Part shown: one piece after another, positions 1 to 64,000 of the stretch
Layout of the letters: each line of letters opens with the position of its first letter
How positions within the stretch are numbered: position 1 is the first letter of the stretch
NCBI RefSeq assembly: GCF_035084215.1
Contig: NC_090359.1
Span: 24,800,001 to 24,864,000 of the forward strand
DNA: 64,000 nucleotides
Source: Heptranchias perlo
Lineage: Eukaryota
Direction: 5' to 3'
The notes under the pieces: generated by a model
What the model saw: the letters and a program-made list of their open reading frames with translations, nothing else
Told to the model about the DNA's origin: nothing
The model's database searches: none
Position numbers and translations under genes: made by a program

Positions 1-475
1 TTAGAGAGGGTGCAAAAGAGATTTACTAGAATGACTCCAGAGATGAGGGGCTTCAGTTACGTGGATAGACTGGAGAAACTGGGGTTGTTCTCCTTGGAAC
101 AGAGACGGTTGTGAGGAGATTTGATCGAGGTATTCAAAATCATGAAGGGTCCAGACAGAGCAGATAGAGAGAAACTGTTCCCATTGGCGGAAGGGTCGAG
201 AACCAGAGGACATAGATTTAAGGTGATTGGCAAAAGAACCAAAGGCGACATGAGGAAAAACTTTTTTACACAGCGAGTGGTTAGGATCTGGAATGCACTG
301 CCCGAGGGGGTGGTGGAGGCAGATTCAATCATGGCCTTCAAAAGGGAACTGGATAAGTACTTGAAAGGAAAAAAATTGCGAGGGAGTGGAACTAGCTGGA
401 TTGCTCATGTGTAGAGCCGGCACAGACTCGATGGGCCGAATGGCCTCCTTCGGTGCTGTAACCTTTCTGTGATTA
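1..475 (+). mobile_element. CR1 LINE 3' fragment
   Basis: ORF 121..414 is the CR1 ORF2 C-terminus ([11 protein letters not shown]...TRGH...[14 protein letters not shown]) followed by a CR1-type 3' UTR; a near-identical copy lies at ~26470-26935. Confidence 0.9.
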
Positions 476-792
476 AATTTAAAACAATGTACAGAAAAGG
501 AGAGGAAGCCCATCATTTCCTGCTGGTTTTTGTTCTTGGCGTGACCTGGCGACATTAGTGGAGATAAAAGGAGAGTTTCCCTGCAGAAAACCCAGAATAA
601 TTAGCCTCCCGTTCACCTCAATACCTATTTAGAGCATTTTCCCCACAGGGCGTAACTAAGCAGGGATCAGAACAAAAAAAAATTTTAAGTGCTAAATGCT
701 GCTGCCAGCATTTTGTTACTTGATTGCTGTAATGGAGCTGCCCTGAAGCATACAGCGCAGTTCAAAAGCACCAACAAATCCCTGATGTCCCG

Positions 793-3700
793 AGCCATAA
801 GAGATAGGAGCAGGAGTTGGCCATCCGGCCCCTCGAGCCTGCTCCGCCATTCAATGAGATCATGGCTGATTTTTACCTCAACTCCACTTTCCCGCCCTTT
901 CCCCATATCCTTTGACCCCCTCGCTGATCAAAAATGTGTCTAACTCAGCCTTGAATGTATTCAATGACTCAGCCTCCACAGCTTTTTGGGGTAAAGAATT
1001 CCAAAGATTCACGACCCTCTGGGAGAAGAAATTCCTCCTCATTTCCGTTTTAAACATGCGACCCCTCATTCTGAGACTATGCCCCCTAGTTTTAGATTCC
1101 CCCATGAGGGGTAACATCCTCTCAGCATCTACCCTATCGAGTCCCCTCAGAATCTTGTATGTTTCAATAAGATCGCCTCTCATTCTTCTAAACTCCAATG
1201 AGTATAGACCCAACCTGTTCAATCTTTCCTCATAAGACAACCCTTCCATACCCGGAATCAACCTAGTGAACCTTCTCTGAACTGCCTCCAATGCAAGTAT
1301 GTCCTTCCTTAAATAAGGGCACCAGAACTGTACGCAGTACTCCAGGTGTGGCCTCACCAGCACCCTGTACAGTTGTAGCATGACTTCCCTGCTTTTATAC
1401 TCCATCCCCCTAGAAATAAAGGCCAATATTCCGTTTGCCTTCCGGATTACCTGCTGCACCTGTATGTTGACTTTCTGTGTTTCATGTACAAGGACACCCA
1501 GATCCCTCTGTACCGCAGCATTTTGTAGTATTTCTCCATTCAAATAATATTTTGCTTTTTTATTTTTCTTCCCAAAGTGGATGACTTCACATTTTCCCAC
1601 ATTATATTCCATCTGCCAAATTTTTGCCCATTCGCTTAACCTGTCAATATCCCTTTACAGACACTTTGTGTCCTCATCACAACTTGCTTTTCCACCTATC
1701 TTTGTATCATCAGCAAATTTGGCCACAAGACATTCTGTTCCTTCATCCAAGTCATTGATATATATTGTAAATAGTTGAGGCCCCAGCACTGATCCCTGCG
1801 GCACCCCACTAGTTACAGATTGCCATTTTGAAAATGACCCTTTAATCCCGACTCTTTGTTTTCTGTTAGTTAGCCAATCCTCTATCCATGCCAGTATATT
1901 ACCCCCAACACCATGAGCTCTTGTGCAGTAATCTTTTATGTGGCACCTTATCGAATGCCTTTTGGAAATCCAAATATACTGCATCCATTGGTTCCCCTTT
2001 ATCCACCCTGCCCGTTACTTCCTCAAAGAACTCTAATAAATTTGTCAGACACGATTTCCCCTTCATAAAACCATGTTGACTCTCCTTGATTGTATTATGA
2101 GTCTCCAAATGTCCTGCTACTAATTCCTTAACAATGGATTCTGGCATTTTCCCAATGACAGATGTTAGGCTAACTGGTCTATAGTTACCTGCTTTCTGTC
2201 TCACTCCCTTCTTGAATAGGGGTGTTACGTTTGCAGTTTTCCAATCCGCTGGGACCTTTCCAGAATCTAGTGAATTCTGGAAGATTACAACCAATGCATT
2301 CACTATCTCTGTAGCCACTTCCTTTAAGACCTCGGATGCAAGCCATCAGGTCCAGGGGACTTGTCAGCTTTTGGACCCATTAGTTTACCTAGTACTTTTT
2401 CTCTAGTGATAGTGATTGTTTTTAGTTCCTCCCTCCCCTTTTGCCCCTTTGATTTTCGACTATTATTGGTATATTATTAGTGTCTTCTACTGTGAAGACA
2501 GACACAAAATATCTGTTCACTTCCTCTATCATTTCCTTGTTTTCCATTATTATTTCCCCAGTCTCATCCTCTAAAGGACCAATGTTTACTTTAGCTACCC
2601 TCTTCCTTTTTATATACTTGTAGAAGCTTTTACTGTCAGTTTTTATATTTCTTGCTAGTTTACTCTCATAATTTATTTTCTCCCTCTTTATTATTCTTTT
2701 AGTCATCCTTTGCTGGTTTTTAAAGTTTTCCCGATCTTCGGGCTTACCAGTAATCTTTGCCATGTTGTATGCTTTTTCTTTTAACCAGATACCATCCTTG
2801 ACTTCCTTAGTTGGTTCACCCTTTTTGTGGAGTCTTTCCTCCTCACAGGGATCTATTTTTGTTGCGAGTCATAAAATATCTTTTTAAATGTTTGCCACTG
2901 CTTATCCACCATCGTACCATCTAATCTGTTTACCCAGTCCACTTTAGCCAATTCCACCCTCATTCCTTTATAATTGCCCTTATTTAAGTTTAATACAGTA
3001 GTTTCAGACCCAAGATCCTCACTCTCAAACTGGATGTGAAATTCTATCATGTTATGATCACTGCTTCCCAAGGGATCCTTTACTTTGAGATCATTAATTA
3101 ATCCTGTCTCGTTACCCATTACCAGATCCAAAATGGCCTGTTCCCTGGTTGGTTCCCCGACATATTGGTCTAAGAAACAGTCCCTAATACACTCTATGAA
3201 CTCCTCCTCAGGGCTGTTTTTGCCAATTTGATTTGTCCAATCGATGTGAAAGTTAAAATCGCCCATGATTATTGCATTACCTTTTTTACAAGCCCCCCTT
3301 ATTTCCTGATTAATATTTTGCCCTACAGTGTAGCTACTGTTAGGGGGCCGATATACTACTCCCACCAGTGATTTCTTTCCCTTGCTATTTCTTACCTCCA
3401 CCCAAATTGATTCGACATCTTGATCTTCTGAGCCAAGATCATTTCTCACTATTATACCAATTTCATCCTTTATTAACAGAGCTACCCCACCACCTTTACC
3501 TTTTCTCCTATCCTTCCGAAATGTTAAATAACCCTGAATATTTAGCTCCCAACCTTTGTCACCTTGCAACCATGTCTCTGTAATGGCCACGAGATCATTC
3601 CCATTTGTTTCTATTTGTGCCGTCAATTCATCTATCTTATTACGAATGCTGCGCGCATTCAGATAAAGAACCTTTCATTTTGTCTTTTTACCATTCTTTC

Positions 3701-4940
3701 CTACCCCGGCCCCATTTGCTAGTGTGCTCTTATGTTTGTACGCTCTGTCCCTTCCTGACACACTCTGTCTATCATTAACCCAATCACTTTCCTGTACTAC
3801 TTCCTTGTCTTTTCTCTTTATCAATCTAAACTTCGCCCCACCTGAGCCCTCCCCGCCTCTATTTAGTTTAAAGCCTTTTCTACCGCCCTAGTTATTCGGT
3901 TTGCCAGAACACTGGTCCCAGCATGGTTCAGGTGAAGCCCGTCCCAATGGAACAGCTCCCTCTTTCCCCAGTACTGATGCCAGTGCCCCATGAATCAAAA
4001 CCCACTTCTCCCACACCAATCTTTGAGGCACTCATTCATCTCTCTGATCTGATTTACCCTGTGCCAATTTGCTCGTGGCTCAGGTAATAATCCGGAGATT
4101 ATCACCTTTGTGGTGCTGCTTTTTAATTTAGTCCCTAGCTGCTCAAACTCCCTCAGCAGAACCTCTTTCTTAGTCCTACCTATGTTGTTGGTACCTACGT
4201 GGACCATGACAACTGGATCCTCCCCCTCCCACTCCAAGTTTCTCTCCAGCCCTGAGGAGATGTCCTTAACCCTGGCACCGGGTAGGCAACACAGCCTTCA
4301 GGACTCTCGCTCTTGGCTGCGGAGAACAGTGTCTATCCCTCTGACCATACTGTCACCTACTACAACCACATTCCTTCTTACTCCCCCCACTTGAATGGCC
4401 CCCTGAACCACGGTGCCATGGCCAGTTTGCTCGTCCTCCCAGCAGTCCCTGCACTCGTCCACAAGGGCTGCAAGGACCTTGTATCTATTGGACAATCACA
4501 GGGACTGAGGCTCCTGCAATGCTCCCTCCTGGATCCCCGTACCTGCCTCACTCACAGTCACACCCTCCTGTCCCTGTCCACATGCCAATTCGACAGTATT
4601 TAGTCTAAGGGGCGTGACTGCCTCCTGGATCAAAGTGTCCAGGTAACTTTCTCCCTCCCCGATACCTCGCAATATCTGCAGCTCGGACTCCAGCCCCTCA
4701 ACTCGGAGCCGAAGTTCCTCGAGCTGCAGACACTTACCGCAGATGTAGTCGCCCTGGATAAAACTGTCCAGTAGCTCCCACATATTGCAGCTGCAACACA
4801 TCTCCTGCCCTGTCATAACTTTTATTTATTTAATTGATTACTACAGTGCCAATCAAATTATTTTTTGGTTGAACCAAGTACTGGCCTTATTTAATTTATC
4901 AAATTAAGTTTAGTTTTTTTTAAATGTAGTTTTATGCTGT
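793..4940 (-). mobile_element. CR1 LINE, near full length, disrupted (ORF1 Zn-finger/SGNH esterase; ORF2 APE + RT)
   Basis: ORF fragments 4496..4816 (CxxC...CxxC), 4298..4495 and 3995..4237 (GDS, GTN), 2853..3626 (AP endonuclease: ITETW, YRPP, GDFN, SDH), and 1899..2318, 1655..1984, 878..1612 (RT: [14 protein letters not shown]); broken by stops and frameshifts. Confidence 0.95.
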
Positions 4941-5189
4941 AAGTTTAAGGGTTTGAAGAGTTTTGAGGGCTGCTCTGGGAGTCTCCCCACTCCAAATGAA
5001 ATTGCATTAATTTCACTTCGCAATGAAAAAAATTATTAACCCCTGTGGAAGGGAACAAGGAATTCCTGAAATAAATGCAATAACCCGAAAGGGAAGCAGA
5101 TAGTAACTTTCAAAAGGGAACTGATTACATATTGAAAAGGAAAAAAACAATTTGCAGAGCTATGGGGAAAAAGCCATTCTGTGCTGCGA

Positions 5190-5990
5190 TCGAAAAGATT
5201 TTAACCGTGTTCCCGACCTCTGTTCACCGCGAGCAATGCCACGGGTGGTCGGCGGGTACCGCCAGAGACGGCGCCATTTAAAAAAACATGGCCCCCCCCC
5301 CGCCTCTCAGCCGCAAACCTGACGCCCGTTTCTCTCCTCTTTTTCTTTGGCATAGCCGTTCACCATCGCGTCCGTTTACAGCTCACTGAGGCTGTCGAAG
5401 ATGATGCCCCCGCCCAGAGAGCGAGGCGGGGAGCGGGGCGGAGAGATGCAAGGGACGGAATACTGCACCGTGCAATGTACGGCGAACAACATCCGCGAGG
5501 CGACTGTCGGCCGTGCTGTCAAGCCGAGGGGAGCTGACACGTCACCCAGCGAGCAGCACGCAGCCCCTCAGTAAGACAAACAGAGAGACTGGGGATAAAA
5601 CCTCTCTTGAACTGCTACCAAAAACCACAGAAAGATCACTTTAAGACTGACTGACGCAATTCCAACCCGCACTGATATAACTCGCGGAAAATCGACCCCA
5701 AAAAAAAACCGCGCGTCACATTCAGCAGCTGAACATGAGACGCTGAGGGGACGGGGGTGCAGTGATTTCATCTTTTGACTGAGAGACTCCCTGTTTCTTT
5801 CTCCCCCGCACCCCCGTTTTTATCGGTCCCCCTAACCGCAAAGCCTTTGGGGAACGACAATCTGTCGGGTTTTTTTTGAGTCAGAGAAATTTTTTGAGTT
5901 ATTTTAGTGGGAGTTTGCAGTAAACAATTTCTAGTCAACAAAGTCATGGCCAATGTGAGTAAAACGGGGATTTCTTTTCAAAATCTATTA
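5190..5990. promoter_or_regulatory. CpG-rich island, probable promoter
   Basis: Dense CpG in non-repetitive sequence, GC boxes (GGGGCGG), CRE-like GACACGTCA, and candidate first exons with splice donors pointing outward on both strands. Confidence 0.55.
5319..5366 (-). CDS. Candidate first coding exon of an unidentified minus-strand gene (MVNGYAKEKEERNGRQ)
   Basis: Good Kozak context GCGATGG with an upstream in-frame TAA, 16 codons, then CAG|GTTTGC donor, inside the CpG island; no homology recognised. Confidence 0.35.
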
Positions 5991-6167
5991 ACCGGGGGAC
6001 TGTGCCCATGGGTTAAGAGTTTCGAATACTCCCCGCCCCCGGGCTCTGCTTTCCTCCTGATACCAAGTGTCCGTGGGTAGGTTGTGGAGTAGACCTGATG
6101 GGTTGGTGGTGGACACAGTTCAGGGAAATGGAGAAGCTCTAGCCTGGCAGAATGTAGAAGTGAGAAT

Positions 6168-6548
6168 TGGCTTGCATTTATACAGCGTCACAAAGCTCTT
6201 TACAGTCTCTGTTGTAATGTAGGAAACGCGGCAGCCGATTTGCACACAGCAAGATCCCAAAACGAGATCGTCTGTTTTGTCTGAGGGATAAACTTCGGCC
6301 CAGGATACTGGGTAGAACTCCCCCCTGCACTTCTTCGAAATAGCGGCCGTGGAATCTTTCACGCCCACCTGAGAGGGCGGACGGGGCCTCGGTTTAATGT
6401 CTCAATTGCTAAACGGCACCTCCAGACAGTGCAGCGCTCCCTCAGTGCTGGCGCTGGGGGTGCCGGCCAGGGTTATGGGCTCTGGAGTTAGGGTTTGAAC
6501 CCACGACCTTCTGGGTCAGAGGCCAGAGGTGCGACCCACTGAGCCAGG
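6168..6548 (-). mobile_element. tRNA-derived DeuSINE (SacSINE1-like)
   Basis: Head GGCTCAGTGG...GGTTCAAACCC (A/B boxes), central TTAAACCGAGGCCCCGTC domain and L2-like tail (...TATAAATGCAAG); family assignment from recall. Confidence 0.8.
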
Positions 6549-8339
6549 GCTGATGGCGTTCACTCGGAGAGGGCGCAGGGCAAGTGGAGGGGGATGGATG
6601 GGAGAGTCGGTGTCCCACAATAGGGTCAGGGGTCAGGCTGGTCCTGGGCTGGAACATGAGGCAGCTACAAAATGGCCGTGCAAAAATGGCGGGGTTGTAA
6701 GGACCAGAGTCGTCCATTTAACAAAACGGAACCAAAAGATTGCTGACTTTGTGTTTGCTGAGTAATTGGAGTCACCAATCATGAGACACCAATCGCTAGA
6801 GGGAGAAAAGTGAACTTTCACCCAGGAAGTTAGTGTTGCTTTAATGGAAAACATCAACCTCCTCATCACTGGAGGCCCTTCTGCCCCTCTTGACCATGGC
6901 CGCTGAGGGGTTTTACGAGATACCCGATTCTCCCAGTTTTTCTACGTGATTATGAGTTCTTGATTTGGCCTAAACAGTTCTGGGTGTTTACAGTTTGTTT
7001 GATGGTTTTCACTTGAATAAATATTATTTTTGCATGCCGTACTCTGTATCCGTTTCTTCCAAATCTATCAGGTCGGCGTTTCTGCTGACTGAAGAGACAA
7101 AGTACACGCCAGTGGCAGTGATGTTTCTCAGAACTGTTTATTTTTGAGGTGGGTCCCGTTCTCCCCCCCACTCTCTCCTGCCCTGTAGGCGCTGGCTCAT
7201 GTTGAGGGATGGTTTCGCAGGCCTTGATGTCCATTCCTCACACGTACGAACATAGGTGGTCAATGGTTGGTTGGCTGTTTGACTACAAGGGGCTTCACAG
7301 CCGAGCTGGAACCTGTCCTGGCCCAGTGATTAGTTGGTGCTGAGGGGGTGGAGCGTGCGATAAGGCTGGAGTCACTCACCGTCATATGGAGAGCCATATT
7401 CCCAATCCATGGTTTGCATACTCGTAGACCTCCCGTGGCATTGCTCGCGGTAGGGATTTTTTACGACGACAGAGCGGTACACCGCCAAATGGGCGGCAGC
7501 AGATTGTCCATCTGTTGCGCAACCTGCCCAATCCCAAGGACGTCGATGTATTATTCTGCTGCTAAAGTGGAGCCACGTCTTATGTGGTTTGAGGCCGTTA
7601 AGTAAACACAGCCTGAGGTCGATCACAAGTCGAGGGAGGTTTACAGATTGTAAATTTCTGGCTGCAGGTCAGAAAAACACATCATGAGAATGATGTATAA
7701 ATAGATATGACATTATCAAAAAATATTAAAGCAGACTATTGATAAGAATTAGTTACGTTATTCTCTCACTGTATTTCCTTTGCTCTCAATTCATTTTTAA
7801 AATTTCTCCAATATTTTCCCTTGATTACCTCTTATTCTCAATCTCCTGTTCTGATTCCTTCCGCTGTTTCCTACTTGGTCGGATTGGTCTTGGTGATTGA
7901 CCATTTCAGGTAAAACAATGGGTAAGGCACTGCCTATAAAGGTCAGAGGTCATTCGCCAAACTTTTCACTTGATGACCTTGGAGATTGAAGGTAACTTGA
8001 CAGCCCGTAGAATCATCCATCTCCCCTCCCTCTACTGACCCACATTGGCTCTCAGTCTTCCCAATGCCTGAAATTTGAAATTCATGGACAAGGTGACCTC
8101 AAATCCCACCACAGGCCCTCGCCCCTCCCTATCTCTGTGACCTCCTCCAGCTCGACAAACCTCCGAGATCTCTGCGCTCCCCCAATTCTGGCCTCTTGCG
8201 CGTTCCCGATTTCCATCGCCCCACCGTCGGCGGCCGTGCCTTCAGCCGTCTAGACCCCAAGCCCTGGAATTCCCTCCCTAAACCTCGCCACCTCCATTAG
8301 GACCCACCGTAAAAGCCACCTCTTTGACCAAACTTTTAG

Positions 8340-10060
8340 CTACCCTGAAGTTGTGGAGAGTCTGGTTCAGCCTGAGGCAGTGGTTAGGGAGGGGGGTGGA
8401 ATTGGTGTCGAGGGTGTAGAGTTTGTGGCAGGGTCTGAAAACAATGGCGTCAGTCTTTCCAATAATTAATTGGAGGAAATTGTGGCTCATAAGAACATAA
8501 GAAATTGGAGCAGGAGTAGGCCAATCGGCCCCTCGAGCCTGCTCCGCCATTCAATAAGATCATGGCTGATCTGATCCTAACCTCAAATCTAAAGAACACA
8601 AGAAGTCGGAGCAGGACCCGGCCACTCAGCCCCTGGGCCCTCTCCGCCACCCACAGGGCCTTGACCGGTCCGAACTCAGCTTCATGTCCAATTTCCTGCC
8701 CGCTCCCCGTAACCCCTAATTCCCTTTACTTCTAGGAAACTGTCTATTTCTGTTTTAAATTTATCTAATGATGTAGCTTCCACAGCTTCCTGGGGCAGCA
8801 AATTCCACAGACCTACTACCCTCTGAGTGAAGAAGTTTCTCCCCATCACACTTTTGAAAGAGCAGCCCCTTATTCTAAGATTATGCCCCCTAGTTCTAGT
8901 TTCACCCATCCTTGGGAACATCCTTACCGCATCCACCCGATCAAGCCCCTTCACAATCTTATATGTTTCAATAAGATCGCCTCTCATTCTTCTGAACTCC
9001 AATGAGTAGAGTCCCAATCTACTCAACCTCTCCTCATAAGTCCGCCCCCTCATCCCCAGGATTAGCCGAGTGAACCTTCTTTGTACTGCCTCGAGAGCAA
9101 GTATGTCTTTTCTTAAGTATGGACACCAAAACTGTATGCAGTATTCCAGGTGCGGTCTCACCAATACCTTGTATAACTGCAGCAATACCTCCCAGAACTA
9201 GATGTCGGACAAGCCGTATGACAAGATAAAGGCAGTGGAGGGGTGTAGCGAGGTGGAGTTGGGGTGTGGTCAGTGCACTTGTATCCAGATGTCTTTGGAT
9301 AATTTGGTCAAGGGGCAGCAGGTCGGTGTGGAAGGGTGGTGGGGGGTCAGTGGTCAAGAATAGATCCTTGGAGGACTCCAGAGGTAATGGTGCAAGGGTA
9401 GGAAGAGAAGCCATTGCTGGAGATGCTCTGTCCATGATTGGTAAGAGTGGAACCAGGCGAGGGCAGTCCTGCTGAGCAGAACAACGGCGGAAAGGCGTTG
9501 GAGGAGACTAGTGGGGTTGATCACATTTGTGACTTTGATTAGGACCATTTCACTGCTGTGACAGGGGCGGAAACCTGATTGGAGGGGTTCAAACAGGTAG
9601 CTGCAGGAAAGGTGATTTGAGAGGCTTTAGAGAGGAACGGGAGGTTGGAGATGGGGCTAGTTTCTAGGGACAGAGGGGTCGAGGTGGGAGGGGGGGTAAT
9701 GACGGTTTGGGGGCACGGTATCTGCAGAGAGGGAAACCGTTTACAATGTCAGCTAGCACGGGGGCCAGGAAAGGAGCTGGGCGGTCAGCAGGTCAGTGGG
9801 AATGGGATTAAACGAATAGGAGGTGGATCTCATGGACAAGATGAGCTCAGAGAGGGCGTGAGAAGAAATAAAACAGGTCCAGGGCTAAGGGAGGGGGGAA
9901 CCTTAGGGCAAATTTGGCTAACTGGGCAAGGAGAAGGGAGCGGTGTGGTAGAGGTAGCTGAATGGATGGTCTCAATCTTCGTGACAAAGATGTCCATGAG
10001 TTTCTCGTGCCTGTTATTGGAGGTTAGGATGAAGGGGGCAGGGGAGAGGAGTTTAAGGAA
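8340..10060 (-). mobile_element. Degenerate L2 LINE interrupted by a CR1 insertion
   Basis: L2-type RT remnants (MSHNFLQLIIGKTDAIVF; LIKVTN; ALAWFHSY; FVTKIETI) on both sides of the CR1 at 8488-9192. Confidence 0.7.
8488..9192 (-). mobile_element. CR1 LINE 3' fragment with duplicated 3' tail
   Basis: ORF 8682..9185 is the CR1 ORF2 C-terminus; two tandem copies of the tail motif lie at 8488-8685. Confidence 0.9.
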
Positions 10061-10074
10061 AGCAAAAGAACAAA

Positions 10075-10410
10075 AGATCTTGCATTTATATAGCATCTTT
10101 CACGACCTCAGAATGACCCAAAGCACTTTACAGCCAAAGAAGTACTTTTTGCAGTGTGGTCACTGTTCTAATGTTGGAAATGCAGCAGCCAATTTGCGCA
10201 CAGCAAGATCCCGCAAAGAGCAACGAGATAAAGGACTGGATAATCTGATGGTCGAGTGATATATATTGGCCTGGACACCGGGAAGAACTCGCCTATTCTT
10301 CGAAATAATGCCATGGGATCTTTTACGTCCACCCGAGAGTTTCATCCGAGGGACGGCGCCTCCAACAGTGCAGCACTCCCTCACTACTGCACCGGGAGGG
10401 TCGGCCTAGA
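10075..10410 (-). mobile_element. DeuSINE fragment
   Basis: Same core and tail as the other copies (AATTTGCGCACAGCAAGATCCC; GGGATCTTTTACGTCCACC). Confidence 0.8.
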
Positions 10411-10682
10411 TTAACAGCTGGTAGCGGATGAAGCCGGGAGTTGTCTTCGCTCTCCAGGATGGTCCCCGAGTGGTTTCGGCAGATGAGAGTGAGGCCCGAC
10501 AGCTCTTGATGAGGCCGAGAAAGACCTTTGTATCAGATGCCCTCAAGTCTCTGTCCGTTGGACTTGAGGGAACAAAGATCAGGGCCAACAATCAGGGGGG
10601 GAAGAGGCTGTAGCTTTCAGTGTTCAAATTAGTTTCATTGTGGTAACCTGGGAACTACCTGATTTTGTAATCTCTGCTGTCG

Positions 10683-10747
10683 GGGAATTTTCTCTTCTCA
10701 TCAAAGTCTGGGGGGAAATTTCAGTGAGAAATCAAACAGCATAAATA
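10683..10747 (+). promoter_or_regulatory. Candidate promoter of the IgV gene: two kB-like sites and a TATA-like box
   Basis: GGGAATTTTC (10683-10692) and GGGAAATTTC (10713-10722), each one mismatch from GGGRNWYYCC; CATAAATA at 10740-10747, ~50 nt before the ATG. Confidence 0.45.
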
Positions 10748-10792
10748 CTGCTCCGCACAACTTTAAAAGCCCCACTTGCAGAGATTAACACG

Positions 10793-10850
10793 ATGGAGAT
10801 TGTCAGACTGGTTTCAGCTGTCGTGTTCCTCGTTGCGATCTCAGAGGCAG
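10793..10850 (+). CDS. IgV gene exon 1, signal peptide (MEIVRLVSAVVFLVAISEA-G)
   Basis: ACGATGG Kozak, hydrophobic core, SEA cleavage-like end, CAG|GTGAGT phase-1 donor. Confidence 0.85.
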
Positions 10851-13800
10851 GTGAGTGACAATCCTCCAGTATATCGTACGCACGGCGGATTATTACCGAT
10901 GTAAACTGTTTCTAACGGGGTGTCCAAGACAACCTGTGAATCTCCTGCCTTGACCTCCCCCACCCCTCGAAAAACCAACTTCAGAAAATTTGGACGTCTA
11001 GGGGCGCTAAATTGGGCCGTGCAGCGCCCGTTGTTTCGGCGCGACGCGGCCTCTTCGACATCCAAGATGGCGTCTTGGATGCGCGCGCGCGTTTCCAGCG
11101 TGACGCGCGCCGGACGCCATTTTGGTATAGGAGTTAGCGCAGGCGCAGATAACGAACGCTGGAATCATGTAGAGTAGGGAGAAAATGGCTTCAATCAGTG
11201 CACAACGCTGATTTAAAGTGACAGACACCATTTTGGGACTTAACGCTCAACTCAACGCACAGTCTTAACCCCGACCGTCTGAACGTGTCTTAGAGTGCCT
11301 GGAGGACCCCCCACCAGCGCTATTTAAAGGGACCATGCAGGATTTACAGGTTAGTGGCTGGATTATTGTAACTGGTTTTGGAGGTCTGCTACACTTGAAT
11401 ACTAGGACGCAGGGACATAGCCAAACATTTCGAGCCAGGACGTGCAGGAGTGAAGTTGGGAAATGCTTCTACGCGCAAAGGGTGGGAGAAGTTTGGAACG
11501 CTCTTCTGCAAACGGCAGTTGATGCTAGCTCAATTGTGAATGCTAAATCTGAGACTGATAGATTTCTGTGAACCAAGGGTATTAAGGGATATGGGGCTAA
11601 GGCGGGTATATGGAGTTAGGTCACAGGTCCACCCTGATCTGATCGAATGGTGGGGCAAAATGCCACCGCCACTTGCTGCCTCCTGATATGTGCCAGCTTC
11701 TCCTGCAAGAAAGCGGGAGGTGTGTCTGGGTGATGTGCCTATCATGGTTGAATAGCTGCCAGTGTGTGTGGCCTGTGGGTTGTGGGTGGGCGGCTCGCAA
11801 CGGTGGTAATGTGTAAGGATGAGAGGGTTGAGTACTGATGGAGTTTGTTGGTAATGGGTGATGGGGGGTGTAGTATGTGGAGCAGTTGGTAGGAGACGCC
11901 ACTTGACAGTTGACCTCACTCACCTTGACCACTCGTCAAAGCATTGAACTTCTTCCTGTACTGCATCCATGTCCATGATGCTGTGCGCCTGGGCATTGAC
12001 TTCATCCCCTACTGCCTCCCACTGCCTTTTGGATGTATGTCTGGAGGGCCTCTTGCCCCCCCCACTCCCCCCCATGGATATAGGATGTCCCTCCTTCTGT
12101 CCACCTCTTGCACCAAGGCCTCTAGTGCATCAGCAGAGAATCTTGGTGCACGGAGTCTCAGATCAGCAGATTGGTGAGGTCTGGCATGCAGATTGGAGGA
12201 TGTGGGATTTAGTGGTGTGCAACCTTTATTCAATGTTTTAACATAACTCATCAGTATGTAAAAACAGGGATGGGACCTGCATCTGTGCTTTACGTGTGCG
12301 ATGTCTGATCTCTGTTCAGACTCCATTCAGACAGCAGGCTGTTATATTCAGCAAATAACAGGTACCAGCTACCTTTAAGAGATTTTCTAACAGACAGCCT
12401 GCCTTTAAGAGATTGGAGCTTCCCCCTGCTGGTGGAAAGTGCAAATTGCATGGATTCCTCGTTCAACGCTGATTTCCAATGTAGATTGCAGGTGAGTCCT
12501 CAGGCTTGACGAAAATCTCGTCCTGCCTGCGCAGGGACCATGGGGCGCGGGGTAATAGCGGATTGTGCTACCCCCGCCCAAAAACAGGCCCGATACAATT
12601 ATCCCCCTCTACTGTTTAAAGTGCCCGGGTCCAGAGGGCCGTTCCTCGATTGGTGGATTTTAACCAATCAGGAAGCAGCCTCTGCCCATCCTCCATGGCC
12701 GTGGAATTTTGAAGAGTCGAAGATTCCAAGCGTTCGGGTTTCGGGGGAGGGAGGGCGAGGAAAGAAGAGGGAGAAAGTGGAGGGGAAGGAAGGGAGGGAG
12801 TACGAAGGGTGCCTCTGAGTAACCAGACACGGCTCACAGTTTGCCCACTGTTTGGGTCTCGGAGAGAAAGAACTTCCCATCGTACGTTGTAATTATCATT
12901 TGTCGGCCGACCGACCCACATCTTGAGAGGGGGAGGGGGGTTTCCGTCTTGGGGAGGGGGGTTTCCGTCTTGGGGAGGGGGGTTTCCGTCTTGGGGAGGG
13001 GGGTTTCCGTCTTGGGAAGCGAATCCCATTAAGGCAGCTATTCATTAAACCTCGTGACAGCTCTCGGCCGAGGCCTTGCTGTGAAAAAAAATGGCCAAAG
13101 AATTCCAAGCTGTGACAGGGAGTTCTGCTTTTTTGCTTTTTGTGTGTACAGCAATCTCACTTTTGGGGGGTCTCACTCTTTGCGTGTATGGCGATCCCTC
13201 TTTTGGGGGTCTCACTCTTTGCGTGTACGGCGATCTCACTTTTTTGGGTCTCTTTGTGTTTACGGCGATCCCACTTTTGGGGGTCTTGTTCTTTGCGTGT
13301 ATGGCGATCTCACTTTTGGGGGTCTCACTCTTTGCGTGTATGGCGATCCCTCTTTTGGGGGTCTCACTCTTTGCGTGTATGGCGATCTCACTTTTGTGGG
13401 TCTCTTTGTGTTTACGGCGATCCCACTTTTGGGGGTCTTGTTCTTTGCATGTACAGCGATCTCACTTTTGGGGGTCTCACTGCGCGTATGGCGGTTTCTG
13501 TGAGTACGGCTGTCTCAATTTTGGGGGTCTCTATTTTCTGTGAGAATGGCTGTCTCACTCTTTGTGTGTATGGCGGTCTCACTTTTGGGGGATCTCAATG
13601 CTCTATGAGTACTGTGGAGTCCCACTCTTTATGTGTGGGAGTCTGCCTTGGTCTAGACTTGGTCTAGGATTCTCACCTTTCCCAGACAGGGTGAGTGAGG
13701 GGGAGGGGAGAGGGAGGGTGGAGTACGAGGCCTTGGGTGACATTGCGACTGCAATTCTGATAGTTGCTTCACCTCTGATGAAAATTCCTTGAAAATCTAA

Positions 13801-16800
13801 ATAGCCAGAGGCTCCCCACCAGGTGTCACAGAAGGAAGTTGGGAAAATGTGTTTCTTTTTTTAACATTTACACATTTCCAGATGGCTCCACTTTAATTGC
13901 ACGAACATGAAATGCAGACAAAAGAAAGATTCCCTCCGATAATTCCTGGCCAAAAAAATTCCTGTACAGCAAATACACAGACTATTAATGACGTTAGCCC
14001 CAAATCTCAGGGACTTTCCTGTTCTGTGTGACTCACAGGGTGTGGTTTTCTCTCAAGGCCAACCGGGGGGTGGGGGGGGGGGGGTGCAGACGGGGCCTCG
14101 GTTTAACGTCTCAACCGAAAGACGGCACCTCCGACAGTGCAGCACTCCCTCAGTACTGCGCTGGGAGTGTCAGCCTGGATTATGTGCTCAAGTCACTGGA
14201 TTGGGATTTAAACCCACAATATTCTGACTCTGAGGCAGGAGAGCTACGAACTGAGCCACAATCATAGGAATATAGGAACAGGAGGAGGCCATTCAGCCCC
14301 TCGTGCCTGCTCCGCCATTTGATAAGATCATGGCTGATCTGTGATCTAACTCCATATACCTGCCTTTGGCCCATATCCCTTAATACCTTTGGTTGCCAAA
14401 AAACTATCTATCTCAGATTTAAATTTAGCAATTGAGCTAGTATCAATTGCCGTTTGCGGAAGAGAGTTCCAAACTTCTACCACCCTTTGTGTGTAGAAAT
14501 GTTTTCTAATCTCGCTCCTGAAAGGTCTGGCTCTAATTTTTAGACTGTGCCCCCTACTCCTAGAATCCCCAACCAGTGGAAATAGTTTCTCTCTATCCAC
14601 CCTATCCGTTCCCCTCAATATCTTATAAACTTCAATCAGATCACCCCTTAACCTTCGAAACTCTAGAGAATACAACCCCAATTTGTGTAATCTCTCCTCG
14701 TAACTTAACCCTTGAAGTCCGGGTATCATTCTAGTAAACCTACGCTGCACTCCCTCCAAGGCCAGTATGTCCTTCCGAAGGTGCGGTGCCCAGAACTGCT
14801 CACAGTACTCCAGGTGCGGTCTAACCAGGGTTTTGTATAGCTGCAGCATAACTTCTGCCCCCTTGTACTCCAGTCCTCTAGATATAAAGGCCAGCATTCC
14901 ATTAGCCTTATTGATTATTTTCTGCACCTGTTCATGACACTTCAATGATCTATGTACCTGAACCCCTAAGTCCCTTTGGACATCCACTGTTTTTAACTTT
15001 TTACCATTTAGAAAGTACCCTGTTCTATCCTTTTTTGATCCAAAGTGGATGACCTCACATTTGTCTACATTGAATTCCATTTGCCACAGTTTTGCCCATT
15101 CACCTAATCTATCAATATCGCTTTGTAATTTTATGTTTCCATCTACACTGCTTACAATGCCACCAATCTTTGCGTCATCGGCAAACTTAGATATGAGACT
15201 TTCTATGCCTTCATCTAAATCGTTAATAAATATTGTGAATAATTGAGGCCCCAAGACAGATCCCTGCGGGACTCCACTAGTCACATCCTGCCCATTGCAG
15301 CTCCTGTCGACATAAACTAAGCAATAGGGACAAAATCAACAACAACTCGCATTACATGGACTTCTGCCTCTATCAGCACGGGGAAGAGAATGAGGATCAA
15401 CTGCAATTGCTGCTCCTCAGGTGTTCCGCACACCTGAGACCTCCCCCTCCCCCTCCCATCCCCCCGCCCCCCACGAGAGAAAGAAAGAATTGCATTTCTA
15501 TAGCGCCTTTCACAACCTCAGGACGTCCCAAAGCGCTTTACAACCAATGAAGTACTTTTTGAACTGCTGTGACGTAGGAAACCCGGCAGCCGATTGGCGC
15601 ACAGCAAGATCCCACAAACAGCAAATGATTGTACCTATCGCAAGAAATATTTAAATGAGTGCACACACTGAGTATTTCAAGTATAACGGAAAGGGAATTT
15701 TAAAATTTAATTTCCTTTCTTGTTTTTAGTCAGTCAAGGGAGAAACCTTGATTGTGGAACTGGCAGACTTTCAGTGAAAAAAAATGTAATTTTGAAACAA
15801 CTTTTAGTGTCTAAAATAAAGTTTCCTGAATTTAAAAGTTTTCGCCACTGATTGAAAGTGAAATCAATTTTCAGTTTACAATGTGGAGCCCTAGTTCAGG
15901 AGAAACTTCTTTGCCCAGAGTAGTTGAGGCGAATATCATAGATGCATTTTAAGGGGAAACTAGATAAACACATGAGGGAGAAAGATATAGAAGGTTATGG
16001 TGATCGGGTGAGGTGAAGTGGGGTGAGAGGTGATCGTGTGGAGTATAAACGCCAGTATAAACCAGTTGGGCCGAATGGCCTGTTTCTGTGCTGTAAATTC
16101 TACGTAATGTGATAACAACCAGATAATCTGTTTTAGTGGTGTCGGTCGAGGGAACGATACTGGCCCAGGACAACGGGGAGAACTCCCACTGCTCTTTTTC
16201 AAAAATAGTGGCCGTGGGATCTTTTACGTCCACCTGGGAGGGCAGACGGGGCCTCGGTTTAACGTCTCATCCGAAAGACGGCACCTCCCTCAGTACTGGC
16301 ACTGGGAGTGTCGGCCTGGATTTTGCGCTCAAGCCTCTGGAGTGGGACATTAAACCGAGGCCCCGTCTGCCCCTCTCGGGTGGATGTAAAAAATCCCACG
16401 GCCGCTATTCAAAGAAGAGCAGGGGGGAGTTCTCCCCGGTGTCCTGGGGCCGATATTTATCCCTCAACCAACATCGCTAAAAAAACAGGTTATCTGGTCA
16501 TTTATCACATTGCTGTTTTGTGGGATCTTGCTGTGCGCAAATTGGTTGCCGCGTTTCCTACATTACAACAGTGACTACGCTTCGAAAAGATGTAAAGCTT
16601 GAGGATGTCCTGAGGTTGTGAAAGGCGCTATATAAATGCAAGTTCTTTCTAATGTGGGTGCTCCAGCTGCATTATTGGTAGTCCCCTAATTTGCATAGTG
16701 TGGAAATCGTCCTTCTCAAGACACATTTCTCCTCCCCACAGGGCGTCTCTCCTGCGGGAATCAGCAGGATACGGTCGAGGCCCACTCTGGAGACGCTGTC

Positions 16801-18058
16801 CATTTGCCCTGCCCGTTCACCTGGGTTGGCGAGGACCCCTCGGAGTACATGGTGGTCTGGCAGCTGACCAGGGGAGAGAACCTCACGGTGGTGCACGACC
16901 GGGAGAACCACGTGGAAAACACGGAGCAGGACCCCAGGTTCAGGGACAGGACGGGACTGGGGCCGGACTGGTTCACGGAGGGAAACGCTACCCTGAGCAT
17001 CAGGAAGCTGGACCTCGGAGACGGGGGAATGTACACGTGTCTCATCACCACCATGAACCCGTATAGCAGGGCGATGTGCGCGGAGACGACCGTATCTGTA
17101 CAGGAAGGTGAGCGAAACTGTTCCCCAGGAAACCGGTCAGGGCTTCAGAGAGAAACCCACTTCAAATTTAAAATTCTCATCCTTGTTTTCAAATCCCTCC
17201 ATGGCCCTCGCTCCCCCTCCCCTATCTCTGTAACCTCCTCCAGCTCCTACAACCCTCCGAGATCTCTGGGCTCCTCCAATTCTGGCCCCTTGCGCATCCC
17301 CCGATTTCCATCGCTCCGCCATTGGCGGCCGTGCCTTCAGCTGCCCGGGGCCCTAATCTCTGGAATTCCCTCCCTAAACCTCACCGCCTCTCTCTCCTCC
17401 TGTAAGTTGCCCCTTAAAACCTCCCTCTTTGTCCAACCTTTTGGTCACCCGTCCTAATATCTCCTCCTGCGGCCCAGTGGATGCAAACGATCCAAACAGG
17501 GCGTTTTTTGAAGAGTTGTTCTCCCCAGTGCCCTGGGCCAGTATTTATCCCTCAACCATCATCCTTAAAACAGGACATTCAACTCGTCTGCTGTTTGTGG
17601 GATCTTGCTGTGCGCGAACAGGCGGTCATGTTTGCCTGCAAAACAACACTTCAAAAGTACTTCACCGGCCGTAAAGGGCTTTGGGGTGTCCTGAGGACGT
17701 GAAAGGTGCTTTATAAATCTTTATTTTTGTAGAATGCTTGGACATAAAACTTACCCTCTGACAGTGGGCGGGAGACCCAGAGAGCGAAGGACGGCTTTAA
17801 TTAACGAGATTCTCTACGATTGCAGGAGCAGGGGGGTCGGACGCGGGGAACGACAGGAGCGAGCCGGATGGCAGAAACCATCAACAAAATCAGGGGAACT
17901 CAACGACAGCCACGGAGCCTGAGCAGATCGCAGGACACAATCCTGATCCGGGGCAGATGTCCAGAGAACTGGGTGGGAGGAGCAGCAAGAGATCCAGATC
18001 TTATTTGCTCGTTGCGCTAGCGCCAACCCTTCTGTTCCTGGTCATCTGCACCTGCTAA
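10793..18058 (+). CDS. Single IgV-domain B7/butyrophilin-like cell-surface protein, probably GPI-anchored; join(10793..10850,16742..17107,17826..18058), 218 aa
   Basis: Two phase-1 GT-AG introns give a 657-nt open frame: signal peptide, V-set domain, polar stalk, hydrophobic C-terminus. Confidence 0.85.
11001..12607 (-). mobile_element. PIF/Harbinger-derived non-autonomous element with a Myb/SANT remnant and an embedded CR1 tail
   Basis: Frameshifted RAPRFSADALEALVQEVDRRRDIL...WMQYRKKFNAL exon with AAG|GTGAGT donor and a next exon EKLAHIRRQQ; imperfect inverted ends GGGGCGCTAAATTG / CAATTATCCCCC; CR1 3' piece (+) at ~11395-11655. Confidence 0.65.
12930..13016. repeat. 21-bp minisatellite x4 (GGGGAGGGGGGTTTCCGTCTT)
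   Basis: Directly visible tandem copies. Confidence 0.9.
13140..13600. repeat. ~38-bp degenerate minisatellite (GCGATCTCACTTTTGGGGGTCTCACTCTTTGCGTGTATG)
   Basis: About 12 diverged tandem units with a partial higher-order repeat. Confidence 0.85.
14086..14260 (-). mobile_element. DeuSINE 5' fragment
   Basis: tRNA-like head plus start of the central domain. Confidence 0.75.
14262..15292 (-). mobile_element. CR1 LINE, 5'-truncated, uninterrupted RT C-terminal frame
   Basis: ORF 14346..15284 ([14 protein letters not shown]); near-identical to the + copy at 20633-21615. Confidence 0.95.
15900..16105 (+). mobile_element. CR1 3' tail fragment
   Basis: GTTGAGGCGAATATCATAGATGCATTTAAGGGG...GGGCCGAATGGCCTGTTTCTGTGCTGTAAATTCTA, shared with 24582-24765 and 31037-31220. 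Confidence 0.8.
16110..16650. mobile_element. Inverted pair of DeuSINE fragments
   Basis: Minus copy ~16110-16335 and plus copy ~16345-16650 share the TTAAACCGAGGCCCCGTCTGCCC...CTCCCC segment. Confidence 0.8.
16742..17107 (+). CDS. IgV gene exon 2, V-set Ig domain
   Basis: ctccccacag| acceptor; LPCPF...VVWQ...RFRDRTGL...GNATLSIRKLDLGDGGMYTC; GAAG|GTGAGC donor; symmetric phase 1, 366 nt. Confidence 0.93.
17160..17470 (+). mobile_element. L2 LINE 3' fragment
   Basis: [13 protein letters not shown]...GGCCGTGCCTTCAGCTG...CTGGAATTCCCTCCCTAAACC; related copies near 8090-8340, 22110-22450, 26990-27345 and 61300-61645. Confidence 0.8.
17826..18058 (+). CDS. IgV gene exon 3, stalk plus hydrophobic C-terminus (...SRSYLLVALAPTLLFLVICTC*)
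   Basis: ttctctacgattgcag| acceptor, phase 1, open to TAA at 18056-18058; CG|GTGAGT donor after 18081 implies a 3' UTR intron; this frame is not in the ORF track. Confidence 0.8.
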
Positions 18059-18169
18059 CCCCGAGATTCTAACTGTTTTCGGTGAGTTCTTTCTGCCCTC
18101 TCAAAGTGAGCAATGCTCGCGCTGGAGAATGGGGCGCTTTCTGATATCTCTGTTACCGTCAAACGTTCC

Positions 18170-18595
18170 CCATGTCACTGCTTTTTTCAAAAAATTCATT
18201 CTCGGGATGTGGGCGTCGCTGGCAAGACCGACATTTACCACCCGTCCCCAGTTGCCCTCGGGTTCGGTACAACTGAGGAACTTGCTAGGCCACTTCAGAG
18301 GGGCAGTTAAGAGTTGGCCACGTTGGTGTGGGACTGGAGTCACATATAGGCCCGGACCGGGTAAAGACGGCAGGTTTCCTTCCCTAAAAGGACATTTTGT
18401 GAACCAGTTGGGTTTTTTTTAACCACAATCCAATAGATTTGTGGTCACTTTTACTGACGTTGGCTTCTTGTTTCCAGATTTTATGATCTGAATTCAGATT
18501 CTCAAACTGGCCAGGGTGGGATTTGAACTCATGGATTATTAGATCAGGCCTCTACATTACTAGTCCAGTAAGATAACCATTACACGACTGTCCCC
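18170..18595 (-). mobile_element. tRNA-derived SINE (second family)
   Basis: Same family as 20754-21160 (GAGTTCAAATCCC B box, GGGAAGGAAACCTGCCGTC core). Confidence 0.75.
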
Positions 18596-19446
18596 CAATA
18601 CCCCCCTCCCTCCTAATATCAAACCCCCCCACCCCCCACATCCTGACCCGGACTGAGATATATCAGCCCTCTGGTACCTCGCCCCATATTTTATACGTGA
18701 ACCTCGACGGTGAGTGTTGGTGGGCTATTTGACTGTGTGGGGCATCACAGACGAGCCCGACACTCTTCTCATCCGCCGCCCTCACGCAAACACTTTTCGG
18801 CAAGTCACTAAATTACCTGCTCATTATCTCATTGCTGTTTGCGGGATCTTGCTGTGCGCAAACTGGCTGCCCCGTTTCCCCACATTACAACAGCGACTCC
18901 ACTTCAAAATGTACTCCATTGGCTGTAAAGCGCTTTGGGACGTCCTGAGGTCGTGAAAGGCGCTGTATAAATGCGAGTCTCTCTTCCTTTCTTTCGTGCC
19001 AGAAGTTTAAGTGCTCTGTCAGAACGACTAAGCTACGTCCTGCCCCCTTTAATGATTTACGAGTTCCCGGGTCTGACTGTGATCATTTACGTTGCAGGTT
19101 TGGATTGGCATGGGCGTAGCAAAGTGCAGACGAATGCGATGGTCTTCGAAAGTGGTACCGGACGATCCTGACCCACCACGCTGCCTCCACGAAGGCCTTT
19201 CTGTCTGGTGTATGCAGCACTCTGGACATGGAGTCAATGGAGATCTGTCAACCAGCTGAGTGGCTTGTAGCGGGGGGAGGGGGAGGGCCGGGGGAGCAGG
19301 ATTGGCACCTCGGTGGGTCTGCAGCTCTGTGTGCGTGCCCTCTGACCTCCCACACCCCTGACCCCCAGAGGATGAAGGCACCAATCACGCACCAACGTTC
19401 AAGGTCAAGAGTCCGGGTCGAAACTCACCTAGTGGGGGAGGGGGGT

Positions 19447-19850
19447 GGTCGTCGCCAACCCTCCAGGATTGGCCTGGAGTCTCCAGGAATTAAAGATTAA
19501 TCTGCGGGACACTGTTGCGGGCAAAGACCCCGGAGAAAAAAAGTCACGGGGGGGGGTGGGGGGGGGGGGGGGGGGAGTGTTATAAAAAACTGTGTTGTTT
19601 TCTTTCAACATTTTCCCTTTTTGAGCCATAAAAATGTCGGAGACGGGGTTAAAACGGACTGTTTTGACTGACGGTCATGAATCGTCCAATTGGGTGACGG
19701 AGAGCCTGGTCGTTCTCCAGTCGGCTGTGGGAAGGCGGGGCCTCACGGAGATGGACATGTCGGACGACCAATGGCGGGGCCGCTGGAGTCCGGCGGTCAC
19801 ATGATGAACTCCCATCCAGGAGTACGGACCAACCAGAGTTGGCGACCCTA
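19447..19850. mobile_element. MITE-like element with short TIRs (hAT-like)
   Basis: Left GTCGCCAACCCT, right AGAGTTGGCGACCCTA; a partial related copy lies at ~49950-50090; superfamily inferred from the TAGGGT- terminus only. Confidence 0.5.
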
Positions 19851-20632
19851 AGCCTGGCGCCTTATTCCTGGTCATCAGCCGGGTCCTGACTGAGCCTTTA
19901 GTTTTAAGTTATTTTTTTAATTTGCTGGGATTATCTTCTCGACGTCACCTCGATGTGAATTTTAAGCTCCCAATGTTGCCCGGCGACTCTCGACAGCGAT
20001 CCCATTTCCGGGTTGAACCGTGAACGTTGGCCGGGGTTCCCGCTCCTGATTGCTCTCCACTGACCCCGGCTGGCAAGTGGATGTTGGACGACAACAGGTT
20101 TGGGGGCGCAGCCAACGATGCCTCTGTGGTTGAATTGCCTGGCGACATGAACCAAAAGGGATTATTAGAATCTGGCGTCAAGACGTCTTTGTTTTGTTTC
20201 GGAAAGCAAAGAAATCCACTGATGGTCTGGTCGGTCAGTGCATCAATTCTGGCCTTTCACTCTGTGCGGGCTGACGTGTCACGAAAGGTTTGATCGCAGC
20301 AGGGTTCTATGGAGCGTCAATAGATGCTGGCAATGTGTACTGGGGGCCAGTGAATGTAACCTGCAGCTTTCATTGTGTCTGGATGAATCATCGTGCCTTT
20401 TAAATGCAGTAGAAGCTTTCAATGAATCTCTCTCTTTCTCAGTATGATTCACGCCCTCCCTGTCTTTAGACTCTCTCATAAAGGCTCAGAGTCTCAGATG
20501 AATGACGCCCCTTCCCTCAGAGACTCTCTCTTAACGAAACTCTCACACGTGTTTCTCTCTATCTCTCTCTACCTCCACTCTTTTTCTCTTTTTCTCTCTC
20601 TCTCTCTCTCTCTCTTCCCTCTCTCTCCTCCT

Positions 20633-21615
20633 TAGCTATACAAAACCCTGGTTAGACCGCACCTGGAGTACTGTGAGCAGTTCTGGGCACCGCACCTTCG
20701 GAAGGACATATTGGCCTTGGAGGGAGTGCAGCGTAGGTTTACTAGAATGATACGGTAGCATAGTGGTTATGTTACTGGGCTAGTAATCCAGCGGCCTGGA
20801 CTAAAATCCAGAGTCATGAGTTCAAATCCCGCCACGGCAGCTGGCGAATTTAAATTCAATTAATTAAATAAAAAAATCTGGAATTAAAAATACTAGTATC
20901 AGTAATGATGGCCATGAAACTACCGGATTGTCGTAAAAACCCATCTGGTTCACTAATGTCCTTTAGGGAAGGAAGCCTCCTGGTCTGGCCTATATGTGAC
21001 TCCAGACCCACAGCAATGTGGTTGATTCTTAATTGCCCTCTGAAATGGCCTAGCAAGCCACTCAGTTGTAAAAATCTCGCTCAAGAAGGCGACTCACCAC
21101 CACCTTCTCAAGGGCAATTAGGGATGGGCAATAAATGCCGTGAACGAATAAAAAGAAAAAATACCCGGACTTCAAGGGTTAAGTTACGAGGAGAGATTAC
21201 ACAAATTGGGGTTGTATTCTCTAGAGTTTCGAAGGTTAAGGGGTGATCTGATCGAAGTTTATAAGATATTGAGGGGAACGGATAGGGTGGATAGAGAGAA
21301 ACTATTTCCGCTGGTTGGGGATTCTAGGAGTAGGGGGCACAGTCTAAAAATTAGAGCCAGACCTTTCAGGAGTGAGATTAGAAAACATTTCTACACACAA
21401 AGGGTGGTAGAAGTTTGGAACTCTCTTCCGCAAACGGCAATTGATACTAGCTCAATTGCTAAATTTAAATCTGAGATAGATAGCTTTTTGGCAACCAAAG
21501 GTATTAAGGGATATGGGCCAAAGGCAGGTATATGGAGTTAGATCACAGATCAGCCATGATCTTATCGAATGGCGGAGCAGGCACGAGGGGCTGAATGGCC
21601 TACTCCTGTTCCTAT
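20633..21615 (+). mobile_element. CR1 3' fragment interrupted by a SINE
   Basis: Matches the reverse complement of 14262-14850; the host sequence GAATGATACCCGGAC is split at 20753/21161. Confidence 0.92.
20754..21160 (+). mobile_element. tRNA-derived SINE with a LINE-derived tail, ATAC target duplication
   Basis: A box TAGCATAGTGG, B box GAGTTCAAATCCC, A-rich end; ATAC on both flanks; another copy at ~47680-48105. Confidence 0.88.
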
Positions 21616-22599
21616 GCTCCTTTCTTTCTGCCTCTCTCTTTTCACCCCTTTCATTTTCTTCCAGCTCTCTCTCACTTTCTCTCTTTTCCCCCTCTCTCTC
21701 TCTCTTCTACCTCTTTCTCTCCGCCTCCTCTATTTTTCTCTCGCTCTCGGGAATCTCTCTGACTCTGAATCTTTCTTACAGACCAGACTTTCTCCCCTTG
21801 TCTCACTGAGTCTCCGCCCCTCCCTCGCTGTCCTGGAGAGAGATACATATTTGCAGCATCTTCATATCACTGTTGAGTCTGTCTGGGCCTAAGGAGTGAA
21901 TTGATTGCCGGATAAATGGAATGTTTATAAAGCTATTCCTCTGGAAACAAAGCAGTATTTTTTGGGGGGGAAATCAATGACTGGAATCACTCGGCTGTAG
22001 TTCACCTGGAACCCAATCTCGCTCCTGCGGTCTCTGTGCACCACACACTACCCCAAGCTGTGCAATCAGCCACCGACAACAACATATATATTGTGCCTTT
22101 TATAGCAAAAAATCGACACCGAGCCACATGAGGAGATATTAGCACAGGTGACCAAAAGCTTGGTCAAAGAGGTAGGCTTTAAGGAGGAGAGAGAGGTAGG
22201 CGTAAAGGAGGAGAGAGAGGCGGAGAGGTTTAGGGAGGGAATTCCAGAGCTTAGGGACCCAGGCAGCTGAAGGCACGGCCGCCAATGGTGGAGCGATGGA
22301 AATCGGGAATGAGCAAGAGGCCAGAATTGGAGGAGCGCAGAGATCTCGGAGGGTCGTAGGGATGGAGGAGGTTACAGAGATAGGGAGGGAGGGTACGAGG
22401 CCGTGGAAGGATTTGAACACGAGGATGAGAATTTTAAAATCGAGGCGTTGCTGGCCCATTCAGGAAATGAATGGGCGAGGTCGATACGCTGACCTCCTGT
22501 CCACACTTGCTGTGGGCAGTGTGGGTTTCTGCCAGTAAAGAAACACAAGGTGGGAAACGTCTTATCAGGTCTGCCACATGGAATCCCACATCTCACCGT

Positions 22600-23668
22600 T
22601 AGTGGGTACGGTCAGGTAGATACAATGCTTGGTTGGACCGCACTTGGATTACTGTGAACAGCTCCGGTCTCCATGTTGTGGGGGTGGGGAGTGGTGGAGG
22701 CACTGGAGAGGGTGCGGAGGAGATTTGCTAGGATGATACCAGAACTGAGAGGTTTTACCCATCAGGAAAGATTGAACGGGCTGGGGCTCTTTTCTCTGGA
22801 GGAGAGTACTGATGGGTGACTTGATAGATTATGAAAGGGTTTAAAACGTAGAAACATAGAAAGTAGGAGCAAGAGTAGGCCATTCGGCCCTGCTCCGCCA
22901 TTCAAAATCATCATGGCTGATCGTCTAACTCAGTACCCTGTTCCCGCTTTTTCCCCATATCCCTTGATCCCTTTAGCATTAAAAAATATATCTATCTCCT
23001 TCTTGAATACATCTAATGACTTGGCCTCCACTGCCTTCTGTGGTAGAGAATTCCACAGGTTCACCACCCTCTGAGTGAAGAAATTTCTCATCTCGGTTCT
23101 AAATGGCATACCCCGTATCCTGAGACTGTGACCCCTGGTTCTGGACTCCCCAGCCATCGGGAACATCCTCCCTGCATCTAGTCTGTCTAGTCCTGTTAGA
23201 ATTTTATATGTTTCGATGAGATCACCTCTCATTCTTCTAAACTCTAGTGAATATAGGCCTAGTCGACCCAATCTCTCCTCATACGTCAGTCCTGCCATCC
23301 CAGGAATCAGTCTGGTAAACCTTCATTGCACTCCCTCCATGGCAAGGACATCCTTCCTCAGATAAGGAGACCAAAACTGCACACAACACTCCAGATGTGG
23401 TCTCACCAAGGATCTGTAGAACTGCAGTAAGACATCCCTGCTCTTGTACTCAAATCCTCTTGCAATGAAGGCCAACATACCATTCGCCTTCCTAGGGTAG
23501 GATAGGTTTGATCGGGTAGACGTAGAGAAGATGTTTCCACTTGTGGGGGAGACCAGAACTAGGGATCATAAATATAAGATAGTCGCTAATAAATCCAATA
23601 GGGAATTCAGGAGAAACTTCTTTACCCAGAGAGTGGTGAGAATGTGGAACTCGCTCCCACATGGAGAA
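22600..23668. mobile_element. Cluster of CR1 3' fragments (a + copy with a minus copy at ~22845-23490)
   Basis: ORF 22930..23298 is a CR1 C-terminus; the flanking + fragments continue at 24582-24765. Confidence 0.85.
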
Positions 23669-24581
23669 CAGATGTTCGCTGATGATTGCACGGTGTTCAG
23701 TTCCATTCGCAACCCCTTAAATAACGAAGCAATCCGAGCCCGCATGCATCAGGACCTGGACAACATCCAGGCTTGGGCTGATAAGTGGCAAGTAACATTC
23801 GCGCCAGATAAGTGCCAGGCAATGACCATCTCCAACAAGAGAGAGTCTAACCACCTCCCCTTGACATTCAACGGCATTACCATCGCCGAATCCCCCACCA
23901 TCAACATCCTGGGGGTCACCATTAACCAGAAACTTAACTGGACCAGCCATATAAATACAATGGCTACAAGAGCAGGTCAGAGGCTGGGTATTCTGCGGCG
24001 AGTGACTCACCTCCTGACTCTCCAAAACCTTTCCACCATCTACAAGGTACAAGTCAGGAGTGTAATGGAATACTCTCCACTTGCCTGGATGAGTGCAGCT
24101 CCAACAACACTCAAGAAGCTCGACACCATCCAAGATAAAGTAGCCCGCTTGATTGGCACCCTATCTACCACCCTAAACATTCACTCCCTTCACCACCGGC
24201 GCACCGTGGCTGCAGTGTGTACCATCCACAGGATGCACTGCAGCAACTCGCCAAGGCTTCTTCGACAGCACCTCCCAAACCCGCAACCTCTACCACCTAG
24301 AAGGACAAGAGCAGCAGGCACATGGGAACAACACCACCTGCACGTTCCCCTCCAAGTCACACACCATCCCGACTTGGAAATATATCGGCCGTTCCTTCAT
24401 CGTCGCTGGGTCAAAATCCTGGAACTCCCTTCCTAACAGCACTGTGGGAGAACCGTCACCACACGGACTGCAGCGGTTCAAGAAGGCGGCTCACCACCAC
24501 CTTCTCAAGGGGCAATTAGGGATGGGCAATAAATGCCGGCCTCGCCAGCGACGCCCACATCCCATTAACAAATAAAAAAAA
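23669..24581 (+). mobile_element. 5'-truncated LINE of a non-classical CR1-group clade, nested in a CR1 tail
   Basis: MFADD...WADKWQVTF...ILGVTINQKLNW...VRSVMEY...SLHHRR; A-rich end; host CACATGGAG|...|GTTGAGGCG is split; exact clade not assignable by eye. Confidence 0.85.
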
Positions 24582-25362
24582 GTTGAGGCGAATAGCATAG
24601 ATGCATTTAAGGGGAAGCTCGATAAACACATGAGGGAGAAAGGAATAGAAGGATATTCTGATAGGGTGAGATGAAGTAGGGAGGGAGGAGGCTCGTGTGG
24701 AGCATAAACACCGGCATAGACCAGATGGGCCGAACGGCCTGTTTCTGTGCTGTAAATTCTATGCAATGCACAGACTCTGAGCCCTAATCCCGAGGCAGAA
24801 AACTGAAGGACTTGCCATTCCACCGCACCTTTCACGACCTCCGGACATCCCCGGAAGCACCAATCTGCGCACAGCAAGATCCCACAGAGCCAGCGAAAGA
24901 GGAACAGACGGATGGCAAGAGAGAAACCGAAAGTAAAACAAAAACGAAACGAACCTGAAAAGACTAAACCAGTCACCCTGCCGAACGCCGAATTGACTTC
25001 CAAATCGTTTGACTTTAAATGCGTTGGTAATCTCTTAAATGGAATTCATCCTCACTCAATCATTTATCCCCACTCCCCAAGTGACTGAGGCTCTGAGACC
25101 CTCCTTACAAATAACAGCTGGGAGCTAGGCTGCCTCAATGCAGGCTCCCTTTAAGGGATATCTCCTTGTTGAAGTTAGCAGCTGCGTTGTGGGATCAGGA
25201 AGATCTAATCCTGCGGGAAGAGCCTGGGTCAGTCCTAGTGAAAGGGACCTGATATTGAAGCGGGGGAAGCTCAGGTTGGGTGGCCCCCAGAGCAAAGTCA
25301 GTCCAAGGAATTCCCCCTTTATTTTGCTGTAACGCAGTTTGTGTGTGTGTGTGTGGGGAAAA

Positions 25363-25399
25363 ATGCACGACGTGATAATCCTGGGAGCTGGGATCAGCG
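25363..25399 (+). CDS. MAO: MAO-like exon 1 ([13 protein letters not shown])
   Basis: Start of the GxGxxG dinucleotide-binding motif; G|GTGAGT phase-1 donor. Confidence 0.9.
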
Positions 25400-28300
25400 G
25401 TGAGTTCACAGTCTGGTGTTATTTCTGCATCAAGACAAAGACTTTTACTCCCTGCAGACTTTAGCTGGGTCGGTCCGGTCTAGTTCTGACCTCCCCCCAT
25501 CACTGCAACCTCAAGCATTGTGCTCTTTTGTCATGTTCAAACCTGCAGATGGCCAGGCCTTGGGCAGCACGGCAGTGATTAAAGGGGAAGGACCTACTTT
25601 CCCTTTAAAGCACAGATTTCTTTATTGGCCATGATAATTTCTCTATCACCCGTGCTGTTGCACAGCCCAGAATCAAGACCAAGTGTAGTGTTCAGGTGAA
25701 GCAGGGTTAGAGGGCAAGGGAGTATTTTAAGAATTTTTTATTATTCGTTCGTGGGATGTGGGCGTCGCTGGCAAGACCAGCATTTATTGCCCATCCCTAA
25801 TTGCCCCTTGAGAAGGTGGTGATGAGCCGCCTTCTTGAACCGCTGCAGTCCGTGTGGTGAAGGTTCTCCCACAGTCCTGTTAGGAAGGGAGTTCCAGGAT
25901 TTTGACCCAGCGGCGATGAAGGAACGGCCGATATATTTCCAAGTCGGGATGGTGTGTGACTTGGAGGGGAACGTGCAGGTGGTGTTGTTCCCATGTACCT
26001 GCTGCTCTTGTCCTTCTAGGTGGTAGAGGTCGTGGGTTTGGGAGGTGCTGTCGAAGAAGCCTTGGCGAGTTGCTGCAGTGCATCCTGTGGATGGTACACA
26101 CTGCAGCCACTGTGCGCTGGTGGTGAAGGGAGTGAATGTTTAGGGTGGTGGATGGGGTGCCAATCAAGCGGGCTGCTTTGTCCTGGATGGTGTCGAACTT
26201 CTTGAGTGTTGTTGGAGCTGCACTCATCCAGGCAAGTGGAGAGTATTCCATCACATTCCTGACTTGTGCCTTGTAGATGGTGGAAAGGCTTTGGGGAGTC
26301 AGGAGGTGAGTCACTTGCCGCAGAATACTCAGCCTCTGACCTGCTCTCGTAGCCACAGTATTTATATGGCTGGTCCAGTTAAGTTTCTGGTCAATGGTGA
26401 CCCCCAGGATGTTGATGGTGGGGGATTCGGTGATGGTAATGCCGTTGAATTCATCTCACTCCCTTTATTAGAATGATTCCAGGGATGAGGGACTTTAGTT
26501 ACGTGGATAGACTGGAGAAGCTGGGGTTGTTCTCCTTGGAACAGAGACGGTTGAGAGGAGATTTGATCGAGATATTCAAAATCATGAAGGGTCTAGACAG
26601 AGTAGATAGAGAGAAACTGTTCCCATTGGCGGAAGGGTCAAGAATGAGAGGACATAGATTTAAGGTGATTGGCAAAAGAACCAAAGTTGACATGAGGAAA
26701 AACTTTTTTACACAGCGAGTGGTTAGGATCTGGAATGCACTGCCCGAGGGGGTGGTGGAGGCAGATTCAATCATGGCCTTCAAAAGGGAACTGGATAAGT
26801 ACCTGAAAGGAAGAGATCTGCAGGGCTACGGGGACAGGACGGGGGAGTGGGACTAGCTGGATTGCTCTTGCATCGAGTCGGCACGGACTTAATGGGACGA
26901 ATGGCCTCCTTCCGTGCTGTAACCTTTTCTATGACTCCCATCTCCCTCCCTCCACTCCCCCTTTGGTGCAAGAGCCTTCAGGCGTCTTGCTGCCTCGATT
27001 TTAAAATTCTCACCCTTGTTTTCAAATCCCTCCATGGCCCTCGCCCCCCCTCCTTATCTCTGTAACCTCCTCCAGCCCCTACAACCCTCCGAGTTTCTCC
27101 AATTCTGGCCTCTTGCGCATCCCCGATTTCCATCGCTCCACCATTGGCGGCCGTGCCTTCAGCTGCCCGGGACCTAAGCTCTGGAATTCCCTCCCTAAAC
27201 CTCTCCTCCTCTCTCTCCTCCTTTAAAACCTACCTTTTTGGCCACCTGTCCCAGTATCTCCTTATGTGGCTTGGTGTCAGATGACATTCCTGTGAAGCAC
27301 TTTGGGATGTTTTTGCTATGTTAAAGGCACTATATAAATGCAAATTGATGTTGTACTCTGGAACTCACTTCGACCTCTCTCTCTCTGTAAAGCCTATCTC
27401 TCCTCCTCCGCTACGGCTCAGTATCTGTACACACGTGATAGCTGCAGATTGTGGTGGTGACCTAGCCAAATGCAGTCTTCACTCTGTGCCAGCAACGGCA
27501 CACGAACAACCACGAGGTGAGCGGTTTTGGTGGTGACTGCTGAGGGAGGAATATTGGCCCAGGGCACCGGGGAGAACTCCCCCTTGCTCTTCTTCGAAAT
27601 AGTGGCCGTTGGATCTTTTACGTCCACCTGAGGGGGCCTCAGTTAAACATCTCGGCTGAAAGACGGCACCTCCCGACAGTGCAGCACTCCCTCAGTACTG
27701 GACTGGGAGTGTCGGCCTGGACTTTGTGCTCAAGTCGGCCGAGTGGGATTTGAACCCATGACCTTGTGACTCGGAGGCGAGAGAGAGCAATCAATGAGCT
27801 AAGGCTGACACACACAAACACATTTTTAAAAAAAAATCTGAAATCTTTGTGGAGATTATACAGGGACCGTTGGTGTTGTCATGGATACCATTGCCTGTCG
27901 TAATCTGACCTTTCCCAATCTGCTGAGACGCTTAGGCCGAGATCCTGGGCATGTGTTGTGAGCGTTCCCCAGCGTCGCTCGAGTGGGCTGGGGGTGCAGC
28001 GGGAGCCGATCTCCTGACTCGCCCAGGATTTCGCACTGGGGTGGGAGGGGGTGGAGGGGAGGTGTTGGTGGGCGGGAGGGGTGGGGTTGGGGAGAGATGT
28101 GGGGGTGGGGTGGAGGTACGGTTAGCAGGAGGGGTGGGGGGGAGGGGTGGGCTGAAGGTGTGGTGGGGTTGGGGAAGGGTGAGGTAGTGGGGGGAGGGGG
28201 GAGGGTTAGCGGGTGGGGTGAGGTGGGGGGGGGTGGGGTGAGCGGGAGGTGGGGGAGGGGTGGGGTGAGCGGGAGGTGGGGGAGGGGTGGGGTTAGCGAG

Positions 28301-31300
28301 AGGCGGGGAGGGGTGGGGGTGGGGTTAGCGGGGGGTGGGGGTGGGGTTAGTGGGAGGCGGGGGTGGGGGTGGGGTTAGCAGGAGGCGGGGGTGGGGTTCG
28401 CGGGAGGCGGGGGAGGGGTGGGGGTGGGGCTAGCGGGAGGTGGGGGTGGAGTTAGCGGGAGGTGGGGGTGGGCTGGAGGTGGGGTGAGGTCCACATTATG
28501 TCCACCATATGCATCACACAACATTTTTCCCGAACAGTGGCCGTGGGATCTTTTGCGTCCACCTGAGAGGGCAGACGGGGGCCTCGGTTTCACGTCTCAT
28601 CCATTAACAGAACGGGTTAACCATTTCACCTCTCTCTTTCCATTGTGATTCAGTGCTTCCCTCCTGTCCACATATTACTGGAAAAACCAATCTGATATTT
28701 GAGGTAAATTCTCCAATTCTCTACATGCAATACCTCAGCGATATCACCTGCGAGTATTTTCTTCCAGTTGTTCTATATTCCTGGCTTTGGTTCTCCTCCC
28801 TCCCCACTCAGGCTTCCACCTATTCCTGCCTCAACACACCCAGGGGAGTGAGTTGGCCTCTGTCAGTACCAATCTCTGAGCCTGCGCCCAGACCCTGCCT
28901 GACAGGCTCTCCCCCAACGGTCCAGCAGAATTTGGACAGTCAGCATATGTGGCCAAATCTCACGGACACACCGCTGTCCCACAGTGTGGCAAGCTGGAAG
29001 GCCCAGTATCTTTTCAATTGCAACTCACTCTGGTCTCCATATTTTGAAAAAAGGATATAGAGGCACTGGAGAAGGTGCAAAAAAAGATTTACAAGGATGA
29101 TACCAGAACTGAGAGGTTATAGCTATCAGGAAAGACTGAACAGGCTGGGGCTCTTTTGAGAAAAGACTGAGGGGGGACCTGATAGAGGTCTTTAAAATTA
29201 TGAAGGGGTTTGATAGGGTAGATGTGAAGAAGATGTTTCCACTTGTGGGGGAGACCAGAACTAGGGGCCATAAATATAAGATAGTCACCAATAAATCCAT
29301 TGGGGAATTTCAGGAGAAACTTCTTTCCCCAGAGAGTGGTGAGAATGTGGAATTCGCTAACACAAGGAGTAGTTGAGGCGAATATCATCGAATCATAGAA
29401 GTTTACAACATGGAAACAGGCCCTTCGGCCCAACATGTCCATGTCGCCCAGTTTATACCACTAAGCTAGTCCCAATTGCCTGCACTTGGCCCATATCCCT
29501 CTATACCCATCTTACCCATGTAACTGTCCAAATGCTTTTTAAAAGACAAAATTGTACCCGCCTCTACTACTGCCTCTGGCAGCTCGTTCCAGACACTCAC
29601 CACCCTTTGAGTGAAAAAATTGCCCCTCTGGACCCTTTTGTATCTCTCCCCTCTCACCTTAAATCTATGTCCCCTTGTTATAGACTCCCCTACCTTTGGG
29701 AAAAGATTTTGACTACCTTATCTATGCCCCTCATTATTTTAGAGACTTCTATAAGATCACCCCTAAACCTCCTACTCTCCAGTCTATCTAACCTCTCCCT
29801 ATAAGTCAAACCATCAAGTCCCAGCAGCATCCTGGTAAATCTTTTCTGCACTCTTTCTAGTTTAATAATATCCTTTCTATAATAGGGTGACCAGAACTGT
29901 ACACAGTATTCCAAGTATGGCCTAACTAATGTCTTGTACAACTTCAACAAGACATCCCAACTCCTGTATTCAATGTTCTGACCAATGAAACCAAGCATGC
30001 CGAATGCCTTCTTCACCACCCTATCCACCTGTGACTCCACTTTCAAGGAGCTATGAACCTGTACTCCTAGATCTCTTTGTTCTATAACTCTCCCCAACGC
30101 CCTACCATTAACGGAGTAGGTCCTGGCCCGATTCGATCTCCCAAAATGCATCACCTCACATTTATCTAAATTAAACTCCATCTGCCATTCATCGGCCCAC
30201 TGGCCCAATTTATCAAGATCCCGTTGTAATCCTAGATAACCTTCTTCACTGTCCACAATGCCACCAATCTTGGTGTCATCTGCAAACTTACTAACCATGC
30301 CTCCTAAATTCTCATCCAAATCATTAATATAAATAACAAATAACAGCGGACCCAGCACCGATCCCTGAGGCATACCGCTGGTCACAGGCCTCCAATTTGA
30401 AAAACAACCCTCTACAACCACCCTCTGTCTTCTGTCGTCAAGCCAATGTTGTATCCAATTGGCTACCTCACCTTGGATCCCGTGAGATTTAACCTTATGT
30501 AACAACCTACCATGCGGTACCTTGTCAAAGGCTTTGCTAAAGTCCATGTAGACCACGTCTACTGCACAGCCCTCATCTATCTTCTTGGTTACCCCTTCAA
30601 AAAACTCAATCAAATTCGTGAGACATGATTTTCCTCTCACAAAACCATGCTGACTGTTCCTAATCAGTCCCTGCCTCTCCAAATGCCCGTAGATCCTGTC
30701 TCTCAGAATACCCTCCAACAACTTACCCACTACAGATGTCAGGCTCACCGGTCTGTAGTTCCCAGGCTTTTCCCTGCCGCCCTTCTTAAACAAAGGCACA
30801 ACATTTGCTACCCTCCAATCTTCAGGCACCTCACCTGTAGCGGTGGATGATTCAAATATCTCTGCTAGGGGACCCGCAATTTCCTCCCTAACCTCCCATA
30901 ACGTCCTGGGATACATTTCATCAGGTCCCGGAGATTTATCTACCTTGATGCGCGTTAAGACTTCCAGCACCTCCCTCTCTGTAATATGTACACTCCTCAA
31001 GACATCACTATTTATTTCCCCAAGTTCCCTAACATCATGGATGCATTTAAGGGGAAGCTGGATCAACACATGAGGGAGAAAGATATAGAAGGTTATTCTA
31101 ATAGGGTGAGATGAAGTAGGGTGGGAGGAGACTCATGTGGAGCATAAACACCGGCATAGACCAGTTGGGCCGAATGGCCTGTTTCTGTGCTGTAAATTCA
31201 ATGTAATTCTATGTAATCTGTAATTCCCTTTCAAGGGAGGGCCCCACAGCAGATGACGAACAATTCCCCCGTCATTCTAAATGGTGCAACGTCCCCATCT

Positions 31301-34300
31301 GCTGGCAGGCAGGCAGGTCTATAGCAACAGGAAGTCCTCTCCACCTGTTACTGTCATTCCCTAATTGTCTGGGCTACAGCAGTTCTTTAGGGAATGGACT
31401 TGTTTCTGAAACTGCGGACAACAAAACTCCCCCCTCTCCTCCCGAGACAATAATTGCTAACACCCCTAGGAGTCACCCCACCTTTTCTGGAGGGACATGG
31501 GGCCTGGTAACTGAGCCCAGGATGAGGAGGGTTGAACCTGGTACCTGGGTCTGTCACTGGGCACTGAACGTAATAACTCAACCCAGTTCCTGTTTAACAA
31601 AGACTCTTGTTTTGAATAAATATTTTTTTGATAGAAGTTTAACTATCGCTACGAATAAGATTAGTCCTTGACTTCCAGCTTTCTCCGTTCCAGGTCTGTC
31701 GGCTGCTAAACTTCTCAGTGAGATGGGACTCGACGTCCTGGTGCTGGAAGCCAGGGACAGAGTTGGTGGACGCACGCACACTTTGCATGTGAGAACATTG
31801 TCTATTTCGTCAGTTTTGTGTTCGTCAAGCTGAGGGGTGTTAGTGCTGGGAAGAGGACTCATCTCAATTTAGGTACTCAGTCCGGGTTAGATACAGAGTA
31901 AAGCTCCCTGTGCACTGTCCCATCAAACACTCCCAGGGCAGGTACAGCACGGGTTAGATACAGAGTAAAGCTCCCTCTACACTGTCCCATCAAACACTCC
32001 CAGGGCAGGTACAGCATGGGTTAGATACAGAGTGAAGCTCCCTCTACACTGTCCCATCAAACACTCCCAGGGCTGGTACAGCACGAGTTAGATACAGAGT
32101 AAAGCTCCCTCTACACTGTCCCATCAAACACTCCCAGGGCTGGTACAGCACGGGTTAGATACAGAGTAAAGCTCCCTCTACACTGTCCCATCAAACACTC
32201 CCAGGGCAGGTACAGCACGGGTTAGATACAGAGTGAAGCTCCCTCTACACTGTCCCATAAAACACTCCCAGGGCAGGTACAGCACGGGTTAGATACAGAG
32301 TAAAGCTCCCTCTACACTGTCCCATCAAACACTCCCAGGGCAGGTACAGCACGGGTTAGATACAGAGTAAAGCTCCCTCTACACTGTCCCATAAAACACT
32401 CCCAGGGCAGGTACAGCACGGGTTAGATACAGAGTGAAGCTCCGTCTACACTGCCCATAAAACACTCCCAGGGCAGGTACAGCACGGGTTAGATTCAGAG
32501 TGAAGCTCCGTCTACACTGCCCTATCAATGTGCCTCGGCCCCATACCTAGGAGAATGCTCCCTGCTCCCTATTGTGACCTTTTTCGGAGCGAGGGAGCAC
32601 AGAGCAGCAGCTTTCGACAGAGTCGGGTTTCGACAGAATCTATAATTGGGAATGTGGTGAGTGAGGGGATTCGGTGCAGTAAGGGGTGTGAGGTGCATTT
32701 GTTTAGACAGCGGAGAGGAGCGTCCCGAGAGCGGGTCACAGCAACAACAAACCAAACTGCAGTGTGACGTCACAGGGAAGGCAGGTAGGTGGTTGGTGGT
32801 GATTATCTCTGCTGTTTTCTTCTTTCTTAGGACTGTGCGCTCAGTAACTTATAGAATAAAACTAAATTTAAAAAAAAAATAACTAAACTTAATTTAATAA
32901 ATTAAACAAGGCCAGTACTTGGTTCAACCTAAAAATAATTTGATTGGCATTGTCGTAATCAATTAAATAAATAAAATAGTTATGACAGGGCAGGAGATGC
33001 AGCTGCAATATGTGGGAGCTGCTGGACAGTTTTGTCCAGGGCGACTACATTTGCGGTAAGTGTCTGCGGCTCGAGGAACTTCGGCTGGGAGTTGAGGGGC
33101 TGGAGTCCGAGCTGCAGATATTGCGAGGCATCAGGGAGGGAGAAAGTTACCTGGACACTTTGATCCAGGAGGCAGTCACGCCCCTTAGACTAAATACTGT
33201 CGAATTGGCATGTGGACAGGGACAGGAGGGTGTGACTGTGAGTGAGGCAGGTACGGGGATCCAGGAGGGAGCGTTGCAGGAGCCTCAGTCCCTGTGATTG
33301 TCCAATAGATACGAGGTCCTTGCAGCCCTTGTGGACGAGTGCAGTGACTGCAGGGAGGACGAGCAAACTGGCCATGGCACCGTGGTTCAGGGGGCCATTC
33401 AAGTGGGGGGAGTAAGAAGGAATGTGGTTGTTGTAGGTGACAGTATGGTCAGAGGGATAGACACTGTTCTCCGCAGCCAAGAGCGAGAGTCCCGAAGGCT
33501 GTGTTGCCTACCCGGTGCCAGGGTTAAGGACATCTCCTCAGGACTGGAGAGAAACTTGGAGTGGGAGGGGGAGGATCCAGTTGTCATGGTCCACGTAGGT
33601 ACCAACAACATAGGTAGGACTAAGAAAGAGGTTCTGCTGAGGGAGTTTGAGCAGCTAGGGACTAAATTAAAAAGCAGCACCACAAAGGTGATAATCTCCG
33701 GATTATTACCTGAGCCACGAGCAAATTGGCACAGGGTAAATCAGATCAGAGAGATGAATGAGTGCCTCAAAGATTGGTGTGGGAGAAGTGGGTTTTGATT
33801 CATGGGGCACTGGCATCAGTACTGGGGAAAGAGAGAGCTGTTCCGTTGGGACGGGCTTCACCTGAACCATGCTGGGACCAGTGTTCTGGCAAACCGAATA
33901 ACTAGGGCGGTAGAAAAGGCTTTAAACTAAATAGAGGCGGGGAGGGCTCAGGTGGGGCGAAGTTTAGATTGATAAAGAGAAAAGACAAGGAAGTAGTACA
34001 GGAAAGTGATTGGGTTAATGATAGACAGAGTGTGTCAGGAAGGGACAGAGCGTACAAACATAAGAGTGCACCAGCAAATGGGGCCGGGGTAGGAAAGAAT
34101 GGTAAAAAGACAAAATGAAAGGTTCTTTATCTGAATGCGCGCAGCATTCGTAATAAGATAGATGAATTGACGGCACAAATAGAAACAAATGGGAATGATC
34201 TCGTGGCCATTACAGAGACGTGGTTGCAAGGTGACCAAGGTTGGGAGCTAAATATTCAGGGTTATTTAACATTTCGGAAGGATAGGAGAAAAGGTAAAGG

Positions 34301-37300
34301 TGGTGGGGTAGCTCTGTTAATAAAGGATGAAATTGGTATAATAGTGAGAAATGATCTTGGCTCAGAAGATCAAGATGTCGAATCAATTTGGGTGGAGGTA
34401 AGAAATAGCAAGGGAAAGAAATCACTGGTGGGAGTAGTATATCGGCCCCCGAACAGTAGCTACACTGTAGGGCAAAATATTAATCAGGAAATAAGGGGGG
34501 CTTGTAAAAAAGGTAATGCAATAATCATGGGCGATTTTAACTTTCACATCGATTGGACAAATCAAATTGGCAAAAATAGCCCTGAGGAGGAGTTCATAGA
34601 GTGTATTAGGGACTGTTTCTTAGACCAATACGTCGGGGAACCAACCAGGGAAGAGGCCATTTTGGATCTGGTAATGGGTAACGAGACAGGATTAATTAAT
34701 GATCTCAAAGTAAAGGATCCCTTGGGAAGCAGTGATCATAACATGATAGAATTTCACATCCAGTTTGAGAGCGAGGATCTTGGGTCTGAAACTACTGTAT
34801 TAAACTTAAATAAGGGCAATTATAAAGGAATGAGGGCGGAATTGGCTAAAGTGGACTGGGTAAACAGATTAGATGGTACGATGGTGGATAGGCAGTGGCA
34901 AACATTTAAAAAGATATTTTATGACTCGCAACAAAAATAGATCCCTGTGAGGAGGAAAGACTCCACAAAAAGGGTGAACCAACCATGGCTAACTAAAAAA
35001 GTCATAGAGTCATAGAGTCATACAGCACAGATAGAGGCCCTTCGGCCCATCGTGTCCGCGCCGGCCATCAAGCCCAGTCTAATCTAATCCCATATTCCAG
35101 CATTTGGTCCGTAGCCTTGTATGCTATGGCATTTCAAGTGCTCATCCAAATGCTTCTTGAATGTTGTGAGGGTTCCTGCCTCCACAACCCTCTCAGGCAG
35201 TGAGTTCCAGACTCCAACCACCCTCTGGGTGAGAAAGTTCTTTCGCAAATCCCCTCTAAACCTCCCGCCTTTTACCTTGAATCTATGCCCCCTTGTTATA
35301 GAACCCTCAACGAAGGGAAAAAGCTCCTGAGTATCCATCCTATCTATGCCCCTCATAATTTTGTACACCTCAATCATGTCCCCCCTCAGCCTCTTCTGCT
35401 CCAAGGAAAACAAACCCAATCTTCCCAGTCTCTCTTCATAGCTGAAGCTCTCCAGCCCTGGTAACATCCTGGTGAATCTCCTCTGCACCCTCTCCAAAGC
35501 GATCACATCCTTCCTGTAGTGCGGCGACCAGAACTGCACACAGTACTCCAGCTGTGGCCTAACCAGTGTTTTATACAGCTCCATCATAACCTCCTTGCTC
35601 TTATATTCTATGCCTCGGCTAATAAAGGCAAGTATCCCATATGCCTTCTTTACCACCTTATCTACCTGTTCCGCCGCCTTCAGGGATCTGTGAACTTGCA
35701 CACCAAGATCCCTCTGACCCTCTGTCTTGCCTAGGGTCCTCCCATTCATTGTGTAGTCCCTTGCCTTGTTAGTCCCTCCAAAGTGCATCACCTCGCACTT
35801 TTCCGGGTTAAATTCCATTTGCCACTGTTCCGCCCATCTGACCAACCCATCTATATCGTCCTGCAGACTGAGGCTATCCTCCTCGCTATTTACCACCCTA
35901 CCAATTTTTGTATCATCAGCGAACTTACTGATCATACCTTTTACATTCATATCCAAGTCGTTAATGTAGACCACAAACAGCAAGGGCCCCAGCACAGATC
36001 CCTGTGGTACCCCACTGGCCACAGGCTTCCAGTCACAAAAACAACCTTCGACCATCACCCTCTGCCTTCTGCCACTAAGCCAGTTTTGTATCCAAAGTGC
36101 CAAGGCACCCTGGATTCCATGGGCTCGTACCTTCTTGACCAGTCTCCTGTGCGGGACTTTATCGAAGGCCTTACTGAAATCCATGTATACCACATCCACT
36201 GCGTTACCCTCATCCACGCGCCTAGTCACCCCCTCAAAAAATTCAATCAAATTAGTCAGACATGATCTTCCCTTGACAAAGCCATGTTGACTATCCCTGA
36301 TTAATCCTTGCTTCTCCAAGTGGAGACTAATTTTGTCCTTCAGAATTTTTTCCAATAATTTTCCTACCACTGATGTTAGGCTCACTGGCCTGTAGTTCCC
36401 CGGTTTTTCCCTACTCCCCTTCTTGAATAATGGTCAAGGATGGTATCAGGTTAAAAGAAAAAGCATACAACATGGCAAAGATTACTGGTAAGCCCGAAGA
36501 TTGGGAAAACTTTAAAAACTAGCAAAGGATGACTAAAAGAATAATAAAGAGGGAGAAAATAAATTATGAGAGTAAACCAGCAAGAAATATAAAAACTGAC
36601 AGTAAAAGCTTCTACAAGTATATAAAAAGGAAGAGGGTAGCTAAAGTAAACATTGGTCCCTTAGAGGATGAGACTGGGGAAATAATAATGGAAAACAAGG
36701 AAATGGCAGAGGAATTGAACAGATATTTTGTATCTGTCTTCACAGTAGAAGACACTAATAATATACCAATAATAGTAGAAAATCAAGGGGCAAAGGGGAG
36801 GGAGGAACTAAAAACAATCACTAACACTAGAGAAAAAGTACTAGGTAAACTAATGGGTCTAAAGGCTGACAAGTCCCCTGGACCTGATGGCTTGCATCCG
36901 AGGTCTAAAAGGAAGTGGCTACAGAGATAGTGGATGCATTGGTTGTAATCTTCCAGAATTCAGTAGATTCTGGAAAGGTCCCAGCGGATTGGAAAACCGC
37001 AAACGTAACACCCCTATTCAAGAAGGGAGTGATGTGATAGAGTAGTGTTGGCAGTGCAGAAGGAGATGTGGGGTGGGGGCGGTGATGTGGCAGACGGAGT
37101 GTAGGGGAATGAGTAAGTGTACTCACTTTGGTTGACCTACTTAGGTCATTGCAGCGCCTCCTACACTGTATGCAGGTGGGCGATATGTTGGTGGTGCTGG
37201 TGACCTCCTCTGCCACTTCGAGCCAGGCCTCCCTGGCGGCAGAGGCAGGCCACTTCCTCCCGTCTGCCAGGGAGAAGATCTCTGACCTCCCCCTCCTCCT

Positions 37301-49300: not shown

Positions 49301-52300
49301 CCCTCCCTCCCTCGCGCGCTCCCTCTCCCTCCCTCCCTGGCGCGCTCCCTCCCTCTCCCTCCCTCCCTGGCGCGCTCCCTCTCCCTCCCTCCCTCGCGCG
49401 CTCCCTCTCCCTCCCTCCCTGGCGCGCTCCCTCTCCCTCCCGCCCTTTTGACTACCCTACTCGTTGGGGTCTCTCTGTTTCTCTCTCTCTCCCTCTTTCC
49501 CTCTCTCTCTATTACCCTGATCTTGGGAGGTCCGTCTCTCTCTGTTACCGTGTTTTTGTGCAGGGTTGGCCTCCCCGTGGTGGAGTGAAGCCTTTTCACC
49601 AGGCTGAGCTGGTCGGTGGGGCGGACTATTATGGTATGTTAACCGTGATGTCAGCCGGTAGCTCGGCTGAGCACTACGACTCTCTCCGGCGATTTGCTCT
49701 GCCGAGTCCTCGCTGCTAAATTCAGCTGCTCTGTCTCCCTGGCAGGTCCACAAAGATCCTGTTGGACATCTTCATCAAGACCGTGTTCTGCGTGGAAACG
49801 CACGAGATCTCGACGCTCTGCGTGCTGTGGGGAATACGGTGCGGGCAAGGCATTGAACGGATGAGCAATATATCTGGTGGGGCCCAGGTGAGGCAGTTAG
49901 TTCGAGGTTTGAGGGAAAGCCCCTCCTTGTTTCGTTCAGTAGCTGGCACTAGGGGTCACCAATCATCCAGGATTGCCCTGGAGTCTCCGAGATTTGAGGA
50001 TTGATTTCCAGGACACTGCTTTGAACATTTCCATTAATTATTGGAGATTGGGGGGGGGGGAAAGGTCAAGAGTCGGGTGACAAAGAATCAGGGAACGATA
50101 CAGCACAGAATGAGGCCATTCGGCCCATCGTGCCTGTGCTGGCTCTTTTGAAAGAGCTTATCCAATTAGTCCCACTCCCCCTGCTCTTTCCCCACAGCCC
50201 TGCAAATGTTTCCCCTTCAAGTATTTATCCAATTCCCTTTTGAAAGTTATTATTGAATCTGCTTCCAGCGCCCTTTCAGGCAGTGAATTCAAAATCGTAA
50301 CAACTCGCTGCGTTTATAAAAAAATTTCTCCTCATCTCCCCCTCTGGTTCTTTTGCCAATTTAAAAGTTGATTGTTACATGACTCACTGTCAGCCGTGGC
50401 CCAGTGGGCAGCTCTCTCGCCTCTGAGTCAGAAGGTCGAGGGTTCAAACCCCACTCCAGAGACTTGAGCACATAATCCAGGCCGGCACTCCCCAGTGCCA
50501 GTACCGAGGGAGTGCAGCACTGTCGGAGGCCCCGTCTTTCGGATGAGACGTTAAACCGAGGCCCCGCCTGCCCCCCTCAGGTGGATGTAAAAGGTCCCAC
50601 GGCCACTATCCAAAGAAGAGCAGGGGGGGAGTTCTCCCCGGGTGTCCTGGTCAATATTTACCCCTCAACCAACATCGCTAAAAATAGATTATCTGATGGC
50701 TTTCTCTCCGAGCCGCCATGATCTCATTGAATAATGGAGTAGGCTTGAGGGGCTGAATGGCCTGCCCCTTGTCCCGGTGACTCGTTGACCGTAACCGCGT
50801 CCGTTCCTTCTGCCTTGCAGGAGCGTAAGTTTGTCGGGGGAGCGCAGACGATCAGCGAGAGGCTGGCCGAGCGGATCGGGAGGGAGAGGGTCCGCTTGAG
50901 TTCGCCGGTGGTCAGAGTGGAGCAGGCGGGCGACGGCGTGACCGTCACCAGCGAAAGGGGCGAGACGTCTGTGGTGAGGAGCGCCCGGCTCCGGTGGAAG
51001 GCAGCGGAATCGTCTTGAGCGTGTTCCGGTGGGGAGAGGCCGGGTCTGAGTTTATGTACTGGGGAGGGGCGAGGGGCGAGGGGAGTGACCAGGTGTACTG
51101 GAGTCCAGGAACGCCGAGTGGCCTATCTCGGCAGTGCTGCCGCGGGGAGGAGACGGGCACGGACCAGAGTGGGGGATCGGATCTGGTGGGGCCTCCTCCT
51201 GGTCGAGGCCTGGGCGTAGGGCACACACCTGGCCTCTCTAACACGCAGCAATCCAGGGGCAAGGGGCGAGGTAATAATCTACTGGGGGGAAAAGAAAGGA
51301 ACTGTACACCAGGTAGAGGTAGATGCGAAGATTAGGAATCACTTCAACATCCATTAGTTCTCCTTGAGTCTTTTGATTATTCAATATTTTTAATGTTTCA
51401 TTATTAATGATCTCACGTTCAGTTTGATCAAGGTGCTGATCCCGACAGTGTGAGGGAGAGGGATTAACATCGGTAGAGATACAGTCAGTAACACAGGGCG
51501 CTGGGGGGAGAGGGGTTACTGAGTGACAGTGTGAGGGAGAGGGATTAACATCAGTAGAGATACGGTCAGTAACACAGGGCGCTGGGGGAGAGGGGTTACT
51601 GAGTGACAGTGTGAGGGAGAGGGATTAACATCGGTAGAGATACAGTCAGTAACACAGGGCTCTGGGGGAGAGGGGTTACTGAGTGACAGTGTGAGGGAGA
51701 GGGATTAACATCGGTAGAGATACAGTCAGTAACACAGGGCGCTGGGGGAGAGGGGTTACTGAGTGACAGTGTGAGGGAGAGGGATTAACATCGGTAGAGA
51801 TACAGTCAGTAACACAGGGCGCTGGGGGAGAGGGGTTACTGAGTGACAGTGTGAGGGAGAGGGATTAACATCAGTAGAGATACAGTCAGTAACACAGGGC
51901 GCTGGGGGGAGAGGGGTTACTGAGTGACAGTGTGAGGGAGAGGGATTAACATCAGTAGAGATACGGTCAGTAACACAGGGCGCTGGGGGAGAGGGGTTAC
52001 TGAGTGACAGTGTGAGGGAGAGGGATTAACATCAGTAGAGATACGGTCAGTAACACAGGGCGCTGGGGGAGAGGGGTTACTGAGTGACAGTGTGAGGGAG
52101 AGGGATTAACATCAGTAGAGATACAGTCAGTAACACAGGGCGCTGGGGGGAGAGGGGTTACTGAGAGACAGTGTGAGGGAGAGGGATTAACATCAGTAGA
52201 GATACAGTCAGTAACACAGGGCGCTGGGGGGAGAGGGGTTACTGAGTGACAGTGTGAAGGAGAGGGATTAACATCAGTAGAGATACAGTCAGTAACACAG

Positions 52301-55300
52301 GGCGCTGGGGGAGAGGGGTTACTGAGTGACAGTGTGAGGGAGCTGGATTAACATCAGTAGAGATACAGTCAGTAACACAGGGTGCTGGGGGAGAGGGGTT
52401 ACTGAGTGACAGTGTGAGGGAGAGGGATTAACATCAGTCGAGATACAGTCAGTAACACAGGGCCCTGGGGGAGAGGGGTTACTGAGTGACAGTGTGAGGG
52501 AGAGGGATTAACATCAGTCGAGATACAGTCAGTAACACAGGGCGCTGGGGGAGAGGGGTTACTGAGTGACAGTGTGAGGGAGAGGGATTAACATCAGTCG
52601 AGATACAGTCAGTAACACAGGGCCCTGGGGGAGAGGGGTTACTGAGTGACAGTGTGAGGGAGAGGGATTAACATCAGTCGAGATACAGTCAGTAACACAG
52701 GGCGCTGGGGGAGAGGGGTTACTGAGTGACAGTGCTGGGTCAGCCTGACCTTACGTTCACCACCCCCCTCCCCGTGGTTTGTCTCCCTAGGGTCGGTTTG
52801 CCATCTCGGCAGTGCCACATGCCATCCTGCAGATGATCCGTTTCCACCCTCCTCTGCCAGCCCGGAAGAGGCAGCTGATCCAACGCATGCCCATGGGGTC
52901 AGTCATCAAGACCGTTACCTTTTACGATAGAGCTTTCTGGAAAGAGAGAGGTAAGTCACCCGGGGCAACGGGGGGGGGCTGAGAAAAATAACCAAACAGC
53001 CCCAAAATCGAACTTTCAACTCCAGCATAGAGCAAGAGAGAGGGCTTCCCTCCACCTCCCCCCACTTTCATACAATCATAGAATGATACAGCACAGAAGG
53101 AGGCCGTTTGGCCCATCGAGCCTGTGCCGGCTCTTTGAAGAGCTATCCAATTAGTCCCACTCCCCCCTGCACTTTCCTCATAGCCCTGCAAATTTTTCCT
53201 TTTCAAGTATTTATCCAATTCCCTTTTGAAAGTTATTATTGAATCTGCTTCCACCGCCCTTTCAGGCAGCACATTCCAGATCATAACAACTCACTGCGTA
53301 AAAAAAAAAGTCCTCATCTCCCCTCTGGTTCTTTTGCCAATCATCTTAAATCTGTGTCCTCCGGTTACCGGCCCTTCTGCCACTGGAAACAGTTTCTCCT
53401 TATTTACTCTATCAAAACCCCTTCATGATTTTGAACACCTCTATTAAATCTCTCCTTAACCTTCTCTGCTCTAAGGAGAACAACCCCAGCTTCTCCAGTC
53501 TCTCCACGTAACTGAAGTCCCTCATCCCTGGTACCATTCTGGTAAATCTCCTCCGCACCCTCTCCGAGGCCTTGACATCCTTCCTAAAGTGCGGTGCCCA
53601 GAATTGAACACAATACTCCAGCTGGGGCCTAAATTTCTCCCTTCCTCTCCTGAAGGTGCTGCCTCCTTGCTGGGGTTCCATGACTGCCAGCTGGACCTCC
53701 CAGTTCTCGTCCTGCGTGGCCGTCCCTTACATGAGTATTGTGTCCAATTCTGGGCACCGCACTTTAGGAAAGATGTCAAGGCCTTGGAGAGGGTGCAGAG
53801 GAGATTTACTAGAATGGCACCAGGGATGAGGGACTTCAGTTATGTGGAGAGACTGGAGAAGCTGGGATTGTTCTCCTTAGAGCAGAGAAGGCTAAGGGGA
53901 GATTTAATCGAGGTGTTCAAAATCATGAAGGGGTTTTGATAGAGTAAATAAGAAGAAACTGCTTCCAGTGTCAGGTGTGCTGGTAACCAGAGCACACAGA
54001 TAATTGGCAAAAGAGCCATAGGGTGGATGAGGATTTTTTTTTAACGCAGCGAGTTGTGATGATCTGGAACGCGCTGCCTGAAAGGGCGGTGGAAGCAGAT
54101 TCAATAGTAACTTTCAAAAGGGAATTGGATAAATACTTGAAAAGGAAAAATTCGCTGAGCTATGAGGAAAGTGCAGGGGGAGTGGGACCAATTGGATAGC
54201 TCTTTCAAAGAGCCGGCACAGGCACGATGGGCCGAATGGCCTCCTCGTATGCTGTAAGATTCTGTATGAGGGTCGGGCCAGTGAGTAACGCCAGGCTGTA
54301 AGGGGATCACTGCCATCTCACCCATTGTCCACATTCTCGCTGCAGTTGGAAGGGAATAGAAGGTTGAATTATGGGGACTGGTTGCACAGACTTGGCTTGT
54401 ATTCCCATGAGAACAGAAGATCGAGGGGTGACCTGATCGAGTGTTTAAAACCTTAAAAGGATTTGATAGTTTCTCCGTATCGACCCTATTTCCTCTGGTG
54501 GGAGAATCAAGAACAAGGGGGCATGACCTTAAAATTAGAGCCAGGCCGTTCAGGGGTGATGTCAGGAAGCACTTCTTCACACAAAGGGGAGTGGGAATCT
54601 GGAATTCCCTCCCTCCCCAAATGGCTGTGGATGCTGGGGGACAATTGGAGCTTTCAAGACTGAGGTGGATAGGTTTTGGTTGGGTGAGGGTATCGCGGGA
54701 TAGGGAGCAAAGGCAGGTCAACGGAGTTGACGCGCATGATGTAATTGAATGGCAGAGCAGGCTCGAGGGGCTGAATGGCCTCCTCCTGTTACATAAGAAC
54801 ATAAGAAATAGGAGCAGGAGTAGGCCAATCGGCCCCTCGAGCCTGCTCCGCCATTCAACAAGATCATGGCTTATCTGATCCTATTGGTCCTTTCTTAGGG
54901 AGCTTCTGGTCTGCGTGGCTTAGCTGTTCACTGCTTCAACACGGTGTCAGCCGTGGCTCAGTGGGCCGCTCTCTCTCTTGCCTCTGAGTCAGAAGGTCGT
55001 GGGTTCGAGTCCCACTCCAGAGACTTCAGCATATAATCCAGGCCGACACTCCCAGTGCAGCGCTGAGAAAGTGCTGCACTGTCGGAGATGCTGTCTTTCG
55101 AATGAGACGTTAAACCCCGTCTGGCCTCTCGGGCGGGCGTATAAGACCCCACGGGCACGGAGAAGAGCAGGGAAGTTCTCCCCAGTGTCCTGGGGCCAAT
55201 ATTTATCCCTCAACCAACATCACTAAAAAAAACCAGATTATCTGGTCAAAATCACATTGCCGTTTGTGGGATCTTGCTGTGTATAAAATTGGCTGCTGCG

Positions 55301-58300
55301 TTTCCTACATTACAACAATGACTACAGCTAACGAAGCACCCTTGAAGTGTAATGTCCTGAGGCTGTGAAAGACGCTATATAAATGCAAGTCCTTTTTTCA
55401 GTGTGTTGAGCCTTTGAAGGAGCTGCTCTGCTCCTTTCATCGTTCGAGTCGGGTTAACCTCCTCTGTCCCTCCATCCCGCCCAGGGTTCAGTGGCTGTTC
55501 CATGTCGGACGTCGGGCCTGTCGATTTCAGTATCGATGACACAAAGCCCGATGGGAGTCACCCGGCCATAATGGGCTTCATCCAGGCAGGGACGGCGCGG
55601 AGACTGAGCCTGGGAACTCTGGAGCAAAGGTCAGATCGAATGAGAATCTGCAAATTTACTCAACGGGATGATTCGGGATGAGGGGGAAGTCACGAGTGGA
55701 AACCAACAAAGACGCCCGTTTACTGTGCGAGAATCAGAACGGTCTCTGGTGGTTTGAGAGAGTGTTGTGCTGTTGTGACTGTCCAATCCCTGGTGGAGAG
55801 GGGCTTTTGGGATGGTGTGACTTTCCAATCGGTGGTCATATGATGGGGTGCAGTTGATGTTTGGGACGTCCTGAGGATGTGACGCAGCAAAATATCCAGA
55901 TTCTTTATCTCTATTGCACCTTATGGCGGTTGGTGGCAGAGTAGTTGGGAGTCAAATTGGAAGAAACTAGTTCTAAAATCACCACGTTCAAGAATACGGC
56001 CAAGGACGTACTGCATGAGACCACCAAAGTTGAAAAGAGTAGGCGGGCAGACCGGATTAGAGCAAGAAATGATTATTAAAGGGTGACAAATTTGGGGTTT
56101 AAAAGCCTCTAGATTGTTGGAGGAAGGGGAGAGCGAGGGAGGGGAGGAGTTCTTTTTTGACGTCCTGGAGACAGAATGGGTTACGGTTGGAGATGGCAGA
56201 TAAATCTTGATGTTAACATGGGTGAGGATGCAGGGAGGAGGAAGAGATGTGGGGCGGGTGTGGAGGAGAAGAGAGCAAAGTTAAGAGGAGCGGTGACAAG
56301 AAAAGAGAGAGAGAGAGAGAGAGATTGGAGGTGAGATGGGATGTCGAACAGGTGACGAGCCCTCCAGGAATGTGAGGGAGCTCCGACAGCTTGTGCGAAA
56401 GTTTTAATGTCTGTTCTTGTCGTTTGGAGATATCCAGACCTTTAATTTTCTTTCTTTATTACTAGGAAGGAATCTGTGTGCCAACATTATGCCAAAATCT
56501 TTAAGATGGAGGAGTTTTTGAATGTGAGTGGTGAACCCTGATAATCCTCCTCTCCAATTCGGGAGCAAGTGTTCAGAGCAAACATGCTCCCACAAAGAGA
56601 AAGGTTGGGACTGTCCCGGGAGCATAAGGCAAAAAAGGGAAGTTTATGTCTCACACCGAGAGCTCAATACTACAGAAAGCCCAGAGGAGTATAGAAAGTG
56701 CAGGGGTTAAATTAAGAAGGAAATTAGGAAAGCAAAGAGAGGGCGTGAAAAAATACTGGCAAGTAAAATTAAGGAAAGCCCAAAGATGTTTTATAAATAG
56801 ATAAAGAGCAAGAGGATAACTAAGGAAAGAGTCGGGCCTGTTCGAGACCAAAATGTGTGGAGGCGGAAGATGTGGGTATGGTTCTTAATGAATACTTTGC
56901 GTCTGTCCTCACAAAAAAGAGGGATGGTGCAGAGATTGAGTATTTCAAACACTCCTCCTTAACTACAATCAAGTTAGGTCAGATACGACCTTCCCTTAAC
57001 AAATCCAGGCTGACTGTCCTTGATTACTCCGTGCCTTTCTAAATGACGATTAAACATAGTGAGAGAGGAAGTATTAAGGGGTTTAGCATCTTTGAAAGTA
57101 GATAAATCGCCAGGCCCGGATGAAATGTATCCCAGGCTGTTAAAAGAAGCAAGGGAGGAAATAACAGAGGCCCTCACCATCATTTTCCAATCCTCCCTGG
57201 CTACAGGCGTGTGCTGGAAGATTGGAGGACTGCTGACGGTGTACCATTGTTTAAAAAGGGAGCGAGGGATAGACTGAGTAATTATAGGCCAATCAGCCTA
57301 ACCTCCGTGGAGGGCAAATTATCACAATCAATTCTGAGGGACAGTATTAATCGTCATTTAGAAAGGCACGGATTAATCAAGGACAGTCAGCATGGATTTG
57401 TTATGGGGAGGTCGTGTCTGACTAACTTGATTGAATTTTTTGAGGAGGTAACAAGGAGGGTCGATGAGGGTAACGCGTTTGATGTAGTCTACATGGATTT
57501 CATCAAGGCTTTTGACAAGGTCCCACATGGCAGACTGGTCAAAAAAGTAAAAGCCCATGGGTTCCAAGGGAAAGTGGCAAATTGGATCTAAAATTGGCTC
57601 AGTGGCAGGAAGCAAAGGGTAATGGGTGTTTTTGTGACAGGAAGGCTGTTTCCAGTGGGGTTCCGCAGGGCTCAGTAATAGGTCCCTTGCTTTTTGAGAC
57701 ATATTAATGATTTAAACTTAAATGTAGGGGGCATGATTAAGAAGTTTGCAGATGATACAAAAATTGGCCGTGTGGTTGATAGTGAGGAGGAAAGCTGTAG
57801 ACTGCAGGAAGATATCAATGGACTGGTCAGGTGGGCAGAAAAGTGGCAAATGGAATTCAATCCGGAGAAATGTGAGGTAATGCATTTGGGAGGGCAAACA
57901 AGGCAAGGGAGTACACAATAAATGGGAGGATACTGAGAGACGTAAAGGAAGTGAGGGACCTTGGAGTGCATGTCCACAGATCCCTGAAGGTAACAGGACA
58001 ATAGATAAGATGGTTAAGAAGGCATACGGGATACTTTCCTTTATTAGCTGAGGCATAGAATATAAGAGCAGGGAGGTTATGCTAGAACTGTATAAAACAC
58101 TAGTTAGGCGACAGCTTGAGTACTGCGTATAGTTCTGGTCACCACATGACAGGAAAGGTGTAATTGCTCTGGAGAGGGCACAGAGGAGTTTTACGAGGAG
58201 GTTGCCAGGACTGGAGAATTTTAGCCATGAGGAAAGATTGGATAGGCTGGGGTTGTTGTCTTTGGAACAAAGGAGGCTGAGGGGAGATGTAGGAGATGGG

Positions 58301-61300
58301 CGAGACATATTTGGGAAGTGAGAAGGTCAGGGATTAGAGACTGGTGAATGAGAGTGGGAGATGGTGGATGTGAGATCAGAGGCTAGTACAGAGATTCAGG
58401 AGCTGGTTAGTGTCGCTCCATTGGACACCTGTCACATGACATAGCCTCCTTTTAGAAGAGATTTTAAGATGTCTAATGGATGAGCCTTGTCCATCCAAAC
58501 CTCCTCCTTTCTCTTTACACCTCTTCAGCCTAAAGACTACATTGAGAAGAACTGGATGGAGGAGACTTACTCTGGGGGATGTTATTCAAGCATTTTTGGA
58601 CCCGGGGTCCTGACTGCCTTTGGAGAGTGAGTTCAGCCAACACAAGAATCTTTTCCTGCAATTCCAACTCTCTCATTCCAAGCAGACAGTTTTCTATTCT
58701 TCGAATCAGCTTTTGTGTTTTAACCACTTGTTGCTATAAAGGATAGAGAATTAAGCAAATGCTGAGCTAGCGCAGAGTGTGCACTCACTCCCCAGTGACC
58801 CAGTGTGTGTGGGATACACTCACTCCCCAGTGACCCAGTGTGTGGGATGCACTCACTCCCCAGTGACCCAGTGTGTGGGATACACTCACTCCCCGGTGAC
58901 CCAGTGTGTGGGATACACTCACTCCCCAGTGACCCAGTGTGTGGGATACACTCACTCCCCAGTGACCCAGTGTGTGGGATACACTCACTCCCCAGTGACC
59001 CAGTGTGTGTGGGAGACACTCACTCCCCAGTGACCCAGTGTGTGGGATACACTCACTCCCCAGTGACCCAGTGTGTGGGATACACTCACTCCCCAGTGAC
59101 CCAGTGTGTGGGATACACTCACTCCCCAGTGACCCAGTGTGTGTGGGAGACACTCACTCCCCAGTGACCCAGTGTGTGGGATACACTCACTCCCCAGTGA
59201 CCCAGTGTGTGTGGGATACACTCACTCCCCAGTGACCCAGTGTGTGGGATACACTCACTCCCCAGTGACCCAGTGTGTGGGATACACTCACTCCCCAGTG
59301 ACCCAGTGTGTGTGGGATACACTCACTCCCCAGTGACCCAGTGTGTGGGATACACTCACTCCCCAGTGACCCAGTGTGTGGGATACACTCACTCCCCAGT
59401 GACCCAGTGTGTGGGATACACTCACTCCCCAGTGACCCAGTGTGTGGGATACACTCACTCCCCAGTGACCCAGTGTGTGGGGGATACACTCACTCCCCAG
59501 TGACCCAGTGTGTGGGATACACTCACTCCCCAGTGACCCAGTGAGGGATACACTCACTCCCCAGTGACCCAGTGGGGGATACACTCACTCCCCGGGGACC
59601 CAGTGTGTGGGATACACTCACTCCCCAGTGACCCAGTGGGGGATACACTCACTCCCCAGTGACCCAGTGTGTGGGATACACTCACTCCCCAGTAACCCAC
59701 TGTGTGGGATACACTCACTCCCCAGTGACCCAGTGAGGGATACACTCACTCCCCAGTGACCCAGTGAGGGATACACTCACTCCCCAGTGACCCAGTGGGG
59801 GATACACTCACTCCCCAGTGACCCAGTGTGTGTGGGATACACTCACTCCCCAGTGACCCAGTGTGTGGGATACACTCACTCCCCAGTGACCCAGTGTGTG
59901 TGGGATACACTCACTCCCCAGTGACCCAGTGTGTGTGGGATACACTCACTCCCCAGTGACCCAGTGTGTGGGATACACTCACTCCCCAGTGACCCAGTGT
60001 GTGGGATACACTCACTCCCCAGTGACCCAGTGTGTGGGATACACTCACTCCCCAGTGACCCAGTGTGTGGGATACACTCACTCCCCAGTGACCCAGTGTG
60101 TGGGATACACTCACTCCCCAGTGACCCAGTGTGTGGGATACACTCACTCCCCAGTGACCCAGTGTGTGGGATACACTCACTCCCCAGTGACCCAGTGTGT
60201 GGGATACACTCACTCCCCAGTGACCCAGTGTGTGGGATACACTCACTCCCCAGTGACCCAGTGTGTGGGATACACTCACTCCCCAGTGACCCAGTGTGTG
60301 GGATACACTCACTCCCCAGTGACCCAGTGTGTGGGATACACTCACTCCCCAGTGACCCAGTGTGTGGGATACACTCACTCCCCAGTGACCCAGTGTGTGT
60401 GGGATACACTCACTCCCCAGTGACCCAGTGTGTGGGATACACTCACTCCCCAGTGACCCAGTGTGTGGGATACACTCACTCCCCAGTGACCCAGTGTGTG
60501 TGGGATACACTCACTCCCCGGTGACCCAGTGTGTGGGATACACTCACTCCCCAGTGACCCAGTGTGTGGGATACACTCACTCCCCAGTGACCCAGTGTGT
60601 GGGATACACTCACTCCCCAGTGACCCAGTGTGTGTGGGATACACTCACTCCCCAGTGACCCAGTGTGTGGGATACACTCACTCCCCAGTGACCCAGTGTG
60701 TGGGATACACTCACTCCCCAGTGACCCAGTGTGTGGGATACACTCACTCCCCAGTGACCCAGTGTGTGGGATACACTCACTCCCCAGTGACCCAGTGTGT
60801 GTGGGATACACTCACTCCCCAGTGACCCAGTGTGTGTGGGATACACTCACTCCCCAGTGACCCAGTGTGTGTGGGATACACTCACTCCCCGGTGACCCAG
60901 TGTGTGGGATACACTCACTCCCCAGTGACCCAGTGTGTGTGGGATACACTCACTCCCCAGTGACCCAGTGTGGGGGATACACTCACTCCCCAGTGACCCA
61001 GTGTGGGGGATACACTCACTCCCCAGTGACCCAGTGTGGGGGATACACTCACTCCCCAGTGACCCAGTGTGTGGGGGATGCACTCACTCCCCAGTGACCC
61101 AGTGTGTGGGATACACTCACTCCCCAGTGACCCAGTGTGTGGGATACACTCACTCCCCAGTGACCCAGTGTGTGTGGGATACACTCACTCCCCAGTGACC
61201 CAGTGTGAAGGACCTGCCCATGTTCTATTGACCAAATTATGTTCTTTATCCATTTCCTCCCAATCAATCCTTGTTTTGTTGGGCTACTGCAATCAACAAC

Positions 61301-63383
61301 AACAACTTGTATTTATATAGCACCTTTAACGTAGTAAAACGTCCCAAGGGGCTTCACAGGAGTGATTATCAAACAAAATTTGACACCGAGCCACATAAGA
61401 ACATATTGGGACAGGTGACCAAAAGCTCAAAGAAGCTACTTTTTTGGTCAAGTTGGTCGGGTTTAGGGAGCGTCTTAAAGGAGGAGAGAGAGAGAGGTTT
61501 AGGGAGGGAATTCCAGAGCTTAAGGCCTAGGCAGCTGAAGGCCTGGCCGCCAATGGTGGAGCGAAGGAAATCGGCAAAGCGCAAGAGGGCAGAATTTGAG
61601 AAGTGTGGTGATCTCGTAGGGCTGGAGGAGGTTGCAGAGGTAGGGAGTTTTTTAAAAAGAATTTCTGCATTGAAGATGTGACAATGTAGCTTATCTGTTT
61701 GCTTTGCAAAAATCCTTAAGATCATAATTGACTACTCATTAGCACCGAAGGTTTTCCACCTTTATTAGTTCTCACGCCCTGTGTGAGAATCTCTGGTGTT
61801 CCCGAGACAGCGGTCATGCGATCAGGATATTGTCTGTTGGCATTTCATGTCGCTCCTTGCTTTCGAGGGAGGCGGGCCCACCCTTCGCTGTGCGACTCTC
61901 CCTAGCGGCGCAAATGAGATGCGCGCTCCGCGGAATAACCTCTGCCGCAAACATCGACAAACGAGCCTGCGGTTAATTTCCAAGTAAAGAACGCGGTTAA
62001 CCGCCGGCGTGAAACCAAACGGTCCGAGACACGGGACGCCCCCCGGCTCCCAACGCACCGTGCCCCTGAGCTGCCTCACTGCAAGTCCCACTCCAGAGAC
62101 TTGAGCACATAATCCCAGGCCGACACTCTCTCAGTGCCGGTACTGAGGGAGCGCTGTGCTGTCGGAGGTGCCGTCTTTCAGATGAGACGTCAAACCGAGG
62201 CCCCCGTCTGCCCCTCTCGGGTGGACGTAGAGGATTCCCACGGACAATATTTCGAAGAAGAGCAGGGGAGTTCTCCCCCGGTGTCCAAAGTCCGCATTAA
62301 TCCCTCTACCAACATCACTAAACCAGATTATCAGATCATTATCACGTTGCTGTTTGTGGGACCTTGCTGTGCGCAAATTGGCTGCCACGTTTCCTACATT
62401 ACAACAGTGGCTACACTTCAAAAAAGTACTTCATTGGCTGTAAAGCGCTTTGGGACGTCCTGAGGTCGTGAAAGGCCCTAGATAAATGCAAGGTTCTTTT
62501 TTGCTGTTTGTCACCCCAAGATTAAGGATTAGCTTTTAATTCTGTTCGAACATGTGGGCGATATTGTGGTATTGCGGACCCCACTCGGGTTAAGTGAACA
62601 CCTCCGATCCTTTGGGCACCAGCTGACCCACACTGATGACTGATGCTCTGTCACTCCGCCTCCAGTGCCCTGCGCCAGCCTGTTGGCAGGATCCATTTTG
62701 CGGGGACGGAATTGGCCGATGAGTGGATTGGTTACATGGACGGGGCAGTGCAGTCGGGCGAGAGGGCGGCTCGAGAGGTGAGTGGACCTCTTCTTAGTTA
62801 AGGACGCACGTGGTTTGGGGGAGGGGATCGATGGGATGTGACTGCCCTAACCCTGGTGGGTTTGAGATGGTTTATCACTGGCAAGCCCCTCCTTGGTCTT
62901 GAGCAGGTAATCTGGGGCTGGCACTCTGGGGCAGTACCGAGGGAGTGCTGTGCGAGCCCCAATACTGTCTTTGCCCGACTTTCCAGCCGGGGCATCGCGT
63001 GGTTAACGCTGGCTGATCGCTGCCCCCACGAGCCAAGAGGTCCTGAGGTCAATTGTACGGTCCGCCATTGCTGCCTGGATGCAGTCGGCTGACCGGGCGC
63101 AGACTGGGGACAGAATCTGGCACATTCTCGTGTGAATCTTAGAACAACTAGCAAGTAATCAAAGACAATAACGTCTCCATGTTTACAGATATTGCTCGAG
63201 CTCGGAAAAATTCCCGTGGATGAAACCTTCCAGCCTGAACCACCACCACCCGCTGACGTCTCGCTCAACCCGACGGAGAGCTCCTGGTTGACGGGCGCGC
63301 TGCCCTCAGTAGACACCCTCCTACGATTCGGTGGGATTGCCCTAGCTGCTGGCCTGGCCTGGTTTTTCCAGTCAAAGCTTTGA
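25363..63383 (+). CDS. MAO: Flavin-containing monoamine oxidase-like protein (divergent MAO paralogue), 13 coding exons, 509 aa
   Basis: join(25363..25399,31694..31788,44719..44856,45877..45981,48198..48289,49746..49887,50821..50973,52791..52950,55485..55629,56466..56523,58529..58626,62666..62777,63189..63383) = 1530 nt, all GT-AG, in frame; [56 protein letters not shown]. Confidence 0.95.
25735..26448 (-). mobile_element. LINE 3' fragment, same family as 23669-24581
   Basis: ORF 25880..26356 is nearly identical to the C-terminal part of ORF 23531..24436. Confidence 0.88.
26470..26935 (+). mobile_element. CR1 3' fragment
   Basis: ORF 26473..26856 is the CR1 ORF2 C-terminus. Confidence 0.9.
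27520..27805 (-). mobile_element. DeuSINE fragment
   Basis: tRNA-like head and central domain as in the other copies. Confidence 0.75.
28030..28490 (+). repeat. G-rich low-complexity tract (GGGGTTAGCGGG / GGGGT units), G-quadruplex-prone
   Basis: Dozens of G3-G7 runs with short loops. Confidence 0.85.
29388..31036 (-). mobile_element. 5'-truncated CR1 (same family as the intact element at 38139-43795) nested in an older CR1 tail (~29030-31220)
   Basis: ORF 29690..31069 is almost identical to the RT of 40763..43711; host GTTGAGGCGAATATCAT|...|ATGGATGCATTTAAGGGG is split. Confidence 0.93.
31694..31788 (+). CDS. MAO: MAO-like exon 2 (LSAAKLL...[15 protein letters not shown])
   Basis: ttccag| acceptor, CAT|GTGAGA donor, 95 nt. 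Confidence 0.95.
31884..32522. repeat. 67-bp minisatellite, ~9.5 copies
   Basis: GGGTTAGATACAGAGTAAAGCTCCCTCTACACTGTCCCATCAAACACTCCCAGGGCAGGTACAGCAC in tandem. Confidence 0.95.
35001..36432 (-). mobile_element. 5'-truncated CR1 nested in the host CR1
   Basis: ORF 35084..36385 is an uninterrupted RT; (TATGACTC)n tail; GTCA on both flanks. Confidence 0.93.
37033..37624 (-). mobile_element. One-ended PIF/Harbinger fragment with a Myb/SANT exon
   Basis: Terminus GGGCCCGATTTTAGG, TATTTAAAG, then [12 protein letters not shown]...AWLEVAEEV...[16 protein letters not shown]|GTGAGT. Confidence 0.72.
38150..39500 (+). repeat. 5' UTR tandem monomer array of the CR1 (~22 units of ~53-73 bp)
   Basis: GAGCGGAGGGAGCGTCCGATAAAAGGCGGGATTTCAGAGCGCTGAG(AACAGCTGAG)AGGAGCC repeated. 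Confidence 0.93.
39816..40763 (+). CDS. CR1 ORF1p: Zn-finger, leucine zipper and SGNH esterase
   Basis: CSSC...CGKC; [11 protein letters not shown]; GDS, GTND, DGLH esterase blocks. Confidence 0.92.
   Translation: MAGDPRAVSCSSCEMWEFRAPSCIPDSFTCGKCVQLQLLFDRLTALELRMDSLWSIRDAEKVVDSTFSELVTPQIKITEGDSEWVTNRQRKSRKAVQGSPAVISLQNRYTVLDTVGGDGSPGEGGSGQVHGTVAGSTAQEGRKKSGRAIVIGDSIVRGIDRRFCGRNRDSRMVCCLPGARVKDVSERLQDILEGEGEQPVVVVHIGTNDIGKKQDEVLQAEFRELGVKLKSRTSKVVISGLLPVPRASQSRNDRIAKMNTWLERWCKREGFKFLGHWNRFWGRWDQYKLDGLHLGRTGTNVLGGVFASAVGEGLN
40763..43711 (+). CDS. CR1 ORF2p: AP endonuclease and reverse transcriptase
   Basis: NARS, ITETW, YRPP, GDFN, SDH; [31 protein letters not shown]; no stop in 982 aa. Confidence 0.96.
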   Translation: MWQGDGNRCRKSVGNKMVTETKGSKGECTEHDRTDGLRKQGKDQGKSRLNCIYFNARSLMGKADELRAWMGTWDWEVIAITETWIREGQDWQLNVPGYRCYRKDRAGGKRGGGVAFLIRENITAVVRGDISEGSPTKSIWVELKNKKGEITLIGLYYRPPNSQREIEEQICKEITDSCKKNRVVIVGDFNFPNIDWDSHSIRGLDGEKFVECIQEEFLIQYVDGPTREGAKLDLLLGNKEGQVTEVLVRDHFGTSDHNSISFKIAMEKDRSGPKVKILNWGKANFDGIRQELSEVDWESLLAGNGTSGKWEAFKSVLTRVQGKHIPYKVKGKAGRSREPWMTREIEALVKKKKEAYDMHRQLGSSGSLEEYRDCRSRVKREIRRAKRGYEIALADQAKVNPKSFYKYIKGKRVTRERVGPLKDQQGHLCAEPQEMGEILNEYFTSVFTVEKSMDVRELGEINSDVLRSVHITEREVLEVLTRIKVDKSPGPDEMYPRTLWEVREEIAGPLAEIFESSTATGEVPEDWRVANVVPLFKKGGREKPGNYRPVSLTSVVGKLLEGILRDRIYRHLERQGLIRNSQHGFVRGKSCLTNLIEFFEGVTKKIDEGCAVDVVYMDFSKAFDKVPHGRLLHKVKSHGIQGEVANWIQNWLDDRRQRVVVEGCFSNWMPVSSGVPQGSVLGPLLFVIYINDLDENLGGMVSKFADDTKIGGIVDSEEGYLGLQRDLDQLGQWADEWQMEFNLDKCEVMHFGRSNRARTYSVNGRALGRVIEQRDLGVQIHSSLKVESQVDGVVKKAFGMLGFIGQNIECRSWDVLLKLYRALVRTHLEYCVQFWSPYYRKDIIKLERVQKRFTRMLPGLDGLTYRERLDRLGLFSLESRRLRGDLIEIYKIMRGIDKVDSQNLFPKVGESITRGHRFKVRGERYKRVQRGNFFTQRVVSVWNELPEAVVEAGTILSFKKHLDSYMGKMGIEGYGPSAGNWD
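44385..44549. other. Assembly gap (165 N)
   Basis: N run following a CT-rich tract. Confidence 0.99.
44719..44856 (+). CDS. MAO: MAO-like exon 3 ([26 protein letters not shown]...)
   Basis: ggcag| acceptor, CAG|GTAAAT donor, 138 nt. Confidence 0.95.
45877..45981 (+). CDS. MAO: MAO-like exon 4 ([24 protein letters not shown]...)
   Basis: tttcag| acceptor, GAG|GTGCGT donor, 105 nt. Confidence 0.93.
46560..47465. repeat. Alternating purine-pyrimidine minisatellite (31-bp unit CACAAACGCGCGCGCGCACGTACATGCGTGC, plus CA tracts)
   Basis: Directly visible; explains the repetitive ORFs in all six frames. Confidence 0.93.
47680..48105 (+). mobile_element. tRNA-derived SINE (second family)
   Basis: GAGTTCAAATCCC B box, GGGAAGGAAACCTGCCGTC core, CTCACCACCA...TAGGGATGGGC tail. 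Confidence 0.78.
48198..48289 (+). CDS. MAO: MAO-like exon 5 ([31 protein letters not shown])
   Basis: ttgcag| acceptor, GA|GTACGG phase-2 donor, 92 nt. Confidence 0.93.
48636..49441. repeat. 26-bp C-rich minisatellite (CTCCCTCTCCCTCCCTCCCTGGCGCG), ~30 copies
   Basis: Directly visible; the G-rich minus strand is G4-prone. Confidence 0.95.
49746..49887 (+). CDS. MAO: MAO-like exon 6 ([22 protein letters not shown]...SGGAQ)
   Basis: ggcag| acceptor, CAG|GTGAGG donor, 142 nt. Confidence 0.93.
50390..50700 (+). mobile_element. DeuSINE, preceded by a minus-strand CR1 tail (~50095-50360)
   Basis: tRNA head GGTTCAAACCCC and central domain. Confidence 0.8.
50821..50973 (+). CDS. MAO: MAO-like exon 7 ([16 protein letters not shown]...)
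   Basis: ttgcag| acceptor, GTG|GTGAGG donor, 153 nt. Confidence 0.93.
51443..52735. repeat. 80-bp minisatellite, ~16 copies
   Basis: GACAGTGTGAGGGAGAGGGATTAACATCAGTAGAGATACAGTCAGTAACACAGGGCGCTGGGGGAGAGGGGTTACTGAGT in tandem. Confidence 0.95.
52791..52950 (+). CDS. MAO: MAO-like exon 8 (GRFAISAVP...[22 protein letters not shown])
   Basis: ccctag| acceptor, G|GTAAGT donor, 160 nt. Confidence 0.95.
53070..54270. mobile_element. Head-to-head inverted pair of CR1 3' fragments
   Basis: Minus copy ~53070-53628 and plus copy ~53731-54270, same family. Confidence 0.88.
54360..54880 (+). mobile_element. Degenerate CR1 3' fragment abutting a minus-strand CR1 tail
   Basis: ORF 54441..54878 ([25 protein letters not shown]...WNSLP). 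Confidence 0.8.
54945..55400 (+). mobile_element. Near full-length DeuSINE
   Basis: GGCTCAGTGG A box, GGTTCGAGTCCC B box, central domain, tail ...CTATATAAATGCAAGTC. Confidence 0.85.
55485..55629 (+). CDS. MAO: MAO-like exon 9 (equivalent to MAOA/B exons 9+10)
   Basis: [48 protein letters not shown]; ccag| acceptor, AG|GTCAGA donor, 145 nt. Confidence 0.93.
56466..56523 (+). CDS. MAO: MAO-like exon 10 ([19 protein letters not shown])
   Basis: Long pyrimidine tract then actag|, AAT|GTGAGT donor, 58 nt; phases 2/0 fit the neighbours. Confidence 0.92.
56620..58290 (+). mobile_element. Degenerate CR1 RT fragment with an internal inverted segment
   Basis: ORFs 57059..57277, 57211..57591 and 57694..57921 (KSPGPD, YRPISL, QHGF, FADD) with frameshifts. 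Confidence 0.9.
58529..58626 (+). CDS. MAO: MAO-like exon 11 ([33 protein letters not shown])
   Basis: SGGCY covalent-FAD motif; cttcag| acceptor, GA|GTGAGT donor, 98 nt. Confidence 0.96.
58776..61207. repeat. 33-bp minisatellite (GGGATACACTCACTCCCCAGTGACCCAGTGTGT), ~72 copies
   Basis: Directly visible; units vary mainly by +/- GT. Confidence 0.97.
62080..62500 (+). mobile_element. DeuSINE
   Basis: Central domain and L2-like tail as in the other copies. Confidence 0.85.
62666..62777 (+). CDS. MAO: MAO-like exon 12 ([37 protein letters not shown])
   Basis: ctccag| acceptor, GAG|GTGAGT donor, 112 nt. Confidence 0.96.
63189..63383 (+). CDS. MAO: MAO-like exon 13 (equivalent to MAOA/B exons 14+15), ends ...LAWFFQSKL*
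   Basis: tttacag| acceptor; ILLELGKIP...QPEP...LPSV...hydrophobic tail; TGA at 63381-63383. Confidence 0.93.
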   Translation: MLLELGKIPVDETFQPEPPPPADVSLNPTESSWLTGALPSVDTLLRFGGIALAAGLAWFFQSKL

Positions 63384-63514
63384 AGAGGTGGGCCTGTACC
63401 ATCTACCACTACAGGGGGGGGGGATTGGGAAGGCACAGCGGCGAGGCAGAAGGCAACAGAACATTTTGCCACAAGGGTCGTCTTCACATCAAACTATCCA
63501 GCTGGGAATGGAAG

Positions 63515-63750
63515 ACTTTTTTTATTCAGCCTTGGGTGGTGGGGGTCTGGAACTCACTGCCTGAAAGGGTGGTAGGGGCAGAAACCCTCAACTCATTTAA
63601 AAAGTACCTGGATGTGCACTTGAAGAGCCATGACCTACAGGGCTACGGACCCAGTGCTGGAAAGTGGGATTAGGCTGGGTGGCTCATTTTCGGCAGGAGC
63701 GGACACGATGGGCCGAATGGCCTCCTCCCGTGCCGTAAGCTTTCTATGAT
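63515..63750 (+). mobile_element. CR1 3' tail within the MAO-like 3' UTR
   Basis: [13 protein letters not shown]...FKKYLD...GYGPSAGKWD plus the GGGCCGAATGGCCT tail. Confidence 0.85.
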
Positions 63751-64000
63751 CGGATCTCACATCAGGCCAAAGTTCCTTTTTGTTTTTAAAATCTCTGATT
63801 CAAACTTGGCAGGGCAACTCCGTTAATTGATGGAATTTCTTCTTGGCAAGCAGAAGATAAGCCAAACTTAATTTTCCAATCGTTTGGGCAGCTGGTATCT
63901 ATCAGTTGTATGAACCAGGAAAGTGTAGAATGAGAGACGGCCATTCAGCCCATCTAGGCAATTCCTTCAACGGATCATATGCCATCCACTCCATCATGGA

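Follow-up and report, generated by a model that had tools for sequence, protein, structure and literature searches.

The window analysed here, a 64-kb stretch of Heptranchias perlo DNA, holds at 10793-18058 (+) a gene that raises the question of what a B7-like protein with one IgV domain and no cytoplasmic tail might do at the cell surface. A first-pass annotation had read it as a lineage-specific, non-signalling ligand or decoy with a GPI-type end and extra cysteines. The gene is real and already annotated: three coding exons (10793-10850, 16742-17107 and 17826-18058) with GT-AG ends and phase-1 junctions translate into 218 aa with no internal stop, identical to the RefSeq protein XP_067828272.1/XP_067834923.1 of H. 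perlo, named "VTCN1-like" (here P0001). What could not be seen from the window alone, and is new, is a paralogue whose V exon is near-identical but whose end is transmembrane.

The gene and its product

The features of the locus are as follows.

10793..10850 (+): coding exon 1, leader, 19 aa and 1 nt, with GT donor; as in the RefSeq model of P0001
16742..17107 (+): exon 2, whole IgV domain, phase 1/1; from translation, Pfam and predicted structure, with paralogue-type RNA contigs bounded at 16739-17108
16753..16755 (+): Cys24, additional strand-A cysteine, near IMGT 4; translation, alignment and predicted structure
16810..16812 (+): Cys43, canonical B-strand cysteine; translation and alignment
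16904..16913 (+): patch in which 5 of the 7 nucleotides that distinguish the two V exons are gathered (the other being that of the paralogue); residues 74, 75 and 77, end of C' and the C'C'' turn
17038..17040 (+): Cys119, canonical F-strand cysteine; translation and alignment
17077..17079 (+): Cys132, additional strand-G cysteine, near IMGT 118-119; translation, alignment and predicted structure
17826..18081 (+): exon 3, coding for the stalk and the candidate GPI signal, with the stop at 18056-18058, 23 nt of 3'UTR and a GT donor at 18082; X2 record 14, 0 differences
17975..17983 (+): candidate omega site Gly192-Arg-Ser (alternative Gly191), 9 residues before the hydrophobic end, placed by rule
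18002..18058 (+): terminal hydrophobic segment, residues 201-218, and stop
19098..19480 (+): exon 4, non-coding 3'UTR; X2 record 14 (joint with exon 3)

The start codon lies in a context with A at -3 and G at +4, and the leader is identical to that of the Pristiophorus orthologue at 10 of 19 positions. Transcript-type evidence consists of contigs from four runs of one sample, whose RNA nature is a guess and is not on record. X2 record 14 covers 17824-18080 and 19097-19480 with 0 differences, so that exons 3 and 4 are spliced and the stop is present; given this exact match, the stop is not an assembly frameshift, and a frameshift concealing a tail was ruled out. The 3'UTR in exon 4 probably extends to at least 20457, as indicated by X2 record 15 (19591-20457), a separate contig that is not bridged to it. 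The joint between exons 2 and 3 was inferred from 27 unplaced letters in the RNA-type contigs, and exon 1 had no contig cover in any of the four runs.

Translation and the identity with the RefSeq protein confirmed the composition read at first: a single V domain (Pfam V-set, E 8e-09), a Gly/Ser/Gln-rich stalk of about 60 residues (142-200, 59 aa, 23 of them G, S or Q by hand count), a tail-less end, an extra cysteine pair and sequons at N66, N101 and N166. Cysteines occur at 24, 43, 119 and 132, with two more, 216 and 218, in the end segment. Pfam matches were confined to Ig families, and the product of exon 3 matched none. The reported absence of an IgC exon and a cytoplasmic tail was likewise borne out, as the RefSeq model and the orthologues pass from the V domain straight to the stalk and the stop stands right behind the hydrophobic segment; no C-type Ig exon was found in 17100-44500 by tblastn of 167 proteins or by a Cys-Trp-Cys motif scan.

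B7 relationship and the four-cysteine family

That the V domain is B7-like, as had been proposed, agrees with CD276 being its best match among solved structures (E 4e-20 for the whole chain; profile 9e-17 per domain). The per-domain score of the CD276 match is only 33 bits. MOG (E 2.6e-07) and BTN3 (E about 1e-05) match as well, more weakly. Judged from its sequence, P0001 is not a canonical B7 protein, because it has no IgC domain.

Both extra cysteines are invariant in the 28 aligned members (28/28), which were chosen by eye. When 410 V domains of 161 proteins were classified by spacing, 52 carried both, 22 only the one in strand A, 17 only the one in strand G and 319 neither. AlphaFold places Cys24 and Cys132 in strands 21-24 and 128-140, and on all these grounds the second disulfide suspected by the first-pass annotation very probably exists as a Cys24-Cys132 bridge between strands A and G. 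It would be a natural case of the A-G disulfide type engineered into antibody domains, where the pairs Cys4-118, 4-119 and 6-119 define a "hotspot" between strands A and G (PMC10641266).

By sequence, these cysteines mark a CD276-related V-domain clade that extends from chimaera to coelacanth and amphibians and is apparently without a name. No description of this family was found in the literature searched, which was largely openly accessible, and the term "unnamed" is provisional. Automatic names within the clade include CD276-like, VTCN1-like, MOG-like, nectin-4 and ICOSL-like. P0001 groups with the clade in a V-domain tree that contained no named CD276 or VTCN1 and omits isoform duplicates and two thirds of 113 non-family proteins; the 29-row family clade has a support of 91/94 in it, below the tool's 95/80 mark. 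Two proteins without the cysteine pair (P0104 and P0105) were dropped from the family alignments, and one profile search for the family was insensitive, returning only 5 proteins and missing known members.

The tail-less end recurs in orthologues from further elasmobranchs, namely Pristiophorus, Cetorhinus, Pristis, Mobula and Hemitrygon; with a family of this reach the description of the gene as lineage-specific is not supported. V domains are about 55% identical between sharks (67/122 for P0001 and the Pristiophorus orthologue), anchors vary across the family, and several members are located on one 29.85-Mb contig.

Anchor and transmembrane twin

The hydrophobic end of P0001 comprises residues 201-218 with nothing after it, and in 10 of 13 chondrichthyan family proteins no more than 3 residues come after a terminal hydrophobic stretch. 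All six orthologues (6/6) have a triplet of small residues at a distance of 9 residues ahead of the stretch (tail starts set by eye). Four K/R occur in P0001 within the 10 residues that precede the stretch, with none behind it, and its charge pattern is consequently the reverse of a type I anchor; the paralogue has none before and four after. Leader, small omega triplet, polar spacer, hydrophobic end and missing tail are all present as rule-based criteria for a GPI signal describe them, which supports the GPI-type end noted at first, and attachment near Gly192 is a candidate that we regard as likely. The G-R-S omega site of this shark is less typical than the sites of its orthologues. The segment, modelled as a helix, is long enough (18-19 residues, KD15 2.8) to remain uncleaved as a tail-less transmembrane helix, with palmitate on Cys216/Cys218, and a terminal cysteine recurs in the Pristiophorus and Cetorhinus orthologues. 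Such a helix, or a secreted protein, is nevertheless improbable: the basic residues stand on the wrong side, ray orthologues have weaker segments of only 15 residues, and the omega-like triplet spacing is conserved.

The paralogue (P0002, RefSeq "CD276-like"), whose gene lies outside the window, shares 118 of the 122 residues of the V exon with P0001 (97%) and continues into an unrelated stalk, a type I transmembrane helix and a cytoplasmic tail, the latter two being absent from P0001. Outside the V exon the twins agree at only 5/19 leader positions and 16/97 positions of the remainder (z -0.1), whereas P0001 and its Pristiophorus orthologue share 10/19, 67/122 and 38/80 (z 14.9) for leader, V and remainder, respectively. 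In the tree, the V domain of P0002 nests among the tail-less orthologues; its placement outside the orthologue clade was rejected (p-AU 0.027), as was its grouping with bony-vertebrate transmembrane members (p-AU 3e-05). These data suggest that a transmembrane gene probably received a recent copy of the V exon of P0001, through either duplication of the exon or gene conversion. Of the two forms, the tail-less one seems to be the older in cartilaginous fish. Relatives of the P0002 stalk, helix and tail were sought among 10 candidates, which yielded P0002 itself, and among 167 stored proteins, which yielded none; both are weak negatives. The two V exons differ at 7 nucleotides, 5 replacement and 2 silent, which is roughly a neutral ratio, and 5 of the 7 fall within 10 nt in the C'C'' region (p about 1.5e-05 under uniform placement). 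Residues 72-79 are also variable among the orthologues. In P0002 the tail lacks a Tyr motif and the helix is free of charged residues, and P0001 has no tail; as far as sequence tells, the twins are not a classical activating/inhibitory (ITIM/ITAM) pair.

A duplicated assembly region is hinted at by the two accessions on two contigs that each twin protein has, and P0002 is known as a protein model. That the twin is an artefact of annotation or assembly (alleles, haplotigs or a mis-joined gene model) is nonetheless extremely unlikely, as both proteins have consecutive accessions on the same longest contig and the RNA-type contigs tell against it. A P0002-type V exon, bounded at the exon ends and apparently spliced, occurs in 4/4 runs; these contigs carry exactly the four residues of P0002 and continue beyond both exon ends with sequence that 10600-20540 does not contain. 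The V contig of X2 breaks off at the end of the exon, which is the point at which a branch into two 3' ends would lie. The V exon of the window itself was not among the RNA-type contigs of the four runs.

Proposed role and known systems

The role put forward at first, a non-signalling ligand or decoy, is kept as the likeliest one. In this proposal, a single CD276-like IgV would stand on a 59-residue stalk, its tail-less hydrophobic end having been exchanged for a GPI anchor, and P0001 would be displayed at the cell surface, where it would serve without signalling as a ligand of B7 type or as a decoy that can be shed, with a transmembrane twin, a prediction that we hold with slightly more confidence than doubt. 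Since P0002 carries a 97% identical V domain, both proteins are predicted to bind the same partner. This partner might tentatively be a VJ-type receptor on lymphocytes, akin to CD28 or NKp30, engaged via the GFCC'C'' face. In a ray and a caecilian, annotation has fused family genes to Ig domains that are homologous to each other (46% over 41 aa). The fused domain of the ray (Mobula) is of VJ type, and its structural neighbours include CTLA4-like, PD-1 and TCR-V domains. No VJ-type exon was found in the 64-kb window, and complex prediction for the Mobula family V domain and its fused VJ-type neighbour gave a score of 0.01 (alignment not used). A broader scenario is speculative and unlikely: an undescribed family of B7-related ligands, dating back to the origin of jawed vertebrates and having a natural A-G disulfide and free anchor swapping, would form a cassette with the linked gene of its VJ-type receptor, retained in rays and amphibians, and V-exon transfer would recently have produced the GPI/transmembrane twins of this shark, which tune one lymphocyte checkpoint.

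An adhesion role retains some probability because Foldseek ranks CAR D1 above the B7 proteins, with PD-L1, B7-H4 and ICOSL behind it. MXRA8, JAML and CAR are among the sequence matches, and neither a signalling motif in either twin nor a selection signal between them was found. It is, however, unlikely that P0001 serves, instead of as an immune ligand, as a GPI-anchored molecule of adhesion or of epithelial surfaces (CAR/nectin/Thy-1-like) with an incidental young duplicate as its twin, given that CD276 leads both sequence and profile matches and that the family is clustered, its V domain diverges fast and its anchors vary. Such a combination is the pattern of immune receptor clusters.

Among jawed vertebrates, nine types of CD28-family receptor have been described, of which humans lack four (PMC11599192). 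Which ligands these receptors have is a natural next question, and the four-cysteine clade, hidden under its automatic names, supplies candidates open to direct testing. The twins amount to a natural experiment, with nearly one binding domain on two anchors.

Among known systems, CD276 and VTCN1 provide the closest V domain among solved structures (CD276) and the RefSeq names of the twins; P0001 differs in lacking IgC, transmembrane helix and tail, and CD276 has Val where the alignment places the family's A-strand cysteine. MOG and the butyrophilins share a related V domain, single in MOG, whereas P0001 has no IgC, B30.2 or transmembrane segment and departs from both the BTN (IgV-IgC-TM-B30.2) and the MOG (IgV plus membrane segments) layouts. 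MOG has two hydrophobic segments, as do three Xenopus family members. Thy-1 and CD160 are single GPI-anchored V domains with extra cysteines, and Fc-gamma-RIIIA/IIIB are transmembrane/GPI twins. The likeness to Thy-1 noted at first holds for architecture and goes no further: its second disulfide has the register -10/+26, compared with -19/+13 in P0001, and it is not among the listed Foldseek matches. None of Fc-gamma-RIII, Thy-1 and CD160 is among the best 60 solved-structure matches listed for P0001. The DICPs, compared by description only, are likewise a clustered Ig family with four conserved cysteines per domain. The DICP-specific cysteines probably lie in the BC loop and the D-E region, not in strands A and G, and DICPs have ITIM or charged-helix forms, unlike the twins. 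D1-only and D1-D2 forms of DICPs and a coelacanth candidate have been described (bioRxiv 2021.06.11.448072).

CEACAM1, with the GPI-linked CEA/CEACAM6 and CEACAM3, resembles the twins in carrying near-identical V domains on different anchors; these domains are kept alike by conversion or recombination and the GPI forms are proposed as decoys (PMC2832619). By this precedent, a microbe would bind the transmembrane V domain and the sheddable GPI form would trap it, and the clustering of differences in the C'C'' region fits such a pair. The V exon, however, appears to derive from the tail-less lineage rather than from the transmembrane gene, no transmembrane counterpart was found in other sharks (10 candidates only, a weak negative), and a single mutation or conversion could have given rise to all the clustered changes, which makes a pathogen receptor and decoy pair quite unlikely. 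CEACAMs further belong to another sequence family, and neither shark twin has an ITIM or ITAM. Single-V GPI proteins and anchor-swapped twins are kinds already known.

The gene, its transcript and repeats in the window

The three exons proposed by the first-pass annotation for the protein P0001 (10793-10850, 16742-17107, and 17826-18058, + strand) were borne out, with canonical splice sites, phase-1 junctions and a product of 218 residues, and its description of the cysteines, sequons, stalk and tail-less hydrophobic end agrees with the protein throughout. The gene is already annotated in RefSeq, where the sequence is present as H. perlo “V-set domain-containing T-cell activation inhibitor 1-like” under two accessions (XP_067828272.1 and XP_067834923.1). 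P0001 and its transmembrane paralogue P0002, whose gene lies outside the window, each exist as two accessions on two contigs, either because the segment was duplicated recently or because the assembly contains a duplicated haplotype.

Transcripts were traced in four sequencing runs (X1-X4), all from one sample and taken as RNA by guess. A splice donor is situated 23 nt past the stop codon, and one contig, X2 record 14, spans exon 3 and a non-coding exon 4 (from 19098) with 0 differences; the stop codon is therefore transcribed. A frameshift masking a cytoplasmic tail, a possibility suggested by this donor, was ruled out by the same contig. A stop codon so near the last junction would escape nonsense-mediated decay, provided that exon 4 is the last exon. 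The 27 unplaced upstream letters of record 14 equal the count expected for overlap with the end of exon 2, and we infer the exon 2-exon 3 joint of the transcript.

Repeats comprise four LINE frames, one of which is 990 aa long and stop-free, and minisatellites in P0001 intron 1:

Repeat features of the window
40739-43711, + strand: reverse-transcriptase-like LINE frame, long ORF
29690-31132, - strand: reverse-transcriptase-like LINE frame, long ORF
35084-36433, - strand: reverse-transcriptase-like LINE frame, long ORF
14346-15335, - strand: reverse-transcriptase-like LINE frame, long ORF
12930-13016: minisatellite, 21 bp x 4.1, perfect
13139-13481: minisatellite, 39 bp x 9, 152-bp higher-order period

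Inverted copies with 97% identity (14253-14726 and 21161-21634) are located on either side of P0001 exons 2-4.

The V domain, its second cysteine pair and the family

Pfam assigns the P0001 domain to V-set. Its best solved match, both by sequence and by family profile, is CD276, and Foldseek placed CAR D1 at the top, followed by B7-H4, PD-L1, and ICOSL. In the AlphaFold model, the V domain is confident (block pLDDT 90-98), with Cys24 located within strand 21-24 and Cys132 within strand 128-140; by hand count, these residues correspond to IMGT 4 and 118-119. In antibody domains, engineered cysteine pairs at IMGT 4 and 118-119 are described as tolerated or formed (PMC10641266). Equivalents of both residues are kept in 28 of 28 aligned proteins, members chosen by eye from the matches, and an unselected count of 410 V domains yielded 52 with both cysteines, 22 with only that of strand A, 17 with only that of strand G and 319 with neither. 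A second disulfide, Cys24-Cys132, is predicted for P0001. A similar A and G pair was observed in the multi-V proteins P0007, P0028, P0044, P0054, P0091, and P0145, with P0028 exhibiting seven repeats, each devoid of the canonical F-strand cysteine. Five of these six entered the V-domain tree and all five fell outside the four-cysteine clade, the deep forks being open; their cysteine pair may represent either convergence or deep kinship.

Relatives of P0001 were sought among 1.84 billion representatives, and names were attached afterwards. In the V-domain tree (72 rows), 29 rows form one clade (support 91/94) with members from chimaera, sharks, rays, coelacanth, salamander, caecilians, and frogs (4/29 rows carry no assigned source), within which P0001 belongs to an 8-row orthologue clade of sharks and rays (support 99/96). 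The same 29.85-Mb contig also carries XP_067828258 and XP_067828264, H. perlo members of greater divergence whose counterparts occur in whale shark, Mustelus and chimaera; at least three family lineages are therefore old. As clade members and counterparts span chimaera to amphibians, the “lineage-specific” origin proposed earlier has to be abandoned; the B7-related single V domain and the GPI-type end of that interpretation stand. No amniote member was found among the named matches, the majority of the 150 matches having no name. Database names of the family are automatic labels and inconsistent, and no published account of it was found in the open-access literature covered. P0001 belongs to an old, apparently unnamed, B7-related family of four-cysteine IgV proteins.

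Membrane anchors and the transmembrane twin

In ten of 13 chondrichthyan family proteins, no more than three residues follow a terminal hydrophobic stretch; Hemitrygon (12 residues after), P0002 and a doubtful Chiloscyllium model are the exceptions. A small-residue triplet is found 9 residues ahead of the stretch in six of six orthologues, with stretch starts set by eye, an arrangement in keeping with the usual GPI signal. The basic residues of P0001 are located before, not after, this stretch. Most bony-vertebrate members possess a true helix and a tail; a second Ig domain occurs in some, and some have two hydrophobic segments. The four-cysteine family changes anchors often. In the Xenopus proteins P0096, P0113, and P0157, the V domain is followed by two hydrophobic segments, and the chain terminates 4-6 residues later; Xenopus members are spread over at least two chromosome-sized contigs.

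P0002 (XP_067828273.1, the accession directly after that of P0001) is identical to P0001 at 118/122 positions of the V exon, 5/19 of the leader and 16/97 of the remainder (z -0.1), whereas in the Pristiophorus orthologue each of these three parts matches P0001. The C-terminal part of P0002 contains a 23-residue helix with a basic stop-transfer; no tyrosine occurs in its 28-residue tail. Its V domain is sister to that of P0001 (support 100/99), and trees that kept it outside the tail-less orthologue clade (p-AU 0.027) or joined it to bony-vertebrate transmembrane members (p-AU 3e-05) were rejected, the groups having been named only after the 72-row tree was viewed. Given this sister placement and the rejected alternatives, the V exon likely moved from the tail-less lineage into a transmembrane gene within the H. 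perlo line.

Each of the four runs contains one contig whose extent coincides exactly with the V exon and whose seven differences from it yield the four residues of P0002. The V contigs of X1, X3, and X4 run on for ~790 letters that have no match in the window region compared, and that of X2, the deepest run for window exon 3, ends at the exon end, as at a branch. Five of the seven nucleotide differences between the two V exons fall inside 10 nt at the C'C'' turn, a loop also variable among orthologues, and one replacement is situated where the FG loop begins. B7 ligands bind via the face comprising this turn and the FG loop. A replacement:silent count of 5:2 gave no indication of selection between the two V exons. 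In H. perlo, P0001 and P0002 form a twin pair of recent origin, one GPI-type and the other transmembrane.

Linked genes and a proposed mode of action

The only other gene seen in the window encodes a flavin amine oxidase and may serve as a marker of synteny around the cluster:

About 44690, 45880, 48200, and 50820 (span 44690-50965), + strand: flavin amine oxidase (monoamine-oxidase-like) exons; last exon Pfam Amino_oxidase, E 9e-07

The window yielded neither a second V exon nor a VJ exon. The Mobula orthologue P0012 is annotation-fused behind a VJ-type Ig protein (residues about 27-182), and the family member P0129 of the caecilian Geotrypetes is annotation-fused ahead of a partial Ig domain (residues about 214-256) homologous to the Mobula VJ-type domain. 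Structural neighbors of the Mobula protein include VSTM4, CTLA4-like, PD-1, and TCR V; it exhibits neither PPP nor EIP, the loop motifs given for CD28-family members (PMC11599192), and is therefore left unassigned. These two gene models, from a ray and a caecilian, suggest that ligand-like and receptor-like genes have long been adjacent.

In the proposed model, the leader would send P0001 to the ER, the end signal would likely be swapped for GPI near Gly192 and the glycosylated stalk would hold out the two-disulfide V domain. As it has no tail to signal through, P0001 would serve in trans as a ligand, or as a decoy once shed, and P0002 would present a nearly identical surface in a fixed, non-sheddable form. 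In contrast to canonical B7 family members, P0001 possesses neither an IgC domain nor a transmembrane helix. It likely works in the manner of a B7-type ligand, in an arrangement resembling the GPI/transmembrane pairs of CEACAM (PMC2832619).

Follow-up and report, generated by a model that had tools for sequence, protein, structure and literature searches.

Monoamine oxidases (MAOs) are major drug targets and provide the main breakdown route for monoamine transmitters. In the 64,000-nucleotide stretch of Heptranchias perlo DNA analysed here (the window; contig NC_090359.1, positions 24,800,001 to 24,864,000), a MAO-like gene lies at positions 25363-63383, and the question that it raises is whether this gene belongs to one of the described vertebrate MAO lineages or to a further one. 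A sequence-only reading of the window had described the gene as an intact but divergent paralogue with a remodelled substrate cavity, and had left it to a tree to decide between a reported additional fish MAO clade and a new lineage. A 2025 account of the family (Merello Oyarzun et al. 2025, Genome Biol Evol, PMC11833248) assigns MAO A/B and MAO F to jawed vertebrates other than tetrapods and a single gene to lampreys, and in a metazoan survey (Goulty et al. 2023), the MAOs of bilaterians form one clade. Throughout, the shark lineage of the window gene is referred to as T, the second lamprey MAO gene as LT, and the other lamprey MAO gene as L2.

The coding model consists of 13 exons on the + strand, running from an ATG at 25363 to a stop codon ending at 63383 (1530 nt, 509 residues; Table 1). 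All internal boundaries are AG...GT with consistent phases, such that 12 of 12 introns have canonical sites, and an in-frame stop lies 10 codons 5' of the exon 1 ATG. Eleven of the exons were located by inspection and exon 2 by motif, while the 58-nt exon 10, for which a motif search gave nothing, was found by tblastn with an oyster relative. The counterpart of this small exon is skipped in the Scyliorhinus canicula isoform X2 model (P0001), which reads the next exon out of frame. Intron 2 (12.9 kb) holds an assembly gap, but because the join of exons 2 and 3 aligns ungapped to human MAO-B and to the orthologues, no coding sequence is lost there.

Table 1. Coding exons of the window MAO gene and the assembly gap within it, with the residues of the 509-residue protein that each exon encodes (positions are those of the window).
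Feature	Position	Strand	Content
Coding exon 1	25363..25399	+	Residues 1-12 and first base of codon 13; begins the GAGISG dinucleotide-binding motif; donor GTGAGT; equals P0155 residues 1-12
Coding exon 2	31694..31788	+	Residues 13-44; E31, R39 = MAO-B E34, R42; AG acceptor, GTGAGA donor; identical to P0155
Assembly gap, 165 N	44385..44549	.	Within intron 2, noncoding; 12,596 nt past exon 2 donor, 169 nt before exon 3 acceptor
Coding exon 3	44719..44856	+	Residues 45-90; Y57 = MAO-B Y60
Coding exon 4	45877..45981	+	Residues 91-125; entrance-loop region, V99, I100, I116 replace P102, F103, W119
Coding exon 5	48198..48289	+	Residues 126-155 and two bases of codon 156; donor GTACGG, phase 2
Coding exon 6	49746..49887	+	Residues 156-203; T168, V169, C181, G185, M195, S196, Q203 = MAO-B L171, C172, W184, Y188, I198, I199, Q206; covered by spliced contigs with 0 mismatches
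Coding exon 7	50821..50973	+	Residues 204-254; contigs join 49887 to 50821 and 50973 to 52791
Coding exon 8	52791..52950	+	Residues 255-307 and one base; K294 = MAO-B K296
Coding exon 9	55485..55629	+	Residues 308-355; apparently ancestral short loop; M314, F322, F339 = MAO-B I316, Y326, F343
Coding exon 10	56466..56523	+	58 nt, residues 356-375; small, easily missed
Coding exon 11	58529..58626	+	Residues 376-407; W384, C393, Y394 = MAO-B W388, C397 (predicted covalent FAD site), Y398
Coding exon 12	62666..62777	+	Residues 408-445; Y431 = MAO-B Y435
Coding exon 13	63189..63383	+	Residues 446-509 and stop; 17-residue hydrophobic segment, then just Q-S-K-L

Searches were run exon by exon, with exon 8 compared to a library of 1.8 billion proteins and exons 6 and 9 to solved structures. 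The exon 8 search led to the catshark relative P0001, and a word-index search with the sound N-terminal part of P0001 led to P0155, which is XP_067828270.1 of Heptranchias perlo, named by NCBI as "amine oxidase [flavin-containing] B-like isoform X1". By script comparison, every exon piece and split codon of the window is identical to P0155, and because of this piece-by-piece equality, P0155 is used in all full-length analyses. As P0155 was predicted from an assembly of the same species, its identity is no independent proof of the exon model; what supports it independently are the splice sites, orthologues that are collinear in six further sharks, and spliced contigs.

These contigs derive from a single sample, in four runs of which approximately 22% of the sampled words of 48100-53000 are present. 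In three of the runs, one contig each (1347, 1354 and 1758 nt, compared over 49650-53000) spans exons 6, 7 and 8 with 0 mismatches and skips 933 nt (49887 to 50821) and 1817 nt (50973 to 52791), both bounded by GT..AG and corresponding exactly to introns 6 and 7. The fourth run (X1) yields a pair of shorter contigs (409 and 325 nt), each with one joint. Because the contigs omit introns 6 and 7 exactly, the window MAO gene is transcribed and correctly spliced as modelled, in this one sample and with the RNA nature of the material judged from the spliced contigs.

The gene lies in repeat-rich sequence: 25363-63383 has a G+C content of approximately 50%, many open frames of CR1-type LINEs, and large intronic tandem arrays, with a tandem repeat in intron 5. 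The 25 kb upstream of the gene in the window contain LINE fragments and one V-set Ig exon only. None of NDP, EFHC2, CMC4 and BRCC3 is found within these 25 kb, which is a short range, and the window extends just 617 nt downstream.

The protein contains a complete Amino_oxidase domain (Pfam PF01593, residues 11-447, profile positions 1-443 of 443, with a score of 243 bits at a cut-off of 19.8), and in full-length HMMER comparisons, it matches human MAO-B with E = 1e-156 (residues 3-496 against 6-499, 494 residues) and MAO-A with E = 1e-152. With 46-48% identity across the whole enzyme, a MAO fold is not in doubt. The dinucleotide-binding motif G-A-G-I-S-G occupies residues 8-13, and E31 and R39 align with MAO-B E34 and R42. 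Within an S-G-G-C-Y motif, C393 corresponds to MAO-B C397 and is predicted to be the cysteine that carries 8-alpha-S-cysteinyl FAD. The aromatic cage and catalytic positions are likewise kept, with Y394, Y431, K294, Y57, Q203, F339 and W384 at the places of MAO-B Y398, Y435, K296, Y60, Q206, F343 and W388. In MAO-B numbering, E34, R42, Y60, Q206, K296, F343, W388, C397, Y398 and Y435 are thus all retained, on which the full-length alignment and two multiple alignments agree.

The residues lining the route to the flavin are a different matter. In MAO-B, Phe168, Leu171, Ile199 and Tyr326 partition the entrance from the substrate cavity, Ile199 serving as the gate and Tyr326 forming a wall, and ligands near the FAD are hydrogen-bonded by the Tyr188 hydroxyl (PMC10302329). 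Relative to MAO-B, the window protein carries P102V, F103I, W119I, L171T, C172V, W184C, Y188G, I198M, I199S, I316M and Y326F, and the stretch at MAO-B 319-320 is two residues shorter. The counterpart of I199 is ambiguous (S or M) when exon 6 is aligned alone, whereas the full-length and multiple alignments, in which 183-207 contains no gap, give S.

Most of what the sequence-only reading had claimed about the protein itself holds up here. Its complete 509-residue frame is borne out by the 13 exons (1530 nt) with AG...GT boundaries and consistent phases, and the retention of Y60, Q206, K296, F343, C397, Y398 and Y435 by both exon-wise and full-length alignments. The gene is intact and, in these alignments, keeps all residues needed for a covalent-FAD amine oxidase, as had been proposed. 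The five cavity and gate substitutions that had been listed (L171 to T, C172 to V, Y188 to G, I199 to S and Y326 to F) do not vanish in a formal alignment, and the list now extends to P102 to V, F103 to I, W119 to I, W184 to C, I198 to M and I316 to M.

Across orthologues, the ten flavin and catalytic residues (E34 through Y435) are conserved in LT and in five of the six shark sequences. The Scyliorhinus canicula orthologue has C397 replaced by G and Y398 by F, and constraint appears uneven across the T lineage as a result. Across the six shark T species, the Tyr188 position holds G, A, A, A, V or M, while Tyr188 is found in each of the other animal rows except that of the nemertean.

Heptranchias perlo has three MAO genes on three different contigs: an A/B gene (P0410, 522 aa, on an 83-Mb contig), an F gene (P0388, 67-Mb) and the T gene of the window (P0155, 30-Mb). 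P0410 clusters at 90% or more with MAO A/B of other cartilaginous fish. The T protein is 46-48% identical to both the F and A/B proteins of its own species, which are 69% identical to each other. In cluster look-ups, T, MAO F and MAO A/B are all present in Carcharodon, Cetorhinus and Heterodontus, and T and MAO F in two Scyliorhinus species; a Scyliorhinus canicula MAO A/B accession appears in the table of PMC11833248. The cartilaginous-fish MAO F and MAO A/B accessions of that study fall in our F (P0163 and P0164, including P0388) and A/B clusters, and its accession table contains none of the T-group accessions.

Overall, T is found in at least seven shark species from four orders, and on small sequences (13-36 Mb) in every species. 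LT is represented by predicted proteins, annotated as "amine oxidase [flavin-containing] B-like", in Petromyzon marinus (XP_032807743), Lampetra planeri (XP_078453945), L. fluviatilis and Lethenteron reissneri, and the reading frame is open in the seven shark T and four lamprey LT species. Among annotated proteins, no member of T or LT was found in rays, chimaeras, carpet sharks, hagfishes or bony vertebrates, and the distribution of T among cartilaginous fish looks patchy in these annotations. The NCBI names of the T proteins are uninformative ("A-like" or "B-like"). Between shark orders, T sequences are 82-86% identical, as compared to 87-92% when F and A/B are measured in those pairs of species, and T evolves approximately 1.5-2 times faster than F and A/B. 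By this comparison, conservation of T is below that of F and A/B yet appears far from neutral.

In our main phylogeny (57 rows, LG+C20 PMSF, with PMSF site frequencies taken from a guide tree), the window gene joins those of the other sharks in T, and T and LT group together with supports of 100/100, separately from a clade with the topology (L2,(F,AB)) that has supports of 100/99. T and LT are also reciprocal best matches, and their grouping recurs with 100/100 in a rooted tree of 32 rows. Alternative placements were compared by AU tests on constrained IQ-TREE searches under the same PMSF model. Joining T to F is rejected (dlnL 183, p 6e-6), as is the grouping of all vertebrate MAOs in one clade (dlnL 73, p 2e-4), for which the search finished. 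Three further constraints are rejected with deficits that are upper bounds, their searches being incomplete: T with A/B (dlnL 181, p 8e-5), a gnathostome clade of T, F and A/B without lampreys (dlnL 164, p 1e-5), and a lamprey-only duplication uniting LT and L2 (dlnL 148, p 5e-4). Deficits of 148-181 far exceed what further searching usually recovers.

The rooted 32-row tree places the canonical vertebrate MAOs with an annelid, Mytilus and Crassostrea (100/99), with T and LT outside this group. T and LT instead fall with amphioxus, the nemertean and eight molluscs in what we call group II, for which support is only 80/85 and the internal order departs from the species tree, with molluscs placed nearer to T than amphioxus is. 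Oysters have one gene on each side, represented by Crassostrea P0169 and Saccostrea P0012. In the 57-row tree, the stems are long (T, 0.34; LT, 0.66; joint, 0.33), and for this reason the deep placement of T and LT could be partly a long-branch effect.

The distribution of individual sequence characters, which does not depend on branch lengths, speaks to the direction of change. T and LT lack three marks of the canonical group, namely a 2-residue insertion at 319-320, the NVNVTSE motif, and QCGG. The short form of the 319-320 loop is found in T, LT, amphioxus, hemichordates, starfish, most molluscs, the nemertean, a coral, a choanoflagellate and a euglenozoan, whereas the longer form is restricted to L2, F, A/B, A and B together with Mytilus, Crassostrea and an annelid. 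N-V-N-V-T-S-E at 170-176 and the Q/C-C/A-G-G loop at 191-194 occur in canonical vertebrate, Mytilus and Crassostrea sequences only, and the annelid row has neither. The window gene has the short loop, T-V-F-C-V, C-G-Q-G, and the gate pair S/F; the 171-175 motif and the 191-197 loop of T are common to lamprey, amphioxus, mollusc, coral, choanoflagellate and euglenozoan sequences. As shared derived characters, T and LT have a tail of just four residues behind the anchor, with Q-S at its start, and at the place of MAO-B 184 a small residue.

Because they are shared with invertebrate and outgroup MAOs, and the canonical marks are absent, the supposed 2-residue deletion and most of the cavity differences are best read as ancestral states. 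There are indeed two residues fewer than in MAO-B just before the Tyr326 position, as the sequence-only reading had noted, but this appears to be the ancestral short form with no loss in the window gene. Its remodelled cavity likewise stands as a set of differences from MAO-B, while the direction of change is largely reversed: as judged from these characters, the canonical vertebrate MAO group is the one that changed, and T and LT retained the ancestral form. The shark-specific change appears to be the loss of Tyr188 alone, with the small residue at 184 being specific to sharks and lamprey. As to placement, the suggestion that the gene is not the canonical MAO A/B orthologue agrees with the separate P0410 on another contig and with the rejection of T with A/B. 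The choice left to a tree, between the extra fish clade and something new, falls to the latter, as H. perlo has its own MAO F (P0388) and uniting T with F costs 183 lnL units (AU p = 6e-6).

Beyond the catalytic domain, the protein ends in a 17-residue hydrophobic segment with a mean Kyte-Doolittle value of 1.69, within the 1.3-2.1 range of MAO A/B. The tail that follows is only 4 residues with a charge of +1, as compared to 9-11 residues and +2 to +4 in MAO A/B. At the C terminus, four shark species carry the tripeptide -SKL, Cetorhinus carries -SRL, Heterodontus -SNL and lampreys -SGA. As the tail after the anchor has only four residues and ends in -SKL, the cellular location of the T protein may differ from that of other MAOs. 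A tripeptide of this kind is a peroxisomal (PTS1) signal type; here its access to the import receptor is doubtful, because it lies one residue past the putative membrane anchor.

Taking these observations together, we conclude that the window gene is probably the H. perlo copy of a third vertebrate MAO lineage, T, distinct from A/B and F and with LT as its lamprey orthologue, and that it encodes a putative FAD amine oxidase with an altered substrate path. T and LT appear to have stayed with the ancestral enzyme form, which amphioxus, many molluscs and non-animal outgroups also show, and the canonical MAOs appear to share their three derived marks with a subset of lophotrochozoans. In the mechanism that we propose, FAD would be bound covalently to Cys393 (MAO-B C397) and would support the usual MAO chemistry. 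Oxidation of the amine would take place between Y394 and Y431, the tyrosines of the cage, while K294 and Y57 occupy their usual positions, and the protein would be held on the membrane by its C-terminal hydrophobic segment. The path taken by the substrate would be unlike that of MAO-B, in that two of the four cavity-partition residues are smaller or polar (L171 to T and I199 to S) and Tyr326 is replaced by F. The entrance loop is aliphatic, lacking P102, F103 and W119, and in sharks alone, a small residue (G here) stands in for the elsewhere nearly invariant Tyr188 near the flavin. With the path residues altered in this way, a range of amines and inhibitors different from those of MAO A, B and F is likely.

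The alternative that deserves the most attention is that the gene ancestral to A/B and F was duplicated within vertebrates only, with T and LT together as the ohnologue left by the early genome duplications, T evolving conservatively, the canonical copy evolving fast, and some lophotrochozoans drawn in by convergence or long branches. Such a history would fit the long stems (of T, of LT and of the canonical clade), the modest support for group II (80/85) with its order against the species tree, and the single bilaterian MAO clade recovered by Goulty et al. (2023); moreover, retained ancestral states alone cannot prove kinship. Against it, the AU test rejects a single vertebrate MAO clade in a search that finished (dlnL 73, p 2e-4), and the canonical clade shares the insertion, NVNVTSE and the C-x-G-G loop with Mytilus and Crassostrea, and the insertion with the annelid as well, in a grouping supported at 100/99. 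Oysters also have one gene per group (Crassostrea P0169 and Saccostrea P0012). We consider this alternative unlikely.

A loss of function is less probable still: that the gene is decaying into a pseudogene, or that its amine-oxidase activity is gone and it persists in some other role or in none, is a reading to which the faster evolution relative to paralogues, the absence of Tyr188 from all sharks and of C397 and Y398 from Scyliorhinus canicula, the patchy distribution among cartilaginous fish and the truncated tail would each lend something. We regard it as very unlikely, given a reading frame that is open in seven sharks and four lampreys, other catalytic residues that are kept in five of six sharks and in LT, 82-86% identity across orders, correctly spliced transcripts, and canonical sites at 12 of 12 introns. 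The two readings that would return the gene to a known lineage have next to no probability. That it is a divergent cartilaginous-fish MAO F might be entertained because MAO F is reported in cartilaginous fish (PMC11833248) and the names of the T proteins say little, but the accessions of that paper cluster with P0388 and none is T, the grouping of T with F is rejected (dlnL 183, p 6e-6), the insertion and motifs are absent, the gate is S/F where the MAO F rows have F/M or F/L, and neither CMC4 nor BRCC3 lies in the 25 kb upstream. On these data, membership in MAO F is refuted by the clusters, the AU test and the sequence marks. Even more remote is the reading of the gene as the sole ordinary MAO orthologue of the species, for which nothing speaks beyond family resemblance: there is a canonical P0410 on another contig, T with A/B is rejected, and neither NDP nor EFHC2 lies within 25 kb upstream. 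P0410 and the AU test refute it.

If T is a third vertebrate lineage, a larger proposal follows on which we are evenly divided: vertebrates may have begun with two anciently split kinds of MAO, a canonical kind (L2, F, A/B, A and B) and an ancestral "invertebrate-type" kind surviving only in lampreys and some sharks, with a shark enzyme whose substrate range, and perhaps location, would be unlike those of any MAO studied. Were this true, the model in which vertebrate MAOs originate from a single gene would have to be revised, and shark T, not human MAOA and MAOB, would be the orthologue of the MAOs found in amphioxus and in many invertebrates. At the level of the locus, the analysis points to a third MAO lineage in sharks and a second lamprey gene, as compared to the two lineages and one gene concluded in 2025. 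This bears on how the ancestral vertebrate repertoire is reconstructed, on how lamprey expression data are read where one gene is assumed, and on which vertebrate gene truly corresponds to the MAOs of invertebrates. A natural MAO without Tyr188 and with an altered gate would also make a useful comparison for work on structure and function and on inhibitor selectivity. The proteins themselves are already in public annotation under A-like and B-like names, while the lineage is undescribed in the literature searched: neither a third vertebrate MAO lineage nor a second lamprey gene is described in PMC11833248, in Goulty et al. 2023, or in the other literature searched in full text.

Among the known enzymes closest to T, MAO F is likewise a non-A/B MAO paralogue of cartilaginous fish that is absent from tetrapods, and the two have in common the fold, the cysteine for covalent FAD, the aromatic cage and a C-terminal anchor, which is putative in T. 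Nevertheless, MAO F forms a separate clade, occupies a separate locus in the same species (P0388 versus P0155) and is 48% identical to T. It has the 2-residue insertion, NVNVTSE, QCGG and Tyr188, its gate is Phe/Met or Phe/Leu, and its basic tail is 9-17 residues long, none of which applies to T. The tarpon MAO F, with a Phe/Met gate, has been shown to be active and mitochondrial (PMC11833248). When compared to human MAO-B (1GOS) and MAO-A (2Z5X, 2BXR), T is 46-48% identical over approximately 494 residues with the catalytic set conserved, and its tail after the anchor has four residues, whereas the tails of the human enzymes have 9-10.

Lamprey LT resembles shark T in its short 319-320 loop, its four-residue Q-S tail, its small residue at 184 and its full set of catalytic residues. 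Unlike shark T, to which it is only 54% identical, it retains Tyr188, has the gate pair A/Y in place of S/F, and ends in -SGA in place of -SKL. The only lamprey accession in PMC11833248, XP_032834967, is the other gene and not LT. Finally, the ancestral-type invertebrate MAOs (amphioxus P0199, Potamilus P0157 and Saccostrea P0012) differ from T in having Tyr188, an aromatic residue or His at 184, and other tails, but at 52-53% identity they are closer to T than any canonical vertebrate MAO is, and they share with it the short 319-320 loop, S/C-G-x-G at 191-194, x-V-[FYM]-[CAT]-[VAS] at 171-175, and a gate pair made of a small residue and an aromatic one.

Both groups of MAOs, the canonical-like and the ancestral-like, which differ among other marks in having a long or a short loop at human MAO-B positions 319-320, are represented among the genes of oysters and of molluscs generally, such as those encoding P0169 of Crassostrea gigas and P0012 of Saccostrea echinata. 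The presence of both in molluscs suggests a split dating back to the bilaterians or earlier. In both the sea lamprey and the river lamprey, MAO is encoded by two distinct genes, one of the XP_032807743 type and one of the XP_032834967 type (proteins P0271/P0156 and P0202/P0285), which lie on different contigs; a single lamprey MAO gene was assumed in the MAO F paper of 2025 and in its analysis of expression in the lamprey brain (PMC11833248).

The exon structure may offer a further means of separating these lineages. The coding sequence of the Heptranchias perlo window gene is divided into 13 exons, and human MAOA and MAOB have 15. Exon 9 and the last exon each look like a fusion of two canonical exons, and if this is true, intron positions would become an added character by which MAO lineages can be told apart.

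Among the shark orthologues, that of Scyliorhinus canicula (P0151, XP_038642899.1) has lost the cysteine that binds FAD covalently (C397 to G, human MAO-B numbering) and has the further changes Y398 to F, W187 to C and Y326 to C, while all four residues are retained in its congener S. torazame. Judged from these sequences, the changes may reflect a recent loss of function confined to one species. The large protein-library search brought up a different S. canicula model, the NCBI isoform X2 (P0001), as the representative of its 50% cluster; the C-terminus of this model is spurious because the 58-nt exon 10 is omitted and exon 11 and later exons are read out of frame. Within H. perlo, a second 509-aa copy (P0287, XP_067834924.1) lies on a 236-kb scaffold and differs at the protein level from the window gene product by only two residues, I119V and G493S. 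This copy probably represents an unplaced haplotig, with a very recent duplicate as a possible alternative.

The introns of the window gene are rich in repeats, including four large tandem arrays and a long CR1-type LINE, located in intron 2, whose reverse-transcriptase frame has a 315-aa frame upstream of it. Shorter LINE copies are numerous in the other introns and upstream of the gene. Words that derive from repeats and LINE fragments in introns 6 and 7 are extremely abundant in the run contigs, at depths of up to 10^5, so related repeats probably occur throughout the genome or are transcribed.

Features in and around the window gene
Feature	Window position	Strand	Details
Immunoglobulin V-set exon	16804-17130	+	PF07686, E = 6e-6
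CR1-type LINE, intron 2	38139-43795	same as window gene	long
Reverse-transcriptase frame of this LINE	40763-43711		982 aa
Tandem array, intron 4	46901-47462		31-nt unit x 17
Tandem array, intron 5	48643-49446		26-nt unit x 31
Tandem array, intron 7	51444-52734		80-nt unit x 16
Exon 9	55485-55629		145 nt
Tandem array, intron 11	58782-61207		33-nt unit x 73
Last exon	63189-63383		195 nt

Repeats aside, the nearest neighbour is the V-set exon, which is part of an Ig-like gene and precedes the MAO start by about 8 kb. The neighbours of MAO A/B, and those of MAO F, are unlike this one.
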